Shown one piece after another: positions 1 to 64,000 of a stretch of DNA of 64,000 bases. The notes below the pieces were generated by a model. It was not told the DNA's origin and made no database searches. It was given only the letters and a program-made list of their open reading frames with translations. Numbering within the stretch: the first letter of the stretch is position 1; each line of letters begins with the position of its first letter. Position numbers and translations under genes: made by a program. Origin of the DNA: a virus; IMG/VR virus record IMGVR_UViG_3300046463_000247, positions 1 to 64,000 of that record; one strand, given 5' to 3'.

Positions 1-372
1 GCGGGCTTGCATAATTCCAGCTTCCCAGCCCTTGCGGAACGTGAATTGATCCGCGTGTTCGGGGAACTCGAAATTTCGGCGGAATGCTTCCTCAAACGCT
101 TCCCGCTCCCCAATCGCCCCATTGGCGGCGTCCTCACCTCTAGGCTGGGCGCGTCGATTCCACGCGGTCACAGCGGCTTTCGTGTGCAGGCCGTTCACAG
201 CGTCGAAACAGCCCATGCGGTTATTCGCGTAGCCTCGCGGACCCTCAACCAAGCAGGATTCGCAGCGCACGTAACCCACCCAGCGGGTTGCGTCCACGTC
301 CTCATATTCGTGCAGCGTGGCTTCCCCGCCACAGAACGGGCAGGCCGACAGAGGTTCTTTGTTCTCTTTCAC
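1..372 (-). CDS. Lar-family restriction alleviation protein (runs off left edge)
   Basis: Not in the ORF track; translated by hand from GTG at 372, overlapping the upstream stop (GTGA): MKENKEPLSACPFCGGEA...VRCESC...AVTAWNRR. CPFCG/CxxC/AWNRR is the Lar signature. Confidence 0.75.
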   Translation of the reverse strand, partial: MKENKEPLSACPFCGGEATLHEYEDVDATRWVGYVRCESCLVEGPRGYANNRMGCFDAVNGLHTKAAVTAWNRRAQPRGEDAANGAIGEREAFEEAFRRNFEFPEHADQFTFRKGWEAGIMQAR

Positions 373-680
373 AGCTTCTCCTTGAGGGGCTTAAAGCCCG
401 TGACGGTACTGCTACTGGCCGGGAAGTGCTTGCCCAGCGCCTGTCCGACCGTCACCGTGTCAGTCGAATAGATGCGGCGGTAGTGGTCCTCCGCGCCTGC
501 GTGCCCGAGCGCCGCGACCCAGCGCAGCCCGTCTTCCTTGCTCCACGGCGAGTGCCGCTTCGCCATGTACTCTTTCCAGTCGGCGCGGTCGATGCGGCTC
601 ACCAGGCCGAAGCGGTTGGATGTGCGGCAGTAGCCCGCCGACACCAGTTCCTCGACCGTCTTCGCAGCGGACGGGCTCAT
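369..680 (-). CDS. hypothetical protein
   Basis: 103 aa; 4-bp start/stop overlaps with both neighbours. Confidence 0.7.
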   Translation of the reverse strand: MSPSAAKTVEELVSAGYCRTSNRFGLVSRIDRADWKEYMAKRHSPWSKEDGLRWVAALGHAGAEDHYRRIYSTDTVTVGQALGKHFPASSSTVTGFKPLKEKL

Positions 681-1069
681 GCTGCCGCCTTATTATTCTG
701 GGTCACGCGCTTGGACTTCTCGCCCGTCTTGATCAGATACTCGTCGCGGTTGCCGACGATCCAGCCGGGCTGGTGGCCGCGCCCGCTCCACGTCTTGCCG
801 CTCTTCGGGTCGATGTACTTCGGCGGCGACGGCACCTTGGGCTTCTTCACCGCGAACGTGGCTTCGGCCTTCTTCACCTTGGCGGGTGGCACGATCTGCG
901 TCTTCACGAACCCTAGGTCGTACGGTGACAGTTCGAATTCGGCGATCAGTTCCAGGCAGGTGCTGATGGCTTCGCGGGTTTCTTCGATGCGGGCCTCCTG
1001 CACTTCTTTTTGCAGGGCTTCCAGCTTCGCCTTCAGGTCGCGGTAACGTGACACTTTCTTCTTCTCCAT
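677..1069 (-). CDS. hns: H-NS family nucleoid-associated protein
   Basis: N-terminal coiled coil plus PPKYIDPKSGKTWSGRGHQPGWI DNA-binding motif; start reassigned to ATG 1069. Confidence 0.9.
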   Translation of the reverse strand: MEKKKVSRYRDLKAKLEALQKEVQEARIEETREAISTCLELIAEFELSPYDLGFVKTQIVPPAKVKKAEATFAVKKPKVPSPPKYIDPKSGKTWSGRGHQPGWIVGNRDEYLIKTGEKSKRVTQNNKAAA

Positions 1070-1104
1070 TTCGTTCGGGGTAATTGCAATTGATTGCAGG
1101 ACGC

Positions 1105-1305
1105 TCACCAGTTTCCCCCGGCAGTTTCTGCGGACCCGAAACAGCACGGGCCGCAGAGATCGGTCGGGTACACGGTCGGCGTGCACTCGCAGTTCATGCA
1201 CGGCGTGTCCCAGTTCTTGTCGCCGTGCTTCAGATTCGGAATAGGCTTCGCGATGTGCGGCACCGGGGCCATGTTCTTCAGCTTGTTGCCATAAGGGTCG
1301 CTCAT
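1105..1305 (-). CDS. small Cys-rich protein
   Basis: 66 aa, CxxCxC...CGPCC; ATGA overlap with upstream gene. Confidence 0.6.
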   Translation of the reverse strand: MSDPYGNKLKNMAPVPHIAKPIPNLKHGDKNWDTPCMNCECTPTVYPTDLCGPCCFGSAETAGGNW

Positions 1306-1781
1306 TGCACTACGCTCCGCTTCAGGCTGAACGGCGGCACGTAGCGGCGATAGAAGCTACGGCTGCTCAGGTACGCGTCCATGTCGAATGTGCGCGGGTT
1401 GATGTACTGGGCCAGTTCCGGGTTGGCCGCGATCATGCGCCGCTCCACCGCAGCGAAATCCACGCCCATTTCCAGCGGCATCATCGCCGCGTCGCCGTAT
1501 CGTTGTCCGCCGTACACGGAGAAGAACGAGGACCACTGGCCCATCGCACGGTTGCCCGCCTCGGCCTGCTCGTGGAAGTTGGTCACGCGACCGGTCGGCG
1601 ACAGGCCCTTGTCGAACAGCCGCTTCACCAGCGGGTTGGCCTTCGGCAGGTTATTGATGGTCGGGTTGTACAGGTCGAGGAAGTTCGCGGTCTTCCCGAC
1701 TTTGCGCTGCTCTTCGGTCACGTCTTCCGGGCGGACGCCAAACAGGCGGGCGGCGGTGTCGCGGTGCAGGTCTTGGGTCAT
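1302..1781 (-). CDS. small protein carrying family A DNA polymerase motif fragments
   Basis: DLHRDTAARLFG...VTEEQRKVGKTANF, then PTGRVT and DFAAVERR; ATG 1781 overlaps the upstream stop. Confidence 0.65.
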   Translation of the reverse strand: MTQDLHRDTAARLFGVRPEDVTEEQRKVGKTANFLDLYNPTINNLPKANPLVKRLFDKGLSPTGRVTNFHEQAEAGNRAMGQWSSFFSVYGGQRYGDAAMMPLEMGVDFAAVERRMIAANPELAQYINPRTFDMDAYLSSRSFYRRYVPPFSLKRSVVQ

Positions 1782-2074
1782 AGTGAGGTGTGCAGTCCGG
1801 TTGCTTCGGTAAACAGGGCGGGCAGGTGGTCGCCGTACACGTCGGCGTGAGTGCCCTTCAGCGTCGCGGTGGCCTTGTGGATGCCGTAAAACTCCACGGT
1901 GTACAGGTCGTTGGGCTGAAGCATCACCCGGACCTTGCGGATGCCGTTGGTGCGCGGGATGCTGAACTGGAGCCCGGCGTCCAGCGCCAGGAAGTTTCTG
2001 GCCCCGGTCATTGCTGCGAACCGGCGTCCACCGAACTGCCGGAGAATCGTCTCCGCGCGCTGCTTTTTGTCCAT
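1778..2074 (-). CDS. phage hypothetical protein
   Basis: 98 aa; AAGGAG RBS and promoter directly upstream. Confidence 0.8.
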   Translation of the reverse strand: MDKKQRAETILRQFGGRRFAAMTGARNFLALDAGLQFSIPRTNGIRKVRVMLQPNDLYTVEFYGIHKATATLKGTHADVYGDHLPALFTEATGLHTSL

Positions 2075-2119
2075 GTCGTCGCACTCCTTGCGGTTGACAC
2101 TGGGTTAGTCGATGAAAGT

Positions 2120-2148
2120 ATTGTCGCTAAACATCTGCGGATTGTCAA
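2120..2148 (-). promoter_or_regulatory. sigma70-type promoter
   Basis: TTGACA-N17-GACAAT. Confidence 0.7.
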
Positions 2149-2170
2149 ACACATTTGCAATCAATTGCAG

Positions 2171-3529
2171 CTACCCGAACAGGGTAGTCGCCGCGTGGCA
2201 GACGTTGCACAGCGTCACGTTCACCGTCCACGCCTGCCCGTCTACCGGGGACTCATATTGCAGGTGGTAGGCGTGCCGGGTCCGGTGCTCGACCGTCAGC
2301 GCGTCTACCGACACATTGGCAAGGGACGGCTTGTACCACGGGACGGGGTTATTCGAGTAGGCCATAACAGTTTCCCCGGGCGACGCCTCGACGGCGTAGC
2401 TGCACCCGCCGTTTGCACAGAAGCACTTCTGAACGTGCCCCAACCTCTTGAGGAAGTCCTGGTACGGGATGATGTGGCCTGTGTCGTAATGCAGCGTATG
2501 GGGCAGGTTCTTGTCGATCCCGTAGGCATAGAAGCATGTCTGGCAGAGGAACGCGTCCACGGGCTGTCCAAGCGTGGTTCCGGTCACCTTGTAACGCTTA
2601 AGCGACTCTGATTTGGTCAGGTAGACCGAGTACTCGCTATCCACCGTGTACTCGGGCAACGCCCTCCGCAGCGTGACCGGCTTGAACAGGCGGCACTGCT
2701 CGTTGTAGCAGAAGTGGTGCGGGTGCGTGAATGACACCTTCTTGCCAGGCGTGTCCGCCAGCGCCTTCGCGGGCACCGCGCCGGTCAACTCGTGGCTGGT
2801 TTTCAGTGCCGCCAAAAGTTTCTCCTTGTCCACGCTGATCGCGACCTTCAGTTCGCCTTGGAGTTTCGGATCGGGCTGCATGTAGTGCGTCGTGCCGGTC
2901 CCATGCGTCTGGTGCATCGGGGCGACTAGGTGCTTCTCACGACGGACAATCACCAGCCACACCAGGTTGTACTGGTCGTATTCGGCATCGGTCGCGCCTG
3001 CGTCGAGCCACACCTGCACCGTTGGGGGCACTATCAGTGCCTCGTTCACCACCTCTCGCGGGACCCTCAGAAGCGTGTAATGGGCGTTTCCGCTTGGGTT
3101 AGGCCCGGCCAGCATGGTCGTCGTCTCCCTGAACCAGTAGGACAGCCATGCCGCCGTCAGTGCCGTGCGCGGGTCCTCCGAGGTCAGCGAGACGCGTGGC
3201 GACCACCCTACCGTGACCTGATTCAGCGTCGGCGTGGGAGCGAAATACAGCGTGCACTCAGGCGTCTTATCCGCAGGATTCATCCACCATTCGGTCTTCA
3301 GGGCACCGCATTGCTGCCACAGGCTTGCCCAGTCGGTCTCGGTGTAGTGCTGCGCTTTATTCGCGTCGATTAGCCACGACGGGAGTTGCTTGGGCTGAAT
3401 AGACAGGCCGATACGATCCATGTGCGGGATGTACTTGCCGTTGATGTGCGCATGGTGGGCGACGAACAGCGCGAGGTACTGCGCGAACTGGCTGCTTGAA
3501 TTGGTGTTGACCAGCGGTTTTAACGGCAC
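2171..3529 (-). CDS. hypothetical protein with Cys/His clusters
   Basis: ~450 aa ORF; GTG 3529 follows AAGGAG; several Cys pairs in the C-terminal half. Confidence 0.7.
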   Translation of the reverse strand: MPLKPLVNTNSSSQFAQYLALFVAHHAHINGKYIPHMDRIGLSIQPKQLPSWLIDANKAQHYTETDWASLWQQCGALKTEWWMNPADKTPECTLYFAPTPTLNQVTVGWSPRVSLTSEDPRTALTAAWLSYWFRETTTMLAGPNPSGNAHYTLLRVPREVVNEALIVPPTVQVWLDAGATDAEYDQYNLVWLVIVRREKHLVAPMHQTHGTGTTHYMQPDPKLQGELKVAISVDKEKLLAALKTSHELTGAVPAKALADTPGKKVSFTHPHHFCYNEQCRLFKPVTLRRALPEYTVDSEYSVYLTKSESLKRYKVTGTTLGQPVDAFLCQTCFYAYGIDKNLPHTLHYDTGHIIPYQDFLKRLGHVQKCFCANGGCSYAVEASPGETVMAYSNNPVPWYKPSLANVSVDALTVEHRTRHAYHLQYESPVDGQAWTVNVTLCNVCHAATTLFG

Positions 3530-3564
3530 GAAAGGCACTCCTTGCCCGGTTTATTCACCCGGTC

Positions 3565-3592
3565 AGTATAGCCTACCGACCGGGATTGTCAA
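3565..3592 (-). promoter_or_regulatory. sigma70-type promoter
   Basis: TTGACA-N16-TATACT. Confidence 0.7.
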
Positions 3593-3595
3593 ACA

Positions 3596-5161
3596 TTAGC
3601 TGAGGTCCCGGCCCAGATACTTGCCGAATACCTCGCGGGCGCGTACCGCCAGCCCCATGCGCGAACCGTCCTTGTACGGCAGGTCGAATTCGAGGTCAAT
3701 GGCCTCCTTCAGCAGCCGGTCGGGCACGCGGCGCGCGTGACGGCATTCCGCGTAGCAGTTCGCCTCTGCCGCCTTGACTTCGACCTTGGCGAAGAACACG
3801 TCCAGCATCTTCTTCAGTTCCTCTGGCTCGAAGAACTTCTGGGCCTTGAAGAAGCGCGTGTCGTTGCCCAGCGTCACGTTCGGCTCGGCGTTGTTGACGC
3901 GCAGGTGGTTGCCGATCTTGAAGCCCTGAAGCGTCTTGGCGTGCTGGGTGCCGATGAACACGCCCGTCGAGTACCGCGACATCGCCGCGAGGATCGTCAG
4001 GTAGGCCATGCGGTCTTCGTGGTGCGGGATCGAGTTCAGCACGAAGCTGCTGATGATGCTGTCCGGCCCGCTTCCCGCGTCCGCCAGCGCCTCCAGACGG
4101 TCCAGGTAGGCACTGATCAGCGCCCGGCTCGCGTTCGGGTCCACGTCGGTCGTCTCGGGCGGGCTGTAGTACGGCTCGAACGGGGTGCAGTCGAACCCGG
4201 CTTCCCGCATCATCGTCGCGTCGTGCAGCGTGCCCGCGCCCATGTCGAAGATCACCTTGCCGTAGCGCCGCGCGAACGCCGCGCGTGAGTCCTCGTTGTT
4301 GGTCGGCAGCAGCGCAAGGTCGGAATTGACGTTGCCGTCGATCACCTGCTTCGTGTTCATCGTGTTGCTGATGATCCGGCCATAGACGAAGTACGGGTAG
4401 GTGCGCGACAGCCCGTGAATCTGCGCCTGCACCGACTTGCGGCGAAACGCGTTGAAGCGCAGTTCTTCGCGGAAATGGGACTGGATGTCGAAGTCCATCG
4501 CGAGGAAGTTCAGCGCCATGTAGGCGAAGTCCGCCGCCGCTTCGGGCACCTCCACCACGTCGAGCATGTCCACGCCCTTGCCGTAGTAGCCGTGCGCGCG
4601 GCCCGCACCGTTCAGCAGCCGGTTGCCGCAGACCACGAGGGGCATGTAGACCCGCGCGTCCACCAGCGCCCCGCCACCGGCCCTCACGTTCTCCGTCACG
4701 TCAGGACCCGCCATCCCCACGGCCTCCTGTGCCGACATCGTGCGCAGCGCGTCGATGCACGGGTAGTAGGTGTCGGGCTCGATGTCCGGCAGGTTCGCCG
4801 TCAGGTTGGTGGCCTTCTCCAGGTACTCGGTGAACGCCCGCTTCGCGTCGGTCGCGAACGTGTCCATGTCGTTGGTGCCCTTGTTGAAGAGCACGTTCAG
4901 CCCCTTCTCCTGGTCGTCGGGCACGTCGAGTTCGACCACCGGCACCTTCGTGTAGCCCACCATCTTGGCGGCGGTCGTGCGCTGGTGGCCCGACAGGATC
5001 ACGCCGTTCTTGTTGACGAAGATCGGCAGCACGAAGCCAAGCTTGCGCAGCGAGATCGCGACCTGCTGTAGCCGCTCCGGCACCATCTTGCGGGGGTTGT
5101 ACTCCGCGCCGTGGAACGTGCTGATGTCCCGCAGCACGACCGGGTTGCTTGCGTGCTTCAT
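3596..5161 (-). CDS. ParB/Srx N-terminal domain fused to SAM-dependent methyltransferase-like domain
   Basis: YNPRKM...ILSGHQR (ParB-like); IFDMGAG (SAM-binding motif I) and SSFVLNSI; start ATG 5161 overlaps the upstream stop. Confidence 0.75.
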   Translation of the reverse strand: MKHASNPVVLRDISTFHGAEYNPRKMVPERLQQVAISLRKLGFVLPIFVNKNGVILSGHQRTTAAKMVGYTKVPVVELDVPDDQEKGLNVLFNKGTNDMDTFATDAKRAFTEYLEKATNLTANLPDIEPDTYYPCIDALRTMSAQEAVGMAGPDVTENVRAGGGALVDARVYMPLVVCGNRLLNGAGRAHGYYGKGVDMLDVVEVPEAAADFAYMALNFLAMDFDIQSHFREELRFNAFRRKSVQAQIHGLSRTYPYFVYGRIISNTMNTKQVIDGNVNSDLALLPTNNEDSRAAFARRYGKVIFDMGAGTLHDATMMREAGFDCTPFEPYYSPPETTDVDPNASRALISAYLDRLEALADAGSGPDSIISSFVLNSIPHHEDRMAYLTILAAMSRYSTGVFIGTQHAKTLQGFKIGNHLRVNNAEPNVTLGNDTRFFKAQKFFEPEELKKMLDVFFAKVEVKAAEANCYAECRHARRVPDRLLKEAIDLEFDLPYKDGSRMGLAVRAREVFGKYLGRDLS

Positions 5162-5880
5162 TCTGCCGTGCCCCCCGGCTGGGCGACCGGCTGCTGCGCG
5201 TTTGCAATTGATTGCAGCGACTCGGCAGACGGCCCGCCGATGGTCGAGACGGTGAAGCCCAGACGGCGTGCGATTTCGTTCACCAGGTCGGCGCGGCGCG
5301 GAAAGTCCTTCAGCAGGCTTGCTTCCCACTGCTTGTAGTCGTTCACGTGCACCTTGAACTTGTACAGGCCGATGTTCAGCACGATATGCTCGCGGCTGAT
5401 GACCTGCTTATTGCTCGCCACCGATCCGCACACCGCCTCGTAGCTGAGGTCCTTCAGGCAGTCCGCGTCAATCTGGCCGCACAGGCAGTCCAGTTCTTCC
5501 TTGCTGAAGCCGGTCGATTCGAGGTCGAAGCCCAGTTCGCCCAGCAGCCGCAGTTCTTCCGACAGCTTCGATTCGTCCCACTTCGCGTTCTCCGACACGC
5601 GGTTATCGGCGAGGCGGAACGCCTTGATCTGCGCGTCGCTCAGGTGGTCCGCCGTGATGGTAGCGACTTCCGTCAGACCCAGTTCCGTGCTGGCGCGGTA
5701 GCGCGTGTGGCCGGTGACGATCACGCCGTCCTTGTCCACCACAATCGGCACGAGGAAGCCGAAGTCCTCAATTGACTTCTTCACGCCCGCCACGGCTTCG
5801 TCGTTCACGCGCGGGTTGTTCCAGTACGGCTTGACCTCGCCCAGCGCGCGATAGACGATTGCGATCTTGTTCTGTTCCAT
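5158..5880 (-). CDS. ParB/Srx-domain protein
   Basis: PYWNNPR..FGFLVPIVVD..IVTGHTR..AFRLADNR. Confidence 0.85.
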   Translation of the reverse strand: MEQNKIAIVYRALGEVKPYWNNPRVNDEAVAGVKKSIEDFGFLVPIVVDKDGVIVTGHTRYRASTELGLTEVATITADHLSDAQIKAFRLADNRVSENAKWDESKLSEELRLLGELGFDLESTGFSKEELDCLCGQIDADCLKDLSYEAVCGSVASNKQVISREHIVLNIGLYKFKVHVNDYKQWEASLLKDFPRRADLVNEIARRLGFTVSTIGGPSAESLQSIANAQQPVAQPGGTAE

Positions 5881-5895
5881 GCGTTACCCCTTGAG

Positions 5896-7092
5896 TTATT
5901 CGAGCCCGGCCATCGTGGCGCGGATGTTGTCGTCCTGCAAAATCGGGTTCTCCAGGCGAATCTTGCCGATGCCCGCGCCCGTGTAGAAGCCCACCTTCTT
6001 CGCCTTGTCATGCCAGCTTCCGCCCGACACGTAGCGGTCGAGCAGCGCATAGTACAGCGGCTTGCTGGTCTCGACCGGCGTCACTTCCAGACTCAGGCCC
6101 AGCAGGAATTCGAGCACGTCGCGGTTCACGAACAGGTCGGTCGTGCGCAGCGGCTGGAACACCTTGTAGACCATCAGGTTGTTCGGCAGCGTGTATAGCT
6201 GGTGATCAATCCGGTACTTCGACCACTTCTGCGAGGTCGGGTAGTCCTCGGCCTTCAGGAACTTGCCGGTCGTCATGATGTCGTTGCCCAGCACCACGTC
6301 GGCGAGGTCGGCGGCAGCGATCCACTCGGCCCCGATGCCCTCGGCGAAGCGCGCGACCACGCGGTTGCACATGCCCATCAGCACGTTGCTGTAGTCCGTC
6401 ATTTCAATATGGGCCAGCGTCTCGGCCAGCAGCGATTGCAGGCCCTCGTCGTCGCCCGGGAGCGGCAGGAAGTGGTACTCCAGACCCAGTTGCTCGGCGT
6501 ACTTGCGCGCGTAGCTGGGATCGAAGTCTTCCTCGGTGCGGCCCACGCAGACGCACACCTGGTCGATGCCCGCGTGCTTGAGCGCCAGCGCGGTTAGCAG
6601 ACCGTCGGTGCCGCCGCTGATGGTCGTGACGACCTTCTTGCCGCGCAGGAACTCGGCAGCGCCCACCAGCCGTTTCAGAAGCTCCGATGCGGCCTCGTCC
6701 ATCGGCATCTTCCAGTTCGGTTCGGGCTTGATGATGTCGAGCACGTAGCGGCGCAGGCCCTTGGCCGACAGGTGGTAGCCGACGCCTTCCTTGCAGCGCA
6801 CGATGTCCTTGATCTTGAAGCCGTTCGCCTGGACGAATGCCTTGATCGACGTGTAGGACTGGGAGAAGTGTAGTTCGCCTTCCCGGTGCACGTAGTACAG
6901 CGGGATCATGCCGGGGGCGGACTGGTACAGGTAGCAGGCGCGCGGCCCGCCGTATGCCTTGAAGGCGACGCCGCCAATCGGGGCGATCAGGCCCGCGCCG
7001 AAGTTGCGTTGCTCGCGGATCGCGGAGTCGTGCTCTTCGTAGTGGAAGGACTGCGGGTCAGAAACCGACCACGACTGAACGGTTTTTAGCAT
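5896..7092 (-). CDS. asparagine synthase-like PP-loop ATPase/amide ligase
   Basis: Degenerate AsnB N-domain (PLYY...FSQS), PP-loop ISGGTDG, DPSYARKYAEQLGLEYH. Confidence 0.7.
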   Translation of the reverse strand: MLKTVQSWSVSDPQSFHYEEHDSAIREQRNFGAGLIAPIGGVAFKAYGGPRACYLYQSAPGMIPLYYVHREGELHFSQSYTSIKAFVQANGFKIKDIVRCKEGVGYHLSAKGLRRYVLDIIKPEPNWKMPMDEAASELLKRLVGAAEFLRGKKVVTTISGGTDGLLTALALKHAGIDQVCVCVGRTEEDFDPSYARKYAEQLGLEYHFLPLPGDDEGLQSLLAETLAHIEMTDYSNVLMGMCNRVVARFAEGIGAEWIAAADLADVVLGNDIMTTGKFLKAEDYPTSQKWSKYRIDHQLYTLPNNLMVYKVFQPLRTTDLFVNRDVLEFLLGLSLEVTPVETSKPLYYALLDRYVSGGSWHDKAKKVGFYTGAGIGKIRLENPILQDDNIRATMAGLE

Positions 7093-7122
7093 GTCTGGCT
7101 TCGTAAAGTGTAAAGGTGCCGA

Positions 7123-7151
7123 AGTGTAGCGCCTTCACTTCGCGAAGCCAA
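7123..7151 (-). promoter_or_regulatory. sigma70-type promoter
   Basis: TTGGCT-N17-TACACT; a 14-bp repeat copy lies just upstream of -35. Confidence 0.5.
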
Positions 7152-7175
7152 CTTTTTGCAATTGATTGCAGCGGG

Positions 7176-8048
7176 TTAGCTCCAGTACATCTTGCCGCCC
7201 GTGGCGCTCGGGTGAAACTTGGGGAAGTCTACGCCCACCTCGTGCAGATTAGCGCCAGCCGCGAGCGCGGCAGGGTACTCCTTCTGCCAGTAGTACTCTC
7301 CCATGTGCGTGACCCGGTTGCCCCCGCCCTCACCTTCCCCGTTGGGCACCCATTCCAGCCATACGCGGCGCGGCTTCGGGCAGACCTCGATGCAGAACAC
7401 GTTGCTCTTTTTCCACATCATCAGCAGGTCCACGTCGCAGTTCAGCATGATCCAGCGCGCGAAATCCTCCTTGCTCACCTCACCGTCCTCGACGCAGAAC
7501 GGCAGGATGTCCACGCGCGCACAGGGCTGGTTGCCGAAGGTGCCCCGGTCCCACTGGTGCGGGTCATGGCTGGTGGACTTCTTCGCGGGTGGATACCCGG
7601 CCTCGATCAGCGCGCGGCTCTGGTAACCGTAGGTGATCGCGAAGCGCCCGAACTGCGCCAGCACCGGCTCCAGCACGCGCTCGCAGATGGCCCGGCCACC
7701 GGCAATCGCCAGTTCGAGGTTGTCGCTCGGGAAGTTCGGAATGCCCAGCGCATCAGCGCGGTTCGAATACAGGAAGTCCCGCAGGATGAAGTTCTTGGAC
7801 AGGCGGGTGCGGCTCTGTTGCTCGCGCATGGCGATCAGGGCGTGGCTGTCCTTGCTGATTTGATACGGCATGCTCGCCTTTATGGTCGGTTGGTCCCCGC
7901 ACACCTGGTCGATGTGCTTGCAGCGTTTGTGCGCCTTGACGAAGCGTGGGCACGTGCAGGTCTTGCGGACGGGATCGACATGATAGATCACGGAAGGGTT
8001 GCTCTCGCTTTGCACCTCAACGAGCCCTTCAAACAGCGATCCCTGCAT
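7176..8048 (-). CDS. SWIM zinc finger fused to peptidase M15-like domain
   Basis: CTCPRF..CKH (SWIM); RLSKNFILRDFLYS..IPNFP..VLEP..ITYGYQS..H..D. Confidence 0.6.
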   Translation of the reverse strand: MQGSLFEGLVEVQSESNPSVIYHVDPVRKTCTCPRFVKAHKRCKHIDQVCGDQPTIKASMPYQISKDSHALIAMREQQSRTRLSKNFILRDFLYSNRADALGIPNFPSDNLELAIAGGRAICERVLEPVLAQFGRFAITYGYQSRALIEAGYPPAKKSTSHDPHQWDRGTFGNQPCARVDILPFCVEDGEVSKEDFARWIMLNCDVDLLMMWKKSNVFCIEVCPKPRRVWLEWVPNGEGEGGGNRVTHMGEYYWQKEYPAALAAGANLHEVGVDFPKFHPSATGGKMYWS

Positions 8049-8085
8049 GGTTTATCCCTCATGGTTCCGTTTAGCACCTATAAGC

Positions 8086-8114
8086 ATTCTCGCACAACCG
8101 CGCCGGATTGTCAA
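8086..8114 (-). promoter_or_regulatory. sigma70-type promoter
   Basis: TTGACA-N17-GAGAAT. Confidence 0.65.
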
Positions 8115-8125
8115 ACGCACGGGCG

Positions 8126-8161
8126 AAAAAAGACCCCGGGTCCTTGGCGTGACGCGGGGTC
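8126..8161 (-). terminator. intrinsic terminator
   Basis: GACCCCG...CGGGGTC stem followed by a T-run on the minus strand. Confidence 0.6.
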
Positions 8162-8201
8162 GTGCTGCGATGCTACTGTGTGAGAGCGGCGCGATTCTAG
8201 C

Positions 8202-9407
8202 TCAGATTTTGACCGTCTGTCCAGTCACTTCCAGCCGTGCCTTCAGCAGGTAGCCCGGCAGTATCTGGGTCGAGCACAGTTGCAGCCACTCACCGACGAC
8301 TTCGGCCTGATGGCTCTCGTCCACGTTCTCCAGCATCGGCGCGAAGCGTAACACCCGCACGGCCTGCGCAATGATGCGGGACGGCCCGTAGGCGACCTGT
8401 GCGGTGAACCAGTCCGTCTCCAGCACGCGGATCGCCTGGCCGATCAGGAACGCGCGTGTCGCGGGCATGGTGACGCCGTGGTGGGCGAGGAACTTCTGGG
8501 CCGCACCCGCTTCCGCCTCAATGCGCCGGGCGACCATCTGGCCTTCCGCGATGCCCGGGTTGTACGCGTAGTCCGGCACTCCGGCCACGATATTCAGTTC
8601 CGGGGGCGAGTACGGACCCAGCGCGTCGCCAGGACCCAGCACGTCCGGCATGTGCACGCGGTCCATCGTCAGCAGGCTCGTCACTGACAGGCTCGGGTCG
8701 TCCTGAAGCAGCTTGACCAGCCCGTCGCAGCGCAGCAGCGCCACGGCCTTGGCCCGCACCACCGAACTCTGCACGGCGGCAGCGCTCGCGTCCACGCCGA
8801 TCTCGTCAAAGTGGCCCAGCAGGAAGTTGCCTGCGGCCATGCGCGCGGTCAGTTCCCGGATCAGGGGCATCAGGCCGGGTCCACTGAAGACGTTCGTCCT
8901 GAAGCTGGCCCGGTAGGTGTCGAGCACTTCTTCCGCCGTCATGCAGGCGAACGAGTTAATCAGCCCTTCGACGTGCGGCAGGCCCCGCGTGAACAGTTCT
9001 TCGAGGTCCGCGCCCAGGCGGCTCGGCGTATGCGCGCACAGGCAGGCGATCACGTAGCTCACGTAGCCGCGCAACTCGTCCAAGCTCTCATGGGTCTCGC
9101 GCAGCATGCACACGGCGTCGCGCGCCACCTGCTCGGCGGGGAGCGCGTAGTGCTGGGTGATGTAGCGCACCAGCGTCGGCACCAGCATGGCCGTGTAGCC
9201 GCCGTTGACGAGACCCTGGGCGTACTTGGTGGCCGTGTTCAGGTCCAGTCGTCGCAGCGAACAGATCACCGCCTGTACCGCCTTGGGCACGCTCGACGGA
9301 TTCTTCACGATGATGCTGTGCTGAACGTACGCGCCGGACTGGTGGAACCACGCGTCCTGATGTTCTTCAGAGAACGGCGGTGCGTCCATCGCTGCAACCG
9401 TAGACAT
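8202..9407 (-). CDS. hypothetical protein, weakly RarA/MgsA C-terminal-like
   Basis: 401 aa; AVICSLRRLD..A and VPDYAY segments; no Walker A. Confidence 0.6.
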   Translation of the reverse strand: MSTVAAMDAPPFSEEHQDAWFHQSGAYVQHSIIVKNPSSVPKAVQAVICSLRRLDLNTATKYAQGLVNGGYTAMLVPTLVRYITQHYALPAEQVARDAVCMLRETHESLDELRGYVSYVIACLCAHTPSRLGADLEELFTRGLPHVEGLINSFACMTAEEVLDTYRASFRTNVFSGPGLMPLIRELTARMAAGNFLLGHFDEIGVDASAAAVQSSVVRAKAVALLRCDGLVKLLQDDPSLSVTSLLTMDRVHMPDVLGPGDALGPYSPPELNIVAGVPDYAYNPGIAEGQMVARRIEAEAGAAQKFLAHHGVTMPATRAFLIGQAIRVLETDWFTAQVAYGPSRIIAQAVRVLRFAPMLENVDESHQAEVVGEWLQLCSTQILPGYLLKARLEVTGQTVKI

Positions 9408-9997
9408 TACGACCTCCAGAGCGGTTCGTACTTGGGGACTTCACGTTCGGTGATGCGCGGGCGGATCAGTGCGTTATACGGGCCTTCCAGGCGCGCGTAG
9501 CCGGTTTCTGGATCAAACGCATGCACCCTGTACGCGTCGCTCGTGTGCTTGTGCACGAGGTACAGTTCCCGCTGGTCGCCGCTCTTGGCGAAGGCGCTCA
9601 GGGCGTCGAGGATGGTTTCGACTTTTTCGCCGCTGGTTTCGACTTGGCCTTCGATTTGGGCTTGGACTTTCGGGCTGCTGGCTTCGACGGGGACGCCGAC
9701 TTTTTCGCTGCTGGCCTGCGTCCCCGGCTGCTGTGGGGAGCCACCATCGTCCTTGCCCAGACCAGCGGCGAGCGCGAAGGCTTCTTCCTTGGTCAGGCTC
9801 GGTGCGGCCAGTGCATCGCTGACCCCGGTGCCCGGGATGTCCTGCGAGGGTAGCTCGGCCTGCACAGGAGCCGCGCTGACGGGCTCGGGTGTGCTGGCAG
9901 GTGCCTTGGGCTCGGTGGGCTGCTCGGGAGCGGCTGCGGGCGGTGTGGCGGTTGCCGGGGCGGTCTCACCCTCGGGCCGGTGAATTTTTAATGCCAT
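9407..9997 (-). CDS. Pro/Ala-rich hypothetical protein
   Basis: ATG 9997 after AGGAG; low-complexity N-terminus with globular C-terminal ~60 aa. Confidence 0.7.
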   Translation of the reverse strand: MALKIHRPEGETAPATATPPAAAPEQPTEPKAPASTPEPVSAAPVQAELPSQDIPGTGVSDALAAPSLTKEEAFALAAGLGKDDGGSPQQPGTQASSEKVGVPVEASSPKVQAQIEGQVETSGEKVETILDALSAFAKSGDQRELYLVHKHTSDAYRVHAFDPETGYARLEGPYNALIRPRITEREVPKYEPLWRS

Positions 9998-10081
9998 TCT
10001 TCTCACTCCTTGAGAGGCGGATCGTCCGCATAGCACTTATTTTAGCACAATCGGCGTATTGTCTAACGCACTTTGTGGGTT

Positions 10082-10728
10082 AAGACGCTCGGGCGTGACT
10101 CCGAGAGCGCAGGATTCAAACCGGCCTCGCTTGAACCGGGAGGCTTTGCCCTACTTAGGGAGCATCTAGCGGCACAGGCCCTTGCGGGTTACTGGGAGGG
10201 TAAATGGTCTCTTTTTCGGACTGGCTGGTCTGTGGCGTACCCGACATACGAGAGGATTTAGCGCCCTTGTCGCTCTATTCCCCGATCTTTCACGGGCTCT
10301 CACGGCAGTTAGTCCCTGCTGTCACCAGCAGTCACCGCGCTGGCACACCTGCATCGCCACCAGATACCCGACTTACGGGCGTCGTCTTACAGCAGCAGTC
10401 CACCGGTCATAACGCGAGGGATTCAGGGTCGAAGGAACCCCTACCCATATTCTGAAATGAACGCCGTCCGATTTCAGGCGGGCCTCTATTGGTCCCCGGA
10501 CGGCTCTACCCCTGAACTGGACTGCTGGTGTAAGACCTCAGTGAACCGGACAGCACGGGCGCGCAATGCGATGTCCCCGTGACAGGTATTGAGTGGACCC
10601 CGCTGTACGGGGCTGAACACGGGTCGTTATCTGCCACGAAAACTCCCGTCCCACTGGGTTCCTATCCGTTTCACTGAAGCCTTGCAATTGATTGCAAACC
10701 TCAGCCAGCGGGCCGGAGCCCGCCGCAC
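10082..10728 (-). ncRNA. putative large structured non-coding RNA
   Basis: No credible gene; 19-bp stem 10384-10402/10518-10536 with one mismatch, nested helices, minus-strand GNRA loops (GCAA, GUGA); ends approximate. Confidence 0.6.
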
Positions 10729-10734
10729 TGCGTG

Positions 10735-11538
10735 TTACTTTACTGCCTGCTTCACTTCGATGTCCCACTCGGGGAACAGTTCGGCGATCTTCGTCAGGGC
10801 CGCTTCGAAGCCGAGCGTCTTGACCTGCTCTTCGAACGGGACTTCCGTGCCGCCCGTTGCGCCGCCGATCACGCCTGCGAGGTAACCCGCGCAGATGTTT
10901 TCGAGCGCCACGCTGTCAAATTCGGTGCCGGTCTCGGCCTTGGCCTTCGAGAGCGCCGACTTGATCGTGTTCGCCTGGTCGTTCTTCACAGCGAACTTCA
11001 GGCTCACGTTGTCGCTCGTGGTGGACGACGAGGTTTCGCCCGCTTCACCCGTGACCGTGCCCTTCAGCAGCTTCTGGAGTTCCACGACCGTCAGGCCCTC
11101 AGCCTTGGCGACCATTTCGTCCAGGTTCTCCAGCGTCAGGTGTTCGGCGAGGTCCTTGAGCTTGGTCCAGCCGAGGTGGCTGACCTTCTCCCACGGAATC
11201 TGCTTCACAATCAGGTGATCGTAGATGTCAATCAGGTAGCGCGCCTTGCGCGACTTGAAGCCAAACTTCTCTTCGACATACGCGTCGAACGATTCGAAGC
11301 CTTCGAACCACGAGTTGTCCTGGATCAGCTTGAGCACACCGCCCAGCCGCAGGTACGACACTTCGATGGTCTCGTTCAGCTTCTCAGCCTCGCCGAGAGC
11401 CTTGGGCTTCGACATGGACTGGATTTCGGCGGCAGTGTCAAAGAACAGATCGCCGGTCGCGGTCTTGCCCTTGGATTTGGCCTTGCCGACCACGACGGTC
11501 TCGGGCTTCTGTTCTTGCACTTGCTCTGCTGCGCTCAT
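10735..11538 (-). CDS. helical hypothetical protein, possibly DNA-binding
   Basis: 267 aa; strong codon bias; own promoter; FESFDAYVEEKFGFKSRKARYLI HTH-like segment. Confidence 0.75.
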   Translation of the reverse strand: MSAAEQVQEQKPETVVVGKAKSKGKTATGDLFFDTAAEIQSMSKPKALGEAEKLNETIEVSYLRLGGVLKLIQDNSWFEGFESFDAYVEEKFGFKSRKARYLIDIYDHLIVKQIPWEKVSHLGWTKLKDLAEHLTLENLDEMVAKAEGLTVVELQKLLKGTVTGEAGETSSSTTSDNVSLKFAVKNDQANTIKSALSKAKAETGTEFDSVALENICAGYLAGVIGGATGGTEVPFEEQVKTLGFEAALTKIAELFPEWDIEVKQAVK

Positions 11539-11604
11539 GGCTGTGGTCCTTCAGTCGGAATAGTAAACCGGTTACGGGTGTTATTTGGGTGCTGCGTGAG
11601 AATC

Positions 11605-11633
11605 ATAATAAGCACCCGTGCCCGGTTTGTCAA
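11605..11633 (-). promoter_or_regulatory. sigma70-type promoter
   Basis: TTGACA-N17-TATTAT. Confidence 0.75.
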
Positions 11634-11658
11634 ACAGTCTTTGCAATCAATTGCAAAT

Positions 11659-12306
11659 TCACGCGGGAATTACGGGTGCTGTTGCTTCAATCTGCTTCGA
11701 GAATACGGCGCGCACCTCGTCCAGTTCCGCGTCCTTGTCGCGGTTGCGAAGGAGTTCCACGTTGAACGTTCCGGTCTGCATCCGCTCGGTCAGGTGTGCC
11801 ACGTTGGCACCCATCACCTGCGCGGGCGTGGCGTCGGCGAGTGAGCCGCACAGGCCATACAGCAGCGGCCATGCTTCCTCCACCAACCCCTTGATGCGGT
11901 CCAGATCGAACTCCAGTCCCTCGTACGCCACCTTGAAGGCCCGCAGCATCTGCGTGCTGATTGAATCCAGCTTGAGCAGTGCCGCCGTGTTCGTCATTCC
12001 CACCACCTTGAACTTGCGTTTGTTGGCGGGCACGCGAATCTTCACGGTTTTCGATGCAATCGTCAAGGCGTAGATCGCTTCCCCGAGCTTTTCACGCAGT
12101 TGCGGGCGCACAGCCGGGTCGAACTGGAACCCGAGAATGTACTGGGCCAGCACCTCACGGACCTCCCCCATTGCATCGGCGAAGCCGACCAGGCCAAACG
12201 AGAGATTCATGTACTGGGCCTTGCGCGCGACGGTGCGCAGTCCTGCCTTAGCCGGTTTGGCGTTGAGGGTTTTGGCGACGCACCGACGATATGTTGCTGT
12301 GTCCAT
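11659..12306 (-). CDS. MazG-like (degenerate NTP pyrophosphatase fold) protein
   Basis: GFADAMGEV..LREKLGEAIYAL..VMGANVAHLTERM resembles the MazG pattern with acidic residues altered. Confidence 0.5.
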   Translation of the reverse strand: MDTATYRRCVAKTLNAKPAKAGLRTVARKAQYMNLSFGLVGFADAMGEVREVLAQYILGFQFDPAVRPQLREKLGEAIYALTIASKTVKIRVPANKRKFKVVGMTNTAALLKLDSISTQMLRAFKVAYEGLEFDLDRIKGLVEEAWPLLYGLCGSLADATPAQVMGANVAHLTERMQTGTFNVELLRNRDKDAELDEVRAVFSKQIEATAPVIPA

Positions 12307-12392
12307 CTTAAGACTCCAAGTTAAAGTGTTGCTGCCTTTCGGCCTCTTTAACCCCTAGCGACACGGATGTGCCGCCCGTCTTGGTCCTTGTT

Positions 12393-12884
12393 TTAGTATC
12401 CGCGAACGACTGACTTCTTCTGTTCGTCGGTCAAACTCCCGGACAGGAATGCAGCCCCCATCCGGTTTAGTGCTACTCCATCAATCACGTCGTCCGACTT
12501 GGACGTGAACCCGAACCGGGACAGCACTGCTGCCTTCATGTCGGGCTTCTTCGCCTTGCCGCTGCCGGTCAGCCACTTCTTCAGCGTGGTCGGCGGAATC
12601 TCGTACCACGGGATGCCCCGCCGCAGTAGCTCCAGCCGCACCACCGTGCCGACCTCGACCATTTCCTTCATCGTGAACTGGTTGCCCAGCCCGTATCCTT
12701 CGATGAAGGCCACAGTCGGCTCGAATTCGTCCAGTACATTCGACGCGCTGTTGCGCAGCTTCTCCACTCTCACCAGGCCCTTCACGCCCTTGTGGTGGAT
12801 CGCTTTCGTCATGAACTGTTCGCTTTCCGGGACAGTCTGTGCCATCCCGATATACGTGCTCACGTCAATTCCAAGTATTCGCAT
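12393..12884 (-). CDS. ruvC: RuvC-like Holliday junction resolvase
   Basis: ILGIDVST, FIEGY, PTTLKK..TGSGKAKK, DDVIDG. Confidence 0.85.
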   Translation of the reverse strand: MRILGIDVSTYIGMAQTVPESEQFMTKAIHHKGVKGLVRVEKLRNSASNVLDEFEPTVAFIEGYGLGNQFTMKEMVEVGTVVRLELLRRGIPWYEIPPTTLKKWLTGSGKAKKPDMKAAVLSRFGFTSKSDDVIDGVALNRMGAAFLSGSLTDEQKKSVVRGY

Positions 12885-12905
12885 GGTGTGCAATCAATTG
12901 CAAAG

Positions 12906-13796
12906 TCAGGTGATCGGAAGCTGGGCCGGGAACTTGCCGGAGAAGCACGCCTTGCATAGCTGGCAGTTTTTCGCCGCCGTATCGTTGGTTGTCGAACAGA
13001 TGCCAGCCGGAATAACCTTGTCCTGCCTGGCGATCTTGATCGCGCGTGCCTTCTTCAGCAATGGTTCGAGGGGAGCATCGTCACGTTTTACGTCGAATTC
13101 CTTGAAGGGTAGAATCTTTCCACCCGCAGTTTCATTCTTCTTGCCGAACCCCCGGCTCACGTAAAACACCTTCGCTTCATGGAGATTGAATCGGGGTGTC
13201 CAGATACTACCCGACTTTTCTACGATCCTCAAATACAGCGAAGTGCGAATACGGTGTTCTGCGAGTGGTGCGGCCAGCGTGGCGAACTCGTCCACCGCCA
13301 TGATCTTCAGTTCGGTGATGAAGAGCTTCGGGGCCATCAGGTCCATAATCGCGTCGAGACTGCCGGATATGCCCGTGTCCGCGTCTACAAACCGCACCTC
13401 GCGGTATGCCCAGTTGCACGCCATCAGCTTCGTGCAGCCCTCGGGCGGCTTCTTGCAGAAGGTCCGCATTTCCCCGCACGTGGTGCATTCCCAGTTGCCG
13501 TGTATCGCGTCGCCCGCCCACTTGTTCGTGAACAGGTCCGCCGTGGCGTTGCCCACGTCAAAGGTGGCCTCCAGCGCGGTCGCCAGCCACTCACCCTTCG
13601 GCTCTTCCTGAAGCACGTCGTACAGCACATAGCGGCGCGGGCAAAAGTCGGGCTTGGTCACGTCGGACGCGTGTACCGTGGCCGGGCTGCGCGCCGGACG
13701 CCAGCCGCCGATGTTCTTTTCCATGACGCTGATGATCGAATACTTCGGCTTCAGCGCCTCTTGCACTGCCGGTTTCAGCCAGCTTGCGGCCATCAC
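12906..13796 (-). CDS. Cas4-like PD-(D/E)XK exonuclease
   Basis: HAS..FCPR, GSLDAI..ELK, C-terminal Cys cluster CxxC..C. Confidence 0.7.
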   Translation of the reverse strand: MMAASWLKPAVQEALKPKYSIISVMEKNIGGWRPARSPATVHASDVTKPDFCPRRYVLYDVLQEEPKGEWLATALEATFDVGNATADLFTNKWAGDAIHGNWECTTCGEMRTFCKKPPEGCTKLMACNWAYREVRFVDADTGISGSLDAIMDLMAPKLFITELKIMAVDEFATLAAPLAEHRIRTSLYLRIVEKSGSIWTPRFNLHEAKVFYVSRGFGKKNETAGGKILPFKEFDVKRDDAPLEPLLKKARAIKIARQDKVIPAGICSTTNDTAAKNCQLCKACFSGKFPAQLPIT

Positions 13797-14179
13797 TCAC
13801 CCCGGTCCAGGTCTTCCAGCAGTTCTTCGTAGTGGGCGCGCGGCATCATCACCCAGTCACCGTGTGGCTTCGCGCTCCCATCGCTATTGACGAAGGAGAC
13901 GGTCAGCCCGGGGATCGCGCCTTTCGCCAGGGCCTCATGGCTGATCTTGACGAGCCAGCCGAACTCCAGCGACATGCTGCCGTGAACCGTGGACTTCGCC
14001 TCGATCAGCACGGTCCGCTGGTGCAGGCGGCGTTTCATGTCGCCCTTGGCTCCCCGCAGTGCGCCGCTGGCGGGCGTCTTCTGCGCCCCCAGCTTCTTCG
14101 CAATCCGGTCTTCGCTCGCGTTGCCGTGACGGGTCTTGCCCATCGCCGCCGCGCGCCGCATGAACGGGCTGTCGGTCAT
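13793..14179 (-). CDS. PD-(D/E)XK endonuclease (Hjc-like resolvase)
   Basis: SEDRIAKKLG..PASGA..KGD..IEAKST; start ATG 14179 overlaps the recA stop. Confidence 0.7.
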   Translation of the reverse strand: MTDSPFMRRAAAMGKTRHGNASEDRIAKKLGAQKTPASGALRGAKGDMKRRLHQRTVLIEAKSTVHGSMSLEFGWLVKISHEALAKGAIPGLTVSFVNSDGSAKPHGDWVMMPRAHYEELLEDLDRGE

Positions 14180-15342
14180 TTGGCCGCGCCCTCCGCTTCG
14201 ATCAGGAACGCCTGCCCTGCGGTTGCGTCGAGCACCATCTTTTGCAGGAACAGCGCGAACTCGCGCTCGGCCTGATAGGTGTCCTTGAGCGGCACCAGGG
14301 TCGGGAAGTTGCCCTGCCCTTCCAGCACCCAGCCGGTGCCCTTGTCGGCCTTGCGCAGCAGGTTCAGCGCCTTCAGGTGGCTCGACACGCTGTTCCACGA
14401 GTCGGACTCGCCCACCGACAGGTCGCCGTGCGGGGTCATACACAGCTTGTATTCGAACGACATCTGGCGCACCGCGACCTTGGCCTTCTTGATCACCGCA
14501 CTGGTGTCCTTGAAGATCGGCAGGTCCGGGTGAATCTTCGCGTCGATCACGTTCTTCCCGTAAAGTCTCACCGTCAGCGACGACAGGAACTTCATCGTGT
14601 TGCCGCCCGGCATCGTCTCAGGGTCGCCGAACATCACGCCGATCTTCATCCGAATCTGGTTCACGAGGATCACAGCCGGGAAGTGCCCCTTGCGGGCCTG
14701 CACCGACTGCGCGATGACGATCTTGTTGCACATGCGCTTGATCAGGATCGAAGCGGTGCCCACGTCGAACTTCTCCGCGCTCTGCTCCAGTTCCTTCGTG
14801 CTCGTGATCACCGCCAGCGAATCGAGAATGACCAGCGCCACGTCGTCGGCGTACAGGAACGCGTCCATCGCGTCCACCGCTTCCTCGCCGTAGGCGGGCT
14901 TGACCAGGATCAGGGCGTCCACGTCCACGCCGAACATCGCCGCCCACTCGGGGTCGAACGTGCCTTCTAGGTCGATCCAGACCACCTTGTTGCAGTGCGC
15001 CGGGCCGCGCTGGGCGTTGGCGACCGCACAGTAGCAGATGTTGGTCTTGCCCGATGATTCAGGGCCGAAGACGATGGAGTAGCGCCCCTTCGGGAAGCCA
15101 CCACCGGTTGCATAGTCGAACTCCCAGACGCCGGTCGGGATGCGCTCGACACGCGGGATACTGGAGCCCGCCATCACGAGGCCCGGGCCTTTTTGCTTCG
15201 CCAGTTGCGCCATCACTGCCGCGCTCTCACCCTCAGTGCCGAACTTCGGTTTTGCAATTGATTGCACGGCGGCAGAGACGCCGGTTACTGCTGTTGCGGG
15301 AGACGGATGCGTGCCCGCCTCTCCATTGACCTTGAGTGCCAT
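14176..15342 (-). CDS. recA: RecA-family recombinase
   Basis: GGGFPKGR..FGPESSGKT, LDSLA, VNQIRMKIGVMFGDPETMPGG. Confidence 0.95.
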   Translation of the reverse strand: MALKVNGEAGTHPSPATAVTGVSAAVQSIAKPKFGTEGESAAVMAQLAKQKGPGLVMAGSSIPRVERIPTGVWEFDYATGGGFPKGRYSIVFGPESSGKTNICYCAVANAQRGPAHCNKVVWIDLEGTFDPEWAAMFGVDVDALILVKPAYGEEAVDAMDAFLYADDVALVILDSLAVITSTKELEQSAEKFDVGTASILIKRMCNKIVIAQSVQARKGHFPAVILVNQIRMKIGVMFGDPETMPGGNTMKFLSSLTVRLYGKNVIDAKIHPDLPIFKDTSAVIKKAKVAVRQMSFEYKLCMTPHGDLSVGESDSWNSVSSHLKALNLLRKADKGTGWVLEGQGNFPTLVPLKDTYQAEREFALFLQKMVLDATAGQAFLIEAEGAAK

Positions 15343-15365
15343 GCTTACCCCTTTCTGGTTGCGGA

Positions 15366-15743
15366 TCAGGAGCCCTTAACGGACCCGATTGCTTCCTGAA
15401 TCTTTTCGGACACCCAGTTCGAAGCGAACTCGTAGCCCTCGTTAAGTTCGTCCTTGTGGCACGGGAACGACAGCGACACGTGAATCTTGACGTTGCCGTA
15501 CGCATTGTCGGGAATGGTCTGCCCGCCACCCACCGTGATCGTGCACAGCTTGTCGGGCGGGATCATCATCCCGGGGTGCACCACCTCGGTTTTGTCCTGC
15601 AATACCGTCTCGTGCTTCACGCCCGCCGTCTTCGTCGCATGGGTCATCTGCACGTTGCCCACCGCCTGCTTGGCGCTGTACGGCTGCACGGGCTGGCCCA
15701 GGTGCGCCGCGAACGGGTTCGGCTTCTCGATCTTGATGCCCAT
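15366..15743 (-). CDS. hypothetical protein
   Basis: Tightly packed ORF in the operon; ATG 15743. Confidence 0.7.
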   Translation of the reverse strand: MGIKIEKPNPFAAHLGQPVQPYSAKQAVGNVQMTHATKTAGVKHETVLQDKTEVVHPGMMIPPDKLCTITVGGGQTIPDNAYGNVKIHVSLSFPCHKDELNEGYEFASNWVSEKIQEAIGSVKGS

Positions 15744-15744
15744 G

Positions 15745-16179
15745 TCAGTTCCAGTTCGCAGCAATCGCCGCGATCAGTTCGTTGCGAAGACCCTCGGTCG
15801 CCGCCGACGTGCGCTTGCCATACACCGCGAAGAACTTCGCCAGTTCCTTCAGCAGCAGGACCTGCTTGTCGGTGAAGTACAGCTTGCTCCCGTGCTCGTG
15901 AGGGGCCGGGTAGTACTCCTTCTTACGCCACTCGCGCAGCGACCACACCGACACGTCGATCTCGTCGGCTGCGGCCTGCATGGTCGTGGTGTACTTCGGG
16001 TCCAGCGGCGCGCGGGCCTGCCGTGCCTTGGCCTTGTTCGCGCGGTTCTGGGCGATGATCTTCTGCCGGTACTCCGGGTCCGTGTGGTAGCGCTGTTTGC
16101 GCTGCTTCGAGAGCGTGTCCTTATTGGACTTGTACCAGCGGGAGAATCGCGTCTCTCCAGCGTCTTTTGTCTCTGCCAT
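15745..16179 (-). CDS. MerR-like HTH DNA-binding protein
   Basis: TTTMQAAADEIDVSVWSLREWRKK..P.P....YFTDKQV. Confidence 0.7.
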   Translation of the reverse strand: MAETKDAGETRFSRWYKSNKDTLSKQRKQRYHTDPEYRQKIIAQNRANKAKARQARAPLDPKYTTTMQAAADEIDVSVWSLREWRKKEYYPAPHEHGSKLYFTDKQVLLLKELAKFFAVYGKRTSAATEGLRNELIAAIAANWN

Positions 16180-16182
16180 AGT

Positions 16183-17484
16183 TCAACCTACGTGAACAAT
16201 CTCCGCGCCGATGGAGTAGTACTGCTTCTCGCGGCTGCGGTAGAAGTTATCAAAAATCGGGTCTGCATCGACAAGATCGAGCGCCACCGGCTGCTTCTTT
16301 CCGTCCATCTTGCGGATGATCCGACCGACTGCCTGGGTGACGTTGGCGCGCGGCGTGCCGAGCACCAGGGTGTCCCACCAGGGCTTGTTGGTGCCCTCCG
16401 CAGTCATCGCGTAGGTCGCAAGCACCACCTTCTTCTTCGCTGCCGCGTCGAGCGCGTTCTTCGTGCGCCCGCCGATGTAGTAGTCCATTTCCTCGCCCGG
16501 GATACCGGCCTTCGCGAGCACGTGGAACAGCGGTTTCAGATGGTCGTCTATCAGGTCACTCATGATCACGGTCGTCCGGCCTGCCGCAAACGCGGCCTGC
16601 GTGAACTCCACGATATGCCAGTTGCGCCCGAAGTCCTGGGCCTGCAACTTCGACACGGCCATCATCTTGCCGGGTGTCGCCTTCATCCAGCCGGGTTTGC
16701 GCCAGCCGGTCTTGCGTACCAGAATCTTCGCCTTCATCGGCACCTGCGTGCCGCGTACGAGGATCGGTCCGATGTGCGCCTCGACCAGTTCCCACTTGCC
16801 GTCCGCGCGCTTGGTCGTCGCCGACAGCCCGAGACGCAGCTTGGCGGGAAACAGCGCGCACGCGGTGAGGAAATAGTCCGCCGCCATCCGGTGCACCTCG
16901 TCAAAGATCACCAGGCCGAAGTAGCTGAAGAACTTGTAGTCGTACTTGTCGGGGATCACCACCGACTGAACCATCCCGATCACGAAGCGCTTTCCCTCGT
17001 ACACGCACTTGTCCTGCTGCACGTGGCCGATCTGCGACTCAGGCACCTTGAACACATTCAGCAGCGTGTCGCGCCAGCTATGCACGAGGTCCTGTTTGGT
17101 CACGAGGATCAGCGTAGGCTGGCCGATGTCCGCTGCGGCCATGACGCCAATGATCGTCTTGCCGAATCCGGTCGGGGCCTCACAGATGTGGCTCAGGCCC
17201 AACCTCAGCGCCTCGATCACACTCGCAATCACCTGCGCCTGGTCGTCATCACGCGGCTGCACGTGGTGGGCCATCGGCTGCGGGGTGTACCACACGCGCT
17301 GATCGTCCTTGCTCGTCGGTGCAAGCTCGCGCGGCACCAGCAGGCAGTTGCCACGGCGGATTGCCGCGTTGAACGGCTCGCCGATCTTGGGCACGAACCG
17401 GAACATGGCTTCGAGACCCGGCGAGTACGGGTACACCGACATTGCAGCGGTCGAAATGGGGAGTTCTGTCAGCAGTTTGTGCAT
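16183..17484 (-). CDS. SF2 DExH helicase
   Basis: APTGFGKT, FDEVH, GLSAT, QAVGRIIR. Confidence 0.92.
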   Translation of the reverse strand: MHKLLTELPISTAAMSVYPYSPGLEAMFRFVPKIGEPFNAAIRRGNCLLVPRELAPTSKDDQRVWYTPQPMAHHVQPRDDDQAQVIASVIEALRLGLSHICEAPTGFGKTIIGVMAAADIGQPTLILVTKQDLVHSWRDTLLNVFKVPESQIGHVQQDKCVYEGKRFVIGMVQSVVIPDKYDYKFFSYFGLVIFDEVHRMAADYFLTACALFPAKLRLGLSATTKRADGKWELVEAHIGPILVRGTQVPMKAKILVRKTGWRKPGWMKATPGKMMAVSKLQAQDFGRNWHIVEFTQAAFAAGRTTVIMSDLIDDHLKPLFHVLAKAGIPGEEMDYYIGGRTKNALDAAAKKKVVLATYAMTAEGTNKPWWDTLVLGTPRANVTQAVGRIIRKMDGKKQPVALDLVDADPIFDNFYRSREKQYYSIGAEIVHVG

Positions 17485-17526
17485 ATCGGGCGGAACCGGG
17501 TTGCCCCGGCCCCTGTGGTTATAGGA

Positions 17527-18594
17527 TCAAAGCTGCTGCGACCAGTCCACCATGCCGCCCGGCGCACCCGCGCCACCGCCGAAGTTGGTAGCAGGCAGGC
17601 TTGCCTCGCCGACCGGCTTGCCACCGCTGAACGACAGGTTCGACGGCTTCGACTGTGCCGGTGCCTCGCCCAGCGGCTGCATGCCCTGATTAACGGGCTG
17701 CTGCGGGGTTTCCGCTGCACCGCCAACCGGAGACATCCCACCCGGCAGACCGCCCGGCTTGAAGCCACCTGCTGCGGCGTGCGACGCCTGCGAGGTCTGC
17801 GACGGGTTGAAGCCCCCGCCACCGTTGAAGCCGCCGCCGTTACCACCCATGCCCTGCCCTGCCTGGAAGCCGCTGTAGCCGCCGCCACCCATGCCGCCCA
17901 TCGACTTGCCGAAGCCCATCTGGCGCAATTCGACTTCCGTCTGGAACACGATCTCCTGCTCGTAGTTCGCGGGCACGAAGTACGTCTTCTTCTGGCCGGT
18001 CGGCTTGCCGTCCTGACCCAGCACGTCTTCCATGAACTGCTGCTGGAGGATCGCGATGTCGGTCTGTCCAATCGGCATGAACATCGAGCCGACTGCCGGG
18101 GCCTTGTCGCCGACGCGCGACACGTCGAACGTCTTGCCTGCGAGACCGCCGTACTTCAGCGCCAGCTTGTTCAGGATTTCGAAGGTCTGCGGCTTGGCGG
18201 CGAAGATGCGGCGCGTGTGCTGGTAGGTCTTGTCCGAGTCTCGCGCCTTGCGAATCCGGTGGTCGATGATCGTGAAGACGGACAGCAGATACGGGCGGTC
18301 GCCCTGCTCGCAGATCGGGCACTGGTGACCAGCATCCGGGTCGGACTTCTGCGGGCACACGAACGTCTGGAACTTGCCGTTGACTTTCAGGCCGTGCTCG
18401 TAGAAACGCGGCGGCACCAGGAAACCCTGTTCGTTCAGCGCGCCGTCCACAAACGTAATCTGGGCCTCTTCCTTGTCATCCAGGAAGAACCGGAACATCT
18501 TGCCCTGCTGCTCCTTGCGAAGCGCGTGTTCGGCTTCCTCCTGCTGCGCCACCTGTGCGGACGCTGCACCCTGCTTCATCCATGTAACTGCCAT
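17527..18594 (-). CDS. putative single-stranded DNA-binding protein
   Basis: H..CP..CPIC Zn site, Gly-rich disordered C-tail, location in replication block. Confidence 0.6.
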   Translation of the reverse strand: MAVTWMKQGAASAQVAQQEEAEHALRKEQQGKMFRFFLDDKEEAQITFVDGALNEQGFLVPPRFYEHGLKVNGKFQTFVCPQKSDPDAGHQCPICEQGDRPYLLSVFTIIDHRIRKARDSDKTYQHTRRIFAAKPQTFEILNKLALKYGGLAGKTFDVSRVGDKAPAVGSMFMPIGQTDIAILQQQFMEDVLGQDGKPTGQKKTYFVPANYEQEIVFQTEVELRQMGFGKSMGGMGGGGYSGFQAGQGMGGNGGGFNGGGGFNPSQTSQASHAAAGGFKPGGLPGGMSPVGGAAETPQQPVNQGMQPLGEAPAQSKPSNLSFSGGKPVGEASLPATNFGGGAGAPGGMVDWSQQL

Positions 18595-18656
18595 CTTTTT
18601 CTCCAAGGTTTGTGACCCAGGCGGGTCGGGGCTCCACGGCGGAACGTGGAAAACAG

Positions 18657-18685
18657 AATTTAATACAAAAGGCTGGGTTTGTCAA
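18657..18685 (-). promoter_or_regulatory. sigma70-type promoter
   Basis: TTGACA-N17-TAAATT. Confidence 0.6.
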
Positions 18686-19674
18686 ACCAATTCTAGCTGC
18701 GCAAGCTGCGACCTGATCCAGTCCACCCCCAGCTTGTCCGGGTCATTCTTCACCAGCTTGCCGTTCTCGTCGTACTCTTTCGGCGGAATGATGTGCGCGT
18801 ACGTCATGCCCTTGTCGATGAAGTATTCCTCGTACTTCGCACGCGCCGCGTCGCCGGTCGAGTCGTTGTCGAGCATCGTTACGACAGCGGGCGCGTCCTG
18901 AAGCTTGCGCATCTTTTCGTAGGTCGGCTTGGCCGTCAGGTTCGCCATCACTGCCGGGTAGACCCGTTGCACGGCGAGCGCGTCAATCTGGCCTTCCACG
19001 ATCACGACGGGTTGCATCAGTTGCAGCGCCTGCTCGTTGTACCAGACGAGTTTCGAGTTGTTGACCTCGTTCCACGTGTAGTCGTAGTGCTTCAGGTTCG
19101 CATTGAACAGGCAGGACCGCCCCCGTGCGCCCGCGAGCCGCCCATACACGGTGCGGAACGGGAACACCAGCATGCGGCGCAGCGGGTCGTAGCGCAGGCC
19201 CATCGCGTCGGCCTGCTCGTACGGAATGCCCCGGTATTTGATGTACAGCACGCACTCCTTGCTGTACTTCCATTCGATGAAGTTTTCAAGAAACCCCTCC
19301 GGCCACTCCACGAATGTCTTGTCCGCCGCCGCGCCGAACTCCGAGAACGCGGGCAGCGGCATGACCACGACCTCTTCGTCGTCCATGATCTGCCGGGCGG
19401 TCTTGAAGTCGTACTTGGTCTGGTACGGGGCATCCTTGGCGGCGTACATTTCGAGCGTCTGCAATAGCTGCTCGATGCTGCCGGACATACACGTGAAGCA
19501 GTGAAAGAAGGCACGCTGTCCCTCCTGCACGTTGACGGCAAAGCTCGGGTGTGTGTCCTTGCCGGACTGGTGCAGGAAGGGCGCAAGCGGGCACGGTGAG
19601 CGGACCCACACCCCGTCGTGCTGGGGCTTGCCGCCCAGTGCCTTGATGAACTGCTTGGCCTGATCGGGCGTCAC
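18682..19674 (-). CDS. DNA primase (Zn ribbon plus TOPRIM)
   Basis: CP..H..PSF..HCFTC; IVEGQIDAL; LDNDSTG. Confidence 0.88.
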   Translation of the reverse strand: MTPDQAKQFIKALGGKPQHDGVWVRSPCPLAPFLHQSGKDTHPSFAVNVQEGQRAFFHCFTCMSGSIEQLLQTLEMYAAKDAPYQTKYDFKTARQIMDDEEVVVMPLPAFSEFGAAADKTFVEWPEGFLENFIEWKYSKECVLYIKYRGIPYEQADAMGLRYDPLRRMLVFPFRTVYGRLAGARGRSCLFNANLKHYDYTWNEVNNSKLVWYNEQALQLMQPVVIVEGQIDALAVQRVYPAVMANLTAKPTYEKMRKLQDAPAVVTMLDNDSTGDAARAKYEEYFIDKGMTYAHIIPPKEYDENGKLVKNDPDKLGVDWIRSQLAQLELV

Positions 19675-19677
19675 GGC

Positions 19678-20172
19678 TTACTCGCTGAATCCTGCAAAGC
19701 TGCGCGAGCCGGGAACCTTCTTCGAGAAGGTGTCGATCTCGACCGGGGAGAGGTACTTCTTGATGTCGGTGAGCGACACGGTGGCGACCGCATCAAAAGT
19801 CTCGCCGAGGGCCTTGCGCATCGCTTCGCGGTCGGTGATCTCGGTCGATTCCTTGCGCGCGGAGAACGTCACGGTCTTGCCGTGGGTGCCGGAGATAACG
19901 GCGGGCTCGGAGTCGGCGAAGTTCTCGTTGGCGTGTGCCGACAGAATCTTGCGTAGCTCGGTCTGGCGCTTGAGCATCTTCGCGATGTCGTCCTGAGCGA
20001 GCCACTGCTCGATCTGCACGAGTTCATCGACGTGTAGCTGGATCGCGGTGACCGGCTGGGCGACCTGCGTGCCTGCGGCGTGGAGTTTGGTCTTGGCGAC
20101 CGGTGCCTGGTCTTGCACCTGAACGGCGACAGCTTCTTGGTGCTGCGCTACCGGATGAAATTTGAGGCCCAT
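19678..20172 (-). CDS. hypothetical protein
   Basis: 164 aa; AGGAG RBS and promoter upstream. Confidence 0.75.
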   Translation of the reverse strand: MGLKFHPVAQHQEAVAVQVQDQAPVAKTKLHAAGTQVAQPVTAIQLHVDELVQIEQWLAQDDIAKMLKRQTELRKILSAHANENFADSEPAVISGTHGKTVTFSARKESTEITDREAMRKALGETFDAVATVSLTDIKKYLSPVEIDTFSKKVPGSRSFAGFSE

Positions 20173-20206
20173 TTAGGCTCCTTGTTGTCAGTTTACCCAC
20201 CCCTTC

Positions 20207-20234
20207 ATTTTACACAAGCATAGGGGTTTGTCAA
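20207..20234 (-). promoter_or_regulatory. sigma70-type promoter
   Basis: TTGACA-N16-TAAAAT. Confidence 0.7.
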
Positions 20235-20271
20235 ACAGTTTAACAAGGAGCCTTTGCAATTGATTGCAATT

Positions 20272-21546
20272 CTACAGGCCGGTGAAGTCCCCTTCTTCCG
20301 AGAACGTCAGCACCTTAGCGCACTCGTTGAAGTTCATCCCCACGAAGTCCCAGTTGATCGAGAACTGGCCGGTTTCGCCGGAGCGGCCTTTCAGGATGTC
20401 GATCAGGCGCTGCTGCTTCGTCTCAATGGACTCTTCCTGCATCAGGCCCAGCACGACCGAACTGATCTGGCCGATGGCGTCCGAGTAGCCGATGTCTTCG
20501 AGGCCGACTTTCTGCTTCGCGACTTTCTTCTTGGTCGCCTCGCGGCTGAACTGCCACGAACAGAACGTCGGGATTTCGAGGTCGGTCGTGACCTGCTTGA
20601 TCGACTCCACGTTCTCAGCCACGCGGGTGAAGCGGTCGAGCCGCATGTTCGGGTGCTTCAGCATGTACGCGCCGTCGATCCACACCGCTTCGCACTGGAG
20701 TTGCGCGGCCAGCAGATAGATGTCGTCCACCATTGCCGCGAGGTTGCCGTCCAGCACATAGAACTTGGCGGACTCGTCGGCCATCTGCCCCATGCCGAGC
20801 ATGAACGCGTTGTACGGCTTGGTCGCGTAGCCCTTCATCTTCAGTTGCGTCAGGCCGGTGTGCGCGTACATCGCGGCGGCACGCTGGGCAATCGCCAGCG
20901 CGTTCATTTCCATTGAAGCGAACAGGATATTGCGGCCCTTTCGCCAGTTATGGATAGCCCCGTACAGACTCATAAAGCTCTTGCCCGAGGCAGGGCGACC
21001 GACGAACGAGATCACGTCACCGCCGACTGCCCCATCGCACATCAGGTCCAGGGTAGGCCAGCCGAACTCGATGGGCGGCTTCTGGTCGTTGACGTTGTGA
21101 TACTCGTTGATCACCATTTCCGCGCCCTCTGACCCGAGGTCGAGAATACGCGTGCGGTGCTGTTGCTGGGTGATCGTGTTGACGGCTTCCTGAAGTACGG
21201 CCTTGGCCTTACCAACGGCCTTCGGGTTCTCCTTCAGGATCGCCTGCGAGTTGATGTTCGCCCGGTCGATCAGGTTGTACGCGAAGCGGTTGTCCAGCAG
21301 GTCCAGGTAATACTTCGCCGGTTCAGGCGTCGGGATGTCCTTGAACTCGGGGAACTTCTGGAGAAGCGTTTCAATCGCCGGGAGTGCTTTGTAGGCGGTG
21401 ACGTGGTGGTGCACCCACCCGAAGACCGCCATTTCGTAGTCGCCGTTGAAGAGTTGGTCCGATAGCTTGGCTTTGTGCCAGTGAAGCGCGCTTTTTTCTT
21501 CGCACAGGCGTCGGATCGCCTTCAACCCTAGTTGAAAGTTTGACAT
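20272..21546 (-). CDS. dnaB: DnaB-like replicative helicase
   Basis: GRPASGKS, SMEM, WIDG, QFSR, LKGRSG. Confidence 0.9.
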   Translation of the reverse strand: MSNFQLGLKAIRRLCEEKSALHWHKAKLSDQLFNGDYEMAVFGWVHHHVTAYKALPAIETLLQKFPEFKDIPTPEPAKYYLDLLDNRFAYNLIDRANINSQAILKENPKAVGKAKAVLQEAVNTITQQQHRTRILDLGSEGAEMVINEYHNVNDQKPPIEFGWPTLDLMCDGAVGGDVISFVGRPASGKSFMSLYGAIHNWRKGRNILFASMEMNALAIAQRAAAMYAHTGLTQLKMKGYATKPYNAFMLGMGQMADESAKFYVLDGNLAAMVDDIYLLAAQLQCEAVWIDGAYMLKHPNMRLDRFTRVAENVESIKQVTTDLEIPTFCSWQFSREATKKKVAKQKVGLEDIGYSDAIGQISSVVLGLMQEESIETKQQRLIDILKGRSGETGQFSINWDFVGMNFNECAKVLTFSEEGDFTGL

Positions 21547-21578
21547 ACCCCAAATTGGTCCGGTAGTACGATCTGGCC

Positions 21579-22118
21579 TTAGCCGACGATCTTGTAGTTG
21601 TTTTCGAGGAAATCACGGAACACGTTGCCGTACGCTTGCGACACGGCGTCCATGTCCTCGATGAACAGAACGGTGGGCTTGCTTGCCGCCTGGCGCTCCA
21701 GCAGCACGTCGTAGATCGCCTGCACGTCCCAGTGGGCGAGCCCCTTCGCGCTACCGCCCGCCTTCACGTACAGGTTCGGGATCAGCATCACGGTCGGGGT
21801 CGGCAGTTCACCGGTCTTCGCGAGCCGCAGCACCGTGTTGATCGGGAACACGCGGGCATCGGTGAAGTTGCGGATCAGCGCACCCGCCATGTACATCATG
21901 CGGTTGCTGACGTTGCTGCCGTCCGTGAGCACGAGACCAGCGCTGACGGCCCGGTTCTTCGGGAAATGGCGCACCCACTCCACCTCTTCCGGGCCGCACA
22001 CGTCCATCATGGAGTTGGCGAGGAAGTACTGGCTGATGCCCGCCGTCTGGCAGATATGGTCGATGTCGTCCAGTATCGTGCGGTGGCGGATCGGATCAAG
22101 TACGGTAGTCATTTGCAT
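21579..22118 (-). CDS. putative helicase loader (degenerate DnaC-like)
   Basis: Lies between initiator and DnaB; LLERQAASKPTVLF..YG resembles the DnaC/IstB C-half; Walker A not evident. Confidence 0.5.
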   Translation of the reverse strand: MQMTTVLDPIRHRTILDDIDHICQTAGISQYFLANSMMDVCGPEEVEWVRHFPKNRAVSAGLVLTDGSNVSNRMMYMAGALIRNFTDARVFPINTVLRLAKTGELPTPTVMLIPNLYVKAGGSAKGLAHWDVQAIYDVLLERQAASKPTVLFIEDMDAVSQAYGNVFRDFLENNYKIVG

Positions 22119-22171
22119 AAGCCCCGTTGACGGTATGCCGTGCAATCAATTGCAACTTGCACGGTGCCAGG

Positions 22172-23389
22172 TCAACCTCCAAGTTTTTTGTAGAACGCCG
22201 CCAGCGCAGCCGCTTTCTGCTCTTCACTGGGTTTATCGCTCTCGGTGGAATCAGGGGCCTTTGGCGACTCGTTCGCCGATTTTGGCCCTATATCTGAATC
22301 ATAATTCACAATTTTAGGTTTGTCAAACACTTTCGGCACGGTATATGCGGTCTTCGCCACAGACGGTGCGGGTTGCTGCGGAACGCTTTTTGCAATCAAT
22401 TGCAACAGCGAGTCGTAATGCGACAGGATGAACCCGATCAGCGGTTGCACGGGGGCCGAGCCCAGCGCCTTGTCGGTCTTGGCCTTGTAGGCGAACGCGG
22501 ACCAGTGTTGCAGGGCGTGGTCGAGCACGGCTATCGGGTCGTGGTTCAGCCCAACCAGCTTGACGAATAGCTGGCCCATCTGCCCGATCTCTTTGCCGGT
22601 GGGCTCTTTCCAGCCGTCTTCGTACAGGACCGACATGCGCTTCTTCCACAGCAGCAGCATCCCGTTCTTGCCCTTCAGCCCGGCAGCGGGCGCGGTCGCC
22701 TTCTGCTCCTGCTGGGCGCTCAGGGCCGCGACGACGGCTGCGGAACTCGTGAGTTTCGGTTTCGGAGGCAATTCGCTTTCCCCTTTTTCAATTTTTTCCA
22801 GGTTTACTTCTTCACCGCTTTCAGGGGTTGGGTTTTCGTTTTTCGTTTTCCCTGAAAACGGGTTTCCAGTTTTTAAAAATTCCTTGGCGTCGTCAGACGC
22901 TAAAGATTTTTCTTTGTTGTTAACAGTGTCTGTACCCAGTGTGTTACGTAGTAAGGATTCAGTTGAAACACCCGAATCCAATCCGTTGTTTCGACCGGAT
23001 GGAACCTGTTGTTTGGCCGGGGTCTGGGCGTGTTCCAACTCCGTAAGACGCTCCACGTCGAGCCAGATATGGACCTTGGGCGAACCGCCATGCTTGTATC
23101 TTGCGGTCTGAATCAGCCCTTTTTGCTCCAGTTTCGGCAAAACGCGACGCAGCATCATGTCGGTGACGCGGGCTTCTTCCAGCCACTCGGGACGGGACTT
23201 GGCGAGCCACATCTTGCCGTCTCGATAGACGGTCAGCTTGCTCTTGCCGGTCTTGGGATTCGGGAGTGCCCAGAAGCAGATTCTGGAGAGCACGAGCCCT
23301 GCAACGACATCCCCATCCATCAGGTCAACGTAGGATAGGACAATGGACGGTCCAGCGCTCTGGACGTTCTTAGCGGTCGAAACTTTCAC
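22172..23389 (-). CDS. replication initiator protein (N-terminal wHTH)
   Basis: AGLVLSRICFW..WLAKSRPEWLEE..LEQKGLI; GTG 23389 after TAAGGAG; internal AT-rich tract. Confidence 0.7.
   Translation of the reverse strand: MKVSTAKNVQSAGPSIVLSYVDLMDGDVVAGLVLSRICFWALPNPKTGKSKLTVYRDGKMWLAKSRPEWLEEARVTDMMLRRVLPKLEQKGLIQTARYKHGGSPKVHIWLDVERLTELEHAQTPAKQQVPSGRNNGLDSGVSTESLLRNTLGTDTVNNKEKSLASDDAKEFLKTGNPFSGKTKNENPTPESGEEVNLEKIEKGESELPPKPKLTSSAAVVAALSAQQEQKATAPAAGLKGKNGMLLLWKKRMSVLYEDGWKEPTGKEIGQMGQLFVKLVGLNHDPIAVLDHALQHWSAFAYKAKTDKALGSAPVQPLIGFILSHYDSLLQLIAKSVPQQPAPSVAKTAYTVPKVFDKPKIVNYDSDIGPKSANESPKAPDSTESDKPSEEQKAAALAAFYKKLGG
22298..22326 (-). promoter_or_regulatory. internal sigma70-type promoter for loader/dnaB
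   Basis: TTGACA-N17-TATGAT inside the 3' end of the initiator gene. Confidence 0.65.
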
Positions 23390-23439
23390 GGTACTCCTTA
23401 CCGGGCGGTCAGCGGGTTCAGCGCTGTGCAATCAATTGC

Positions 23440-23466
23440 AAAAAAGAGCGGGCCGAAGCCCGCCCT
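23440..23466 (-). terminator. intrinsic terminator
   Basis: AGGGCGGGC-TTCG-GCCCGCTCTTTTTT, abutting a 14-bp repeat copy. Confidence 0.8.
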
Positions 23467-23485
23467 GCTGTCGGGTAAACCCGGA

Positions 23486-23962
23486 TCAGTCTTCGTCCAG
23501 CGACGAGGTTTGGCCGAATGCCTCGGGGTCAAACTTCGGGTTCTCAGCAGCTTCCGCTTCGTCCGGCACGTAGCCCTTGATCAGGGCCGTCAGGATATGG
23601 TCGCGGGGTGCACAGTTGATGCCGTCCATCGCTCGCAGCGCGTCGATCAGCGCGATCATCTTCGTGCGGGTCAGCACCGCGCCGACGTACGCCCAGGCTG
23701 ACTGACCTGCCGAGCGCTCATAGCGGACCTCGGGGTCGAGCGTGATGCCGAAGTCCTTGTCGGACGGCCAGAAGTGGAACTTGTACTGGTCCTCGCCAAG
23801 ACGGCGCACGCCCACGGCGTTGTAGGTCACGACATCGGCGCGCGTCGCGACGACGAGATACGACTTGCTGCTGGTGCGACCGTCCACGAACACCGGCTTG
23901 CCGGAGATACGGGGCTTGCTGGGCATGGTGCCGTCAGGCATGAGTTTCGAGTTATTGCGCAT
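23486..23962 (-). CDS. hypothetical protein
   Basis: 158 aa, operon-coupled. Confidence 0.7.
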   Translation of the reverse strand: MRNNSKLMPDGTMPSKPRISGKPVFVDGRTSSKSYLVVATRADVVTYNAVGVRRLGEDQYKFHFWPSDKDFGITLDPEVRYERSAGQSAWAYVGAVLTRTKMIALIDALRAMDGINCAPRDHILTALIKGYVPDEAEAAENPKFDPEAFGQTSSLDED

Positions 23963-24440
23963 TTTGATGGTCCTTTTCTTCGAAGATTTGAACTTCTACC
24001 CCTACCTCTCGGTAAATCTCGGCGGCGATTGCCGCCTGCTCTTCCCAATAGGCATTCTGCTCGCCGGGAACCATGCGCGGTGCGAGCACCCGAATGATAC
24101 CGGCCTGACTGCTCATGCGCGCACACACTGTGCACGGATACAACTCGGTGACGATCAGCGTGCAGTCTTGCAGACTGATCCCGGCACGCGCGGCGAGCGC
24201 CACGATGTTTTCCTCGGCGTGGCAGGTCCAGTGCAGCTTCAGCGGCTTCTGGCGACGCTCGGGTACATCATCGCGGGCACCCATCGGCAGGCCGTTGAAG
24301 GCCGACTGACGGAGTTCGTAGCGGGGTCCCAGAGCGGCTGCGCCTACCTTGCGGTCGTCCTTGGAAAGCGACGCGGCAGCGCGGGCGTAGGTCAGCCCGA
24401 TACGCAGCGCCTTGTAGTCAAGCGCCGACATGACCAGCAT
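23952..24440 (-). CDS. dCMP deaminase family protein
   Basis: KVGA, FNG, HAEEN, PCTVC, AGI. Confidence 0.9.
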   Translation of the reverse strand: MLVMSALDYKALRIGLTYARAAASLSKDDRKVGAAALGPRYELRQSAFNGLPMGARDDVPERRQKPLKLHWTCHAEENIVALAARAGISLQDCTLIVTELYPCTVCARMSSQAGIIRVLAPRMVPGEQNAYWEEQAAIAAEIYREVGVEVQIFEEKDHQNAQ

Positions 24441-24615
24441 CCTTGCGGCCCGTCTCCGGGCTCACAGCGGGCTCGCCAGCGTCGGGCAGGCCCCAGGTGT
24501 CACGCGTGGTCGCCAGCACGGCTACAGCCTGTCTGGCCGGACACACCGGACGCCCACACTTCGCCTGCTTGGCGTTGTTGAACTTCACGCCACACTGCCC
24601 ACACTTATGCGACAC
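24418..24615 (-). CDS. small Zn-finger-like protein
   Basis: GTG after GGAGG; CGQC..C...CP. Confidence 0.5.
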   Translation of the reverse strand: MSHKCGQCGVKFNNAKQAKCGRPVCPARQAVAVLATTRDTWGLPDAGEPAVSPETGRKDAGHVGA

Positions 24616-24814
24616 AGCCGTGTTCCTCCGGGAAGTGCCTGGTGTACAGCGCCTCGATGTGCTCAAGCTGCCTGTCGGACAAGGCGGTGACCTGCCCTGC
24701 CGCCACCGCGCGCTCGGCCTTGTCCACCACGTTGAGAATGAAGCCGTGCTCCCACGCGGTCACGTCGTGGCGCGTCAGCTTGGCGAGCTTCTGGATTTTC
24801 TGGTAGGTGGACAC
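24605..24814 (-). CDS. hypothetical protein
   Basis: TAWEHGFILNV...LSDRQLEHIEALY; start GTG 24814. Confidence 0.6.
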   Translation of the reverse strand: MSTYQKIQKLAKLTRHDVTAWEHGFILNVVDKAERAVAAGQVTALSDRQLEHIEALYTRHFPEEHGCVA

Positions 24815-24819
24815 GAGTC

Positions 24820-25134
24820 TCACAGCAGCACCCCGCACGTGAACACCTTGTCGATCTGGCCGATGGTCGGCAGAGACTCTTCCGGCACCAAGCCCGTGAA
24901 CCAACGCGCATTCCACGGCGTCAATTCAGGGTCAGTCGTACCTGCGGAGCGCTCCGGGTCGCCCATTGCCAGGTTGATCTTCTCCAGCGCCAGTTCCTGT
25001 TCGTCGGAGCGGTGGCTACCCATGTACGCGCCGCTGGCGGTCTGAAGCACCGCGAGGTCGTCATCGGACGGGTTGTCGAGCACGACGAAGCTAATGGAGT
25101 CCGGCACTTCCTGCCAGACGAGCAATACACGCAT
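24820..25134 (-). CDS. hypothetical protein
   Basis: 104 aa. Confidence 0.65.
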   Translation of the reverse strand: MRVLLVWQEVPDSISFVVLDNPSDDDLAVLQTASGAYMGSHRSDEQELALEKINLAMGDPERSAGTTDPELTPWNARWFTGLVPEESLPTIGQIDKVFTCGVLL

Positions 25135-25183
25135 TTTCTTTACCTTTTGGTCCTAGTTGTTATGAACTGCAATTGATTGCAGC

Positions 25184-26110
25184 TTACAGGTCGTTCTGGT
25201 TCTTCCAGTCCTCGAACGAATCCGGCTCTTCACCGCCAGCATTGCATTCCGCCACGTACTGCTCATAGGCGGGGATGTTCGGGTCGTTCGGCGGCATGAT
25301 CTTGCCGTGGGCATCGACCTTGCCACCCGCTGCTTTCCACGCCTCGGCAACCAGCTTGCCTGCGGGCGTCGTCGGGTCGTTCGGGTCGCCAGCACCCGGG
25401 TTCGGGCTCGCACCGATGATGTCGCCAACCGTCTTCAGAAACGCCTCCTGACCCGGCGTCGCGGGCTTCAGCTTGCCTTCACCGAACATCTTGCCAAACG
25501 CGTCCTTGAACTCCTGCACGCTCGGGTCCGTTGGCTCGGCAGCAGGCGCTGCGGCAGCGGCCTTGTACGGGTTCGCGATAGTAGCCGGATCGCTGAACAG
25601 CAGCACCTGCTCATTGGGCACCTCGAACATCTTCGAGAGCACGATGTTCACGAGCGCGTCTTCGGCCACTTTCAGGGTGCCTTCGCTGGCCTGCACGCGG
25701 GCGGCAATCCACGCCGCGATGCGCGCGCCGCAGTCCTGCGATTCGACACACTCCAGGAACTCGTAGGGCGAGCACGGGAAAGAACAGACCGGCAGGTAGT
25801 GTTTCTCGCCGCGCAGCCCGTGAATCATCTGCTCGCCGTGCTTGAACGCGTCCTTGCCGCGCACCACGAAGTCGGTGAACACCGAGGTCGAGTCGCCCGG
25901 CGTCGCGGGGACTTCCATGAAGCGAACCGTCAGCCCCGCGCTCGCGATGGTCTTGTCCTTGTACTTCGCCTTCTCGTTCACGGTCGGCATCACGCTCACC
26001 GCCAGCTTCGCACCCGCTTTCTCGGCCACCACCAGGTAGACGTTGCCGCTCGACGGCGAAACGACCTGTTCGGGCAGGTTGCTGGTCAGGTTCTTCAGGT
26101 AGTCGTTCAA
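25184..26110 (-). CDS. hypothetical protein
   Basis: TTG 26110 after AAGGAG, downstream of a promoter. Confidence 0.7.
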   Translation of the reverse strand: MNDYLKNLTSNLPEQVVSPSSGNVYLVVAEKAGAKLAVSVMPTVNEKAKYKDKTIASAGLTVRFMEVPATPGDSTSVFTDFVVRGKDAFKHGEQMIHGLRGEKHYLPVCSFPCSPYEFLECVESQDCGARIAAWIAARVQASEGTLKVAEDALVNIVLSKMFEVPNEQVLLFSDPATIANPYKAAAAAPAAEPTDPSVQEFKDAFGKMFGEGKLKPATPGQEAFLKTVGDIIGASPNPGAGDPNDPTTPAGKLVAEAWKAAGGKVDAHGKIMPPNDPNIPAYEQYVAECNAGGEEPDSFEDWKNQNDL

Positions 26111-26155
26111 GATGCACTCCTTGCATTTATTGTGTGTGCGACATTGCACCAATGG

Positions 26156-26183
26156 ATATTAACACAATGTCGGGGTTTGTCAA
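26156..26183 (-). promoter_or_regulatory. sigma70-type promoter
   Basis: TTGACA-N16-TAATAT. Confidence 0.65.
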
Positions 26184-26189
26184 ACAGGA

Positions 26190-27383
26190 TTATTTCAGGA
26201 ACGACTTGAACCACCCGTTGCGCTTGATCAGGTCGTAGACCATCACGGTCGCCTCGGCGTGGCTGATGTCGGGCTCGCCGCTCGCCTTCAGTTCCTCACG
26301 GATAAGGTGGAACTGCTTGGTCGTCGGCTTCTCGCCGATCACCGACTCGAACACGCGCGCCGTGAAGTTGGCGGCGTCGCTGATCGACAGGCGGGCCACT
26401 TTGATCACCATGTCCACGCGACCGGGCCGGTACAGTTCCTCGGGGATCACGGACTGGTCGTTGGTCGTCATGATCGTAATCACCTGCGACTGGTGCTCGG
26501 AGAGCCACCACAGCATCTGCGAGAGCATGCGCGAGGTCACGCCCTGCGAGTCGGCGCTGTCGTTGAACACCTTCTCGATCTCGTCCAGCAGCAGCACACA
26601 CGGCGACTCGCGCTCCACCATCGCCAGAGAACGGGCCAGACGGCCTTCGGACTCGCCGATGTAGCGGTTCAGTGTCGTCGCCACGTCGAGCCGGTACAGG
26701 GGCACGCTGAGACCCTTGGCGATGGCCTTCGCCGCCATGGTCTTGCCAGTGCCTGGCGGGCCGTCGAGCAGCAGGCCACGCGGACGCAGCATGTGCGGCA
26801 CGGCCTTGTCCAGGAAGTACTTCGTGTTGAGGTCCAGCCAGTCCTGAATCCGCTCGGGGTAGTCGTAGAAGTCGAACGTCACGTCGATGGGATACAGGCC
26901 CTGTGCGGACTTGCCCAGCATCATGCGCGACGCGCGGATCGCCTTGGCTTCTGACGAGCCGGTGCGCGCCTGCGTGAACATCAGCAGTTCGCCCACGGCC
27001 TTCAGGGAGAGGCCCTTGCATGCCTGCATCACGTCAGCCAGGTTCTCGGGCTCCACGTGCTCCAGCAGGAATTCTTCGATCATCGCGGTAGGCGTCGGCA
27101 GACTGCCCACGTCGAAGATCAGCGACGACTCCTTGTCCGGGTTCAGGAAGACCAGTTGCCGCTCGTCTTTCAGCAGCTTCTTGTACAGGTCCACCGTCAG
27201 CAGCGGAAACTCGTCGGTGTAGTACAGCCGGTCGGGCAGCTTGGCCTTGGAGGTGGCAGAGTTTTCCGCCAGTTCGACCGGCTGCTTCTTCGCGTAGAAG
27301 TACAGCACGGCTTCCAGATTTACGAGGTCGTCGGTATGGACACCGATGATTGGAATACCGCTCTTGAGGGCGCTCTCGAACAT
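26190..27383 (-). CDS. AAA+ ATPase (Ycf46-like)
   Basis: GPPGTGKT, YIGESE, LLLDEIEK, TTN, RPGRVD. Confidence 0.88.
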   Translation of the reverse strand: MFESALKSGIPIIGVHTDDLVNLEAVLYFYAKKQPVELAENSATSKAKLPDRLYYTDEFPLLTVDLYKKLLKDERQLVFLNPDKESSLIFDVGSLPTPTAMIEEFLLEHVEPENLADVMQACKGLSLKAVGELLMFTQARTGSSEAKAIRASRMMLGKSAQGLYPIDVTFDFYDYPERIQDWLDLNTKYFLDKAVPHMLRPRGLLLDGPPGTGKTMAAKAIAKGLSVPLYRLDVATTLNRYIGESEGRLARSLAMVERESPCVLLLDEIEKVFNDSADSQGVTSRMLSQMLWWLSEHQSQVITIMTTNDQSVIPEELYRPGRVDMVIKVARLSISDAANFTARVFESVIGEKPTTKQFHLIREELKASGEPDISHAEATVMVYDLIKRNGWFKSFLK

Positions 27384-27388
27384 GTTGT

Positions 27389-27580
27389 CTAGTGGCAGGT
27401 TGACAGGCCGGTGAAGACCTTGAGGTGTCGGATTTCTTCCGGGGTGGCTAAGCGTGCGAACGTAGTAGCATGCGGCGGCGGGTTCAGGCAAGCCAGCACC
27501 TTGTCGCTCGCTTCGAATGTGGTCGGGGCCTCGACCAGATGGATCACAGGAAACCCGTTGACCTTGACGATAACCAGCAT
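27389..27580 (-). CDS. hypothetical protein
   Basis: 63 aa; fills the gap in the operon. Confidence 0.5.
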   Translation of the reverse strand: MLVIVKVNGFPVIHLVEAPTTFEASDKVLACLNPPPHATTFARLATPEEIRHLKVFTGLSTCH

Positions 27581-27599
27581 GTTTTTACCCCATGTCGGA

Positions 27600-27839
27600 C
27601 TATTTAAGGAATTGGTCGATCAGGGTTTGCTCCAGCGCGGCCATGAAGTCTTTCTCTGCTTCATTGAGCCGCCCCCTGTCGTTATTGGCTTGCATGGTGC
27701 GCAGCGACTTCCACGCGTAAGCCCAGCTAATGCCACCACACCACATGTGCTGCGTGAACATGCCGGTGCGTTTCCAGCAGACCGACTGTTCCAGGTGGGT
27801 GACGGGGACGCGCTGTTCAGGCGGTAATTCTCGAATCAC
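27600..27839 (-). CDS. hypothetical protein
   Basis: GTG 27839 after AAGGAG; promoter upstream. Confidence 0.6.
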   Translation of the reverse strand: MIRELPPEQRVPVTHLEQSVCWKRTGMFTQHMWCGGISWAYAWKSLRTMQANNDRGRLNEAEKDFMAALEQTLIDQFLK

Positions 27840-27872
27840 GGGTGTCGCACTCCTTGCGTTACCGATAGACAC

Positions 27873-27900
27873 ATTGTAGCGCAATTTACGGTTTTGTCAA
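27873..27900 (-). promoter_or_regulatory. sigma70-type promoter
   Basis: TTGACA-N16-TACAAT. Confidence 0.75.
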
Positions 27901-27905
27901 ACAGC

Positions 27906-28556
27906 CTACTTTGCAATTGATTGCAATCCGGGCGGTTCGCTCGCCGACAGCCCCATCGACGCTAGAGCCTGATCGAACAGTTCCTTGTTCTTGCCATACC
28001 ACTGCTGCCACGCGAGGATTACTGCGCCTCGCTCGCGGGCTTCGGAGAGGTTGAATCGGTCGATGTCAGCGACTTCAGAGAGCGTAACGCTGGTCGCGGC
28101 GTCAACATCGACGGGTCGGCTTCCGGCCACGCTGCCGTCGCCGGGGTCAAGCGAGAGGTCGTGGAGGTACACGAAGCCAGCAGGAATGCGGCAAGCAACA
28201 TCAGCGTGAGGCGTAACATAGTCGGTCACCTTCTGTTTCTGGAGTTGGACGGTTCGGGCCTGGGCCTTCGCGAGGTCGGCTTTAAGCTGGAGATTGACGG
28301 TCTTCGACTGGACAAGCTGCGCGAACTGGGCCTGTGCTGCCTGGGTGCGCTCCTGCGCGGCCTGCGCTTCATACTTGGTGGTGGTATCGGCGACGCCCCG
28401 CGCGTACGCGGCGTTCAACTCGTGGTGGCCGTACCACAGCAGCGCCCCAAACACGGCCAGCGTGCCCAGTGCATACCACACCCAGCGCGGCACCCGCAGC
28501 AGGTTGGCGAATACGTCCTTGAACAGGGCGACGAAGATTTCGAGCACGAATGGCAT
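27906..28556 (-). CDS. i-spanin (Rz-like)
   Basis: N-terminal TM, coiled coil, C..P.GFV..H; downstream of endolysin. Confidence 0.8.
   Translation of the reverse strand: MPFVLEIFVALFKDVFANLLRVPRWVWYALGTLAVFGALLWYGHHELNAAYARGVADTTTKYEAQAAQERTQAAQAQFAQLVQSKTVNLQLKADLAKAQARTVQLQKQKVTDYVTPHADVACRIPAGFVYLHDLSLDPGDGSVAGSRPVDVDAATSVTLSEVADIDRFNLSEARERGAVILAWQQWYGKNKELFDQALASMGLSASEPPGLQSIAK
28019..28219 (-). CDS. o-spanin lipoprotein (Rz1-like), embedded in Rz
   Basis: Signal peptide with lipobox LASC, Pro-rich mature part, alternative frame inside Rz. Confidence 0.8.
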   Translation of the reverse strand: MLRLTLMLLAAFLLASCTSTTSRLTPATAAWPEADPSMLTPRPALRSLKSLTSTDSTSPKPASEAQ

Positions 28557-28640
28557 GGTTTGGGCCTCCAAATAAAAAGCCCCGCGATTGTGCGGGGCCT
28601 CACCTGCCGGGTCAAGCGTTTTGCAATTGATTGCAGACGC

Positions 28641-28934
28641 TTAGTAGATCGACACCAGTCCGGTTGCGGTCGTGCCGGTCGCCTTCACGCGGGTCACGCC
28701 CAGACGCAGCGTTTCGCCAGCTACCACGGCGATCACGGCATTGTCGCCGCCAATCGTGGTGACAGCGATGTTGCCAGCGCCGCCGACCTTGATTGCGATG
28801 GCCGGGTTCGGCAGGTCCGTTGCATCGTTCGGGACGATGGCAACCGCACGCGTCGGGGTATCCGAGTTGTACGGGTAGTGCAGTTTCGGGCCAATGGGAT
28901 CGGCTACGCCCGGATGCGGATTATCGCCACTCAT
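28641..28934 (-). CDS. head spike base protein (RcGTA Rcc01079-like)
   Basis: AVAIVPND..L..VGGAGNIAV..RVKATGTTATGLV. Confidence 0.7.
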   Translation of the reverse strand: MSGDNPHPGVADPIGPKLHYPYNSDTPTRAVAIVPNDATDLPNPAIAIKVGGAGNIAVTTIGGDNAVIAVVAGETLRLGVTRVKATGTTATGLVSIY

Positions 28935-28946
28935 GTGCTACTCCTT

Positions 28947-29450
28947 TCAGTTGAAAAACTTCACAACGCCGTCCGTGAAGAGCAGCGCTTCGGTTTTGCG
29001 GCGGGACACCAGACCACCCGCCACCACAAGCTGCCCGGTCTTCCTGTCGCGCAGCTTGTTCCACGGCGCGAACTGTGCAGCCGCGCTCGCATACAGCCCC
29101 GTGTTCAGCAGTCTCAGCAGCGTGCTCGTAGCGAAGTTGCCCTCGCCGATGTTGTACACCAGGCACACGCACGCGTCGAACTGGTTCTGGTTCAGCGCCA
29201 CGGTGACGTGCTTGTTCACGATGTCCACGCGGGCCTGCGCGTCCTTCGTCAATAACGCCTCAGCCCCCGCCGAGTCGAGCGGCGCGGTTGGTAGCGCCTC
29301 GCCCTTCTCCTGCTTGTGGCCGTAGCCCCACGTCCAGTAGCCCGCGTCGTCCTGATACGGCAACGGGGCGAACCCGCCCTTCGGACCCTGCTCGTAGTGC
29401 TTCAGGATTTGAAGCCCGCCAAGCCCCAGCTTATTGACCTGCTTTGCCAT
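28947..29450 (-). CDS. endolysin, GH24 lysozyme
   Basis: E..PYQDDAGYWTWGYGH, LNQNQFDA, GLVSRRKTEALLF. Confidence 0.92.
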   Translation of the reverse strand: MAKQVNKLGLGGLQILKHYEQGPKGGFAPLPYQDDAGYWTWGYGHKQEKGEALPTAPLDSAGAEALLTKDAQARVDIVNKHVTVALNQNQFDACVCLVYNIGEGNFATSTLLRLLNTGLYASAAAQFAPWNKLRDRKTGQLVVAGGLVSRRKTEALLFTDGVVKFFN

Positions 29451-29859
29451 CGCTACCCCCGGTTACCTTGGTCACAAACGAATCTGCCGTCGCGACGAAC
29501 TTCCGGTAGGCCCGCAGCATGAAGTGCGCACCGCCGAACCCGCCGAGCGTGAAGCAGATAGCCTCCAGCGGCCCCGGCATCGCGAAGTGCTCGCAGCCCA
29601 GAAACACCAGCGTCGCCGCCAGGTTGCCGTTCACCACGTCGGTGATCGCGATCAGCTTCCAGTTCGCGTCGTGGCCCTTGGAGAACTTCTGTAGCAGTGA
29701 CGCAACGCTGCCCCACGTAGCCATCACGGCGACGTAGCCGTACTTGACCCACGCGATGCCCATCGGCCCCATGACGATCTCAGCGGCCAGCACGCTTTGC
29801 GCGTAGCCCATCGCCAGCAGGATTGCGATCAGCCTAGTTTGTCGATTGTTGAATTTCAT
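29431..29859 (-). CDS. putative holin
   Basis: Multiple TM segments directly upstream of the endolysin. Confidence 0.7.
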   Translation of the reverse strand: MKFNNRQTRLIAILLAMGYAQSVLAAEIVMGPMGIAWVKYGYVAVMATWGSVASLLQKFSKGHDANWKLIAITDVVNGNLAATLVFLGCEHFAMPGPLEAICFTLGGFGGAHFMLRAYRKFVATADSFVTKVTGGSDGKAGQ

Positions 29860-30292
29860 ATCGCGCCAGCACCTTTCCCCGTTTCCAATGTGCATCACGG
29901 AACGCCAGCAGAAACATCAGCCCGACGAACATAGGTGCCATCAACTCCACCACCCCGACCTGCCCCGCCTCGACGGCGCTATACAGCAGCCCGGCCCACA
30001 CCGAGCCCGAATAGAAGTAGCTGCCGACGCGCCAGTTGGCGGTGTGCTCGACATACAGGCGGCAGGTGCGCGTACCCAGACCGCGCCAGCGCACGCCGAT
30101 GTATCGGTCGGAGACGCCCATGCAGGCGAGCCACGTGCCGCTGATGCCCAGCAGGACGGACCACAGCCAGCCATGAAGCTCAGGAACGATGGATTGAGGA
30201 AGGAGTGGCGAGGCAATCGCCAGCACGACGGTCTGTAGCCCCACAAAAATACGGAGCGGGGTCATCGTGCAGCACTCGTCTTTGGATCGCAT
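29834..30292 (-). CDS. membrane protein (holin/antiholin candidate)
   Basis: About four hydrophobic segments; first gene of the lysis unit. Confidence 0.6.
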   Translation of the reverse strand: MRSKDECCTMTPLRIFVGLQTVVLAIASPLLPQSIVPELHGWLWSVLLGISGTWLACMGVSDRYIGVRWRGLGTRTCRLYVEHTANWRVGSYFYSGSVWAGLLYSAVEAGQVGVVELMAPMFVGLMFLLAFRDAHWKRGKVLARYEIQQSTN

Positions 30293-30350
30293 CAGGTCTG
30301 GTCCCCGGTTGCAATTGATTGCAACGCAAGCGCGGTTTTGGATGCCGCGA

Positions 30351-30380
30351 AGTTTACGGGGACCGCCCTGTACCTAACAA
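30351..30380 (-). promoter_or_regulatory. class II (late-type) promoter
   Basis: TTGTTA-N18-TAAACT upstream of lysis genes. Confidence 0.55.
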
Positions 30381-30397
30381 CGTTTTAGGTAGGATCG

Positions 30398-32731
30398 TCA
30401 GGAATACGTGACTGTAATTACCGATTGGTGCCGCTTGAACTGGTCCACCGGGCCGTACTGCGCCTGCTGTGCCATGACCAGCCACACGTTGTCCGACTGG
30501 ACGGTCGAGTAGCCTGCGAGAGCCGGGGGATAGCTCGCGCGGGTCGCGATGGTCTCAGCCAGACCGGCTGTCTGTCCGTTGGACTGGGGCAGGTCCTTGT
30601 CCACGTAAACCGCTGACACCGCTACGTCCGCGCCGACGTAATCCGAGGCCACCAGTGAGTGCGGCGTGTCCTTGTCCTCGTAGGCGGCGGACTGGCTTGT
30701 GACCACGGCCACCGCGTCTGCGGAGACGGTGGACTGCGGGGAGTCCTTGTCCGGGTAGGCCGCGCCCTGCGCAATGACCTCCGAGACGCTGGACGCGGTA
30801 ACGGTCGATTGCGGCTCGTCCTTGTCGATATAGGTGCCGGTCGTTGCCACCACTTCGATCAGGGCGTCCGTCAGGTAGTCCGTCTGGGGGTCGTCCTTGT
30901 CCGGGTAGTCACCTGCCATCAGCGTGACGACCTGTAATTCCTCCACCTGGTACAGCACCCCTTCCGACGCGTCCGGGTACGGGCTGCTGATCGCGATTGC
31001 CTCCACCACGTCGCTGACCTGCTCAATCGACACGGGCAGCAGCGGGTCCGGGTAGGTAGCCGCGACCGCCAGCACTTCGAGCGTCGAACTCACCTGCCCC
31101 AGCGATACCGGGATCATCGGGTCCGGGAAGCTCGCGACCAGCGCGACGGCCACGCGCAGCGCGTCGATACGCTGTAGCACGTCGGTCATGTCACCGGGCG
31201 CGACGAAGCCCGCCTTCGAGGACTGGATCGACTTGCGGGCCAATTGCACGAGGTAGGCGGACTTCGCCGGATCGTACATCTGGTAAGGCGGCGTCATCGG
31301 GTGCGCCATCAGCCAGCCCAGCGATGCCTGCTTGGCTTGGACCGAACCGAAGGGCGCGGGCACCTGCTCGCGGGTCAGCGTGCTCTGGGCAAGCGACAGC
31401 AGCGAGGACGGCGAGTGCGGCAGGGCCATCGGTGCGTAGCGCGCGACCTGCTGGTACTGGCGGGCCACCTCAACCGACGAGTAGAAGTCCTGCGGGGCCG
31501 TCAGCGGGTCCGCCTTGGACAGCACCGGCAGCACCTCGGAGACGACCTCTGCCGTGGTGACGGACGGCGCATTGCCCAGCGGTGGGTAAGCGGTGGCGTC
31601 CGCATGCGAGAGCGCAAGCTGGGTTCCCCACACCGCCGACACCTGGGAGATCGGCAGCGGGCGCGGTTCCTTCTGCATTGCAAGCTGCACGGCCTCGCGC
31701 GTGAGCACCGGGCCGGTCATGGACACGGGGGCAGGCAGCGAGTCGAACGAGTCCACCAGCACCTTGTGCGCCGTTGCAATCAATTGCAGCTTGCTACCGA
31801 ACACCCCGGACATGTCGGTGGCCTCGCACAGCGCCAGTTGCGGGTACGACGCGACGGCGACGAAGCCCTTGGGCGTGTAGGCGATGCTTAGGGACTTCAG
31901 CACGAGGTGCGCCATCGAGCGCGTAGCGATCTGGGACCAGGTGTTGGTCGGCGTGGTGACGGCTACCCGCTTGACGACCTGCATCACCTCGGTATGAGCC
32001 TGCACCTTGCCGAAGTAGCTGGCGCTGTTCAGCGAGGGTAGCACCACGTGCCTGGTCGTCAACTGGTAAAGACCGCGCGCCTGGTCCTTGGAGAACAGCG
32101 TGGACGGCGCGGGCGTGGTGCGCTTCGAGAGGACCCGCTGGACAGACCAGCGCGACGAGACCTGGCTGATCGGCAGCGGTGCGGGGTGGGCGGTCAGGGC
32201 CTGCTGGGCTTCCTCACGCACCGATGTCGGCGAGAAGTAGCTTGCCACCGGCACCATCGGCGGCACCTTCTTCAGCGCCTCCTGGACCTGCGCGCCGTAC
32301 TGGTAGAGCGACACCAGAGCGTCGGCGGGGTAGGACCCGACCACCACGCTCTCGACCTGCGCGAGACCCGGCGAGTTCGGAATCTTGCCGACCACCACTT
32401 CAGCCACACGCGCGATGGTAGCGATGTGCGGTATCGGCGGCGGTGCGCCGACCACCACGGCTTCTTGCAGGTTGACGACGGCGAAGCGGAAGTACTCCGC
32501 ACCGATCAGCACCTGGTTAAGCTGCGCGACCGACGCGAGGTACGACGAGTTCTGGACCCCCGCGCCCGTGACGACGATCTCCTGCTGGCTCGCGACGAAT
32601 ATGCGCGGCAGGTCCTTACCCACCAGAAGTTCGGCGGCGTAGGCGTAGTCGATCAGGTGCGCATTACTCGCGGGAGGGTGCCCGATCAGGACACGCTCTC
32701 CCACGTACACCAGGTTGGTGTTTTCTGCCAT
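30398..32731 (-). CDS. virion structural/tail protein with internal repeats
   Basis: 777 aa; C-terminal repeats YPDKDxPQS..V..V; end of tail module. Confidence 0.65.
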   Translation of the reverse strand: MAENTNLVYVGERVLIGHPPASNAHLIDYAYAAELLVGKDLPRIFVASQQEIVVTGAGVQNSSYLASVAQLNQVLIGAEYFRFAVVNLQEAVVVGAPPPIPHIATIARVAEVVVGKIPNSPGLAQVESVVVGSYPADALVSLYQYGAQVQEALKKVPPMVPVASYFSPTSVREEAQQALTAHPAPLPISQVSSRWSVQRVLSKRTTPAPSTLFSKDQARGLYQLTTRHVVLPSLNSASYFGKVQAHTEVMQVVKRVAVTTPTNTWSQIATRSMAHLVLKSLSIAYTPKGFVAVASYPQLALCEATDMSGVFGSKLQLIATAHKVLVDSFDSLPAPVSMTGPVLTREAVQLAMQKEPRPLPISQVSAVWGTQLALSHADATAYPPLGNAPSVTTAEVVSEVLPVLSKADPLTAPQDFYSSVEVARQYQQVARYAPMALPHSPSSLLSLAQSTLTREQVPAPFGSVQAKQASLGWLMAHPMTPPYQMYDPAKSAYLVQLARKSIQSSKAGFVAPGDMTDVLQRIDALRVAVALVASFPDPMIPVSLGQVSSTLEVLAVAATYPDPLLPVSIEQVSDVVEAIAISSPYPDASEGVLYQVEELQVVTLMAGDYPDKDDPQTDYLTDALIEVVATTGTYIDKDEPQSTVTASSVSEVIAQGAAYPDKDSPQSTVSADAVAVVTSQSAAYEDKDTPHSLVASDYVGADVAVSAVYVDKDLPQSNGQTAGLAETIATRASYPPALAGYSTVQSDNVWLVMAQQAQYGPVDQFKRHQSVITVTYS

Positions 32732-32734
32732 CGG

Positions 32735-35518
32735 TTACGACTTGATTCGAACACCAAATTGCGCGGCCTTGACGGCTGCGGGGGTCCATGCGGCAGCAGT
32801 GTTCGGGTCCGTGTAGAACACCGAATCGGCGAGGCCGTACTGGTTCGGGATCGCGAGGCTCGGGCCGTCCACGACCGACTCCACACCGTTGGACTTCACG
32901 AGCGCTGAGAGCGCGTGCGGCGCGGTGCCGAGATTCTGGCCCACCGTGCGCACGACAACCGCATACACCTGCGCGAAGCCACTGACGTTGTTGTCGTCCG
33001 CCGCATAATAGTCCGTATTCCCCACGGTGTCCCCCACAACGAGCGGCGGAACCGGGTTGCCCAGCGCCGCGCCCACCACCTGCGAGTTCGGCTTACCTGT
33101 CGGCGACGGCTGGTAAAGCTGCGTGCTCACGTCGCGGGTCGGTGGGCGCGTGATGATGCGCGTCGCGGAGCCCAGCCTCGTGTTGCAGAACGTACCGCGC
33201 GTGTCGAGGATGTACCAGTTGCCCAGCACGAACGAGTCGGTGCCGTACAGCACGCCAGCATTGATCAGCAGCGGCGTGAGGGCGGCGGTGGACAGGCACG
33301 GGCCGTCGTAGCACAGCAGGTCGTTCACCCAGATACGGAACCAGTTGGCGACCGGATCAGCACCCATTTCGATGTAGTTCACCGCACCGACGGTGAGACG
33401 CGTCGAGCTTTGCGCGGACATCACGAGGTCCTTGGCGACGGACAGGTCGTTGCGCAGTTCGAACGTGCCCATGCCCATGAACGTCGCGCCCAGCAGCCGG
33501 ATCGAGTGATCGGACGCGGCAGGCGTGAAGCCGGGCGGCACGTACAGGCTGAAGCCCGTGTACATCGCGCGGTTGGTCGTGTCCGCCATCGTACGGCTCA
33601 GGCTGACCGGGCCTACCGAATTCCAGATGTGGCCTGCGGTGCTCGTGATCAGCAGCTTGCCGCCCGCCGAGACGCCGCGCCCGAAAGTGACGTTGGCCGG
33701 GTAGTTCAGCAGCGTCCAGTTGACCTGATCACTGGACGGCGACGCATAGATCGCGTTGGGCAGGCTGACGTACGTGATGCCGTTGCAATGCGTGATAAGC
33801 CCTTGGTTGGCCCCGCCGCTGGGAAGGGTAGGCGTCGCAAGCACGGTCCAGGTGATGCCGTCTACCGACTTGCACGCGTTGTTGGCCGTGTTGGTCGTGA
33901 GGAACCATCCGTAGGTCGGATCGTAGTCATGGTCCACGGAGACCAAGCTGTTAGGCAGGAGCCTAGCCGTCCACGTCAGCGCGTCCGGGGACGTATAGAC
34001 AGACCCCGTGTTGTTGTAGACCGCAATGAAAAGACCGGCACCGAACTTGATCGAGAGCCGCGCCGACGCGATGCTCGTGATGGTCTTCGCCACCCAGTTG
34101 ATGCCATCGGTCGAGTACGCCGAAATGGTGCTGGAGTTGGTCTGAACTGCCGCGATCCACACGCCGTTACCGTAGGCGATGCAGGAGACCTGGCCCACGG
34201 GCAGCACGCCGGTCGAGACCATCTGCCAGTTTGCACCATCGGTCGAGCTATACAGGTTGCCGCCGCTGTCACCCACCACGAACAGACCATTGCCGAAAGC
34301 GATCTTGCCCATCGTCAGGGACGACGCGGAGGTCGGCACCTTGGCGAGCTTCCAAGTCACGCCGTCCGGCGAGTAGTACACCCCGTAGAGCGGTGCGCTG
34401 GTGCCGTAGGAGGCGACGTACACGCCATTGCCGTATGCAATGTCCGTGGGGTAGCCCGCCGACGCGATGATCGAATCGTAGCGCGTGAAGTCGAGCGTCT
34501 GGGACACGCCGATACCCATCAGCACGTACACACCGGCTGCGTACAGGCCAGTCACGCCATTTCCGCCGTCTAGGCGTCCCGTGGCGATAGAAACGGCTAC
34601 CGGCGCGACCGTAGCATTGGCCTGATAGTAGAACGCCTGCCCGATCAATCCGAAGATCAGGCGACCGTTGACCAGCGCCGCACCCGTCAGCGATGTGGTC
34701 GGCGCATTCGATGCCATTGCCGTCCAGGTCAGCCCGCCATCGGTCGAGTACGACGAGGTGTTCGCGCCAGCCACGCGGATATGTGCCGGGCCGGGCACAC
34801 CGTTCATCGCGCCGAACAGCATGAGTCCGGTCGTGCTGCCGTTCGTGGAGCCGTTGGGTGCGGTCTGCGAGGTCCAGGTGATGCCATCGGTCGAGCGGAA
34901 CGCCGTCGTGCCGTTACCGCTTGCCGCGAACGCACCATTACCGAAGCGGCAGGTGCCGTAGTTGGCGGACGGGAAGGCGCGTTGGGTCCACGTCACGAGG
35001 TCGGGGCTCGTGTAGTAGGCCGTGTTGACACTCCCGGCGAACATCAGGTACAGGCCGTTGCCGAAGTCAATCGAGCCAATCGCTGCCGCCGTCAGGTTCT
35101 GGTTAGCCTTCAGCGTCCAGTTGATGCCGTCCGTGGACGTGTACACCGCGCCGGTCTTCGTGAGCGCGACGAACTGGTTATTCAGGTACTGCACGTCGCA
35201 GAAGTCCACGACGACGCCGGACAGCGCCGACTTGCTCCAGTTCAGGAAGTCGGTAGAGTAGGCGATCAGGCCGGACCTGCCCACGGCGACCGCGACGCCA
35301 TTGCCATAGGCCGAGCCCGTAAAGATCGCACCGAACTGCCACGACAGGCTCCAGTCGGAGAAGCCGTTGCGCTGGCCCATGCTGATCCCGAAGCGCGTCG
35401 GCACCACCGGGTCAGGCACCACGCGGTAGGCGGTGTCCGCCCCCGGCAGGTTGGCGAGCGCCGTGGCGACGCCGGTCGGGGCGAACGTCGAGAATGCTTC
35501 TGCCATCAGAATGGACAT
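32735..35518 (-). CDS. tail fibre/receptor-binding protein with BNR/beta-propeller repeats
   Basis: Many (Y/F)GNG.(F/Y)V and SxDGxxW repeats; C-terminal domain paralogous to the two adjacent genes. Confidence 0.75.
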   Translation of the reverse strand: MSILMAEAFSTFAPTGVATALANLPGADTAYRVVPDPVVPTRFGISMGQRNGFSDWSLSWQFGAIFTGSAYGNGVAVAVGRSGLIAYSTDFLNWSKSALSGVVVDFCDVQYLNNQFVALTKTGAVYTSTDGINWTLKANQNLTAAAIGSIDFGNGLYLMFAGSVNTAYYTSPDLVTWTQRAFPSANYGTCRFGNGAFAASGNGTTAFRSTDGITWTSQTAPNGSTNGSTTGLMLFGAMNGVPGPAHIRVAGANTSSYSTDGGLTWTAMASNAPTTSLTGAALVNGRLIFGLIGQAFYYQANATVAPVAVSIATGRLDGGNGVTGLYAAGVYVLMGIGVSQTLDFTRYDSIIASAGYPTDIAYGNGVYVASYGTSAPLYGVYYSPDGVTWKLAKVPTSASSLTMGKIAFGNGLFVVGDSGGNLYSSTDGANWQMVSTGVLPVGQVSCIAYGNGVWIAAVQTNSSTISAYSTDGINWVAKTITSIASARLSIKFGAGLFIAVYNNTGSVYTSPDALTWTARLLPNSLVSVDHDYDPTYGWFLTTNTANNACKSVDGITWTVLATPTLPSGGANQGLITHCNGITYVSLPNAIYASPSSDQVNWTLLNYPANVTFGRGVSAGGKLLITSTAGHIWNSVGPVSLSRTMADTTNRAMYTGFSLYVPPGFTPAASDHSIRLLGATFMGMGTFELRNDLSVAKDLVMSAQSSTRLTVGAVNYIEMGADPVANWFRIWVNDLLCYDGPCLSTAALTPLLINAGVLYGTDSFVLGNWYILDTRGTFCNTRLGSATRIITRPPTRDVSTQLYQPSPTGKPNSQVVGAALGNPVPPLVVGDTVGNTDYYAADDNNVSGFAQVYAVVVRTVGQNLGTAPHALSALVKSNGVESVVDGPSLAIPNQYGLADSVFYTDPNTAAAWTPAAVKAAQFGVRIKS

Positions 35519-35527
35519 GGAGGCTCC

Positions 35528-36565
35528 TTAGCGCGCGGCGATGCCGAAAGTGGTGGACTCGACCTTGTTCCGGTCCCATGCCACCGCACCCGGGGCCTGT
35601 TCGAAAATGGCCTGCTGGAAGGCGTACGAGGTCGTCAGCGGAATATCGACTTCCTGGGTAGTCGTATCCACGGTCATCACGAGGCCAATCGAGCGCGCGT
35701 CGAGGTCGCCCTTTTTCGCGTAGCTGACGAGGGCCACGGCGAACACCTGGTTGTTGTCAGGTAGCACCGCGTTCGAGCGGAACAGGTCGGTCGTGCCCGC
35801 GACGTTGGTCTGGAGGAACACAGTCGGGTCGGCGGTGGCCGGACGCCCAGCAATCGTGTAGTGCGCCGGAGCGCCACCCTGACCTACCACGTTCCACGCG
35901 GCGGCAACGTCAGAGGTCGGGAAGCGCGTCGTGATCTGCACCGGGGACAGGCGGTCGTTGAGCCCGCCCGGCGAGTTGGAGCCGTCGATCAGGTAGAGGT
36001 CGTCAATCCACTGGGTCGTAGCGACGGTCGCAGCTTCAGACTGACCCAGCGTAAGCACGTACGTCGTGTACGAGCCTGCGGGCAGGCCCACGGTGGCTTC
36101 GAGCGTGTCGTTCGCGAACAGCTTGATCTGGTTCAGCGTCTTGTCGATCACGATCTCGAAGTAGTACCACGCGTCGAGAATGAACACGTCCTGCGAGATC
36201 GCCGTGGCCTGTCCGGCGACCAGACTTAGCTTGCCGGTCGTCGTGTCCCACATCACGTCCACGAGGTTTTCGATCCGCGCCACGCGGGTGCGACCACCGC
36301 TGGTTTTCTGCGCGAAGCCGAAGACCACCTTGGGGTCGTTGGAGACGAGGTTCGCCGAGAACGACGGGTTCACGGCACCGCCGTTGACGCCCATCGTCAT
36401 CTTCATGGCGAGCGAGCCCGGTAGGCGACCGTCGTCCAGTGCAAAGGTCGTGCTGGAGAAGTTGCGCAGCGTGTAGCCAGCGGCTTGCAGCGCATTCGAG
36501 ATATTGGTGACGGTATCGGCCTTCGTTCCGTAGTGGTCGAAGCCGTCCATGTTTTTAAGTGCCAT
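35528..36565 (-). CDS. tail structural protein (lectin-like fold)
   Basis: MDGFDHY..WYYFEI..IDDLY; paralog of 36594-37598. Confidence 0.7.
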   Translation of the reverse strand: MALKNMDGFDHYGTKADTVTNISNALQAAGYTLRNFSSTTFALDDGRLPGSLAMKMTMGVNGGAVNPSFSANLVSNDPKVVFGFAQKTSGGRTRVARIENLVDVMWDTTTGKLSLVAGQATAISQDVFILDAWYYFEIVIDKTLNQIKLFANDTLEATVGLPAGSYTTYVLTLGQSEAATVATTQWIDDLYLIDGSNSPGGLNDRLSPVQITTRFPTSDVAAAWNVVGQGGAPAHYTIAGRPATADPTVFLQTNVAGTTDLFRSNAVLPDNNQVFAVALVSYAKKGDLDARSIGLVMTVDTTTQEVDIPLTTSYAFQQAIFEQAPGAVAWDRNKVESTTFGIAAR

Positions 36566-36593
36566 GCTTACCCCTGTGCAATTGATTGCAAAA

Positions 36594-37598
36594 TTACGGA
36601 CGCACCACCACGCCGAACGGCAGGTTCTCTGCATCGTCCAGTGTCCAGTCCCCGCCGCCCGGAGCCTTGTCGTAGAAGGCGTAGTACATGGCCCAGTCCG
36701 TACTCAGGGTCGGTTGCACCACTTCCAGTTGCGCGCCGGGTCCGCCGAACACCATGCCCAGCTTGCGGTTGTCGATGTCAGTCTTCTTCGCCTGGGCGAT
36801 CAGGCCCACGGCCAGCACCTGCGAGCCATCGGGCAGGGCAGCGGACGACGAGAAGAGGTCCATCGCGCCGCTCACGCCAGACTGGATGTACTTGCTGCCG
36901 TCAGCGGGCAGGGAGTTCACCATCTTGTAGTGATCGCTGCCGGTGGACGGGCTCCATACCGGGGGCGCGCTGCCGCCCGAGATCACATAGTCCGCGTCAG
37001 GCAGGCGCGTCGTGATCTGCATCGGGTGCATGCGGCTGTTGATGCCCGAGGACGCGTCGCACGTGTAGAAGTCGGTGTAGCGCAGTTCGGTCGCCTTGGT
37101 CGCGTCGTACGCGCCGTTCGGAGCCAGCACCAGGTCATACGAGGTCTGCGCGGCAATCGCCGGATCGAGGTCAGCGGATACGTCTAGCGAGTCGTTGACG
37201 TAAATGTTCAGCTTCTTGTTCGCGCGGTCCACTTCCAGTTCGTAGTAGTACCAGACGTTGCGCGCTGGGATCGCCGTGCCGTTGACGCTGCCAACCGAGA
37301 TTCCGGCGTGCCAGTCGAGTTTGACGCCCGCGATGCTCGCGATAGGCGCGCGCTCGGTGCCCTTGAACGCGAAGCCCACCCAGAACATGTTGGCGTTGGT
37401 GTTGATGGTGCGCCGCACGCCGGGCGCTGCCGCAGCCGTCGCCTGCTGGAAGGTGAGCGCGGTCGAGTTTGCGATGCGCCCCGGCTGAAGCGCGACGTTC
37501 GGCACCGGGTTGACCCAGCCCGCATTTGCCAGCGCAATCGCCAAATTCGAAGCGGAGAGCCCATTGAACTGGGCAAAGCCATCCATGTGGAGAATCAT
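36594..37598 (-). CDS. tail structural protein (lectin-like fold)
   Basis: MDGF..WYYYELE..TDFY..QITTRLP. Confidence 0.7.
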   Translation of the reverse strand: MILHMDGFAQFNGLSASNLAIALANAGWVNPVPNVALQPGRIANSTALTFQQATAAAAPGVRRTINTNANMFWVGFAFKGTERAPIASIAGVKLDWHAGISVGSVNGTAIPARNVWYYYELEVDRANKKLNIYVNDSLDVSADLDPAIAAQTSYDLVLAPNGAYDATKATELRYTDFYTCDASSGINSRMHPMQITTRLPDADYVISGGSAPPVWSPSTGSDHYKMVNSLPADGSKYIQSGVSGAMDLFSSSAALPDGSQVLAVGLIAQAKKTDIDNRKLGMVFGGPGAQLEVVQPTLSTDWAMYYAFYDKAPGGGDWTLDDAENLPFGVVVRP

Positions 37599-37601
37599 CT
37601 G

Positions 37602-38336
37602 TTACCCCAGCAGCGTAAGCCGCAAATTGATGCCGATATTCTGAAAACTGTCCGGGATTTCGTTCGGACAAAGCAGGCTGAGTGCGTCACCCAATGCGAA
37701 GACCGTCGAGGTCGCCACGGAGAAGACGCCATTCACCCCATCCTTCGGGAAGGTGATCGTGCCGACCTTCACCAGCGCCCGCTCAATCGTGATGATCACG
37801 TCATCTTCTACGAGCGGTTGCATCAAAATTGCGGCCGATCCCTGCGCATTGGGCGGCAGTATAGCGGGTTGCAAGTTCGGAATAAACATAATCCGCTCGC
37901 CCGGATTCGGCTTAAACATGGCCGAACAGCCGTACTGGAGATAGTGATTCTGGGCGGGCGGGCCGGTCTGATCGACGGGCGCTCCGGTGCCTGCATCGAG
38001 CCACGCCTTGCCGTCGAACCACACCAGCTTGTCGTCCAGCGTCTTGACACGGAACTGCCACCCGTAGGACGGTTTGAAGAACTTCCACTGGCCTTCGATC
38101 TTCACCGCGACTTCGAGGTCATGGCCGGACCACGCCTGCACGGAGTTCGGCGCACAGATGAAGCGGTCCCCTTCGAGCGCGGTCTGCGGCGGCTGCGCGA
38201 GCGTGATCGACTGCACCGCGCCGTGTAGCAGGGTGTCGATCTTGACCATGTTCTCGGTCATCGGCCCACCCCAACCGTTTTCCCCCGTGACCCAACCTTC
38301 GGACAAGCCTAGGTTGGGCGCTTTCTTTTCTGGCAT
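37602..38336 (-). CDS. DUF2793-domain tail protein
   Basis: PP....GDRFI......AWSGH...A.....W.F..P..GW. Confidence 0.75.
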   Translation of the reverse strand: MPEKKAPNLGLSEGWVTGENGWGGPMTENMVKIDTLLHGAVQSITLAQPPQTALEGDRFICAPNSVQAWSGHDLEVAVKIEGQWKFFKPSYGWQFRVKTLDDKLVWFDGKAWLDAGTGAPVDQTGPPAQNHYLQYGCSAMFKPNPGERIMFIPNLQPAILPPNAQGSAAILMQPLVEDDVIITIERALVKVGTITFPKDGVNGVFSVATSTVFALGDALSLLCPNEIPDSFQNIGINLRLTLLG

Positions 38337-41300
38337 TTAAGGCTCCGTTGGGTTTTCTACAAAAGGTTCGCCCTTATCCCACCCGCGCGACCAGTTCAGA
38401 CCCCAGCCATACTCCTGCGGGGGCAGTCCACCGCCACCGTTACCGGAGCCCGGGTCACCGTCAGGTGGCGGGTTGTGCGGGTCAGCCGGGTTGTTCTCGT
38501 CGGGCGGCGTATTGCTCGTGCTGTCCGGGTTGTGCGGGTCCGGCGTGCCGGGGCTCGGGTTGCTGCCTGGCGGGCCGGGCGGCGGGTAGGGCGGCGGTGC
38601 GGTCGGGTACGACGGCCACGGCCCGCTCGAACTGGGCTCCTGACCAGGAGGCGTCTGGTACGGACCGACCACGAACACCCACATGTCGTACGGTTGCCAG
38701 CATTCGATGCCGTCGCGGATCGACTCCAGCCGCAGCAGCAACGCGTGGTTGTCGTCCAGATTGGGCTTGGGCGAGATCGCCATCCCGTTCTTGACCAGGT
38801 TGTCGTAGTCGATCTGGATCGCCGCGCGCCGGTCGTAGTAGGCCGCGTCGAACGCGTACTCCATGCTGTGCCCGGTCAGCCCGGCATAGGTGCGTAGCGT
38901 GATCAGCCCGGTCGGCCCCTGCGTCATCACGCGCACGCGGTAGGTCGTGCCGTTCTCTTCAGCCACGTCCGGGTCGGTGTGGCCGTAGGGCGTCATCTGC
39001 TGGGTAATGCGGTTGCGGCCCACCCAGGACAGCGTGATACCGCCGTCGCTGATGACTGCGCTGTCGAACCACGGGCGCGGACCCTGCGTGCCGTCCTTCA
39101 TCGAGCGCTGGCCGCTCACCACCACCTGCGCGGGCGGGTAGGGGCGGGTCTGGCGCGCGCTCGCGATCACGAGGATGCGGGTGTCCGACTGGGGCACCGT
39201 CATACCGGGAAGGTCGGGCATGAACGCGAGGTACACCTTGTCCTCGAAGTAGTGCGCCTTGCCGTCGTCCGCCCAGTTGCAGATTGTCTGCCAGCGCCAG
39301 GCGAGCGTACCCGCGCCGTGGATCGCCGGGATCGTGTCGTAGCAGCCACGCTGAATGCCCACCACGCCGTGCGCGGGGTCCACCGACGTGATCACGACAA
39401 GCTCCAGCCCGAGGAACAGCATGTCGCCGACTGCCCAGCCGGTGCCCGCGAGGGTCGGGCAGTACATGAAGGCGTCCAGTTGCTTGATGTTCTGGCGTAT
39501 CGGCACACCGTCCTGCCGGAACACCAGCGGGTAGCCTTCGACCTTGGCGACGCCGGTCGTGAACGGGTACGACGCGTCACTGGTGACGAACTGCTTGGTC
39601 CCGTCCGTGTAGGCCAGCTTGTAGCCGGGGCAGGGGTACTTGCGGTCGTTGATCGAGTTGGTGCCGATGTACGAGATACGCGGGTTAGCCAGCCGCAGCG
39701 TGTCCGCCGCGCCGGAGATCGACGCGAGCGGGGCGTAGGGAATCTCGTAGGCGATGGCCGTCTGGTTGTAGCGCAGCCCCGGTGAGCCGGGCACGGGTTG
39801 GCCGTCCCACAGCGAGGGGTCCACGAGGACGATGGCGGTGCGGTAGGGCTGGTAGCTCTCGTAGCCGTCCGGGCTCACGGTCGTCAGTTCGACCTGCACG
39901 ACCTGCGGCGTGTGGTAGTCCACGCCATTCGGGCCGGGGTACTTCTCGCACAGCATCTTCTGGTCAAGCTGCGCCTGGTACGCCGAATAGAAGTAGAACG
40001 GGTCGGTGCCCTGGTAGTCTGCCAGTACGTCGTCGCCCGCCTTCATGGTGAGCCGGTAGAAGCAGCCGGGCTCCAGATTGCAATCAGTTGCAAAATGGTC
40101 CACCACCGTCGTCGCCTGGGACAGCCGGTCACGGGGCTCCCACGTGAAGATCGTGTCGTAACCCTTCTGCACGTTCGCGCCGACAAACCACGGGTTATCG
40201 TTGATGCGGAACAGACCGGGCGGGTAGGGCCGGTGGCTGCGCGCTTCGATCAGTTCCGGCATGACGCCGGTCTCGTACACCTGCTGCTGATGCGCGATCA
40301 GGTCGGTATTGACGGTCTGGTCTTCGAGGTAGTTGCGCCCGTCACTGCCCAGCGCGTTGCGCTCGAAGAACCACATGGTCGTGCCGCTCGCGTGCGACGC
40401 CGGGATCGTGTCGAGACAGCCGCGCTTGAGCTTGATCGAGCCGTGCGCGAAGTCGATGTCCACCACCTGCACGACTTCCGCATTACGCCCGTTACTGGCT
40501 TCCGAGAGCATCGCCAGCGCGCCCGGCTTCATGCCGCCCAGTGACGTGCCGTCGCGGAAATAGACCTGCGTGTCGAATGGCTTGATGTCCTTGGGGATCA
40601 GCGCGCCGCTCTGGTTGTACGTCGGGGGCCAGCCGGTGACCGTCGCAGCCGGGGCGAACGTCGCGGTGGCCCGCTCCCGTAAAGTCTCACCTGAGCCCTG
40701 CACCGCTGTTGCCACGCCGTAGTCGGAGCCCGTGATGGTCTTCGGGTCGCGCAGCATCGCCGTGCCCACCTGATACGAGAGGTCAGCGCGTCCCGCCGCC
40801 AGAGCGCTGTAGTAGGCCCACTCGTAGATAAAACCTGCGGATAGTCGCGTCTGGTTGTCCGGGGCATCGGGCGGCACAATCAGGCCACCGTCATCCCACT
40901 GGGCGGGACTCGCCAATATCCGCATTAGCTGTTTTGCTTGCATCTGGTCCAGTGTGATCGTGAACGGCATGCTGTAGCCCTGCCAGGACTCCCAGCCGTC
41001 ACGCACCGAATACAGCGCCACCCCGAGACCGTGGCTCGTGCCCGGCTCGGTGATGTTCGACCGGAACCAGTCGTACGGCAGTTCGAAGTGGTTGTCGGTC
41101 GTGGAGAACGACGCGAACTTGACCCCGTTCGAACCGTACAGGTCGATCACGTACTGCACGCCCGCTTCCGGCCCGATGTCGCCCATCAGGTGATCAATCA
41201 CCTTGTCATTCTGGCCGACCCGATCCCGGTGCGCCCACGTGAGGTTCAGGCCCGTGGTATCCCCGCTGCCACCGACAATCGCGCCCGCATAGAACGGGTT

Positions 41301-41717
41301 GCCGTTGATCTTCACGTTGCCCGGCGCGTACGGGCGCACAAACCGCGCGTCGAACGTGACACCGTAGACCGGCGATTCATCCATCGGGAGTTTGTTGCTC
41401 GTCGTGCGCGGCAGCACCTTCACGGCGATGCTTTCACCCTGGGCATATTCCCGGCTGTCCGTGCCGATGTAGTCCTGGTAGAACCAGATTTGAGCGGAGC
41501 GGGTCCAGCGCTGGGGCACCGTGTCAAGGCACCCCCGCGCGATGGTGAGAATCCCCGTGTCGGGGTTCCACCCGTCCACCCGTACGATCTCAGCGTTGCG
41601 CGCCGCGCCGATCATGGCCGCGTGCCCCACTGCGATGTTTTCGGGGTTGGCGATACTCGACAGGCTGATCGTCGTATCCAGCCAGTAAATATCGCGGTTT
41701 AGAACGGCATTAGCCAC
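38337..41717 (-). CDS. tail tip protein C-terminal part, three tandem repeat modules
   Basis: RGC(L/Y)DT.P ... RPY(A/P)P x3; Pro-rich C-tail. Confidence 0.75.
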   Translation of the reverse strand: MANAVLNRDIYWLDTTISLSSIANPENIAVGHAAMIGAARNAEIVRVDGWNPDTGILTIARGCLDTVPQRWTRSAQIWFYQDYIGTDSREYAQGESIAVKVLPRTTSNKLPMDESPVYGVTFDARFVRPYAPGNVKINGNPFYAGAIVGGSGDTTGLNLTWAHRDRVGQNDKVIDHLMGDIGPEAGVQYVIDLYGSNGVKFASFSTTDNHFELPYDWFRSNITEPGTSHGLGVALYSVRDGWESWQGYSMPFTITLDQMQAKQLMRILASPAQWDDGGLIVPPDAPDNQTRLSAGFIYEWAYYSALAAGRADLSYQVGTAMLRDPKTITGSDYGVATAVQGSGETLRERATATFAPAATVTGWPPTYNQSGALIPKDIKPFDTQVYFRDGTSLGGMKPGALAMLSEASNGRNAEVVQVVDIDFAHGSIKLKRGCLDTIPASHASGTTMWFFERNALGSDGRNYLEDQTVNTDLIAHQQQVYETGVMPELIEARSHRPYPPGLFRINDNPWFVGANVQKGYDTIFTWEPRDRLSQATTVVDHFATDCNLEPGCFYRLTMKAGDDVLADYQGTDPFYFYSAYQAQLDQKMLCEKYPGPNGVDYHTPQVVQVELTTVSPDGYESYQPYRTAIVLVDPSLWDGQPVPGSPGLRYNQTAIAYEIPYAPLASISGAADTLRLANPRISYIGTNSINDRKYPCPGYKLAYTDGTKQFVTSDASYPFTTGVAKVEGYPLVFRQDGVPIRQNIKQLDAFMYCPTLAGTGWAVGDMLFLGLELVVITSVDPAHGVVGIQRGCYDTIPAIHGAGTLAWRWQTICNWADDGKAHYFEDKVYLAFMPDLPGMTVPQSDTRILVIASARQTRPYPPAQVVVSGQRSMKDGTQGPRPWFDSAVISDGGITLSWVGRNRITQQMTPYGHTDPDVAEENGTTYRVRVMTQGPTGLITLRTYAGLTGHSMEYAFDAAYYDRRAAIQIDYDNLVKNGMAISPKPNLDDNHALLLRLESIRDGIECWQPYDMWVFVVGPYQTPPGQEPSSSGPWPSYPTAPPPYPPPGPPGSNPSPGTPDPHNPDSTSNTPPDENNPADPHNPPPDGDPGSGNGGGGLPPQEYGWGLNWSRGWDKGEPFVENPTEP

Positions 41718-43233
41718 TTATCGTCCCATCCATCGTTGCTCGCGGAGCAAAGGCACCCTGCCCGCGTTCGGTGTAGCTGGTTTCTCCAGCCGCTTGTACT
41801 GCAATCTTGTAGTTCAGTGTGTTCGCAGACGGCGACAGCGCGGACACGCCGAGGTAGCACGAGGTGTCGCTGATCGTGTTGAACACGGCGGGTTGCAGGT
41901 TGTGTCGCAGGTCCGCATACGGCACCTCGAAGGCCATGAACTCTGCCGGTTTGGCGATAGGGTCAGGCGGTGACCAGTCCGGCTGCTGCGGCACCACGAA
42001 GGCGGTCTTCGGCATGCCAAACACGTCCTGCACGGCGGTGATCGTGATCGTGCCGTCCTGCACGGTGCCATCGTCAATCTTGCCAACGCGCAGGATCATT
42101 TCGCCGACGCCCCGGAACGGGTCGGCAATCCTGAAGACGCCCGCAGGCGGAATCTTCCAGCCACGGCGGTCGAGCTTGACGGTCAGCCGCTTCAGGCCCG
42201 GCGCGTTGGTGCGCAGGTCCCGCTGGGCCAGCCGGGTCGCCAGTTCGGCGGTTGGCACGCCTGCATAGGTCTTCTGGGTCGAGACGATCTGCCCGCCTGA
42301 CTGCACCATTGCGAGGTTCTGCACGCGTACCTGGCGGTCGCTATCGGTGATCGGGTCGTGGTACGTGACGATGATCTCGTTCGCCCCGCCCGGAATGGTC
42401 GCGGTATTGAACTCGTCAATCGACAGCAGGCCCGAGTTGTAGTCGAACAGCGGCAGCGTCGCTGGGTCGTAGTCGTCTCGGATCAGCGCCAGCGTGATCT
42501 CGCCGGACGCGCGGTCGCCGTACAGCGCCCCGCCGCACATGTCGAGCACGGTCTGGATGAAGTTGCCGATGGAGTCGGAGCGGGTCCAGCGCATGCACAG
42601 TCCCAGACCCTCGTCGTACAGCTTGTCCGCGCAGTCGAGGAATGACTGGTTGTTGATCAGCGACGCGGGCAGGCCCCGGCCCCACTCCTGGTTGGTCAGG
42701 CACTCATAGATGATGTGGGCGGGGTTCATCGCCATGATCTTGTTCAGGTCGAGGTGACCTTCCCACCCTGCCCCGCTCGTCGTCTTGCCCTTCTGGTCGA
42801 GCCAGATGATTGCCTTGGTGACGTTCCACGGCTCGTCGTTCATCCACCCTTTCAGCGCGCGGCGCATACGGAACGCCCACGGCTTCGGGTACGGGTTCAT
42901 CGCGCAGACTTCGCCGTCGAAGACGACCGTATAGACGCCACGGAAGGCGGGCAGCACCTTGCCGATCAGCCCTTGCAGCCAGCCGTTCACGCCCTGGGCC
43001 GCTTCGCCGCACATGACGGTCAGCTTGCCCTTGATGCCGCCCTCGCCGGAGTCGCCGCCGAACAGGTCGCCCTTGTCGATGTTGATGTCGCCGTTGTCGC
43101 GCAGCGAGCCGGTGAACAGCAGCTTGTCGCCGACCTTGATCTGGCAAACCTCGTCCAATGGACCTCGCGCCAGGCCCATGTGCATCGTCATGTAGTAACG
43201 ATACCCAATTGTGGGATCAAACCCGCATGCCAT
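41710..43233 (-). CDS. tail tip/hub protein N-terminal part
   Basis: LFGG..EGG, PAFRG, MNPAHIIYECLTN..WG.G. Confidence 0.8.
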   Translation of the reverse strand: MACGFDPTIGYRYYMTMHMGLARGPLDEVCQIKVGDKLLFTGSLRDNGDINIDKGDLFGGDSGEGGIKGKLTVMCGEAAQGVNGWLQGLIGKVLPAFRGVYTVVFDGEVCAMNPYPKPWAFRMRRALKGWMNDEPWNVTKAIIWLDQKGKTTSGAGWEGHLDLNKIMAMNPAHIIYECLTNQEWGRGLPASLINNQSFLDCADKLYDEGLGLCMRWTRSDSIGNFIQTVLDMCGGALYGDRASGEITLALIRDDYDPATLPLFDYNSGLLSIDEFNTATIPGGANEIIVTYHDPITDSDRQVRVQNLAMVQSGGQIVSTQKTYAGVPTAELATRLAQRDLRTNAPGLKRLTVKLDRRGWKIPPAGVFRIADPFRGVGEMILRVGKIDDGTVQDGTITITAVQDVFGMPKTAFVVPQQPDWSPPDPIAKPAEFMAFEVPYADLRHNLQPAVFNTISDTSCYLGVSALSPSANTLNYKIAVQAAGETSYTERGQGAFAPRATMDGTISG

Positions 43234-43480
43234 CCTGTACTCCCTGTTCAGCGGCTGCGCGGGCCGTTGCAATCAATTGCAAAGCCAGCACGTCCTTCGT
43301 CTTGTCCAAAATCTCGGATGCCATCACGCCCCGCTGCACGAACTTCCGCCAGTCGAGCCCGCGCTGTTCCGCCCACTGCCTGCCGCCTGAGACACATACC
43401 TTCTGCCCGCCGATGCGCACCATGCGCATGTGCGTCGTGGTGACCAGCACGTCTTCGAGCCCATCCTGAGCCAGTGCCAT
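43217..43480 (-). CDS. small tail assembly protein
   Basis: C..G.RQW..RGLDW..F...G. Confidence 0.7.
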   Translation of the reverse strand: MALAQDGLEDVLVTTTHMRMVRIGGQKVCVSGGRQWAEQRGLDWRKFVQRGVMASEILDKTKDVLALQLIATARAAAEQGVQDGMRV

Positions 43481-43492
43481 TGCGCCCTCCCC

Positions 43493-43732
43493 TTACTTCT
43501 TGCCGCCAGAAGACTTCACCTCGGACGTGCGGAAGTTGCCATACCACAGCACCATCCAGTCCGCCGAGTTGCAGTCTCCGAAGACGACGCACTGCGGCGT
43601 GCCTTCCTGCGGCTGCGGCAGCGAGAAGTCCTGAAGCGAGGCGGGCTTGGGCTCGGCGGGCTTCGGCTGAAGTGCCACCGACAGCACCATGCACACGACC
43701 ATAATCGCTAGGTAAATCAGGATAACTGGCAT
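43493..43732 (-). CDS. small tail assembly protein
   Basis: Hydrophobic N-terminus; PQ..EG.PQ.VVFGD..V.WYG. Confidence 0.7.
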   Translation of the reverse strand: MPVILIYLAIMVVCMVLSVALQPKPAEPKPASLQDFSLPQPQEGTPQCVVFGDCNSADWMVLWYGNFRTSEVKSSGGKK

Positions 43733-43744
43733 GTTCTTAGATCC

Positions 43745-45136
43745 TTAGAAAACCGGGTCGCCATCATACGGGCTTTTGCCGGGCAAGTACGGAACGCCGC
43801 CGTAGTTGTCGGCGTTATTGAACTTGTTCGCACAGGTCAGGATCGTGCGGTCACAGCCCGCGTACACCTGGATCACCTGCCCGCCCTCGAAGCCGTCACT
43901 GAAGCCCAGCAGCGAGAGCTTGGTGCCCTGGTGCCAGTCGATGCCGCGCCGCTCGGGGACGCCCTGGGCGATCTGCCATTCCACGAACCCGCCGTCAAAC
44001 CAGCCGTCCGGCAGGCGACCGACTTCGGGGCAGTCAAGCTGGCCCTGGGCCGCGAGGCCGATGGTTGCGGTGATCTTGTAGGTCGCCTTGTTCACCTTGC
44101 ATGAGTTCTGGTCGTACAGCACGTGCGGGCACATGCGCGACCAGCACAGCCGCAGCCCGTTGGCTTGGAAGCTGGAGCCGATGTTCTCGCACGAGATAAC
44201 CAGCGACCCGGGCGTCGGGCGGTCCGCGCTCGTGATCGTGCCGACGTACACGGCAATCGGGGCCTCCACACTGCCCCACTGCCAGCGCCTTACGCGAATC
44301 CAGACGTTGCCGCTCGGTGGGGTGCCGACGAACAGCGCCGCGATCTCGGTGTCGGCCTGCATCGTGACCTTCAGCGTGTCCGCGCCTGGGCCGCTGATCT
44401 TGATCCCGTCGTCGCTGATCTGGACCCCCTTGTAGGTGATCCCATAGGTGACGTTCGGGTCCGGCTGGGTCTGGACCGCCAGCGTGACTTCGGTGTACGC
44501 GTAGGGGTCACCAGACGGCGTAAAGAGGGTGGCGTCCTGGCCCGCGTACCGCTCGGTGCCATTGCCCTCGCCCACGCCCGGCACGCCCACGAGGATGTAG
44601 GAACTGCGGTACTGGATCGCGTCGAGTGTGCTGCCCCGCGCGCCGCAGCGAATGAGGGCCGCGCGCAGTCCCGGGGTAAGGTTGGACTGGGGCTCGTCGC
44701 CCGTCCAGATGATCACCGTCACACCTGAGTCCAGATGGTTCAGGTCCGTGCCGAGGCGGTCGGCTTCCGTCGCGCCGGGCGTACCGGTCTGCACGTTGTC
44801 GTAGGCGTCCACGAAGACGAACTCGCCGTTCGGGTCGATATAGCCCATGTGCCATGAGCGGTGCTTCCAGCCCGCGTACTTCGCGCCGGACTGCGGGTCG
44901 TACACGCCCATGGCGTCTGCGAACGCGTTGTTGCCACCGTTCCACGAGAAGCCCGCCGACACAATGCGGAGATTGACCGTCTTCGGGGTCGGGCGCGGGG
45001 GTCCGCCAATCGTGATGTCGCGGTCCGCCTGCGCATAGAACCACGTCTTGCCGTAGCGCATGAATTCGTATAGCTGGACCTCATAGGACTGGTGATTCGA
45101 GGTTTCGCTTGTGGAGTACTGATAGCCGCCTGCCAT
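43745..45136 (-). CDS. DUF2163/BR0599-type tail protein with inserted ILEI/GG lectin-like domain
   Basis: CPHVLYD..C, GCDRT..TC..KFNN..NYGG.PY.P; ATG 45136. Confidence 0.8.
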   Translation of the reverse strand: MAGGYQYSTSETSNHQSYEVQLYEFMRYGKTWFYAQADRDITIGGPPRPTPKTVNLRIVSAGFSWNGGNNAFADAMGVYDPQSGAKYAGWKHRSWHMGYIDPNGEFVFVDAYDNVQTGTPGATEADRLGTDLNHLDSGVTVIIWTGDEPQSNLTPGLRAALIRCGARGSTLDAIQYRSSYILVGVPGVGEGNGTERYAGQDATLFTPSGDPYAYTEVTLAVQTQPDPNVTYGITYKGVQISDDGIKISGPGADTLKVTMQADTEIAALFVGTPPSGNVWIRVRRWQWGSVEAPIAVYVGTITSADRPTPGSLVISCENIGSSFQANGLRLCWSRMCPHVLYDQNSCKVNKATYKITATIGLAAQGQLDCPEVGRLPDGWFDGGFVEWQIAQGVPERRGIDWHQGTKLSLLGFSDGFEGGQVIQVYAGCDRTILTCANKFNNADNYGGVPYLPGKSPYDGDPVF

Positions 45137-45144
45137 GGGTCGCC

Positions 45145-46542
45145 TTATGGGTTGGGGAACATCGCGGGCATCAGGTTCGTGTCCCACAACCGGTCTGGCT
45201 GCGGCCATTCGGCCACATCCCGGATCGGCCACGGGCCATCGTTACTTGCTGCCTGCTGGTTGCGGTTCTCGAACGTTTCCTTGAACGTGAGCACCACATC
45301 AGCTACGCCGTTCACATCCGTAATGTGTTCGATCTCAATCTGGTCCTGATCCAGACGCACGAGAACCAGGAGGCAAATCTTGCGGATTTCCTCAATCTGG
45401 TAGTCCTTGTCGAGCGTCGAATCGAGGGTGAGCCATTCTACAGATTCCTCGGCGCGCGAAGCAATGACGCGGCGGTAAACGGGCGGTTTTCCGACGAAAA
45501 AGATTGCGATGTAGGTCGAGGTGCCCTGGTCGAAACCGTACTGCGTGTAGCCACACTTCTTCACGCAGATAGCCCCGTCCACGCGCATGAGCGGCTTCTG
45601 GAGCACGAAGTCTTCGTTCCACGACGGCACGTAGAACGGGTGCCGCGAGCCGCGCACGCCGTGCAGGAACATCAGCATCGCGTAGTAGTCGGCGACGCCG
45701 TACAGGGTGTAGCGGAACTGCAAGCTGGCCCGGCCATAGCGCGCGGTCGTGTATTCGAACGGCAGCGCCACCTGCTGATCCAGCTTGTCGAGCAGGTAGG
45801 TGTAGCCGTTGGTCTGGTCCTCGCGTTCATTGGGCGGGATCGCCATCACCTCGAAGACGTTCAGCGAGTTCTGGAGAATCGCGGGCGGCACCACGGTCGG
45901 CTCCATCAGCCTGAAGCGCAGTTGCGCCCTCGAAATGGTGGACGTGGTGCGGGTGATCTGCGGGTCGGTGTCGAGTCGTGCGACCTTGAGCGGGAACACG
46001 CGGGTGCCAGCAGGCCACGACCGGGCGTTCGGGCTGATCGTCCACGGCCCGGGGATGTTGCCCTCGTAGCCGCCGATGCGCACGAGTTCGAAGTCCGTCA
46101 GGTAGTTGCCCAGAATCAGCATCATCGTGCCGGGCATCACGTCCGGCCACGCCCCCACCCCGACATTCATCGTCGTGCTGGCCGGTCGCAGCGACTCCAC
46201 CAAGTTCAGCCCCTCGTGCCACATGGGCAGCAGCCAGTCAGATTCGTGCGCACGCTGAAGCGACAGGTCCATCGCCACGCGGTACTCGTCGTAGACCAGG
46301 TATTCGGCTTCGAGCATGCGACGCGGCGCAAGCCGTTTGGCGTTGCGCTGTTCGGCCCCGATGGGGTTGTCCAGGATGTCCGTCAGGAACTGGTACGTCT
46401 CGGTGACGCTGTTATCCCAGTTGGGCGGCACCAGCCATACCGGCAGGTTGGCGACCGCCGCGAACGACGGGATGGGCGGGATTTCCCCGCTCCACGCGTC
46501 CTGTGGGTAAGGCTGTACGTCACTCCATGTTTGCCACGTCAT
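45145..46542 (-). CDS. distal tail-like protein
   Basis: Directly after tape measure; PNW..V.ETY.FLTDI..G.EQR. Confidence 0.7.
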   Translation of the reverse strand: MTWQTWSDVQPYPQDAWSGEIPPIPSFAAVANLPVWLVPPNWDNSVTETYQFLTDILDNPIGAEQRNAKRLAPRRMLEAEYLVYDEYRVAMDLSLQRAHESDWLLPMWHEGLNLVESLRPASTTMNVGVGAWPDVMPGTMMLILGNYLTDFELVRIGGYEGNIPGPWTISPNARSWPAGTRVFPLKVARLDTDPQITRTTSTISRAQLRFRLMEPTVVPPAILQNSLNVFEVMAIPPNEREDQTNGYTYLLDKLDQQVALPFEYTTARYGRASLQFRYTLYGVADYYAMLMFLHGVRGSRHPFYVPSWNEDFVLQKPLMRVDGAICVKKCGYTQYGFDQGTSTYIAIFFVGKPPVYRRVIASRAEESVEWLTLDSTLDKDYQIEEIRKICLLVLVRLDQDQIEIEHITDVNGVADVVLTFKETFENRNQQAASNDGPWPIRDVAEWPQPDRLWDTNLMPAMFPNP

Positions 46543-49500
46543 TACTTGATCCCCAGCATGGTTTTCAGCGTCGGCACGTCGCGTTGCAGGTGCATGAATA
46601 CGATGTCCTTGCCGTCAGAGCCCGACATCGCCTGCGGCACGCGCTTGCGCTCGTCCACCAGCACGAAGCGGGACCCGCCATCGCCCTTGCCACCCTTCGG
46701 TGCGCCGCCGCCCGCGTCCGTGCCTTTTGCAATTGATTGCAAACCGGAAGGCATGCCACCGTCCGCGAATTTGTTGATCGAAGACGACATGCGGTTCCTG
46801 ATCGAGCCCGTCTGGCCGGAATTTAGCGCATAAAGCAGCGGCAGGTGTTCCTTCGTCGCCTTCTCGTTGACGATAAACTCGTTGTTCGCGACCATCGCCG
46901 GGATGCTGTCCGACCGGCCCGTTCCGGGTCCGCTAATCAGGCCGTGGTTGAGCCGCTTGAAGTCGTCCATGCCGAAGCCGTCCGCGAACTTGCGCACCGG
47001 CACGACGCCGCGACGACCCTGTGACGGCAGGCCACCATCGGCGAGCATCATCATCGCCATCATCGCCATCTGGCCGATCATCTGCCCCCACTGCGCGCCC
47101 TGCTTGCCGCCAATTGCCCCACCAATCGCGCCCCCGGCCATGCCGCCCATCGAGCCCGCCATACCGCCGCCACCGCCAGCCCCACCGTCCGAAAACATGC
47201 TGTTGATGCTGTCGAACATCCCGCCCAAGCTGTCCTGCGTCTGGCCCAGCACACCGCTCAGGCCGGTCGTCAGCGCGTTGCCCATCGAGTCAATCCCGAA
47301 CCCGCCGTTCGACGCGGTGTTGCCGAGGTCGGTGAACGTCGTATTCAGGCCGGTTTCGAGGCTGCTCTGGAACGTCGAGAAGCCGTCACCGCCGCCCAGC
47401 CCGAACAGCGCGGAGCCGCCCGTGGAGGTCGAGCTATCGAGGTTGCCGCCGCCCGCGTCGAAGCCGTAGTCATTGCTCGCGGTGTTCCCCATGTTGAACA
47501 GGGAGCCAAGGCCCATCGCAGCCCCGCCACGCTTGCCGAAGTTGCCCATGAGGGTGTTGACAGCCCCCATCAGTCCCGGACCGCCCTGCGTGCTGCCGTT
47601 GGTCGTGAAGGTCTGCTTGGTCGCGTCCGCCGAGCGCACCCACATCGCGTTGCTCGCGTCCTCACCCAGTTGCCTGCCGCTCTTGCCGCCCAGCCCTTCA
47701 GCCAGCTTGTCGAAGATCGAATTGCCCTCGCCGCCCGTCTGATCCACGATCCACGAGGTGATCTTCTGCGACAGGTCCTTGGCGATAACCTGGTTGATCG
47801 AGTTGACGAAGCTCAGCGCCGCGCCCCGGAAAGCCTCACCAATCGACTTCGAGTGCGACATCACGTCGTAGATGCCCTGCGTCAGCGCCTCGGAGAAGTT
47901 CGTGCGGATCGAATCGCCCAGCGTGTGGTAGGCCGACGCAAGCTGGAGAATCTGGTTCTGGTACGAAGCGGCCTTGGTGCGCGCGTCGTCGTACTCCTTC
48001 TCCATGCCCAGCGCCTTGTACTGCTCGGCCTGCTCCTGCTCAACCGCCATCAGCTTGCGGACGTTCTCGATCTCGGCGGTGATCAGTGCGTTGTCGGCGT
48101 TGGCGGCACTGATGTCCGTCAGCGCGCCGCGCGAGTTCGCGAGCGCCACCTGGGCGCGGGCGTTCTCCAGCAGGGTCGCTTGCAGGTTGCCCTGGCGCGT
48201 CGTGGCGTCGTTCAGTTGCTGCATCGCCAGCACGTCGGCCTTGCGTGCGTATTCGGCGTCCAGCAGTTCCTTCGCGCCCTTCACGCTGTCCAGCTTCTTG
48301 TGCAGGTCCTCGTACTGCTGCGCGAGCGCGGCCTGAGACCCGGCCAGCTTCTGGTCGGTCTCCTGCATCGCCTGGAACTTGACGTTGGCGACTTCCTTGT
48401 CCAGCGCTTCCTGCTCCTGCGCGCGGGCAATCGCTTCACGCGACTCGTCGGCTGCGGCCTGGGCGTTGATCTGCTTGATATGGTCGCGCTGCGCCTGAAT
48501 CTGGTTGTCGATGCCGACGCGCTCGCTGCCGGTCTTGGCCGCACCCTTGTCGATCTGGAGCGCCTTGATCTGCGCATTCGCCACCGCGACTTCCTGCGCG
48601 GCGTTCGCCTTGATCACCTCGGCACGCTTGTTGTAATACGTGTCGAGGTTCACCAGACCCTGCTGGTAGCCATACTGGTCCGCATCGAGCGCCGCCTGGT
48701 TGGCGATCTTCGTCAGCGCGGCGGTGTTCTGCGCGGCCTCCACAATCGCCTGCGCGCGAGCCTTGGCAATCGCCCGGCCTTCGTTCAGTGCGGACTCGCC
48801 GCCCGCCTTCAGTGCGGCCTGCGCTTCCTTCTCGTGCTGCTTGGCCTGCCCCATCGCGCCATTCAGCGACGACGTGATGTCCACGCCCGCCGTCTGGGCC
48901 ATCGCCTTCAGGGCCTCGCCAGCCGCCTGGAATTTCTTCAGTTCCTCTGGCGACGACACGGTGTCGGCCAGCTTCTCGAACTCCAGCAGCATCGCGTTCA
49001 GCAGCGTCTTCGACTGGGCCGAGCCGTCCTTGACGAACGCCTGCGCGGAGACAATCACGTCCGCCGCCTCGGAGAACTTCTGGGCGATGCCGGTGGTGGC
49101 CTGCGACACGTCGATGCCTGCCGCCTGCGCGGCCTCAGCGAAGTTCTGCCATGCCTTGCTGGCCTCAACCATCGCCTTGGTCTGCGCAGCGGAGCCATCC
49201 AGAATCACCTGAATCTGCTTGCGCTGGGCGTCCGACAGGTCGGCGTTCATCAGGGAGTCGCGCTGCTCCTTGATCGAAGCGTTGGTGTCCTTGATCTGCT
49301 TCTGGAGGTCAGCCTGTTGCTGCTTGAGCGTCAGCACGTCCGACGCCGCCGACGAGCGCGCCTGCGGGGTGGCCTTCTCGTCGTTGGCGATCAGGTTCTT
49401 GTCGCTGATCTGGCGCGCGAGGTCCAGGTTCTGCTTCTGCTGGGCGGCGAGGTCGGTGTACTTCTGCTTCAGCGTGTCAATCGCCTTCTGCACGTCGCCC

Positions 49501-51041
49501 GTGGACTTAGCGGTCTTGTCCGCGCCATCGGACGACGACAGCCACGCACCCAGCGCCACCGCGCCGAGCGCCGTGAGGGCCGTCACGATCAGGCCGATAG
49601 GACCGGCGAGCGCACCCATCGCCACCTCGGTCACGATAGCGCCCGTGCGCAGCGCCTTGAGCACCGTCACCGCGCCGCTGATGCCTTCCACGAAGAGCGG
49701 CAGGAGCGACGTGATCTTCGAAATGATCGTCAGGCCCGCGTACGCGATAGCCACGTCGCGCAGCACCGTCCCGGTCTCCACCAGCACGTCCTTGTGGTCC
49801 TTGAACCACTGGATAGCCTGAACGATCAGCGCAGAGGTCTGGTGGATCGCGTCGGCGAGCCCACGGAAAGACTGGTCGGTGCGGTCGGCAGCGGTGCCGA
49901 ACAGGTCAGCGTTCTTGCCGGTCGTCTGGAACGAGGCGGCGAGGTCGTTGAGCGACGACAGGATGTCGATTGCGCCCTTCACCAGTTCCGAGTAGACCGG
50001 CAGCAGTTCCTGGCCGAGCGAGTTCTTGAGCGTCTCGATATAGCGCGGCAGGGACGTAAGCTGCTTGCCCACGTCACCCATCGACGCTTCATAGGTGCCC
50101 TGAATTGTGACGGCCTGCGCGAGCACCGCATTGGCGAATGCCTGCTTCTGCTGGTTGGCGTCGAGCGCGTGACCCACCACTTCCGTGGCGTGCTGGATCG
50201 CGGACTGGCGGTCGATCACAATGCCCATCCACCGCAGACCCACCGTGTCCATCTGGTTGATGTTCGTGATCAGGCGCGAGAACGTCTCGGACGAGTTCCA
50301 CCCGGCGATCACGGCCAGGTCCTGCGACGCGCGGGCGAGCGGCGCGGCGAGGTTGATGTTCAGTCCGGCAGAGATAAGCTGGGCCAGCGACTCGCGCGAG
50401 GCCGCAGCCGTGATGCCCATCTTCTGCACTTCCTTGTCGGCAGCGGTGATCTGCTGCGACGTGTAGCCCGCGTTCTTGCCCACCGTGTCCAGCACGGTTG
50501 CCAGCACCTGCGTGCGCGCAGCGGTGTCGGCGAGGTCCTTCAGGAACGAAATGGCTTCAAAGGCGAGGAAGCCCCCGGCTGCGAACTTAAGCGCCTTCGT
50601 CAGGCCCTCCACGGACCCAATGAGTACGTCCACGCCTTCCTTCGACTTGCGCGCGTCGTCGCCCGGCTTCCGCAGACCGCCGCCCTGCCCCGCCTCATTG
50701 GCGTTCTTCGCGAGGTCTGCCAGCGCCTTCGACGCCGTGCCCACATCGGTGATCAGCGCGCGGGTCGCGTCGTCCAGTTCGCCGAACGCGGTGGCCGTGC
50801 CCTTGCCTGCCGTGGCTGCGGTGGCATTGAGTTCCTTCATCGCCGCGCCGACCGCCTTCGTGTCGGTGGCGAGGTTGTTCGCTTCCTTGGCAGCAGTAAC
50901 GAACTGGGCGGCAGCAGAACCAAGGTCTGAACTCGTCAGCGCGGCGAGTACCGACTTGAGGTCGTTCTGAATCTGCTGGAGCGCGCCAGCGGTCTCGTTC
51001 GCTACGGAGATTAGAATCTTCAGTTCTGCTTGACCGGCCAT
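46542..51041 (-). CDS. tape measure protein
   Basis: 1499 aa, Ala-rich helical; C-terminal ADGG and GPGTGRSDSIPA..EFIV. Confidence 0.92.
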   Translation of the reverse strand: MAGQAELKILISVANETAGALQQIQNDLKSVLAALTSSDLGSAAAQFVTAAKEANNLATDTKAVGAAMKELNATAATAGKGTATAFGELDDATRALITDVGTASKALADLAKNANEAGQGGGLRKPGDDARKSKEGVDVLIGSVEGLTKALKFAAGGFLAFEAISFLKDLADTAARTQVLATVLDTVGKNAGYTSQQITAADKEVQKMGITAAASRESLAQLISAGLNINLAAPLARASQDLAVIAGWNSSETFSRLITNINQMDTVGLRWMGIVIDRQSAIQHATEVVGHALDANQQKQAFANAVLAQAVTIQGTYEASMGDVGKQLTSLPRYIETLKNSLGQELLPVYSELVKGAIDILSSLNDLAASFQTTGKNADLFGTAADRTDQSFRGLADAIHQTSALIVQAIQWFKDHKDVLVETGTVLRDVAIAYAGLTIISKITSLLPLFVEGISGAVTVLKALRTGAIVTEVAMGALAGPIGLIVTALTALGAVALGAWLSSSDGADKTAKSTGDVQKAIDTLKQKYTDLAAQQKQNLDLARQISDKNLIANDEKATPQARSSAASDVLTLKQQQADLQKQIKDTNASIKEQRDSLMNADLSDAQRKQIQVILDGSAAQTKAMVEASKAWQNFAEAAQAAGIDVSQATTGIAQKFSEAADVIVSAQAFVKDGSAQSKTLLNAMLLEFEKLADTVSSPEELKKFQAAGEALKAMAQTAGVDITSSLNGAMGQAKQHEKEAQAALKAGGESALNEGRAIAKARAQAIVEAAQNTAALTKIANQAALDADQYGYQQGLVNLDTYYNKRAEVIKANAAQEVAVANAQIKALQIDKGAAKTGSERVGIDNQIQAQRDHIKQINAQAAADESREAIARAQEQEALDKEVANVKFQAMQETDQKLAGSQAALAQQYEDLHKKLDSVKGAKELLDAEYARKADVLAMQQLNDATTRQGNLQATLLENARAQVALANSRGALTDISAANADNALITAEIENVRKLMAVEQEQAEQYKALGMEKEYDDARTKAASYQNQILQLASAYHTLGDSIRTNFSEALTQGIYDVMSHSKSIGEAFRGAALSFVNSINQVIAKDLSQKITSWIVDQTGGEGNSIFDKLAEGLGGKSGRQLGEDASNAMWVRSADATKQTFTTNGSTQGGPGLMGAVNTLMGNFGKRGGAAMGLGSLFNMGNTASNDYGFDAGGGNLDSSTSTGGSALFGLGGGDGFSTFQSSLETGLNTTFTDLGNTASNGGFGIDSMGNALTTGLSGVLGQTQDSLGGMFDSINSMFSDGGAGGGGGMAGSMGGMAGGAIGGAIGGKQGAQWGQMIGQMAMMAMMMLADGGLPSQGRRGVVPVRKFADGFGMDDFKRLNHGLISGPGTGRSDSIPAMVANNEFIVNEKATKEHLPLLYALNSGQTGSIRNRMSSSINKFADGGMPSGLQSIAKGTDAGGGAPKGGKGDGGSRFVLVDERKRVPQAMSGSDGKDIVFMHLQRDVPTLKTMLGIK

Positions 51042-51042
51042 G

Positions 51043-51423
51043 TTATTCCTTCAGTAATTCATTCAGGGTTTTCACGAAATCCTTGCCTTCCTGCGTGTGC
51101 GCCACCGACCGGTCTATCGTCGCCTGGGTCGCCATCCACGCCTTGCGGCGCGCGAACGCGGCTTTCACGAGGTGATCAATCGTGCGCAGCGAGTAGCCCC
51201 AGATGTCCTGCAACCGGTGCCCCTCACTGGCAAGGAATTCAACACTTTCGACCCATGAGTCCGACAGTTCCTCTACGCGGAGAGCAACGGCTCGGTCGAT
51301 GGCGTCAACGGTGCTGCTTCCTGAGTTGCTGCCTGCGGCTGCTGCTCGATCCTGGCGCTGGCGTTCTTGCCAAGCTGCCGCAGCGCCGCCGTCGCCTCGG
51401 ACAACAACTCTTGGAGCTTTTTT
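51043..51423 (-). CDS. tail assembly chaperone -1 frameshift extension (T)
   Basis: Open -1 frame with LASEGH..IWGYSL; A-AAA-AAG heptamer at 51417-51423. Confidence 0.6.
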   Translation of the reverse strand, partial: KKAPRVVVRGDGGAAAAWQERQRQDRAAAAGSNSGSSTVDAIDRAVALRVEELSDSWVESVEFLASEGHRLQDIWGYSLRTIDHLVKAAFARRKAWMATQATIDRSVAHTQEGKDFVKTLNELLKE

Positions 51424-51749
51424 GCGTCGGGCACCGACAGCTTGTAAATCTTCTGGATTGCAATCAATTGCACGGTGCCGGGCAGGCGCTTGATCACGTC
51501 GAGATCGTCTTCCGCGTCGGTTCCCATCTTGATCACCTGTGCGATGAAGTCCGGCGCGGCCAGCAGGAACTGCGTGTAGTTCGGCTCCTTCTTCTGCGCT
51601 TCGGCGTACAGCGAGACGAACGCGTGCTGGTGGTTCATCATCAGTTCGACAATCTGCAACAGGGACAGTGGGTGCAGGTCGAGCGGGACGCCGGGTGCAA
51701 CTTCGACCGTCTCGGGTTTGGCGAGCAGGTCGGCAATCTTGATACCCAT
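51273..51749 (-). CDS. tail assembly chaperone (G)
   Basis: Between tail tube and tape measure. Confidence 0.75.
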   Translation of the reverse strand: MGIKIADLLAKPETVEVAPGVPLDLHPLSLLQIVELMMNHQHAFVSLYAEAQKKEPNYTQFLLAAPDFIAQVIKMGTDAEDDLDVIKRLPGTVQLIAIQKIYKLSVPDAKKLQELLSEATAALRQLGKNASARIEQQPQAATQEAAPLTPSTEPLLSA

Positions 51750-51782
51750 GAGGTTTCACTCCTTGAACTGGGTCTATAAATG

Positions 51783-51807
51783 AAAAAGGGCGGGCCTAAG
51801 CCCACCC
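51783..51807 (-). terminator. intrinsic terminator
   Basis: GGGTGGGC-TTAG-GCCCGCCC-TTTTT after the tail tube gene. Confidence 0.75.
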
Positions 51808-51846
51808 GGATACTACGCTTCCTAACGGGAAACTACAGCTTTTCGC

Positions 51847-52881
51847 TTACGCTTGAGCCAGCAGCTTGCGCACCGTGAAGAAGCGCGAGCCCACCGCGCG
51901 CATCGGGTCCGACAGCACCGAACCTTCGAGCGTGATCTGGCCGAACGTATCGCTGATCAGCGACAGTTCCTTCAGCGGGTCCGTCGAGAACTTGAAGATT
52001 TCCACGACGACCGGGCTGTTGCCTTCGGCGGTGTTGAGACCTTCGAAGCGCAGATAGACTTCTGCCTGAGCCTGCGTCAGCGAATCGGTCAGCGTCTGGT
52101 CCACGAAGTCGTAGTCCACCGTCAGTTCCATGCCGTCGAACACGGCCTTCGGCGTGGCCGTCGCGGTGATGACCTTGCCCGTGGTGTCGAGTCCGATGGT
52201 CAGGTCCGCACCCGTGGACGACAGCACCGTGAACGTCTTGTTGTTCAGCACCGCAGCGTCCGCGCCGTCGAAGCCGTAGAACGACGCCTGGTCACCCGTG
52301 CTCAACGTGTTCGGCACCGTGATCTTGGTCGTGGCACCGACCGTGACGCCCGTCACCGCGACGCCCAGCGTGTCCAGCGGCGTGATTGAACCGTCGTTGA
52401 TCTTGATCGAGCCCGCGTCGAGATTGACCGCGTAGTCGTACGGCGTCGCGTCGTCCGTGTAGGGCGTCAGCGGGTTTGCGCCCTGGTTCACGATGACGTT
52501 CGACACGCCAATGTTCGCCAGTGCGGAGATCGCGCCCGTGTAGCCGATGATCGGCTCTGCCGTGACCTTGCCGCCGACGAGCGTCTTGGACTCGCCGCGC
52601 ATTGCGACAGCCATGTTCTCCGGCGACCAGTTTTCCAGCGTGGCCGACAGGGTAACCTTGGTGTCGGTCGAGAGACGCTTGTCCGTCGCGCGCTGGCCCG
52701 AGTGCGATTCCTTGTGCTCGACCACGGTCGTCGCGACGCTGATCTTCAGGTCCGGCACGTTGCCGACTGCCCGCAGACCACGCGGCTTGCCCGTGACGGC
52801 ATCGCGGACGCCCAGCATCAGGACGCCCTGACCCGAGTAGTAATGGTCCTTCGTGTCCCACTTACGATTTACTTCGCTCAT
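51847..52881 (-). CDS. major tail tube protein
   Basis: YYSGQG..VGNV..L..EH.ES.SG; ATG 52881; own promoter and terminator. Confidence 0.85.
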   Translation of the reverse strand: MSEVNRKWDTKDHYYSGQGVLMLGVRDAVTGKPRGLRAVGNVPDLKISVATTVVEHKESHSGQRATDKRLSTDTKVTLSATLENWSPENMAVAMRGESKTLVGGKVTAEPIIGYTGAISALANIGVSNVIVNQGANPLTPYTDDATPYDYAVNLDAGSIKINDGSITPLDTLGVAVTGVTVGATTKITVPNTLSTGDQASFYGFDGADAAVLNNKTFTVLSSTGADLTIGLDTTGKVITATATPKAVFDGMELTVDYDFVDQTLTDSLTQAQAEVYLRFEGLNTAEGNSPVVVEIFKFSTDPLKELSLISDTFGQITLEGSVLSDPMRAVGSRFFTVRKLLAQA

Positions 52882-52918
52882 AAAAGCTCTCCTTTTCCCG
52901 GGAAATGTTACGAGCCGA

Positions 52919-52947
52919 AGTGTATCGGCCCGGGGTGCACCTAACAA
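52919..52947 (-). promoter_or_regulatory. class II (late-type) promoter
   Basis: TTGTTA-N17-TACACT. Confidence 0.5.
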
Positions 52948-52952
52948 AAGAA

Positions 52953-53387
52953 TCAGACCAGTTGAACCGGCACGGACCACCGTTGCAGGTACAGGAGCAC
53001 CGTGTCTTTCTTAGCCGCCTGGGCTTCCACCAGGAACTTCCAGTGCGCCGCCACCGGGGAGCGGCCCTCGCGCATCGCGGCGCGTACGTCGTCCAGCAGG
53101 GCAATCGCGGACGCCTTGTTGTTGTGCCCGGCAAGCTGTTCGATCTTCGTCATGATCACGAGACCGAACACCGCTTCGCACGAGATACCGCGCTGCTCCT
53201 TCGTGTCCACCGACCGCATGCCCTCGTACAGGTAGCAGACCTGCGGAAACGACGTGCCCTTGATCTTGTTCAGCGCTTCGTCGTCATCGAGCACGAACAG
53301 CACGCGCCCCTTCAGAATTGCAATTGATTGCAAACGGGCGTCGATGTCGTCCAGGCACTTCTGGACCAGGTTCTCATTCACTCTCAT
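52953..53387 (-). CDS. tail terminator-like protein
   Basis: Position and size (144 aa). Confidence 0.6.
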   Translation of the reverse strand: MRVNENLVQKCLDDIDARLQSIAILKGRVLFVLDDDEALNKIKGTSFPQVCYLYEGMRSVDTKEQRGISCEAVFGLVIMTKIEQLAGHNNKASAIALLDDVRAAMREGRSPVAAHWKFLVEAQAAKKDTVLLYLQRWSVPVQLV

Positions 53388-53824
53388 GTCAAAGCCTTCA
53401 GGATTCGCATCATTACGAGTTGTTCGGCAAGGTTTATGTCGTCCCGCCCGATGCCCAGAAACTCGCGCTGCGGGGTCCGGCCCGTACCGAAGTTATGGTA
53501 GGGGCCATAGGGCACGTTGGAGCCGATCTCGCGCGCATTCGGGCCTGCTGCGAACAGTTGCAGCGAACGGAACAGATTGCCGGTGTCGTAGAGCGTGCCG
53601 CCGCCCCGGCCTGTCTTCGCGCGGGTGAGCGCGGCGAGGCTGGGTTTCCACGGCTGGTTGCTTGAATCGACCTGCTGGAGAAAGCGGGTGCGGATACGGT
53701 TGAAGATCAGCGCGCCCGCCTCGTCGGCGATCAGCGTCGGGTTGATCGCGGTATTGAGCGCGGCGATCCGGGCCTCGACTTCAGGCAGGCCCTGTACCCG
53801 GATATTCAGCAGCGGGCCTGCCAT
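53384..53824 (-). CDS. virion morphogenesis/tail completion protein (Mu gpG-like)
   Basis: RF.....W...L.DTG.L..S..GSNVPY..HNFG..P.R.FLG. Confidence 0.85.
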   Translation of the reverse strand: MAGPLLNIRVQGLPEVEARIAALNTAINPTLIADEAGALIFNRIRTRFLQQVDSSNQPWKPSLAALTRAKTGRGGGTLYDTGNLFRSLQLFAAGPNAREIGSNVPYGPYHNFGTGRTPQREFLGIGRDDINLAEQLVMMRILKALT

Positions 53825-53825
53825 G

Positions 53826-54722
53826 TCACATTACCGGACGCAGACAGAAGCCCAGCGAGTCGCGCGTGTACGGTGCTGCCACCGCGAGCGCATGCTGGCC
53901 GCTGGCCTGGTAGTTCTTGATCGTGCCGCTCTGCTCGGCCTGCGACAGCCCTGCGGCCATCACGGCGGGTACATAGCCCAGCACTGCCTCCACCAGCCAG
54001 TCCGGCGCGAGGTCGGTCGTCTGGGGCACGGGCGTCGGTTCTGCAATTGATTGCAGCGGCGTGTCGGACGTGCTGATCAGCCGGTCGTACGGGTAGGCGC
54101 TGTCACCGAACAGCGTCACGCCAGGCGAGCCGCCCGCATTGTCGCCCGTGGTGCCCACCAGACCTGTGTCCTGATCGCCGGTAGGCGGCGTGCCACCCGC
54201 CCCCGTACCGCTGCCATCATCCGTAGTGGGAGGCGGCGAATCGGTCGGAGGCGGGTCGCCAGAAGGGTCGCCCGACGGGTCAGGTTGCGGTGTCGGCTCG
54301 GGGATCGGTTCGAAGCCCGCGTTGAACGTCACGCGGATAAAGCGCTCGTTGTACTTCTTGCGCGGGATCGAAACGACGCCTTTCACATAGTCGATATGGA
54401 AGTCCAGCACGGGCACGGGGATCGTGCACCGGTTGTAGTCCGAACCCCAATACACTGCCTCGCTGCCCGGCTTGAGCAGACCAGAACGAAGCCGGAGCCG
54501 GTAGAGACCGGCAGGCTGAACCCCGCTGAAGCTGTCGGAGTCCAGGTAAAACACGTCTTCAAAGTCTTTCGACTGAAGCGTTGAGTCAATCAGCGTGCCG
54601 ATGCGGAGTTGGGCGGCGTCGATGGCGTTCGTGATTGCTTCGTCCACCTCGGGCGCTGCAAGCTCTGAAGAGATTTGCATCCGCGTGCGCACCTGCGCGA
54701 CCGTCACAATACGTGCTGTCAT
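53826..54722 (-). CDS. head-tail adaptor with Pro/Gly-rich insert
   Basis: Position; V.F.AGF followed by a ~100-aa low-complexity insert. Confidence 0.65.
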   Translation of the reverse strand: MTARIVTVAQVRTRMQISSELAAPEVDEAITNAIDAAQLRIGTLIDSTLQSKDFEDVFYLDSDSFSGVQPAGLYRLRLRSGLLKPGSEAVYWGSDYNRCTIPVPVLDFHIDYVKGVVSIPRKKYNERFIRVTFNAGFEPIPEPTPQPDPSGDPSGDPPPTDSPPPTTDDGSGTGAGGTPPTGDQDTGLVGTTGDNAGGSPGVTLFGDSAYPYDRLISTSDTPLQSIAEPTPVPQTTDLAPDWLVEAVLGYVPAVMAAGLSQAEQSGTIKNYQASGQHALAVAAPYTRDSLGFCLRPVM

Positions 54723-54739
54723 GTCTGCCGCCCTCGTCC

Positions 54740-55138
54740 TTAGACTGCTTCGCCTTCGTCCATGATCTCGATGCCCTTCTTCGCGGCACCCTCCACAGCG
54801 GTCTGGTCGTCCGCGTCGGTCACTTCCGGTGCCGGGGGCACTTCAGCGGTGACGACTTCGACCGGGCCGTTGACCTTCGCCTCGACGGCTTCCTGCGTCG
54901 GCAGGGCTACCTTGGTCGGCGTCGCCCACTCGCGGTCGCCGTTGCTGTCCACGCGGCCCAGCAGGTCGAGCGCGGTGGCCTGGTCGAACGCGTAGCGCAC
55001 GCCAGCGGTGTACAGCTTGTTGCCCAGGTTCAGGCGCTTGGCCCGCGCGAGCACCAGTTCGATGCGAGCCGGGGCTGCTGCCTGTGCCTCTTCCTGCTTG
55101 CCCTTTGCGGCGTCTTCATTCTTCACGGTTACACCCAT
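54740..55138 (-). CDS. hypothetical (head-associated) protein
   Basis: 132 aa with GAGGTG RBS. Confidence 0.7.
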   Translation of the reverse strand: MGVTVKNEDAAKGKQEEAQAAAPARIELVLARAKRLNLGNKLYTAGVRYAFDQATALDLLGRVDSNGDREWATPTKVALPTQEAVEAKVNGPVEVVTAEVPPAPEVTDADDQTAVEGAAKKGIEIMDEGEAV

Positions 55139-55204
55139 TTTTCACCTCTCAAACGTGGATTGGAAAGCGCGGCGAATATATGCCGCTGTGCAATTGATTG
55201 CAAG

Positions 55205-55239
55205 AAAAAAGAAGGGCGGGTCCCTTGCGAGAGCCGCCC
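55205..55239 (-). terminator. intrinsic terminator after capsid gene
   Basis: GGGCGG...CCGCCC stem followed by TTCTTTTTT. Confidence 0.7.
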
Positions 55240-55260
55240 CAAGTACTACCCGACTACGGT

Positions 55261-56202
55261 TTAACCCGAAATGTTACGGGTGCGCACGATAGCTTCGTGC
55301 TCTTCAATTTCGAACGCGACGCGGGCCGTGAGCACGATGATGAACACGCGCTTGCTGATGTCCTTGTCGTACTCGATGCTGATGTCGCGCTGGATACCGA
55401 AGATCAGGTTCGACGGGTCCGTGAACAGGCCATCCGTGGACGGCATCATCGACGCGCCGACGATCTGCGAGCCATGCGCGTACAGCGGCGTGAGCGCCTG
55501 CACTTGCTGGTCACCGAACGGGGTCTGGCGGTCACCGAAGCGGTCGCGCAGTTCCGTCTCGTTGTCCACCGACACGAAGTGCTTCAGGGCTGCGCGGTTG
55601 CGCAGATACTTGTCCGGCATGGTCTTCACGACGCGCTTGATCACCGGACGGTCGAACGTCGAGCCGCCTGCGTCCACGATGTTCTGGTCCGCACCCTTGA
55701 GCCAGCCATCCGTCAGCTTCAGGTACGTGTCAGCCGAGTTCGTGTCACCCAGCAGGCCGAGTTCTTCGAGGTCGAGCGCCGCGCGCTGGGCCATCAGTGC
55801 GACGATGGTCGAGTGCAGGCCACCCGGCGACGAGAACGCACCGGCTTCGACGTTGCCGCCTTCAATGTTGTCTTCCAGCACGTCGTACGGCAGGTGCACT
55901 TCGGCGATCACTTCGTCCGTGTTCAGCACGATCTGTTCGAGCGACGGCTTGATGCGGTCCACGTCTGCTAGGGCCGTTGCCGACACTGCCGGACGCAGCA
56001 TGCGCTGGCCGATACCGATCTTCGGAATCTTGCGCTGCGGGCCGGTCATCGTGACGACGCGCGAGCTTTGCAGGATCGTCGGCGTGTCCATCAGCTTGCG
56101 GATGAAGGTCGCAGCCTGTTCCGGGTTCAGCTTACCGGCAGTTGCGAGGTCCGCCAGCGTCATGTCGGCCTTGCGGATGATTTCTTGATTGCTCATACCC
56201 AT
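55261..56202 (-). CDS. major capsid protein (HK97 fold, P2/XkdG-like)
   Basis: G.LNPEQA..FI, YDVLEDNIEG, DLEEL...GD, DGWLK. Confidence 0.9.
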   Translation of the reverse strand: MGMSNQEIIRKADMTLADLATAGKLNPEQAATFIRKLMDTPTILQSSRVVTMTGPQRKIPKIGIGQRMLRPAVSATALADVDRIKPSLEQIVLNTDEVIAEVHLPYDVLEDNIEGGNVEAGAFSSPGGLHSTIVALMAQRAALDLEELGLLGDTNSADTYLKLTDGWLKGADQNIVDAGGSTFDRPVIKRVVKTMPDKYLRNRAALKHFVSVDNETELRDRFGDRQTPFGDQQVQALTPLYAHGSQIVGASMMPSTDGLFTDPSNLIFGIQRDISIEYDKDISKRVFIIVLTARVAFEIEEHEAIVRTRNISG

Positions 56203-56270
56203 GATTCTTACCCCTTAGAATGGTCCAAAACTGTTTGAGTTGCCTACTTGCCCAGCACCATCAGCCGCGT

Positions 56271-57572
56271 TTAGCGCTTGTGGAACGCGGAGTCGAAGCC
56301 ATTCCAGAATCGGTCTGTATCGGCTTCGCTCTTTCGTACCGCTTCCTGCGCACCTTCTTCAGCAGCCGGGGCGTCACCGGGCGTAGCGCCTGCAACCACC
56401 GCCGACTTCACAGCAGAGGCAGCGTTATCCGCCTTGCTTGCCACCTGCTTGACCTGGCCTTCAAGCTCACCGTGCTTTTGGGTCAGGGTTTCGAGACCTT
56501 CCTTGATCGGGGCAATCGCCTTCGCGATGCTCGATTCAATCGACGCCAGCAAGCCAGCGTGGGCCTCTGCCTGCGGTGCCACAGCCGGGTCAGCCTGAAC
56601 CGGAGCGCCCGCAGCCGGAGCGGCACCCTCAGCAGCGCCCGTGTCGGTTGCGCCAGCGGCAGCGGTATTCGCGCCTTCCGTCTGGGCTTCCGTACCGGCA
56701 GCAGCCTGGGTAGCCGACGTGTCTGCGGTGCCCGGGGCATCCGTCTGTTCACCTTCGGACTTCTTTGCCTTCTTCGCGGCGTTGGCCTTCGACCACTTCG
56801 TCTTGTCGTCCTTCGACATGGCGTCCCAGTCTGCTTTCGTGCCACCGCCCGCGATGTAGTCGGCCTGATCGTCGTCGCCGTCACCGTCCGGGTCCTTGGC
56901 CGAAGCCTTCGACTTGGACTTGTCGGCCTTGATCGCTTCACCGATTTCCTTTTCCAGCTTCCATGCGACGCTCGGCACCGCCTTTACCAGCGTCGTGACG
57001 TACGTCTCGAACTTCTGCACCGCGTCGGAGATTGCCGTTTCGGCAGCAGCCTGGTCTTCCGAGGCGTAGCAGGCGTTGCGGACCGTGGTGCCCAGCGCGT
57101 CGGTGGCGGTGCTCACGCCCGAGTAGAAGCTGCACGCGGCCAGCACTTCGTTGAAGTCCTTCGAGCTATCGAGACCTGACGACCACAGTTGCATGCCCTT
57201 GACCACCAGGCAGACTTCCTCGCTCAGGCGGACCAGCTTGAACTGGCCTTCTGCCGGGACTTCCTTCGACAGCATGACGGTGCCGTCTTCGTTCTTCTGA
57301 ACGGTGGACAGGTCACCCAGACCCAGTTCCGCGAGCTTCGCGGTCGTGGCTTCACCCGGCTCGGCGTCGAACACCACGCCAGCGATAGTCGGAGCTTCCG
57401 GCTTCTTTTCGCCCTTGAATACGTGGCGCAGATTCGACAGGTCGATCATCGGTTCTTCCTTTTCGGATTTGGTGATACGGATCGGGATTCGGTTGGCGGC
57501 ACGACGCACCAGACTGATCTGTCGAACGTCTGCGTTCTTCATTTCCTGCATCGTCGTTTTTTCTTGAGCCAT
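56271..57572 (-). CDS. scaffolding-like protein
   Basis: ISLVRRAAN N-terminus, disordered and coiled-coil C-half, directly upstream of the capsid gene. Confidence 0.65.
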   Translation of the reverse strand: MAQEKTTMQEMKNADVRQISLVRRAANRIPIRITKSEKEEPMIDLSNLRHVFKGEKKPEAPTIAGVVFDAEPGEATTAKLAELGLGDLSTVQKNEDGTVMLSKEVPAEGQFKLVRLSEEVCLVVKGMQLWSSGLDSSKDFNEVLAACSFYSGVSTATDALGTTVRNACYASEDQAAAETAISDAVQKFETYVTTLVKAVPSVAWKLEKEIGEAIKADKSKSKASAKDPDGDGDDDQADYIAGGGTKADWDAMSKDDKTKWSKANAAKKAKKSEGEQTDAPGTADTSATQAAAGTEAQTEGANTAAAGATDTGAAEGAAPAAGAPVQADPAVAPQAEAHAGLLASIESSIAKAIAPIKEGLETLTQKHGELEGQVKQVASKADNAASAVKSAVVAGATPGDAPAAEEGAQEAVRKSEADTDRFWNGFDSAFHKR

Positions 57573-57596
57573 TGCCGCCTCTGAAAATGTGAGCGG

Positions 57597-57626
57597 ATTT
57601 TACGGTAGCGTTTTCGTACCTAACAA
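57597..57626 (-). promoter_or_regulatory. class II (late-type) promoter
   Basis: TTGTTA-N18-TAAAAT. Confidence 0.6.
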
Positions 57627-57627
57627 A

Positions 57628-58254
57628 TCATTCCGGTACGATTTCAATGGAATCGACAGCAGAGAAGCGGTGACGGTGCGCGGTATCGCCCGCTTCCTCG
57701 GTGATCGTGCCCGCGAGGATCACGTGCACATGCCCTTCCACCATGTCCGTGCGCCCGCCGAGGAACTTGCCATCGTCGTCATAGGCGACGTAAAACTTGT
57801 GCTCGTGCTCGACGCCGGATTCACTCTTGGTCGTCATGCCGGAGACAATCGGCGGAATGTTCAGCGTCACCTCGCGCTCTTCGCGCACCACCAGCGCCTC
57901 CATCGACAGCCCGTTGATTTCACCCTTCTTCACCATGTCCCACAGGTCGTCGTCCGGGATGTGGATGCCCACCACCCACGCGCCTTCGATGAAGTCGGGG
58001 TCTCCCTTGCGCGCGATGAACGACTCCACCACCGCGCACGAGGTGTTCTTGTTGTCGTGGAAAACATCGACGCAGTGCATGTCCCCCTTCTTCGCGAAGC
58101 GGTGCGCCATTGCCTCGATCTCGTCGGCGACCATGAATTCGCCGTCCGCATCGGGTCGGTTCGGGGCGTACACGGTGGAGAAGATCAGGCGCTTTTCCGG
58201 CTCGGCGTTCTCGTCCTTGACGACGAGTTCGTGGACTTGCGGCACTTCAGGCAT
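57628..58254 (-). CDS. XkdF-like prohead protease
   Basis: VYAP..PD.DGE, D.FH, VVESFIAR, GAWV, KGEINGLS. Confidence 0.85.
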   Translation of the reverse strand: MPEVPQVHELVVKDENAEPEKRLIFSTVYAPNRPDADGEFMVADEIEAMAHRFAKKGDMHCVDVFHDNKNTSCAVVESFIARKGDPDFIEGAWVVGIHIPDDDLWDMVKKGEINGLSMEALVVREEREVTLNIPPIVSGMTTKSESGVEHEHKFYVAYDDDGKFLGGRTDMVEGHVHVILAGTITEEAGDTAHRHRFSAVDSIEIVPE

Positions 58255-58300
58255 GACTAGACTCCGTGCAATTGATTGCAGCGGAATCTAGCAGAGAGGA

Positions 58301-58459
58301 TCACTTCGGAACAACGATTTGCTTCGCTTTATCGGCGTCAAAGCTGAGTTTCGCGGCCAGTGCGCGGGTGGCGTCCGGGTCAGGCGGGGGCACGAGCTTC
58401 AGCAGCACCTCGTCGGCTACGTCGTCCTTGCCGTTCTTCGCTCGAAAAGTGGGCTTCAC
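58301..58459 (-). CDS. small hypothetical protein (52 aa)
   Basis: GTG overlaps the upstream TGA; hand-translated MKPTFRAKNGKDDVADEVLLKLVPP.. Confidence 0.5.
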   Translation of the reverse strand: MKPTFRAKNGKDDVADEVLLKLVPPPDPDATRALAAKLSFDADKAKQIVVPK

Positions 58460-60066
58460 AGAATCTCCTTGTACTGCTTGACCGCCGCCTTATCGGACAG
58501 GTCCAGCGTCAGTTCGAGGTCCACGCCGTCCAGCAGAAGCTGGTACAACGGTCGCCCGTCGATCTCGATGGCAAGCGTCATCAGGTCCGCGAGGCCGCGC
58601 ACGCTCGACTGGTTCAGCACCGCCTCCACGAACGCAAGCTGCACCTGGTTCAGCTTTCCTGCAATTGATTGCAACCGGCCACCCGGCTCCATGCCGTCCA
58701 GAATCTGAGCACGCAGCCCGTACCAGTCCGACAGTGACGGCGCGTAGCCCATCGTCGTGTAGGCGGCAATCGACGCGGCGCTGGTCGCGCTGACGACGAT
58801 CTGGTTGAGCCCGCCTGACTGCGCGACGTGCAGGATGCCCGCCTCTACGCGCTTGAAGAAAGGCAGGATCGTGTCCGGCGCGAGCTTCTGGAACTCGATG
58901 TATGACTTGTAGAGCGTGCCGCTGTACGGGTCGATCACGATGGAGGCACCGACCGTGCCGTCGCCGAGCTTGTGCTTGGTCGTGACGGTGATGTCGCCGC
59001 CCGGCGCGATCTTGATCGGCGTCTTGTTGATCAGCGACCCTTCGAGGATGTCGAGCGGCTGCACTCCGGCCACCTCAGCGACGACCGCGACCGGCGACAG
59101 CGGCAGGTACGCATTCCAGTGATCCAGTTGCGCGGTGTCCACCTTCACGCCCAGTTCGGTGAAGGCGTCGGCGTCCACGTGCTGCTTCGGAATCACCTGC
59201 TCTTCTGCCGTGACGACCGGCGCTTGCAGCTTTGGGGCCTGCCCGGTGCGGATCAGGATGGTCCGGCAGTTCGGGTGAAACGGCGGGATCATCAGCCCTT
59301 CCTCGGTCAGTTGCGCCGCCGACATGTCGCGGTAACGCCCCATTGAGGTCTTGTCCTGCTTCGGCCATGGCTGGGCCGCTTTTACCGCGTCCGGTGTATC
59401 GAGCGACAGGATGTGGACGATGGATGCCCGCGCGTCGGCGACGCGGAAGCGCTTGCCATTGATCGCGCGACAAAACTCGGACGTGCGTCCGTCCATGACG
59501 GCGGATAGCTCGTACTCTTCGATGCCCAGCAGTTCGGCTTCTGCGGTGAAGCCCCACGTAGCCAGACGGCTACTATGGAGCGACGAAGCCAGCTTGATCG
59601 TGTCATTCCCTTCCTCTGCGAACGAAACGAAGTCCTTGACGAAGCGTTCGGCCTTCTTGACGGTGCTGTTGGCCTCGACCCAGTTTGCAATTGATTGCAA
59701 CGCGGCCTTCACGACGGCCTGCGAGCCGTTGTACTTCAAGCCCTGCGTGAAGTTGTCGGCGACGGTGTTCAGCAGCGTGTCGAACTTGCCGACCCCGACA
59801 AAGGTCTTGCTCGCGTCGTGCGCGGCGTTCCCGGCCCCATAGACGGCCATCGCCCGCAGCAGGTACTTGATGTACTCGCGGTTTTTCGTCGCCACCGGGG
59901 TCATGTCGATAGCGTGCGCTTCGGTGTAGGCCCCGGCGAGGTCGTTGGCCTTCAGCCTGGCCGCGATAGCCTGGTAGTACGACGCTGCCAGCGGTTGCCA
60001 CGTGCGGCGCAGCCGTTGGGTAAGCGCCGTCTCCAGCGCCAGATAGGTTCGGAAGTCCTGTGCCAT
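58456..60066 (-). CDS. minor head protein (MuF/SPP1 gp7-like) with C-terminal extension
   Basis: D.RTS.FC..NGK and PPFHPNCRT; follows portal. Confidence 0.8.
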   Translation of the reverse strand: MAQDFRTYLALETALTQRLRRTWQPLAASYYQAIAARLKANDLAGAYTEAHAIDMTPVATKNREYIKYLLRAMAVYGAGNAAHDASKTFVGVGKFDTLLNTVADNFTQGLKYNGSQAVVKAALQSIANWVEANSTVKKAERFVKDFVSFAEEGNDTIKLASSLHSSRLATWGFTAEAELLGIEEYELSAVMDGRTSEFCRAINGKRFRVADARASIVHILSLDTPDAVKAAQPWPKQDKTSMGRYRDMSAAQLTEEGLMIPPFHPNCRTILIRTGQAPKLQAPVVTAEEQVIPKQHVDADAFTELGVKVDTAQLDHWNAYLPLSPVAVVAEVAGVQPLDILEGSLINKTPIKIAPGGDITVTTKHKLGDGTVGASIVIDPYSGTLYKSYIEFQKLAPDTILPFFKRVEAGILHVAQSGGLNQIVVSATSAASIAAYTTMGYAPSLSDWYGLRAQILDGMEPGGRLQSIAGKLNQVQLAFVEAVLNQSSVRGLADLMTLAIEIDGRPLYQLLLDGVDLELTLDLSDKAAVKQYKEIL

Positions 60067-61982
60067 CAGTGGACGTGGTTGCACTCTGCGAGGTGGATCA
60101 GGTCCGGCGTGCTGCCGCCGAACGACAGCGCGGCGACCATCGAGTAGAACGCGTGCTTTTCGTCCCCCTCTAGGTCGTCCACCTCGGCCAGCACCTCAGA
60201 CTTCTCGGCGTCCGACAGTTCGTGCTTCAGCGCAATGGTGCCGCGCACGCCCGCGTAGTCCATCGCCAGTTGCAGCAGTTCACCGCCGCCCTTCTTGGCC
60301 TTGCCAGGGGCTTTGCCCGCCGTGGTAGTAGCGGTGGCCGTGTCCTTGCCGTTCGCGGGCGCGGTGGGCTTGCCAGAGGCTTTCGCCGGGGTCGCCGCCT
60401 TGGCCTGGGCCGCAGCGGTGGCCTTGCCCTCGGTCGGGGTCGGCTTGCCGGGGGCCTGGTTGGGCGTGACCGGGTTCTGGCCCGGCACCATCGCCTCGGT
60501 GATCGTCACGCGGTCCGGCGCGGCGTTCGGGTCGTACTTCAGGTTCGTGCCGCTGATCTGGTTCACTTCCTTCACGAAAGTCGCGCCGTCCGACAGGTCC
60601 TTGGCGAGCGTAAGGCCCTTGATCTGGCTGTCCACGTTCTTCAGCGTGATCCCGTTCGACTTCATCAGAATGTCGGTGCAGCCCAGCGCTTTCATGATCG
60701 TGGAATTCATCGTCGCGTCGAACTCCGCACGCTCCGGCTGGAACACCTGCTCTTCGGCGACCATGTAGGCGACCACAGCGGTGGCGTAGTTGTAGTCGGC
60801 AGCACGGCCCGTGAAGAGCGGCGGCAGGCGGAAGCCCGTGCGCACGTGATCCTCAGCGGCCTTATCGTAGTTGGCGAACATGTTGTCGCCACCGGCCTGC
60901 GAGCCGAAGCGCTCGACCTTGACCTGCACCGACCCGGCGCTATCGAGCGTGCCCGACGTGGACTGGGCCTCAACCACGACTGCGCGGTTCTTGCTCTTGT
61001 TCTTGCCGGACAGGTAGTTCCGAAGCTGGTCGCTGGTCGAGCCCGCGAGCGAGCCACCCTGCACGAAGATGATTGCAGGCGGCAGGCCACCCGAATCGAA
61101 GAACTCCAGGTTCTGCTCTTCGGCCTTGCGCGAGCCGACCACAGACGGAAGCTGGTTGATCCAGCGCGGCGTGAAGTAGCTCGATTCCACGTCCGGGTTG
61201 ACGCCGAACATGATCACTTCGGTTGCGCGGTCCTGCGGCTGGACGGGCGCGGTATTGCTTTCCCACTCGCCGGTCTTCTTGTTCAACTGGCGGCTCGCCC
61301 CGAACTCGCGGTAGTAGGTCTGGTTCTTCGAGTAGCGCGTCATGTAGCGCCGTTCGCGGTCCAGCATCGTGATCGGAACATCGACGCCGTTGCGCTCGAC
61401 CGACCGGGTGACCTCGACCGGCTCGTCCAGCTTCACAAGGCGCGTGTGCACCGCCGACAGATGCCGCAGCGCGACGACCTCGCCTTCGAGGTTGCGCAGC
61501 ACTTCGAGGAACGAGTAGCCGACGCTCTCGATCTCGCGGCGCAGCAACCGGCGAATCTGCTGGAAGGTCTTGCCCGGAAAAGGCTCGTTGAAGAACGACT
61601 TGGCGATCTTGAGTTGCTTCGCGTCTGGTTGCTTGGTTTCATCCTTGGCGACGAACTCATGGCCGGTCGAATCGACGTTGACTTCCATCGCCTCGATGCA
61701 CTGGTTCAGGATGTTGTTGCGCGTCGCCAGGCCCATCAGCACCTTCGGCTGGAAGGGCGGGCGCAGCACGACGGCGGACGAACTGCTCGCCGTGAAGTAC
61801 AGACCCGCGAACTCGTCCTCCGGCGCATAGGCGCTATCGGCCAGCACCATATAGGTGTCGCCGCCGATGACCTTCTGGATCGGAGTCAGTTTGGAACTGG
61901 GTTTGGGCTTCGAGGGCGTGCTGGTCGGGCGCGTCGGGTTGCCCGAGTCAGACGTGTCGATGCTGTTCGTTTTGCCTGCCAT
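60066..61982 (-). CDS. portal protein (PBSX family)
   Basis: GY..LEV.RN..G, PRW, FF..GG.P, FRLPP..G..YNYATA. Confidence 0.85.
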   Translation of the reverse strand: MAGKTNSIDTSDSGNPTRPTSTPSKPKPSSKLTPIQKVIGGDTYMVLADSAYAPEDEFAGLYFTASSSSAVVLRPPFQPKVLMGLATRNNILNQCIEAMEVNVDSTGHEFVAKDETKQPDAKQLKIAKSFFNEPFPGKTFQQIRRLLRREIESVGYSFLEVLRNLEGEVVALRHLSAVHTRLVKLDEPVEVTRSVERNGVDVPITMLDRERRYMTRYSKNQTYYREFGASRQLNKKTGEWESNTAPVQPQDRATEVIMFGVNPDVESSYFTPRWINQLPSVVGSRKAEEQNLEFFDSGGLPPAIIFVQGGSLAGSTSDQLRNYLSGKNKSKNRAVVVEAQSTSGTLDSAGSVQVKVERFGSQAGGDNMFANYDKAAEDHVRTGFRLPPLFTGRAADYNYATAVVAYMVAEEQVFQPERAEFDATMNSTIMKALGCTDILMKSNGITLKNVDSQIKGLTLAKDLSDGATFVKEVNQISGTNLKYDPNAAPDRVTITEAMVPGQNPVTPNQAPGKPTPTEGKATAAAQAKAATPAKASGKPTAPANGKDTATATTTAGKAPGKAKKGGGELLQLAMDYAGVRGTIALKHELSDAEKSEVLAEVDDLEGDEKHAFYSMVAALSFGGSTPDLIHLAECNHVH

Positions 61983-62009
61983 TTGCGCCTCTTTACGGAA
62001 GAATGGCGC

Positions 62010-62039
62010 ATTCTACGGTAGCGGCTCGATGGCGAACAA
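62010..62039 (-). promoter_or_regulatory. class II (late-type) promoter
   Basis: TTGTTC-N18-TAGAAT upstream of portal. Confidence 0.55.
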
Positions 62040-62041
62040 GC

Positions 62042-62075
62042 AAAAAAGAGGGGCCACCCGGTACATGAGTGGCCC
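62042..62075 (-). terminator. intrinsic terminator after polymerase gene
   Basis: GGGGCCAC...GTGGCCCC-TCTTTTTT. Confidence 0.75.
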
Positions 62076-62197
62076 CGAAGCATGCCGTGGGCGGGGAGCC
62101 CTGCCGCACAACCAACTGCATTTTGCAATCAATTGCACAACGGTAGAGATTCTACAGGCAGCGGCGGATTCTGCAAACAACCGAAAAGTTCTGGGAA

Positions 62198-64000
62198 TCA
62201 GACTTTCAGTTTCAGTTCCGCCATGTTTTTGCCCGCCTTCCCATCGGCAGTGAATTTAAGCTGCGGGTGCCAATTCACGGTTTCGAACGGAAGATTTTCC
62301 ATCAGTTCGATCTCGCGCTTCGCGTAGAACTCCCAGTTGTCCTCGGGGATGTACGTGTACTTCGCGTCGTGCACCGCGCCGAATGCCGGGCAGGTCTTGG
62401 TCCAGCCGTTCTTGTGCGCGAGCGCGAACGTCCACAGCATCATGTCGGACAGCGTGGACTGGATCGGCGAGTTGATCGCCTGGCGTTCGGCCCCGCTGCG
62501 TACCATCCGGTTCGGCGAGTTGATCAGCGGCAGGTGGCGGATACGGCCCAGCGGCGAGCGCACCATGCCGGTCTTGCTGGCCTCACGCTTGTAGTTGCGG
62601 TGGTACACCGGCAGCATCTGGTACGTGTTGAAGAACTGGTTACGGAAGTCTTCCGCCTCTTCCATCTTCAGCGACACGCCATAGTTGGTCTCCGCGTACG
62701 CATGGAAGCCCTGCGCCGACATCCCGTAGATCAGACCGAAGTTGCCTGCCTTGCCAAGCTGGCGGGTTGCCTCGTACAGCGCCACCTCGTCGGGGTCGTC
62801 GCTGTTCTTCATCGCCATCATCCGCTCGTACGTGTAGCCCGCGAAGTTGCCGGACGTGATCGCGTGCAGGTCCTTGCCGTTGCGGTACGCGTCGATCATC
62901 GTGGGCTCGTCGGCCACACAGGCGATCACCTTCAGTTCGCCCTGCGAGTAGTCGTTCTCCAGGATCAGGTAGCCCTCGGGCGCGATGAAGCACTTGCGCA
63001 GCTTCTTCGCCCATTTGGTGTGCTTCGGGATCGTCTGGAAGGCGGGGTCCTTGCACGAGAGCCGCCCGGTCACGGTGCCGCCCTCGCCCTCGTCGCGGTT
63101 GCCCGCGAAGAAGTAATAGCTGGGGTGAAAGCGCCCGTCGCTGCGTATGTGCTTCTGGAACCCGTGCACGTAGGTCGAGAGGGTCTTGGCCGCGCTCGAA
63201 TAGTCCGACAGCAGCGCAATGAACGGCGCGGCGCGCTCGTCCTTCTTGAACATCATCAGGTGCTCTTCTGCCGTCGAAGGCTTGCCGCTTTTCTCGGTCA
63301 TCATCTTCGGCTTCAGATTCAGACCTTGGGGCGTGAACATGAAGTCGTTCAGCAGCGATGCCTTCGTGATGTTCAGCCCACCAGGCTTCGAATCGTCCCA
63401 GTGCTTCGCGACGAGGTGCCCGCCCAGGTGGCGCTTCGCCTCGACAGTCAGCTTCGCCATTTCGGTCACGAGGTCCGCTTCCAGTTCCTTGTACGCGTCC
63501 ATGTCCACCAGCACGCCACCCTGCTCGATGGCCTCGAACGAACGCGCGGCTGGGTGCAGGATGTTGACGTAGAAGCGGGTCAGCGCCTCGTCTTTCAGCA
63601 GTTCCTCCTTCATCACCTTGCGCACGCGCAGCCCCGCGTCGGTGTCGCCCCCGGCGTAGCCCAGCAGCCGGTCGTCAGGTGGTAGCTTGTCCATGCGCGA
63701 CTTGTCCACGATCCGGTCGAACTCGTCGGAGTAGCCCCCCATCGTCGTGTAAATCTTCGCGTGGATGTCGAGCCCGTTGGAGCGGTTTTCGTCCAGCAGC
63801 GAGCCTACCAGTGTCGAGTCGAAGCGGAAGTTGCCGCAGTGCAGCCCACCCCACACCGCGAGCCAGTGCAGGTCGAACTTCAGGTTCGCACCGCCCATGC
63901 TGATCTTCGGGCTGTTCAGCAGTTCGCCCATCATCACGGCGTTGTCGAAGTTGCTGAACCACGCGATGCACTCGTCACGCGACTTGAAGTGGATCAGGTC
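62198..64000 (-). CDS. polA: family A DNA polymerase (5' part beyond window)
   Basis: NLKFD, YAGGD (exonuclease), TVTGRLS, DYSQGEL, GKAGNFGLIYG, VHD. Confidence 0.95.
   Translation of the reverse strand, partial: DLIHFKSRDECIAWFSNFDNAVMMGELLNSPKISMGGANLKFDLHWLAVWGGLHCGNFRFDSTLVGSLLDENRSNGLDIHAKIYTTMGGYSDEFDRIVDKSRMDKLPPDDRLLGYAGGDTDAGLRVRKVMKEELLKDEALTRFYVNILHPAARSFEAIEQGGVLVDMDAYKELEADLVTEMAKLTVEAKRHLGGHLVAKHWDDSKPGGLNITKASLLNDFMFTPQGLNLKPKMMTEKSGKPSTAEEHLMMFKKDERAAPFIALLSDYSSAAKTLSTYVHGFQKHIRSDGRFHPSYYFFAGNRDEGEGGTVTGRLSCKDPAFQTIPKHTKWAKKLRKCFIAPEGYLILENDYSQGELKVIACVADEPTMIDAYRNGKDLHAITSGNFAGYTYERMMAMKNSDDPDEVALYEATRQLGKAGNFGLIYGMSAQGFHAYAETNYGVSLKMEEAEDFRNQFFNTYQMLPVYHRNYKREASKTGMVRSPLGRIRHLPLINSPNRMVRSGAERQAINSPIQSTLSDMMLWTFALAHKNGWTKTCPAFGAVHDAKYTYIPEDNWEFYAKREIELMENLPFETVNWHPQLKFTADGKAGKNMAELKLKV

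Follow-up and report, generated by a model that had tools for sequence, protein, structure and literature searches.

An evenly dispersed array of near-palindromic sites in a phage genome, with a candidate phage-encoded dimeric reader

The genome of the phage analysed here (G000; 98,045 bp, complete in one contig) carries 50 exact copies of the 14-bp near-palindrome TGCAAT(TG/CA)ATTGCA, for which the chance expectation is ~1e-4, and sequence evidence makes it probable that this is a binding site for a protein encoded by the phage itself. A fuller reading, for and against which we see about equal weight, is that these are operator-like sites of a phage-encoded dimeric helix-turn-helix (HTH) protein acting much as KorB does on its OB sites, the likeliest reader being the product of the gene at 10735–11538, here called X. 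We found no described system of this kind in the literature searched.

The window, a stretch of 64,000 nt of IMGVR_UViG_3300046463_000247 whose coordinates are used throughout, contains 28 exact copies, all of them at the positions given in the preliminary description, with the plus-strand centre being TG in 18 and CA in 10; the one-mismatch copy reported at 40079–40092 (TGCAATCAGTTGCA) is likewise present. Inexact copies are few in the complete genome, with two at one mismatch, none at two, and seven at three. The chance expectation of about 1e-4 copies per window, previously a rough estimate, agrees with the value that mononucleotide frequencies give at the measured 62.4% GC, and none of 100 dinucleotide-preserving shuffles of the window contained any exact match.

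Placement of the sites is strongly non-uniform with respect to genes, all of which lie on the minus strand. Although intergenic DNA makes up 10% of the genome, 30 of the 50 sites (60%) are intergenic, and 16 of these 30 lie 0–8 nt past a stop codon. The association with stop codons described earlier holds, given this gene direction: eight window sites follow the stop of the upstream gene by 1–5 nt, namely 2156–2169 (1 nt past the stop of 2171–3529), 25168–25181 (2 nt), 11642–11655 (3 nt past the stop of 11659–12306), 12889–12902 (3 nt, after a Cas4-like exonuclease gene), 20255–20268 (3 nt, after a DnaB-like gene), 36577–36590 (3 nt, and 11 nt before the next start), and 7157–7170 and 28622–28635 (5 nt each). 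The site at 1085–1098, with a plus-strand TG centre, lies 6 nt past the stop of gene 1105–1305 and may, depending on the start codon chosen, reach into the beginning of the H-NS-like gene. Some sites follow terminator hairpins: terminator-like hairpins immediately precede 10683–10696, which is 38 nt past the gene X stop, and 23427–23440, and the terminator behind the major capsid gene immediately precedes 55189–55202. Further intergenic copies are at 15253–15266, upstream of the RecA gene, at 22141–22154, 30310–30323 and 58267–58280, and at 62124–62137, downstream of a promoter-like TTGCAG-17-TAGAAT. We also note that orientation is unequal, 33:17 over the 50 sites (~2:1) and ~3:1 at intergenic sites, a bias that a symmetric dimer leaves unexplained.

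The many copies just past stop codons, and the 2:1 bias relative to the coding strand, might indicate that the motif acts in RNA, as a small hairpin (a 5–6 bp stem with a 4-nt loop) at gene 3′ ends serving processing or stability. We consider this highly improbable: the hairpin is weak (−3 to −6 kcal/mol) and no better than shuffles in four of six tests, lineages differ in the loop but show no covariation in the stem, the motif is used both ways round, and a copy upstream of a promoter would often be left out of the downstream gene's transcript.

Other sites precede promoters. Twelve of 34 strong sigma-70-like promoters predicted in the complete genome start 5–20 nt downstream of a motif copy (random mean 0.5; upstream control 0), as do 7 of 30 in the related genome G006 and 7 of 31 in G001, and in DLP5 the same scan gave no association. 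For example, 2156–2169 is 7 nt upstream, in the gene direction, of a TTGACA −35 box, 28622–28635 is 6 nt upstream of TTGACC, 7157–7170 is followed by a promoter-like TTGGCT-17-TACACT, 20255–20268 has TTGACA-17-TAAAAT 19 nt downstream, and 27912–27925, within the last codons of the CDS 27906–28556, has TTGACA 10 nt downstream. The site at 11642–11655 is 8 nt upstream of the −35 box of the putative sigma-70-like promoter of gene X (11605–11633, minus strand; TTGACA-17 nt-TATTAT), identified by consensus match alone, and its position is kept in 13 of 16 genomes, where the motif lies ~75–120 nt ahead of the X start codon. As far as promoter prediction goes, this is the layout of the KorB–OB type, in which palindromes are dispersed over the replicon and a subset lies just upstream of −35 boxes, including that of the candidate regulator itself. 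It is conceivable, if somewhat short of an even prospect, that the function of the array includes promoter control.

The sites are spaced more evenly than random, with coefficients of variation of 0.47–0.68 against ~0.95 expected (P≤0.002 in six of seven genomes), and the evenness persists when the null takes its sites from among gene ends (G000, G006, G001, and DLP5). The remaining 20 of the 50 sites (40%; 12 of the 28 in the window) lie in coding sequence, and 15 of these 20 use a single frame, encoding (L/V)Q(S/L)IA through codons that end in A or T, against a genomic third-position GC of ~86%. They include LQSIA at 5203–5216 (CDS 5158–5880), at 46728–46741 (in the tape-measure-size gene 46542–51041) and at 54042–54055 (CDS 53826–54722, in a C-terminal extension missing from orthologues); LQLIA at 31775–31788 (CDS 30398–32731) and 43268–43281; and VQLIA at 51459–51472 (CDS 51273–51749). 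Another in-gene copy of the motif is at 58660–58673 in the Mu-F-like head gene 58456–60066. Several in-gene sites keep their codon position in orthologues of ~30–60% identity. This is so in G006, G001 and DLP5 for 53319–53332 (LQSIA in the CDS 52953–53387), for 59686–59699 in the same head gene (where the four genomes compared all place LQ(S/L)IA at one and the same residue), and for a site at genome coordinate 70472, beyond the window; the LQLIA site at 22391–22404 (CDS 22172–22771) shares its codon position with the G006 and DLP5 orthologues and has a displaced copy in G001. The frame, the codon use and the conserved positions point to selection at the DNA level.

Each of the 14 complete genomes examined has an excess of the spaced repeat TGCAA-N4-TTGCA; they include phages of Stenotrophomonas, Rhodobacter, Rhizobium and Vibrio as well as metagenomic sequences. 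The motif ranks first among k-mers in DLP5, Summit, G001 and G006, and family variants of it occur in RcTiptonus, RcZahn, SIO-2, RHph_TM16, L338C, G005, G004, G013 and G016. The conserved part is the inverted repeat TGCAA...TTGCA, with the inner four bases being fixed within a genome and different between phage lineages, and the half-site is kept across phages of Alpha-, Beta- and Gammaproteobacteria whose core proteins are 25–35% identical. RcZahn and RcTiptonus, both isolated on R. capsulatus strain YW1, have different centres, and the two Rhizobium phages TM16 and L338C also differ. In Paracoccus sp. MKU1, the sole host chromosome checked, 48 of 49 sites are on a 96-kb phage contig and one is in ~5.3 Mb of host DNA, and the proposed array thus withstands a comparison with host density in this relative. 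The Paracoccus distribution and the differing centres among phages of one host suggest that the reader is phage-encoded rather than a host protein. A host global regulator or nucleoid protein could be imagined, since promoter-adjacent AT-rich DNA could be taken for an UP element, and the 5-4-5 geometry for a regulator box like those of FNR, but the same observations, and the presence of one half-site in phages of three proteobacterial classes, make this very unlikely indeed.

The preliminary description had drawn a parallel to the stoperators of mycobacteriophage L5, under which an immunity repressor bound at many sites would block elongating RNA polymerase and silence the prophage. The cluster A stoperators (read by L5 gp71) and the P1 C1 operators do resemble the array, in that one short site recurs throughout the genome of a temperate phage, frequently where genes meet, with a presumed single phage reader. 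Here transcription runs one way, with many sites in short gaps between genes and inside transcription units, the ~3:1 intergenic orientation bias also suits such a role, and no cI-type HTH_3 protein was found in the complete genome; the relatives are temperate, with DLP5 being carried as a phagemid (PMC7326821). The parallel nevertheless fits poorly, and we think it improbable. The known sites lack symmetry, point along transcription, belong to one immunity group each and are bound by a different kind of repressor, whereas this array has symmetric arms, occurs in both orientations, has 40% of its members within genes, and lies in about a quarter of cases at a fixed position near promoters; an L5 gp71-type repressor was not identified. 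Immunity operators and their specificities diverge fast, unlike a half-site that is kept across very distant phages with hosts in three bacterial classes. KorB/OB, together with RacA/ram and Noc/NBS, is closer.

The leading candidate for the reader is X, a 267-residue protein (10735–11538, minus strand) and a core gene of the whole phage group, being one of just five proteins present in all 11 other complete genomes compared; co-occurrence alone cannot single it out because all of the core genes have the same phylogeny. X has no Pfam, NCBIfam or PDB sequence match. Its AlphaFold2 (AF2) model (pLDDT 83) suggests a ParB/KorB-like HTH fold in the central domain, matching over residues ~43–165 the DNA-binding domains of ParB–parS (6s6h, Z 8.1), KorB–operator (1r71, Z 7.2) and 1vz0 (Z 7.1), with further matches to KorB 8qa8 (Z 6.2), 3mky, 3vwb and 1zx4; the DNA-binding domains matched include those of Spo0J, SopB, VirB and P1 ParB. 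This similarity is moderate, as Z values of 7–8 are in the range of chance helical matches and a RuBisCO assembly factor scores equally high; the best Foldseek match is ParB 6t1f, at E 0.68. Residues 1–24 are disordered in the model and helical thereafter, and the N-terminal ParB/Srx CTP-binding domain (ParB_N, with its GxxRxxA box) is not detected in X at E≤1. A ParA-type partner was also sought, and the single ParA model used, PF13614, has no match in the complete genome but matches in all 14 control genomes. X is predicted to be a homodimer, with an ipSAE of 0.70 against 0.00 for the best control, run agreement of at least 63%, partner pLDDT of at least 72, and the recognition helix outside the interface; of 30 known dimers, 20 score as high, against a single one of 23 monomers.

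Comparison of the X helices with the sites reveals a correlation, albeit an imperfect one. X keeps its helix RKARYLIxIY and its GW(T/S)K motif in genomes with a TGCAA half-site, the exceptions being RcTiptonus and TM16, in which the helix is changed and TGCAA is kept. Altered half-sites accompany altered helices in L218 (GGCAAT, RTIRYMI) and L224 (TCCAAT, SKAFHLI), yet L223 has the half-site TGACAT with a canonical helix. G013 and G016 have the canonical helix but sparse or degenerate arrays, and a dense array is therefore not obligatory. We put the case for X as the reader at about an even balance, and the features described above are consistent with X binding these sites.

Among the binders proposed beforehand X is the best and a MerR/RacA-like protein of 144 residues (15745–16179, minus strand) the runner-up, while the H-NS and ParB proteins are disfavoured. 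The runner-up carries, by its model, a MerR-type winged HTH, and in its role as reader in place of X it would gather or anchor DNA in the manner of RacA at ram, possibly with transcriptional effects. AF2 models it with confidence (pLDDT 94); Foldseek ranks RacA–DNA complexes highest (5i44; 24–26% identity, probability 1.0, rmsd 1.7 Å over ~55 residues), VIA-align gives Z 7.9–8.6 to MerR, GlnR and RacA, there is a weak NCBIfam RacA match, and Pfam MerR_1 matches at E 0.0014, under the curated cut-off. The ram site is reportedly a 14-bp inverted repeat with ~25 dispersed copies. Of the 58 loci that bear X, 46 contain the protein according to an HMM search, as do G013, G016, SIO-2 and L338C; the match in RcTiptonus is weak, and the protein is not detected in RcZahn, G005 or G004, all of which carry the motif family. 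Moreover, its recognition helix has ~3 of 12 residues the same between G000 and L338C/Paracoccus despite the same TGCAA, where the X helix keeps 9 of 11, and its own gene has no preceding motif copy. We regard this protein as an unlikely reader, though the main rival to X.

Neither the H-NS protein (677–1108) nor the ParB_N proteins (3596–5161 and 5158–5880) have orthologues in relatives carrying the same motif, and all three are disfavoured as readers.

X adjoins RecA, Cas4-exonuclease and RuvC in every genome, which raises the alternative that the motif is an enzyme target: a site-specific nick, a sequence-specific DNA modification, or a Chi-like self-mark for the Cas4-exonuclease/helicase/RecA module. 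Site-specific nicks occur in T5 or phiKMV-type phages, and Chi-type signals are short and asymmetric, unlike this motif. Even spacing, both orientations, and near-absence from the one host chromosome checked would suit a self-mark, and relatives encode a DNA ligase homologue. DLP3 DNA resists 15 restriction enzymes (PMC7326821) and is therefore modified in some way, but the resistance covers many unrelated sites and thus reflects global modification. Apart from general recombination enzymes, no nuclease or methyltransferase is common to all of the motif-bearing genomes; no cognate enzyme of either kind was found among proteins shared by six or more of the 11 other complete genomes, and the ParB–methyltransferase operon of G000 is missing from relatives. 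A fixed position by −35 boxes and before gene X is also unexpected for nicks or Chi, and an enzyme target seems to us a poor prospect.

Of the known systems, KorB/OB of the IncP-1 plasmids RK2 and RP4 offers the closest likeness to the preferred operator-like reading: 13–14 bp palindromes are dispersed over a 60–100 kb extrachromosomal replicon, some a few bp upstream of −35 boxes, including that of the regulator's own operon, and others far from promoters, while the modelled central domain of X moderately resembles the KorB DNA-binding domain and X is a predicted dimer. IncP-1 KorB has 12 OB sites, as compared with 50 here, and X differs in having no detected sequence similarity, no recognised ParB N-terminal CTP-binding domain and a different C-terminal domain; the phage has no detected ParA/IncC partner, the centre dinucleotide of its motif is asymmetric, and the carrier is a phage rather than a conjugative plasmid. 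RacA/ram of Bacillus subtilis and Noc/NBS share 14-bp inverted repeats in tens of dispersed copies with a small HTH reader that organises DNA, and a RacA-like DNA-binding domain is present in one protein of the window (15745–16179), but those systems are chromosomal, tied to sporulation or division, and use GC-rich sites, whereas the phage sites are AT-rich, genome-wide, and partly linked to promoters. In the linear plasmid-prophage N15, four palindromic SopB centromere sites are dispersed among phage genes alongside a full SopA/SopB pair; palindromic sites scattered among phage genes are the likeness, although the array here has 50 sites and a ParA-type ATPase was not detected.

In the mechanism that we propose, selection would keep ~50 evenly spread recognition sites for a phage-encoded dimeric DNA-binding protein. 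About a quarter of the sites lie 4–8 nt upstream of the −35 boxes of predicted strong promoters, including that of X, and there the bound dimer would control initiation, more probably as a repressor than as an activator, given that these promoters come close to consensus as they stand. At gene ends and within genes the sites may act as roadblocks, or as bridging or anchoring points, and so silence or organise an extrachromosomal phage genome. The core of the preliminary description, a dimeric sequence-specific protein reading a genome-wide array, fits this evidence; the suggestion that the protein coats the whole genome is not supported. The copies within genes, the regular spacing and the frequent adjacency to promoters had not been mentioned in that description.

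More speculatively, the array may be a clade-wide 'self barcode', in which members of the X family read 15 to 55 evenly spaced sites that mark phage and not host DNA so as to silence, compact or segregate a 100-kb extrachromosomal genome, with the motif centre and the protein co-evolving and keeping related phages in one host separate. If true, it would give phage-plasmids a mechanism of genome-wide self-recognition that is new rather than a copy of KorB, RacA or the stoperators, and X would represent a previously uncharacterised protein family with a ParB-like DNA-binding domain, in which the clamp domain is unrecognised and for which a ParA partner was not found.

The 14-bp near-palindrome TGCAAT(TG/CA)ATTGCA occurs 28 times in the window, as the preliminary description had counted; all 28 copies were recovered in place with TGCAATYRATTGCA, 18 with TG at the centre and 10 with CA, and none of 100 dinucleotide-preserving shuffles of the window contains a match. 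The record from which the window forms the first 64 kb (G000) is one contig of 98,045 bp and 62.4% GC, the ends of which share just a 60-bp overlap devoid of the motif, and it contains 50 exact copies (33 TG and 17 CA on the + strand), together with two one-mismatch copies (both TGCAATCAGTTGCA), none with two mismatches and seven with three. The motif is the commonest 10-, 12- and 14-mer of this genome, and accounts for 50 of its 56 CAATTG and 50 of its 64 TGCAAT hexamers; the flanks show only a weak t/a preference. This flanking preference is absent in phage DLP5 and in the related contig G001, which led us to abandon a reading as a pair of TTGCAA hexamers at 10-bp distance. An explanation as a restriction site (MfeI-type CAATTG, present once per copy) was dropped because variants with CG or other centres lack CAATTG, and the RuvC cleavage consensus (ATTG, within the half-site) is too short to be informative. 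The reading of the array as an RNA hairpin is a weak one.

Gene calling based on codon usage places approximately 130 genes in G000; they all lie on the - strand and account for 90% of the DNA. From its proteins, G000 is a siphophage akin to the Stenotrophomonas phages DLP5, DLP3 and Summit (genus Delepquintavirus), with about 60% identity to them in RecA; it encodes RecA, a Cas4-like exonuclease, RuvC, an SF2 helicase, a DnaG-type primase and DnaB, as well as capsid, portal, a Mu-F-like protein and lysozyme. One core protein has its closest homologue on a 98.8-kb Burkholderia ubonensis contig, in agreement with the GC content of G000, and a comparison of the first 20 kb with plasmid and phage collections found no near-identical DNA. 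DLP3 and DLP5 are temperate, DLP5 having been obtained as a phagemid, and DLP3 DNA withstands 15 restriction enzymes (PMC7326821). This resistance, a dCMP/cytidine deaminase-domain protein in the window (23952-24431, - strand, E 4e-10), and the ThyX-like enzymes, PPDK-like dikinase, phosphatases and sugar-nucleotide enzymes encoded by relatives suggest base hypermodification in the phage group. A block on the - strand at 3596-7092, not found in any compared relative, encodes a fusion of ParB_N to a methyltransferase (3596-5161), a further ParB_N protein (5158-5880) and a protein of 398 aa (5896-7092), and may serve DNA modification or anti-defence.

In DLP5 and Summit (26 copies each), as in the IMG/VR contigs G001 (39), G006 (47), G002 (22) and G003 (30), this 14-mer again heads the k-mer ranking, and it is present in fragments as well. 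More distant phages carry variants of the family TGCAA-N4-TTGCA with their own centres, for which chance predicts 0.04-0.11 exact matches per genome: TGCAATCGATTGCA / TACAAT... in Rhodobacter phage RcTiptonus (49 within one mismatch), TGCAATYAAYTGCA in Rhodobacter phage RcZahn, TGCAAC-AG/AA-GTTGCA in Rhizobium phage L338C (47), TGCAACATATTGCA in Rhizobium phage RHph_TM16 and GTGCAATCGATTGCAC in contig G005. Family sites are also present in G004, a genome of 39% GC (11 copies), and as a degenerate variant in Vibrio phage SIO-2, and two complete genomes that appeared empty at first look still have family sites when one mismatch is allowed, 16 in G013 and 29 in G016, about 2 being expected. The half-site itself is altered in some lineages (GGCAAT...ATTGCC, TCCAAT...ATTGGA, TGACAT-TA-ATGTCA and CGCAAT-TG-ATTGCA). 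The preliminary description had drawn a parallel with the stoperators of mycobacteriophage L5, many repressor sites at gene junctions, but a half-site kept in very distantly related phages is evidence against a classical immunity system of this type, which we regard as improbable. Two of these phages have a further repeated word: L338C (loci L174-L179) has about 20 copies of ATCCTTTGTCAA, the reverse complement of which contains TTGACAAAGGAT, probably the promoter family of that phage, and the 117-kb genome G016 (loci L253-L258), which encodes a homologue of the protein X described below, has a tandem repeat of about 10 copies with the unit CAAGCAAGCA/CAAGCACAAG.

The sites in G000 are predominantly intergenic (30 of 50), though intergenic DNA is just 10% of the genome, and 16 of these 30 lie 0-8 nt past the stop codon of the upstream gene; where the gene is followed by a terminator-like hairpin, the motif is directly 3' of its T-run. 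A near-consensus promoter often follows, giving the order stop, (terminator), motif, 4-8 nt, TTGACA, 17 nt, TAnnnT. In a simple sequence scan of the coding strand, 12 of the 34 strongest sigma-70-like matches in G000 begin 5-20 nt downstream of a motif, as compared to 0.5 for random placement and none in a mirrored upstream control; the same scan gives 7 of 30 in G006 and 7 of 31 in G001, and no motif-linked promoter in DLP5. The array as an enzymatic target, for a nick, a modification or a Chi-like signal, would leave this promoter geometry unexplained and is without a conserved enzyme, and we consider it to have little likelihood. Predicted promoters across G000 form a near-consensus family in which 17 nt separate an extended -35 (tgTTTGACAa / TTTGACTAaacc) from TAnnnT, examples lying at 2074-2171, 11538-11659 and 20172-20272, and ribosome-binding sites share the recurrent context caAGGAGtg, with CAAGGAGTG the top 9-mer in several relatives too. 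Read on the coding strand, the sites favour TGCAATCAATTGCA as their orientation by 2:1 overall and by about 3:1 where they are intergenic, consistently in four genomes. Spacing of the sites is more even than random (coefficient of variation 0.47-0.68 versus about 0.95; P<=0.002 in six of seven genomes), and in G000, G006, G001 and DLP5 this also survives a null in which sites are drawn from gene ends.

Sites within coding sequences fall more often than expected near the 3' end: over four genomes, 21 of 93 lie in the final 60 nt of a gene, versus 8 expected (P=3e-5). In G000, 15 of the 20 are read in one frame as (L/V)Q(S/L)IA, with codons that end in A or T, against a genomic third-position GC of about 86%. 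Several occupy the identical codon in orthologues of just 30-60% identity: the sites at 53319, 59686 and 70472 (the last a genome coordinate) keep their codon position in G006, G001 and DLP5, and that at 22391 does so in G006 and DLP5. Ser/Leu flips at conserved in-gene sites correspond to a centre turned from CA to TG, and the site at 65459, beyond the window, resembles a four-codon insertion.

A similar density in host DNA, which the preliminary description had named as refuting its inference, is not what we find: in the 5.4-Mb assembly of Paracoccus sp. MKU1, 48 of the 49 TGCAA-N4-TTGCA sites are on one 96-kb phage contig, with a single one elsewhere, a count that opposes any host factor as reader. 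Centres differ between RcZahn and RcTiptonus, phages isolated on one Rhodobacter capsulatus strain, and between the Rhizobium phages RHph_TM16 and L338C, while the half-site is unchanged from Vibrio to Burkholderia. Together, the Paracoccus count, the differing centres and the constant half-site argue for a reader that is phage-encoded. To our knowledge, none of the IHF, sigma-54, LacI-family or FNR-like consensuses fits the motif.

The best candidate reader is X, a 267-aa protein encoded at 10735-11538 on the - strand. Just five of the G000 proteins have a detected counterpart in each of the 11 other complete genomes, namely RecA, the SF2 helicase, primase, major capsid protein and X, and gene X always follows RecA, the Cas4-exonuclease and RuvC. 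X has no sequence match in Pfam, NCBIfam or the PDB, a PDB sequence profile search gives an insignificant match only, and its sole family match is a PHROG of unknown function; ESM Atlas offers weak leads only (DUF3102, and a 'DUF1016/ParB HTH' cluster at 0.84). In the AF2 model (pLDDT 83), residues about 43-165 resemble several ParB-family DNA-binding domains, including ParB on parS (6s6h, Z 8.1), KorB on its operator (1r71, Z 7.2), Spo0J, SopB, VirB and P1 ParB; these Z values are moderate and are equalled by the unrelated helical protein Raf1, and a ParB N-terminal domain is not recognised in X. The most conserved parts of the family are a helix-turn-helix (HTH), SFxxYVExxFGFxxRKARYLIxIY, followed by a GW(T/S)K motif. 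The homodimer model passes its controls (ipSAE 0.70, best control 0.00, a mark that 20 of 30 known dimers attain and one of 23 monomers; run agreement for X is 63% or more and partner pLDDT 72 or more) and leaves the putative recognition helix free. In 13 of 16 genomes gene X is preceded by a motif copy, about 75-120 nt ahead of the start codon, and in G000 this copy is 8 nt upstream of the -35 of a predicted promoter, TTGACA-17-TATTAT.

Comparison of half-sites with the X helix gives a mixed picture, since both are altered in lineages L218 and L224, whereas in L223 the half-site is altered and the helix is not, and in RcTiptonus and RHph_TM16 the helix is altered and TGCAA is retained; covariation is thus suggestive, not decisive, and no simple one-residue rule in the helix accounts for whether position 6, among the inner bases, is C or T. 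In phages of Alphaproteobacteria, the homologues of X (those in RcZahn, RHph_TM16, L338C, RcTiptonus and Paracoccus) have an N-terminal extension of 150-200 residues (405-476 aa in all), and are sometimes annotated as 'ribonuclease E/G family', a label probably arising from low-complexity sequence. Downstream of gene X, about 870 nt without a called gene (9866-10734) open with a terminator-like hairpin and a motif copy; the syntenic region of DLP5 and Summit contains small ORFs and tRNA genes, one a suppressor tRNA.

The binders proposed in the preliminary description fared differently, X being the best and the MerR-like protein at 15745-16179 (- strand) ranking second. The latter is a 144-aa protein with a MerR-type winged HTH after a helical hairpin (AF2 pLDDT 94), the best Foldseek matches of which are complexes of the Bacillus subtilis protein RacA with DNA (VIA-align Z 7.9-8.6 to MerR, GlnR and RacA). 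Of 58 loci that carry X, 46 also give an HMM match to this protein, as does a majority of the distant genomes, though not every one; lineages with the common TGCAA half-site show little conservation of its recognition helix, whereas they conserve that of X. The H-NS protein (677-1108), the ParB_N-methyltransferase (3596-5161) and the ParB_N protein (5158-5880) have real domains, but without orthologues in motif-bearing relatives they were set aside as readers. The first of these, on the - strand, has an H-NS C-terminal DNA-binding domain (Pfam Histone_HNS, E 8e-9) and a motif copy at its 5' end. Neither a ParA-type ATPase nor a cI-type HTH_3 protein was found in G000.

The best-supported interpretation of these sequence comparisons is an operator-like network resembling KorB, the IncP-1 plasmid regulator, and its OB operators, in which a phage-encoded dimer would bind the palindromic 14-mer. 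About one site in four would place it immediately upstream of the -35 box of a strong promoter, its own included, which is the geometry of OB at korAp (PMC2680271; PMC5577506); the other sites, evenly spaced at gene ends or inside genes, may act as roadblocks, or as bridging or anchoring points for an extrachromosomal genome. Which role the sites play, and whether the dimer would repress or activate, we can only infer. Dispersed operator- or centromere-like arrays are already known as a kind, and this one is of unusual density, with regular spacing, in-gene sites, clade-wide conservation and a proposed reader whose family is uncharacterised. The motif goes unmentioned in the papers on DLP3 and on the Rhodobacter phages, nor were the exact strings found in the literature searched.

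That one 14-mer is the top word in ~100-kb genomes of soil, marine and clinical hosts, and is kept within proteins at the same codons while the surroundings diverge to about 35% identity, marks a very sharp regulatory or architectural signal. In assemblies, the motif can serve in practice to recognise these phages and their plasmid-like prophages, and as DLP3 has been proposed for therapy, there is applied value in knowing its global control circuit. If X is the reader, a core gene that is uncharacterised would acquire a function in a large group of phages, and the group, made tractable by its cultured members on Stenotrophomonas, Rhodobacter, Rhizobium and Vibrio, would become a model for the silencing or organisation of a large extrachromosomal phage genome, or for its distinction from host DNA.

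What the first reader, a model, noticed from the sequence alone, without database searches (positions are those of the whole stretch)
5203..59699. Twelve copies of the motif are written into proteins as (L/V)Q(S/L)IA using rare codons
Copies at 5203, 15253, 22391, 27912, 31775, 43268, 46728, 51459, 53319, 54042, 58660 and 59686 lie inside unrelated genes (ParB, RecA, initiator, spanin, tail proteins, tape measure, chaperone, MuF). All use the single frame that avoids Cys and stop codons, with A/T-ending codons (CAA, TCA or TTG, ATT, GCA) that are atypical for these genes. This indicates selection on the DNA sequence strong enough to shape protein sequence. It argues for a density-dependent function (roadblock, compaction, packaging or ejection) rather than simple promoter control.
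Basis: partly seen in the sequence, partly recalled or inferred. Interest (0 to 1): 0.8.

Follow-up and report, generated by a model that had tools for sequence, protein, structure and literature searches.

The report
Phage-wide DNA motif written into genes
A 14-base near-palindrome occurs about 50 times, evenly spaced, in this 98-kb phage-plasmid genome and is kept letter-perfect even inside genes, where it forces the peptide Q(S/L)IA in rare codons; it is probably the binding site of the phage's own ParB/KorB-like DNA-binding protein, and I found no published description of it.

Summary
All 12 coordinates hold the exact 14-mer TGCAAT[TG/CA]ATTGCA inside genes, in the one frame that reads x-Q-(S/L)-I-A, using codons that make up 4-18% of their synonymous families.

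The window is part of a 98-kb Delepquintavirus-like phage, a relative of the phagemid DLP5. It has 50 exact copies where about 0.2 are expected. Its relatives (39-62% GC) carry 20-47 copies each.

- In 260 orthologue comparisons, 66 keep the exact DNA, 142 have another peptide and 52 are gapped.
- None keeps the peptide with different codons.

The frame rule is strong but not absolute. Across the clade the split is 91:28:14, and five G000 copies beyond the window use Cys-containing frames.

Sites are spaced more evenly than random in all nine genomes tested (CV 0.44-0.72). Promoter adjacency appears in only three lineages.

The best candidate binder is the universal 267-aa protein encoded at 10735-11538:
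- It has a ParB/Noc/KorB-type DNA-binding fold.
- It is predicted to form a homodimer.
- A conserved cognate palindrome lies upstream of its own gene, even in relatives that lack the array.
- Changes in its putative recognition helix coincide with motif variants.

What the array does is not established. Earlier notes from this scan on the same genome had already flagged the array; none had been followed up.

The parts
1085..1098 (-). Motif copy, probably genic (ORF 677-1201, PHROG of unknown function); reads SVLQSIAIT.
   Evidence: start codon uncertain
5203..5216 (-). Genic copy in the ParB_N protein gene 5158-5880, 45 nt before the stop; reads ESLQSIANA
   Evidence: orthologues are gapped here
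15253..15266 (-). Genic copy in the variable N-terminal linker of the RecA/UvsX-like gene 14176-15342; reads AAVQSIAKP
   Evidence: start corrected to the ATG at 15342
22391..22404 (-). Genic copy in the replication initiator gene 22172-23389; reads SLLQLIAKS. This slot (relative position 0.81-0.91) is conserved in 6 genomes.
27912..27925 (-). Genic copy forming the last codons (PGLQSIAK-stop) of the spanin-like gene 27906-28556. It lies in a C-terminal extension absent from orthologues, and a strong promoter follows 11 nt downstream.
31775..31788 (-). Genic copy in the middle of the 777-aa tail protein gene 30398-32731; reads SKLQLIATA
43268..43281 (-). Genic copy near the 3' end of the tail assembly chaperone-like gene 43217-43480; reads LALQLIATA
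46728..46741 (-). Genic copy in the tape measure gene 46542-51041 (relative position 0.96); reads SGLQSIAKG. The same slot is used in G006 and G003.
51459..51472 (-). Genic copy in the tail protein gene 51273-51749; reads GTVQLIAIQ
53319..53332 (-). Genic copy in the 142-aa protein gene 52953-53381; reads ARLQSIAIL. The exact 15 nt are conserved in G001, G006, DLP5 and G009 although the flanking residues differ.
54042..54055 (-). Genic copy in the 298-aa protein gene 53826-54722; reads TPLQSIAEP. It lies in a stretch absent from all orthologues.
58660..58673 (-). Genic copy in the MuF-like gene 58456-60066; reads GRLQSIAGK. It is lineage-specific: orthologues have unrelated peptides here.
59686..59699 (-). 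Genic copy in the MuF-like gene; reads AALQSIANW. The motif is present at the aligned position in 6 orthologues, as QSIA or QLIA.
40079..40092 (-). One-mismatch copy (TGCAACTGATTGCA) inside the 1126-aa gene 38337-41717
11642..11655 (.). Intergenic copy 8 nt upstream of a consensus promoter (TTGACA-17-TATTAT) and 104 nt upstream of the candidate binder gene. This is the most conserved slot, found in 8 genomes.
10735..11538 (-). Candidate cognate binder: a 267-aa protein universal in the clade, with a ParB/Noc/KorB-type HTH DNA-binding fold at residues 43-163 and a predicted homodimer. It has no ParB_N domain.
2156..2169 (.). Intergenic copy 7 nt upstream of a TTGACA promoter
7157..7170 (.). Intergenic copy 65 nt upstream of the start of gene 5896-7092
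10683..10696 (.). Intergenic copy inside the 650-nt gene-free gap downstream of the candidate binder gene
12889..12902 (.). Intergenic copy 26 nt upstream of the RuvC-like gene
20255..20268 (.). Intergenic copy 20 nt upstream of a TTGACA promoter
22141..22154 (.). Intergenic copy just downstream of the initiator gene
23427..23440 (.). Intergenic copy 38 nt upstream of the initiator start, directly after a terminator-like hairpin and T run
25168..25181 (.). Intergenic copy 34 nt upstream of the start of gene 24820-25134
28622..28635 (.). Intergenic copy 6 nt upstream of a TTGACC promoter
30310..30323 (.). Intergenic copy 45 nt upstream of a gene start
36577..36590 (.). Intergenic copy 12 nt upstream of a start codon
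55189..55202 (.). Intergenic copy after a T run and 51 nt upstream of gene 54740-55138. This slot is conserved in 4 genomes.
58267..58280 (.). Intergenic copy 13 nt upstream of the prohead protease start. The slot and spacing (11-13 nt) are conserved in 4 genomes.
62124..62137 (.). Intergenic copy 142 nt upstream of the portal gene. This slot is conserved in 5 genomes.

Best explanation
The twelve genic copies (probably thirteen) belong to a genome-wide array of one DNA word, TGCAAT-[TG or CA]-ATTGCA. The word is usually extended by one symmetric flanking base on each side. Selection holds the array in place at the DNA level.

Shown:
- The word is kept letter-perfect in intergenic DNA and in genes.
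- Copies are spaced more evenly than chance allows.
- Many copies sit in slots conserved across phages whose DNA otherwise no longer aligns, while other copies turn over.
- Inside genes, the word mostly occupies the one phase whose translation, (L/V)Q(S/L)IA, avoids Cys and stop codons.
- Genic copies sit in poorly conserved stretches, small insertions or C-terminal extensions of proteins. The cost to the protein is therefore minimised, at the price of rare codons.

Inferred: the word is the operator of a phage-encoded homodimer. The best candidate is the universal 267-aa protein encoded at 10735-11538. Its central domain has the fold of the ParB/Noc/KorB DNA-binding domain, but it lacks the ParB N-terminal CTPase domain, and the genome has no ParA. 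A binder that cannot slide away from its loading site would need many sites to occupy a whole genome. That would explain selection for an even array that reaches into genes.

Speculative: what this occupancy does in a plasmid-prophage. Possibilities include genome-wide silencing or insulation of the one-directional transcription units, and organisation or segregation of the episome.
For: Over-representation:
- 28 copies in the window and 50 in the genome, against about 0.2 expected.
- Relatives carry 20-47 copies, and DLP5, DLP3 and Summit carry about 25 exact plus about 10 near copies.

Selection on the DNA:
- 0 of 260 orthologue comparisons keep the peptide with other codons; 66 keep the exact word.
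- Peptide census in G000: 15 through the motif, 1 otherwise, about 0.85 expected.
- Rare codons are used.

Frame bias: 91:28:14, chi-square p = 3e-17.

Placement: genic sites lie in poorly conserved parts of their proteins (mean percentile 0.36, p = 2e-5).

Even spacing: CV 0.44-0.72 against about 0.95 in all 9 genomes.

Conserved slots are listed. Of 93 genic sites with at least one orthologue, 38 are shared with another genome.

A phage-encoded, co-evolving binder:
- The flanking base is lineage-specific and symmetric.
- Sister lineages use variants of the motif.

Candidate binder:
- AF2 model, pLDDT 81.
- VIA-align gives Z 9.6 with 2.4 A rmsd over 108 residues to Spo0J-parS (4umk), Z 9.2 to ParB-parS (6t1f), Z 7.8 to Noc (7nfu) and Z 7.1 to KorB-operator (1r71).
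- The homodimer model scores 0.71 against a best control of 0.01. That mark was reached by 20 of 30 proteins solved as pairs and by 1 of 23 solved as single chains. The runs agree in at least 75% of contacts, and partner pLDDT is at least 71.
- A near-consensus palindrome lies 35-160 nt upstream of its gene in about 30 of about 60 distinct related loci, including loci without an array. About 0.01 per locus is expected by chance.
- The helix at residues 97-102 is R-K-A-x-Y-L throughout the TGCAAT class. It changes in the GGCAAT, TCCAAT and centre-variant lineages.
Against: - No binding experiment exists.
- The fold match rests on a helical domain. Foldseek E-values were not significant. The tool warns that Z below about 13 can arise by chance for helical proteins.
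- A profile search against solved structures found nothing.
- The co-variation amounts to perhaps five or six independent events, and it is confounded with phylogeny.
- A subclade of 110-120-kb relatives (L177-L190, L218, L222) has the same RKARYL helix but only 0-2 exact sites per 21 kb. The protein alone therefore does not predict an array.
- G003, G009 and G010 use one orientation of the central dinucleotide almost exclusively (29:1, 21:1, 9:1). A perfectly symmetric dimer does not explain that.
- G003 lacks the site upstream of its orthologue.
Confidence: 0.6

Rival explanations
1. The array is a protein-binding site, but the binder is a different phage protein. One option is the excisionase/MerR-type winged-HTH protein at 15745-16179 (DLP5 gp059, annotated 'transcriptional regulator'). 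Another is the replication initiator at 22172-23389, which carries a conserved internal copy and has copies on both flanks.
For: - The wHTH gene sits in a conserved helicase - wHTH - g19 - RecA block in all eight exact-motif genomes that cover that region.
- It matches PHROG 'transcriptional regulator' at E = 1e-19.
- The initiator gene holds a copy at relative position 0.81-0.91 in six genomes.
- In G000 three copies lie within 1.3 kb around the initiator gene.
Against: - Across 80 RecA-anchored loci, wHTH presence does not predict the motif. L167 and L168 have a strong wHTH hit but use another variant. L198, L209, L212, L192, L241, RcZahn, TM16 and G004 carry motif arrays without a wHTH gene in the slot.
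- The initiator family was not detected in G002, which has 22 copies.
- Origin iterons normally cluster; they do not spread evenly over a genome.
Confidence: 0.15
2. The word is a self-identification tag read by DNA-processing machinery rather than by a regulator. It would work like Chi for a helicase-nuclease or like uptake sequences for DNA import, and mark phage DNA for recombination, replication restart, packaging or protection.
For: - The word is recognised all-or-none: there are 50 exact copies and only 2 one-mismatch copies in G000.
- Spacing is even.
- Frame-biased embedding in genes and placement in poorly conserved residues closely mirror what is published for uptake sequences (PMC2817400).
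- Orientation is strongly biased in G003, G009 and G010.
- The phage encodes its own RecA-like recombinase, a Cas4-like exonuclease, helicases and resolvases.
Against: - The word is near-palindromic and is used in both orientations in most genomes (33:17 in G000).
- Orthologous sites flip orientation.
- It is much longer than known Chi sites.
- The terminase-adjacent small-subunit candidates belong to two unrelated families in genomes that share the same word.
- The conserved copy upstream of the 267-aa gene in genomes without an array looks like an ordinary operator.
Confidence: 0.12
3. The element acts in RNA. Every copy is transcribed in the same sense, and it could form a short hairpin (5-bp stem, 4-nt loop) recognised by an RNA-binding protein or an RNase.
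For: - All genes lie on one strand.
- The symmetric flanking bases would extend a stem.
- Orientation is biased in some genomes.
- Several copies sit 8-14 nt from start codons.
Against: - The stem never shows compensatory changes; the sequence itself is invariant.
- The hairpin would be very weak.
- The two orientations give different loops, yet they interchange at orthologous sites.
- Copies that lie upstream of promoters, or after terminators, may not be transcribed together with the genes they precede.
Confidence: 0.06
4. The genic copies are footprints of a tiny mobile or templated insertion of about 15 bp, not the result of point-mutational convergence under selection.
For: - 52 of 260 orthologue comparisons are gapped at the site.
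- Some G000 copies lie in small insertions or extensions (65459, 54042, 27912).
Against: - Most non-conserved comparisons (142) show ordinary substitutions without indels.
- Nothing is conserved beyond one or two flanking bases, and there are no target duplications.
- The gaps are not of a fixed 5-codon length.
- No element this small is known to move.
Confidence: 0.03

Closest known systems
Stoperators of Cluster A mycobacteriophages (L5, Bxb1)
   Same: There are twenty to thirty or more copies of one 13-bp word spread over a temperate phage genome. Most are not at promoters and some lie in genes. A phage-encoded protein binds them, and the motif co-varies with the binder between lineages (PMC6550527, PMC9283540).
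   Different: Stoperators are asymmetric, are bound by a monomeric immunity repressor, and point with transcription. Here the word is a near-palindrome used in both orientations in most genomes. The candidate binder has a ParB/KorB-type fold and is predicted to dimerise. The same word persists across very divergent phages.
KorB and its OB operators on IncP plasmids (RK2)
   Same: A ParB-family HTH domain binds a 13-bp palindrome present at many dispersed sites on an extrachromosomal replicon, some of them next to promoters. The candidate binder superposes on the KorB DNA-binding domain bound to operator (1r71, Z 7.1). The count of 12 OB sites is from my own knowledge.
   Different: KorB has the ParB N-terminal CTPase domain and works with IncC (ParA) and KorA. 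Here no ParB_N domain is found in the binder and no ParA in the genome. There are about 50 sites, many of them inside genes.
Noc and its NBS sites in Bacillus subtilis
   Same: A 14-bp palindrome is scattered over a whole replicon, including coding regions, and is read by a ParB-fold DNA-binding domain (7nfu, Z 7.8). The count of about 70 NBS sites is from my own knowledge.
   Different: Noc is a chromosomal, CTP-dependent, membrane-tethering protein. The candidate here lacks the CTPase domain and is encoded by a phage.
DNA uptake sequences (USS/DUS) of Pasteurellaceae and Neisseria
   Same: An exact word is hugely over-represented. It is embedded in genes in preferred reading frames, raises the frequency of the peptides it encodes, and sits at poorly conserved residues (PMC2817400). 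The same patterns were measured here.
   Different: In uptake sequences the preferred frames correlate with preferred codons; here the favoured frame uses the rarest codons. Uptake sequences serve the competence machinery of a cell, not a phage genome.
C1 operators of phage-plasmid P1
   Same: Many operators for one phage protein are scattered round a plasmid-prophage genome (from my own knowledge; not checked here).
   Different: P1 operators are 17-bp asymmetric sites at promoters. No array inside genes and no even spacing is described for P1.

Membership tests
Stoperator system (Cluster A mycobacteriophages) | Asymmetric site of about 13 bp | tested here: not met
   The site is a 6-2-6 inverted repeat; only the central dinucleotide is asymmetric.
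Stoperator system (Cluster A mycobacteriophages) | Sites predominantly in one orientation relative to transcription | tested here: inconclusive
   On the coding strand the split is 33:17 in G000, 11:11 in G002 and 11:9 in G008, but 29:1 in G003 and 21:1 in G009.
Stoperator system (Cluster A mycobacteriophages) | Many dispersed sites, most of them not at promoters | tested here: met
   There are 50 sites. Eleven lie next to one of 25 strong promoters in G000; none does in six other genomes.
Stoperator system (Cluster A mycobacteriophages) | Binding blocks transcription elongation | not testable with these tools
ParABS partition system | Binder carries the ParB N-terminal (CTPase) domain | tested here: not met
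   The 267-aa protein has no Pfam hit at E <= 0.01. The model has only about 40 mostly disordered residues before the HTH domain. The ParB_N proteins of G000 (3596-5161 and 5158-5880) belong to families that are not universal among motif-bearing genomes.
ParABS partition system | ParA-type ATPase partner | tested here: not met
   PF13614 and PF01656 found nothing in six-frame searches of G000, while all 14 control genomes matched.
ParABS partition system | ParB-type HTH DNA-binding domain reading a 14-16-bp palindrome as a dimer | tested here: inconclusive
   There is a fold match to ParB/Spo0J-parS complexes (Z 9.6 and 9.2) and a predicted homodimer (0.71 against 0.01). Foldseek E-values were not significant, and a profile search against solved structures found nothing.
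KorB-OB global regulon | Dispersed palindromic operators on an extrachromosomal replicon, some at promoters | tested here: met
   The relative DLP5 is maintained as a phagemid (PMC5834331).
KorB-OB global regulon | CTP-dependent clamp and KorA/IncC partners | tested here: not met
   No ParB_N domain in the binder and no ParA in the genome. KorA was not searched for.
DNA uptake sequences | Over-represented exact word with a reading-frame bias, enriched encoded peptides and placement at poorly conserved residues | tested here: met
DNA uptake sequences | Recognition by a competence DNA-uptake receptor of the host | not testable with these tools
   The host is unknown. The element lies in a phage, and sister phages use variant words, which argues against a host receptor.
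Chi sites | Short (5-8 nt), asymmetric, host-specific word with polar orientation | tested here: not met
   The word is 14 bp and near-palindromic. It is used in both orientations and is shared by phages of 39-62% GC.

The most novel reading that the evidence does not exclude
A ParB/KorB-fold protein that has lost the CTPase clamp domain occupies a whole 100-kb phage-plasmid genome through about 50 evenly spaced, letter-perfect sites. The sites are pushed into coding sequence at the cost of rare codons and altered residues. This would be a site-array form of phage chromatin that replaces ParB spreading. It would serve genome-wide silencing or insulation, or ParA-independent maintenance of the episome. 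The array would have expanded from a single autoregulatory operator that is still visible in relatives lacking the array.
Probability: 0.3. Interest if true: 0.8.

Novelty: new variant of a known kind. Interest (0 to 1): 0.66.

Why it matters
Dispersed binding-site arrays are known in only a handful of systems: stoperators, KorB operators, Noc sites and uptake sequences. In those systems they have revealed new ways of controlling or tagging whole replicons.

This array has several useful properties:
- It is present in cultured, published phages (DLP5, DLP3, Summit, RcZahn), but I found no mention of it in their papers or in a literal search of the full-text library.
- It has a concrete candidate binder.
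- It has a clear evolutionary signature of DNA-level selection overriding codon and residue choice.

It is directly testable in Stenotrophomonas phage DLP5, which is maintained as a phagemid.

It also gives a clean natural example of how far a non-coding function can shape coding sequence. It is a caution for annotation and codon-optimisation work as well: synonymous recoding of these phages would destroy the array.

Tried and rejected
**ParB_N proteins as the binder.** Rejected. G000 lacks the terminase-adjacent ParB-like family found in DLP5, G001, G006, RcZahn and TM16. The family of gene 5158-5880 occurs only in G000, G002 and G003.

**Winged-HTH protein 15745-16179 as the binder.** Its phyletic pattern fitted among 12 genomes but failed across 80 RecA-anchored loci.

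**General promoter element.** Rejected. Adjacency to TTGAC promoters occurs only in G000, G001 and G006, and the spacing varies from 4 to 20 nt.

**Protein-level selection for the peptide.** Rejected. The same DNA occurs in two other frames and in intergenic DNA, and the peptide never occurs with other codons at orthologous sites.

**My early impression that the exact word is universal in the clade.** This was ascertainment bias, because I had found the relatives by searching for the word itself. Loci found through RecA show variant words.

**Searches that gave nothing clear**
- Foldseek against the PDB gave no significant match.
- A profile search of solved structures gave nothing.
- The protein atlas gave only weak leads below 0.9, including clusters named DUF3102 and 'ParB HTH'.
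- A megablast of 24 kb against the phage collection found only a 67-bp match.

**Gene model.** My home-made gene model misplaced at least one start (recA). The genic/intergenic counts in the other genomes therefore carry a small error.

Full report
**What is there.** 'The motif' is the 14-mer TGCAATTGATTGCA and its reverse complement TGCAATCAATTGCA. It is a 6-2-6 inverted repeat whose only asymmetry is the central TG/CA. All twelve coordinates in the finding carry it exactly.

The window has 28 exact copies and one copy with one mismatch. A dinucleotide-preserving shuffle expects 0.22 matches even when two mismatches are allowed.

The window is the first 64 kb of a complete 98,045-bp viral contig with a 60-bp terminal repeat and 62.4% GC. 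The contig carries 50 exact copies. A codon-usage gene model finds 133 genes, all on the minus strand.

**The observation.** 1085 is a probable thirteenth. Every one lies in the phase xTG-CAA-(TCA|TTG)-ATT-GCA, which reads (L/V)Q(S/L)IA.

My automatic model put 15253 upstream of recA. Alignment with ten orthologues shows the true start is the ATG at 15342 (MALKV...).

The codons are rare in G000: CAA is 13% of Gln, TCA 4% of Ser, TTG 4% of Leu, ATT 18% of Ile and GCA 14% of Ala. The joint probability is about 1.4e-4.

The rule is not absolute. Beyond the window, three G000 copies read A-I-(N/D)-C and two read C-N-Q-L.

**Relatives.** A scan of IMG/VR for the exact word found a set of contigs of about 95-100 kb that carry it many times. 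Whole-record counts are 39, 22, 30, 47, 23 (in 62 kb), 20 (in 51 kb) and 22, with zero hits for the reversed control word.

These genomes range from 39% to 62% GC. At most about 10 kb of any of them aligns to G000, at about 68% identity.

The portal protein links the group to several cultured phages:
- Stenotrophomonas phages DLP5, DLP3 and Summit (genus Delepquintavirus)
- Rhodobacter phage RcZahn
- Rhizobium phage RHph_TM16

DLP5 is temperate and is maintained as a phagemid (PMC5834331). DLP5, Summit and DLP3 each carry about 25 exact and about 10 one-mismatch copies.

The DLP3 and RcZahn papers do not mention the repeat. The DLP5 genome announcement was seen only as an abstract. A literal search of the full-text library for the word returns nothing.

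I aligned reciprocal-best orthologues for every genic site in nine genomes. In the Q(S/L)IA phase there were 260 site-orthologue comparisons:

| Outcome at the aligned position | Count |
|---|---|
| Exact DNA word | 66 |
| Different peptide | 142 |
| Gap | 52 |
| Same peptide, other codons | 0 |

So the stated refutation condition is not met. Four examples:
- The 142-aa tail protein has the identical 15 nt in five genomes, while the six residues on either side differ almost completely.
- MuF has the word at one aligned position in six genomes, as QSIA in some and QLIA in others.
- The dikinase reads A-I-(N/D)-C in four genomes. Motif-free orthologues there have S, L, Y or A instead of Cys.
- The second MuF site is unique to G000 and replaces unrelated residues.

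A peptide census gives 15 Q(S/L)IA through the word and 1 otherwise in G000, against 0.85 expected from composition. Motif-free TM16 has 1 against 0.8 expected.

Phase use across the clade is 91:28:14 (chi-square p = 3e-17). Genic sites lie in the less conserved parts of their own proteins (mean percentile 0.36, Wilcoxon p = 2e-5). Of 93 genic sites with an orthologue, 38 are shared with at least one other genome, so there is both long-term retention and turnover.

These patterns match what was published for DNA uptake sequences (PMC2817400), with one difference. Here the favoured frame uses the rarest codons, because that frame places the A/T letters at third positions and avoids Cys and stop codons.

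**Distribution.**
- About 60% of G000 copies are intergenic, although only about 8% of the genome is.
- Across eight genomes, 46% of copies end within 100 nt upstream of a start codon, against 13% for random positions.
- Spacing is more even than random in all nine genomes tested: CV 0.44-0.72 against about 0.95. The result also holds against a null model that keeps the genic/intergenic split.
- Many slots are ancient: upstream of the 267-aa gene (8 genomes), inside the initiator gene at relative position 0.81-0.91 (6), 11-13 nt before the protease start codon (4), in MuF (7) and at the end of the tape measure gene (3).

In G000, 11 of 25 strong coding-strand promoters (TTGAC[ACT]-N16-18-TAnnnT) have a copy 5-20 nt upstream. 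The figures are 5 of 14 in G001 and 3 of 12 in G006, and none in the six other genomes. Several copies directly follow terminator-like hairpins with T runs.

**What reads it.** The flanking base is lineage-specific and symmetric: T...A in G000, G006 and G007; C...G in G001, G003 and DLP5; G...C in G002 and G009. The centre is always a pyrimidine-purine step. It is almost always CA/TG and rarely TA or CG, and only one spacing occurs.

Eighty loci fetched through the RecA-like gene, not through the word, show that the wider clade uses sister words:
- GGCAAT...ATTGCC
- TCCAAT...
- TGCAGA-YR-TCTGCA
- TGCAAT-TA-ATTGCA, up to 18 copies in 21 kb
- TGCAA-N4-TTGCA with other centres (TM16, L200, L214)

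This corrected my early impression of universality, which came from finding the relatives by the word itself. It also points to a phage-encoded, co-evolving dimer rather than a host factor.

Two candidates failed:
- No ParB_N family is shared by all motif-bearing genomes.
- The winged-HTH protein next to recA fitted the first 12 genomes but not the 80 loci.

The best candidate is the 267-aa protein encoded at 10735-11538. It is present in every genome examined and in about 270 database proteins, with no Pfam family. Its closest homologue, at 75% identity, lies on a 98.8-kb Burkholderia ubonensis contig. The evidence:
- Its AlphaFold model (pLDDT 81) has a central domain, residues 43-163, that superposes on the DNA-binding domains of Spo0J-parS (4umk, Z 9.6, 2.4 A over 108 residues), ParB-parS (6t1f, Z 9.2), Noc (7nfu, Z 7.8) and KorB-operator (1r71, Z 7.1).
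- Caveats on that match: Foldseek E-values were not significant, a sequence profile finds no solved relative, and the tool warns that helical models can reach such Z values by chance.
- A two-copy complex prediction scored 0.71 against a best control of 0.01. That mark was reached by 20 of 30 proteins solved as pairs and 1 of 23 solved as single chains. Runs agree in at least 75% of contacts, and pLDDT is at least 71. The model supports dimerisation; it does not show it.
- The most widely conserved copy of the word lies 65-110 nt upstream of this gene.
- In about 30 of about 60 distinct related loci, including loci with no array, the best palindrome in the 260 nt upstream matches the consensus at 10 or more of 12 positions, against about 0.01 expected per locus. 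This looks like an ancestral autoregulatory operator.
- The putative recognition helix is R-K-A-x-Y-L throughout the TGCAAT class. It reads R-T-I-R-Y-M in the GGCAAT lineage and S-K-A-F-H-L in the TCCAAT lineage. It ends in Y-Q in three lineages with altered centres and in Y-W in the TA-centre lineage. These are few events and are confounded with phylogeny.

The protein has no ParB N-terminal domain, and G000 has no ParA-type ATPase. This is therefore not a ParABS system.

**How it most likely works.**
- Shown: the DNA word itself is under strong purifying selection. It is kept evenly spread. Where intergenic space is lacking it is written into genes in the cheapest frame and in the most tolerant parts of proteins.
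- Inferred, at about 0.6: it is the operator of the homodimeric ParB/KorB-fold protein. Because that protein lacks the clamp domain that lets ParB, KorB and Noc spread from one site, occupying the whole genome requires many sites. That would explain selection for an even array.
- Speculative: the pay-off. Candidates are silencing or insulation of a one-directional transcription map in the plasmid-prophage state, or ParA-independent organisation and maintenance of the episome.

**Unexplained.**
- G003, G009 and G010 use a single orientation of the centre almost exclusively.
- A 110-120-kb subclade has the same helix but only 0-2 exact sites per 21 kb.

**Novelty and verdict.** The kind of system, a dispersed operator array, is known. 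So is frame-biased embedding of a DNA word in genes. What appears to be new, as far as the searched literature shows, is this array itself, its presence in published phages, its candidate CTPase-less ParB-fold binder, and the clarity of the evidence that DNA selection overrides coding.

Earlier first-stage notes of this scan on the same genome flagged the array as a candidate operator/stoperator system. None had been followed up.

Noticed in passing
window 10082-10728: A gene-free gap of about 650 nt lies directly downstream of the candidate binder gene and contains motif copy 10683. ARAGORN finds no tRNA there. DLP5 has four tRNAs and small ORFs at the syntenic place. It could be an origin, a centromere-like region or an ncRNA.
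   Followed up: partly
window, minus strand, e.g. 2130-2149, 11610-11634, 27870-27901, 28585-28616: There is a family of 25 strong sigma-70-like promoters (gtTTGACa-N17-TAnAAT) on the coding strand of G000 and none on the antisense strand. The extended -35 context GTTTGACAATCC recurs 8 times.
   Followed up: partly
G009 (L137-L142), whole record: A second, unrelated repeated word, AAATATATTTTCAA, occurs about 15-23 times in G009 in addition to the 14-mer.
   Followed up: no
L215, L196, L211, G004 (L150-L154): More distant relatives carry their own recurrent palindromes: GCGACC-CCGG-GGTCGC 5 times in L215, ATAGTAGTACTACTAT 3 times in L196, and GGGCCC-TTTC-GGGCCC 11 times in G004 (these look like terminator hairpins). 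G004 (38.6% GC, genes on both strands) still has 11 copies of the TGCAAT word.
   Followed up: no
window 58456-60066; DLP5 1892-3232 (L157): The DLP5 orthologue of the MuF-like protein carries a ParB_N signature (DGHHR) where G000 has a lineage-specific motif copy (GRLQSIAGK). MuF-ParB fusions would be packaged in the head.
   Followed up: no
window 3596-5880: Two adjacent ParB_N proteins are present, one fused to a methyltransferase-like domain. They are shared only with G002 and G003 and look like a separate DNA-modification or IbrAB-like module unrelated to the array.
   Followed up: partly
G000 95856-96152 (L156:11856-12152): A 98-aa protein is a truncated paralogue of the N-terminal half of the winged-HTH protein encoded at 15745-16179.
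   Followed up: partly
P0001: The closest homologue of the candidate binder (75% identity) lies on a 98.8-kb contig of Burkholderia ubonensis. This suggests a resident phage-plasmid and that the host of this phage is a Burkholderia.
   Followed up: no
window 14176-15342: The RecA/UvsX-like gene starts at the ATG at 15342, not at the GTG at 15216 that a codon-score model prefers. The low-complexity N-terminal linker misleads start prediction.
   Followed up: yes

What the first reader, a model, noticed from the sequence alone, without database searches (positions are those of the whole stretch)
10082..10728. About 650-nt gene-free, densely base-paired region: candidate large structured ncRNA
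This is the largest gap in an otherwise tightly packed genome. Seen: GTCTTACAGCAGCAGTCCA (10384-10402) pairs with TGGACTGCTGGTGTAAGAC (10518-10536) at 18 of 19 positions and encloses further helices (TTCAGGG/CCCTGAA, CTGAAAT/ATTTCAG). Flanking hairpins include CTCGG/CCGAG, CCCTA/TAGGG, CTGCTG/CAGCAG, ACGGG/CCCGT, CCCCG/CGGGG and GCGGGC/GCCCGC. Minus-strand loops read GCAA and GUGA (GNRA), matching the direction of transcription. It follows the promoter-driven gene 10735-11538 and carries a 14-bp motif near its 5' end. Its size resembles phage-borne large RNAs such as ROOL and GOLLD, but I cannot assign a family.
Basis: partly seen in the sequence, partly recalled or inferred. Interest (0 to 1): 0.8.

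Follow-up and report, generated by a model that had tools for sequence, protein, structure and literature searches.

The report
Orphan structured spacer RNA in phage
The longest non-coding stretch of this 98-kb phage genome is real, but only about 310 of its 740 bases fold unusually well, it matches no known RNA family and has no relatives within reach, so it is an unproven candidate for a small phage RNA element and not a ROOL- or GOLLD-like giant RNA.

Summary
The gap is real. 737 nt separate the stop of gene 10735-11538 (-) from the true ATG of the next gene (9997, -). It is the longest stretch of the whole 98,045-bp genome without codon periodicity. No open frame in it matches any protein family.

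Excess RNA structure is limited to about 10384-10686. Domain A (10529-10686) is a rod-like hairpin with z -5.1 on the minus strand and -2.2 on the plus strand. The joint minus-strand fold uses 18 G.U pairs and the plus-strand fold 4, which fits an RNA read from the transcribed strand. The other ~300 nt (10067-10383) fold no better than shuffles.

There is no Rfam match (ROOL, GOLLD, tmRNA, tRNA, introns, ribozymes), no GGA enrichment, no reverse transcriptase and no integrase. Nothing similar was found in 37 related phage records, 401 Pseudomonadota genomes, IMG/VR or JGI metagenomes. Covariation could therefore not be tested.

In relatives the next gene starts about 100-130 nt after a terminator, so the gap is lineage-specific.

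My best reading (0.4) is a read-through intercistronic spacer whose two stem-closed domains act as a processing or stabilising element or give a processed RNA. Interest is modest.

The parts
11605..11634 (-). Sigma-70-type promoter of the upstream gene (TTTGACAA, then TATTAT). A copy of the family palindrome (11641-11656) lies just upstream of its -35 box.
10735..11538 (-). Upstream 'anchor' gene, 267 aa, PHROG 17202 of unknown function. It is the last gene of the conserved RuvC / 215-aa protein / anchor module. Its predicted fold weakly resembles the ParB HTH DNA-binding domain.
10708..10723 (-). GC hairpin GCGGGC-UCCG-GCCCGC, 11 nt after the stop codon. It is terminator-like but has no U-run, so read-through is expected.
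   Evidence: no minus-strand terminator called
10682..10697 (.). One copy of the 16-bp family palindrome TTGCAAT(TG/CA)ATTGCAA. There are 26 copies in the window and 47 in the genome. It is the only part of the gap shared with relatives.
10529..10686 (-). Domain A: a ~158-nt rod-like imperfect hairpin closed by a 25-bp helix (10529-10553 / 10662-10686). Its stability is strand-specific.
10384..10536 (-). Domain B: a ~153-nt multi-branch domain closed by the 18/19 helix (10384-10402 / 10518-10536). It shares 8 nt with the closing helix of domain A.
10067..10383 (-). About 317 nt of non-coding spacer with no excess structure, no open frame with homologues and no repeats.
10039..10066 (-). Promoter of the phage's own family for the next gene: TTAGACAA, a 15-16-nt spacer with TGTGC, then TAAAAT.
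10001..10015 (-). Shine-Dalgarno hairpin UCUCA-AGGAG-UGAGA of the next gene. The start codon is at 9995-9997.
9407..9997 (-). Downstream gene, 196 aa, with no family match. It is not found next to the anchor gene in any relative.
   Evidence: The tblastn synteny check used a wrong frame for this gene (9407-9996, one base short), so its absence beside the anchor gene in relatives was not validly tested there.

Best explanation
The gap is a lineage-specific, transcribed intercistronic spacer. It is not one large RNA.

Inferred route of expression: transcription from the strong promoter at 11634-11605 runs through the anchor gene. It passes a hairpin that lacks a U-run (10708-10723) and one copy of the family palindrome (10682-10697). 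It then enters two adjacent, stem-closed RNA domains of about 155 nt each (10529-10686 and 10384-10536).

Inferred function: the long closing helices (25 bp with G.U pairs, and 19 bp with one mismatch) are the kind of double-stranded RNA that RNase III cuts and that blocks 3' exonucleases. I therefore infer one of two roles. The core may act in cis to end, process and stabilise the mRNA of the conserved recombination module. Or it may be cut out as one or two stable RNAs of about 110-150 nt.

The remaining ~317 nt (10067-10383) are plain spacer. They end at the next gene's own promoter (10066-10039) and Shine-Dalgarno hairpin.

Shown: the non-coding nature, the structure excess and its strand bias, the promoters, and the absence from relatives. 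Inferred: transcription by read-through, RNase III processing, and any function.
For: - Non-coding: there is no codon periodicity. Ten open frames have no Pfam or PHROG match. The 83-aa ORF gives only low-complexity hits among 1.84 billion proteins. tblastx against relatives finds nothing.
- Structure: domain A has z -5.08 with 0 of 200 shuffles as stable, on the minus strand, against -2.16 on the plus strand. Domain B has z -3.60 and -4.38. 122 control windows across the genome have mean 0.18, sd 1.08 and minimum -3.75.
- The 19-nt repeat is the best inverted repeat in the window.
- Strand bias: 18 G.U pairs in the minus-strand fold against 4 in the plus-strand fold.
- All 18 promoters of the phage's family lie on the minus strand, including 11634 upstream and 10066 downstream. 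No minus-strand terminator is called in the gap.
- In 32 relatives the first 165 nt after the anchor stop are also unusually structured (median z about -2; 13 of 32 at or below -2.9). These are mostly ordinary terminators, with some long hairpins. A structured 3' end after this gene is therefore a family habit, although the sequences differ.
Against: - No transcript data could be obtained.
- No homologue is available, so there is no covariation. An 18/19 near-perfect helix looks young rather than long maintained.
- Domain B is equally stable on both strands, so it could be a DNA-level palindrome.
- The domain windows were chosen on the structure, while the control windows were arbitrary.
- The G.U asymmetry could come from transcription-linked C-to-T mutation bias and not from selection.
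- A processing site does not explain why about 300 nt of unstructured DNA are kept in a compact genome.
Confidence: 0.4

Rival explanations
1. A stand-alone, new phage non-coding RNA of about 300-600 nt that acts in trans. It would sit in the slot where related phages carry tRNA genes or a tmRNA gene.
For: - It has the same structural and strand-bias evidence as above.
- This locus holds RNA genes in relatives. DLP5, Summit and DLP3 carry five tRNAs 1.7 kb downstream. L019 carries a bona fide tmRNA about 630 nt downstream, scoring 138 bits on RF00023. L033/L034 have a tRNA-Cys call by ARAGORN 72 nt downstream; Rfam scanned L033 and gave no tRNA match at gathering score.
- This genome has no tRNA at all.
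Against: - No promoter follows the palindrome at 10682, and no terminator ends the RNA.
- There is no Rfam match, even at E<=10.
- Covariance models of both domains find only themselves in 37 related records.
- Half of the gap is unstructured.
Confidence: 0.2
2. Functionless leftover DNA at the family's variable junction. It would have been brought in by illegitimate recombination or by a small palindromic (MITE-like) insertion. The helices would be inherited or accidental and would not be used as RNA.
For: - The conserved module ends at the anchor gene in all 41 relatives, and the anchor gene's other downstream neighbours (401-aa gene 8202-9407; 290-aa gene 7176-8048, met again only in L039) are not found beside it in relatives; the 196-aa gene was queried out of frame there and was not validly tested.
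- In most relatives the next ORF starts about 100-130 nt after the stop, so the extra ~600 nt are lineage-specific.
- The 19-bp repeat is nearly perfect and strand-symmetric.
- The sequence is an orphan everywhere searched.
Against: - Phage genomes rarely keep 700 nt of junk, and this is the longest aperiodic stretch of the genome.
- There is no trace of a former gene and none of a former tRNA or tmRNA.
- It is a single copy with no second copy in the genome. No target-site duplication is visible at the repeat ends.
- Domain A is clearly more stable on the transcribed strand.
Confidence: 0.25
3. A DNA-level element next to the recombination and replication genes, such as a replication origin, a protein-binding site or a recombination site.
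For: - It lies beside the UvsX/RecA-like, RuvC and exonuclease module.
- It contains a long inverted repeat that is equally stable on both strands, and one copy of the dispersed palindrome.
Against: - There are no iterons or direct repeats and no AT-rich unwinding stretch. GC is 0.58-0.60 throughout.
- No tyrosine integrase is present in the genome.
- The strand bias of domain A points to RNA.
Confidence: 0.08
4. A CsrB/RsmZ-like sponge RNA for the phage's own CsrA-like protein. The lead came from earlier notes on this genome.
For: - Earlier notes report a CsrA-like gene and AGGAG-loop hairpins on ribosome-binding sites in this genome.
- One such hairpin sits at 10001-10015, directly after the gap.
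Against: - GGA is not enriched on the minus strand: 11 observed against 12.5 expected.
- AGGA occurs once against 3.0 expected, and AGGAG not at all.
- Most GGA triplets lie inside stems and not in loops.
Confidence: 0.02
5. The region is filled by small protein-coding genes with unusual codon usage.
For: - There is an 83-aa plus-strand ORF (10204-10455) with a GGGAGGG box 3 nt before its ATG.
- There is a 43-aa minus-strand ORF (10506-10637) behind GGGAG.
Against: - There is no codon periodicity.
- There is no family match, and only low-complexity hits among 1.84 billion proteins.
- All recognised promoters are on the minus strand.
- The minus-strand ORF lies inside the rod-like hairpin of domain A.
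Confidence: 0.03

Closest known systems
Intercistronic RNase III processing hairpins of phage T7 early mRNA, and the long processing stalks that flank rRNA or tRNA precursors (from general knowledge)
   Same: These are long imperfect helices of about 20 bp or more. They lie between genes on a read-through transcript, enclose or end an RNA segment, and sit at the 3' end of a transcription unit.
   Different: T7 sites are about 60 nt, whereas these domains are about 155 nt each with complex interiors. No cleavage data exist here. There is no sequence relationship.
ROOL and GOLLD large phage-associated RNAs (Rfam)
   Same: Both are phage-borne and non-coding, and the locus lies where relatives carry tRNA genes. 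The size of the whole gap is comparable.
   Different: There is no covariance-model match even at E<=10. Only about 310 nt are structured. Nothing in the structure is conserved in relatives.
tmRNA and tRNA genes found at the same locus in related phages (L019 tmRNA; the tRNA cluster of DLP5, Summit and DLP3)
   Same: The genomic slot is the same, downstream of the anchor gene, and the strand is the same.
   Different: ARAGORN and Rfam find no tRNA, tmRNA or fragment of one in the gap or anywhere in this genome.
Miniature inverted-repeat elements, such as Correia/NEMIS-type elements of about 150 bp with terminal inverted repeats (from general knowledge)
   Same: Domain B is a ~153-bp unit bounded by 19-bp near-perfect inverted repeats, and it folds as a hairpin when transcribed.
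   Different: It is a single copy with no visible target-site duplication. It was not found in 37 relatives, 401 Pseudomonadota genomes, IMG/VR or JGI metagenomes.

Membership tests
ROOL / GOLLD / other large Rfam RNAs (OLE, HEARO, raiA, RNase P, 6S, group I/II introns) | A match to the family's covariance model at or near its gathering score | tested here: not met
   cmscan of the window at gathering score gave 0 matches. At E<=10 on 9800-11000, 10360-10720 and 10030-10400 it gave only mraW, BTH_s19, psaA and PyrR207, at 12-15 bits and E 1.9-8.
tmRNA / tRNA (or decayed remnants) | A tRNA-like domain or cloverleaf detectable by ARAGORN or by the Rfam CL00001 models | tested here: not met
   ARAGORN found 0 genes in the window and in the whole genome. 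There is no tRNA or tmRNA row at E<=10. Positive control: the tmRNA of relative L019 scores 138 bits.
Conserved structured ncRNA (any new family) | Homologues with compensatory base changes in the proposed helices | not testable with these tools
   No homologue was found by BLAST, nhmmer, tblastx or two covariance models.
Conserved structured ncRNA (any new family) | Folding energy beyond shuffled controls, stronger on the transcribed strand | tested here: met
   This holds for 10384-10686 only. It is not met for 10061-10480.
CsrB / RsmZ-type CsrA sponge RNA | Many GGA or A(N)GGA motifs exposed in hairpin loops | tested here: not met
   GGA occurs 11 times against 12.5 expected, AGGA once against 3.0, and AGGAG not at all. 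Most of them are in stems.
Retron msr-msd / DGR template / group II intron RNA | A reverse transcriptase gene in the genome; for a DGR also a second repeat copy | tested here: not met
   PF00078 has no match in the genome, and the controls ring. The gap has no repeat elsewhere in the genome.
MITE-like mobile element | Multiple copies in one or several genomes, and target-site duplications | tested here: not met
   It is a single copy. It is absent from the searched collections. No duplication is seen at the repeat ends.
RNase III processing site | Cleavage by RNase III within a ~20-bp double-stranded RNA segment of a real transcript | not testable with these tools
   Helices of 19 and 25 bp exist.

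The most novel reading that the evidence does not exclude
The 10384-10686 core is a new, lineage-specific two-domain phage RNA. It would be released from a read-through transcript by cuts in its long closing helices. It would occupy the genomic slot that related phages use for tRNA and tmRNA genes, and would have a function of its own, for example in host takeover or anti-defence.
Probability: 0.2. Interest if true: 0.55.

Novelty: new member of a known kind. Interest (0 to 1): 0.3.

Why it matters
If the core is a functional RNA, it would add an orphan phage RNA at a locus that related phages use for tRNAs and a tmRNA. That would suggest the slot is a general landing place for RNA cargo in this widespread group of ~100-kb siphophages (Delepquintavirus and its uncultured relatives). 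As things stand, the useful results are negative. The gap is not ROOL, GOLLD, tmRNA, a CsrA sponge or a hidden gene. Only half of it is structured. The claim cannot be advanced without transcript data or close relatives.

Tried and rejected
Searches and tests that found nothing:
- Rfam at gathering score and at E<=10 found no family.
- ARAGORN found no tRNA or tmRNA in the window or the genome.
- blastn and megablast against phages and plasmids found no match.
- blastn, nhmmer and tblastx against 44 related loci found only the 16-nt palindrome.
- BLAST over the whole records of 37 relatives found only the palindrome.
- Covariance models R1 (domain A) and R2 (domain B), run over the same records, hit only themselves.
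- 401 Pseudomonadota genomes gave two hits at E about 1e-3, which is chance level.
- Exact 19- and 23-mers in IMG/VR gave 0 hits.
- A 19-mer in JGI metagenomes gave two hits in unrelated AT-rich contexts.
- A close-relative search in IMG/VR with the anchor protein found none.
- Pfam and PHROGs on ten open frames of the gap gave nothing below E 0.01.
- HMMER of the 83-aa ORF against 1.84 billion proteins gave only multi-stretch, low-complexity hits.
- The GGA/CsrA-sponge test was not met.
- No reverse transcriptase or tyrosine integrase is in the genome.
- There is no repeat of the gap elsewhere in the genome.
- A search of earlier scan notes by the gap sequence returned nothing.

One slip of my own: the downstream gene was translated from 9407-9996, one base short, and so in the wrong frame. 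Its correct range is 9407-9997. The other five queries of that call are valid.

Full report
CONTEXT
The window is the first 64 kb of a complete 98,045-bp IMG/VR phage genome with direct terminal repeats. The gene upstream of the gap (10735-11538, minus strand, 267 aa, PHROG 17202) is 54-58% identical to hypothetical proteins of Stenotrophomonas phages DLP_5, Summit and DLP_3 (genus Delepquintavirus). It is more distantly related to proteins of Rhodobacter, Rhizobium and Vibrio siphophages. Its nearest homologue in the large protein collection, at 75% identity, comes from a 98.8-kb contig of a Burkholderia ubonensis assembly. The order RuvC, 215-aa protein, anchor gene is kept in nearly all 41 related loci that I fetched. 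What follows the anchor gene differs from lineage to lineage.

IS THE GAP REAL?
Yes. The listed ORF 9407-10036 starts at a GTG. The real start is the ATG at 9995-9997, preceded by an AAGGAG box inside a small hairpin at 10001-10015. From the stop codon at 10735-10737 to that ATG there are 737 non-coding bases.

Position-specific GC content differs by 0.3-0.6 between codon positions in the flanking genes. It differs by at most 0.16 across 9990-10740. In a scan of the whole genome this is the longest stretch without periodicity: 1100 nt including window edges, against 850 nt for the next longest.

Ten stop-to-stop frames of 41-89 codons have no Pfam or PHROG match below E 0.01. The one ORF with a plausible ribosome-binding site (83 aa, plus strand) gave only three multi-stretch, low-complexity hits among 1.84 billion proteins. 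tblastx against the related loci found nothing. The region is therefore not a set of hidden genes and not a recently decayed gene.

IS IT DENSELY BASE-PAIRED?
Only in part. The whole 695 nt fold with z -3.66 on the minus strand and -1.76 on the plus strand, with 20 shuffles each. Sliding 240-nt windows show that the signal comes only from about 10300-10780. Windows from 10061 to 10480 have z between -0.1 and +1.3.

Two domains carry the signal.
- Domain A (10526-10690) is a rod-like imperfect hairpin. On the minus strand it has -73.5 kcal/mol and z -5.08, and none of 200 shuffles is as stable. On the plus strand it has -63.8 kcal/mol and z -2.16, and 8 of 200 shuffles are as stable. Its minimum-energy and centroid folds nearly coincide.
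It has z -3.60 on the minus strand and -4.38 on the plus strand.

As a control I folded 122 arbitrary 165-nt minus-strand windows across the genome. They have mean z 0.18, sd 1.08 and minimum -3.75. The comparison flatters the domains, because their limits were chosen on the structure. Even so, the unselected sliding windows reach -4.24. The 19-nt repeat is the best inverted repeat within 300 nt in the whole 64-kb window.

The joint minus-strand fold uses 18 G.U pairs and the plus-strand fold only 4. This fits a structure that matters, or at least exists, as RNA read from the minus strand. Transcription-linked C-to-T mutation bias could add to this asymmetry.

The two closing helices share 8 nt (10529-10536), so they abut or compete. 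The 5' arm of domain B can also pair perfectly over 11 nt with 10323-10333.

TRANSCRIPTION
All 18 promoters of the phage's own family (tgTTTGACAA, 16-17 nt, TAnAAT) lie on the minus strand. One (11634-11605) drives the anchor gene. Another, slightly degenerate, lies at 10066-10039 and drives the next gene.

Between them the minus strand has no intrinsic terminator by the consensus scan. The hairpin at 10708-10723 is GC-rich but is followed by UGGCUGAGG and not by a U-run. No promoter follows the palindrome at 10682-10697. The core is therefore most simply reached by read-through from the anchor gene. This is an inference, because no read data could be obtained.

WHAT IT IS NOT
- Rfam found no family at gathering score in the window, and only 12-15-bit noise at E<=10 in three overlapping sub-searches. 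This excludes membership of ROOL, GOLLD, tmRNA, tRNA, RNase P, 6S, the group I and II introns and the known ribozymes as Rfam models them.
- ARAGORN finds no tRNA or tmRNA anywhere in the genome.
- No reverse transcriptase is present, which argues against a retron, a DGR or a group II intron. No tyrosine integrase is present, which argues against an attP site.
- Earlier notes on this genome report a CsrA-like protein and AGGAG-loop hairpins on ribosome-binding sites. I therefore tested a CsrB/RsmZ-type sponge. GGA occurs 11 times against 12.5 expected, AGGA once against 3.0, and AGGAG never. Most GGA triplets lie in stems. The idea is rejected.

RELATIVES
Every search gave the same answer: the only part of the gap shared with any relative is the 16-bp palindrome.
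- blastn, nhmmer and tblastx against the related loci.
- BLAST over the whole records of 37 relatives.
- Covariance models of both domains over the same records.
- The phage and plasmid collections.
- 401 Pseudomonadota genomes.
- Exact words in IMG/VR and JGI metagenomes.

The GTDB species genomes hold no closer relative of the anchor gene. The contigs of the nearest homologues could not be fetched. Covariation, the decisive test, could therefore not be run.

WHAT RELATIVES HAVE AT THIS PLACE
In most relatives an ordinary terminator follows the anchor gene, and the next ORF starts about 100-130 nt after the stop. In 32 relatives the first 165 nt after the stop have a median z of about -2, and 13 of them are at or below -2.9. 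Later windows scatter around 0. A structured 3' end after this gene is thus a family habit, but a large gap is not.

Further downstream the locus varies and often carries RNA genes. DLP_5, Summit and DLP_3 have five tRNAs. L019 has a tmRNA about 630 nt downstream, scoring 138 bits. L033/L034 have a tRNA-Cys called by ARAGORN 72 nt downstream, which the Rfam scan of L033 did not confirm at gathering score.

INTERPRETATION
The gap is best described as five parts in a row:
1. a weak terminator-like hairpin;
2. one copy of the family palindrome;
3. a ~310-nt structured core of two stem-closed domains;
4. ~317 nt of plain spacer;
5. the next gene's promoter and Shine-Dalgarno hairpin.

The reading I favour (0.4) is that the core works on the read-through transcript. 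Its 19- and 25-bp helices are the kind of double-stranded RNA that RNase III cuts and that protects 3' ends. They could separate and stabilise the mRNA of the conserved module, or release one or two stable RNAs.

The rivals are as follows.
- A stand-alone trans-acting RNA (0.2). It shares the structural evidence and fits the RNA-rich slot, but it has no promoter or terminator of its own.
- Leftover DNA from a recombination or a small palindromic insertion at the variable junction (0.25). This fits the orphan status and the nearly perfect, strand-symmetric 19-bp repeat. It fits poorly with the compactness of phage genomes and with the strand bias of domain A.
- A DNA-level site (0.08).
- Small genes (0.03).
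- A CsrA sponge (0.02).

VERDICT
There is a real, strand-biased structured core. It is half the claimed size, belongs to no known family, is not conserved in the phage family, and is untested as a transcript. Its interest is modest until close relatives or RNA data are available.

Noticed in passing
window, 26 copies (for example 10682-10697, 11641-11656, 27911-27926); 47 copies in the 98-kb genome: The 16-bp palindrome TTGCAAT(TG/CA)ATTGCAA occurs 26 times in the window, against 0.13 expected by chance. It recurs in dozens of copies in many of the related phage records searched (none turned up in three of them). In 8 of the 18 family promoters it lies within 20 nt upstream of the -35 box. Elsewhere it follows terminator hairpins or lies in coding-like sequence. 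This resembles the dispersed operator sites of a global regulator such as KorB of plasmid RK2 (from general knowledge).
   Followed up: partly
window 10735-11538 (-): The AlphaFold2 model of the anchor protein (mean pLDDT 77) gives weak Foldseek matches to the HTH DNA-binding domain of ParB/Spo0J bound to parS (6t1f, 4umk, 6s6h; probability 0.7-0.9 but E about 1). This makes it a candidate binder of the dispersed palindrome and not an RNA-binding protein. A copy of the palindrome sits just upstream of its own promoter.
   Followed up: partly
whole genome, minus strand (for example 11634-11605, 10066-10039, 27901-27873, 3593-3565): Eighteen very similar sigma-70-type promoters (tgTTTGACAA, 16-17 nt often with TTGTG, then TAnAAT) all lie on the minus strand. 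Most are followed 25-45 nt later by a 'caaggagtg' ribosome-binding site.
   Followed up: partly
L019:3269-3603 (+), IMGVR_UViG_3300025930_000065: A related uncultured phage carries a full tmRNA gene (RF00023, 138 bits; tag peptide ANYALPAAA) about 630 nt downstream of the anchor-gene homologue.
   Followed up: no
whole genome G000: This genome has no tRNA gene at all. Its Delepquintavirus relatives carry five at the homologous locus, including a suppressor tRNA with anticodon CTA.
   Followed up: partly
window 10001-10015 (-): The Shine-Dalgarno sequence of the gene that starts at 9997 is the AGGAG loop of a 5-bp hairpin (UCUCA / UGAGA).
   Followed up: no
window 10323-10333 versus 10520-10530: An 11-nt perfect complement offers the 5' arm of domain B a second pairing partner, 57 nt beyond the 3' arm in the direction of transcription. 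This could allow two alternative folds, or it could be chance in CAG/CTG-rich sequence.
   Followed up: no
L040:3048-3290 and L045 (Azospirillum sp. RU38E provirus): Downstream of the anchor homologue there is a tandem duplication of a ~100-nt GC-rich, strongly structured unit (-145 kcal/mol over 240 nt).
   Followed up: no
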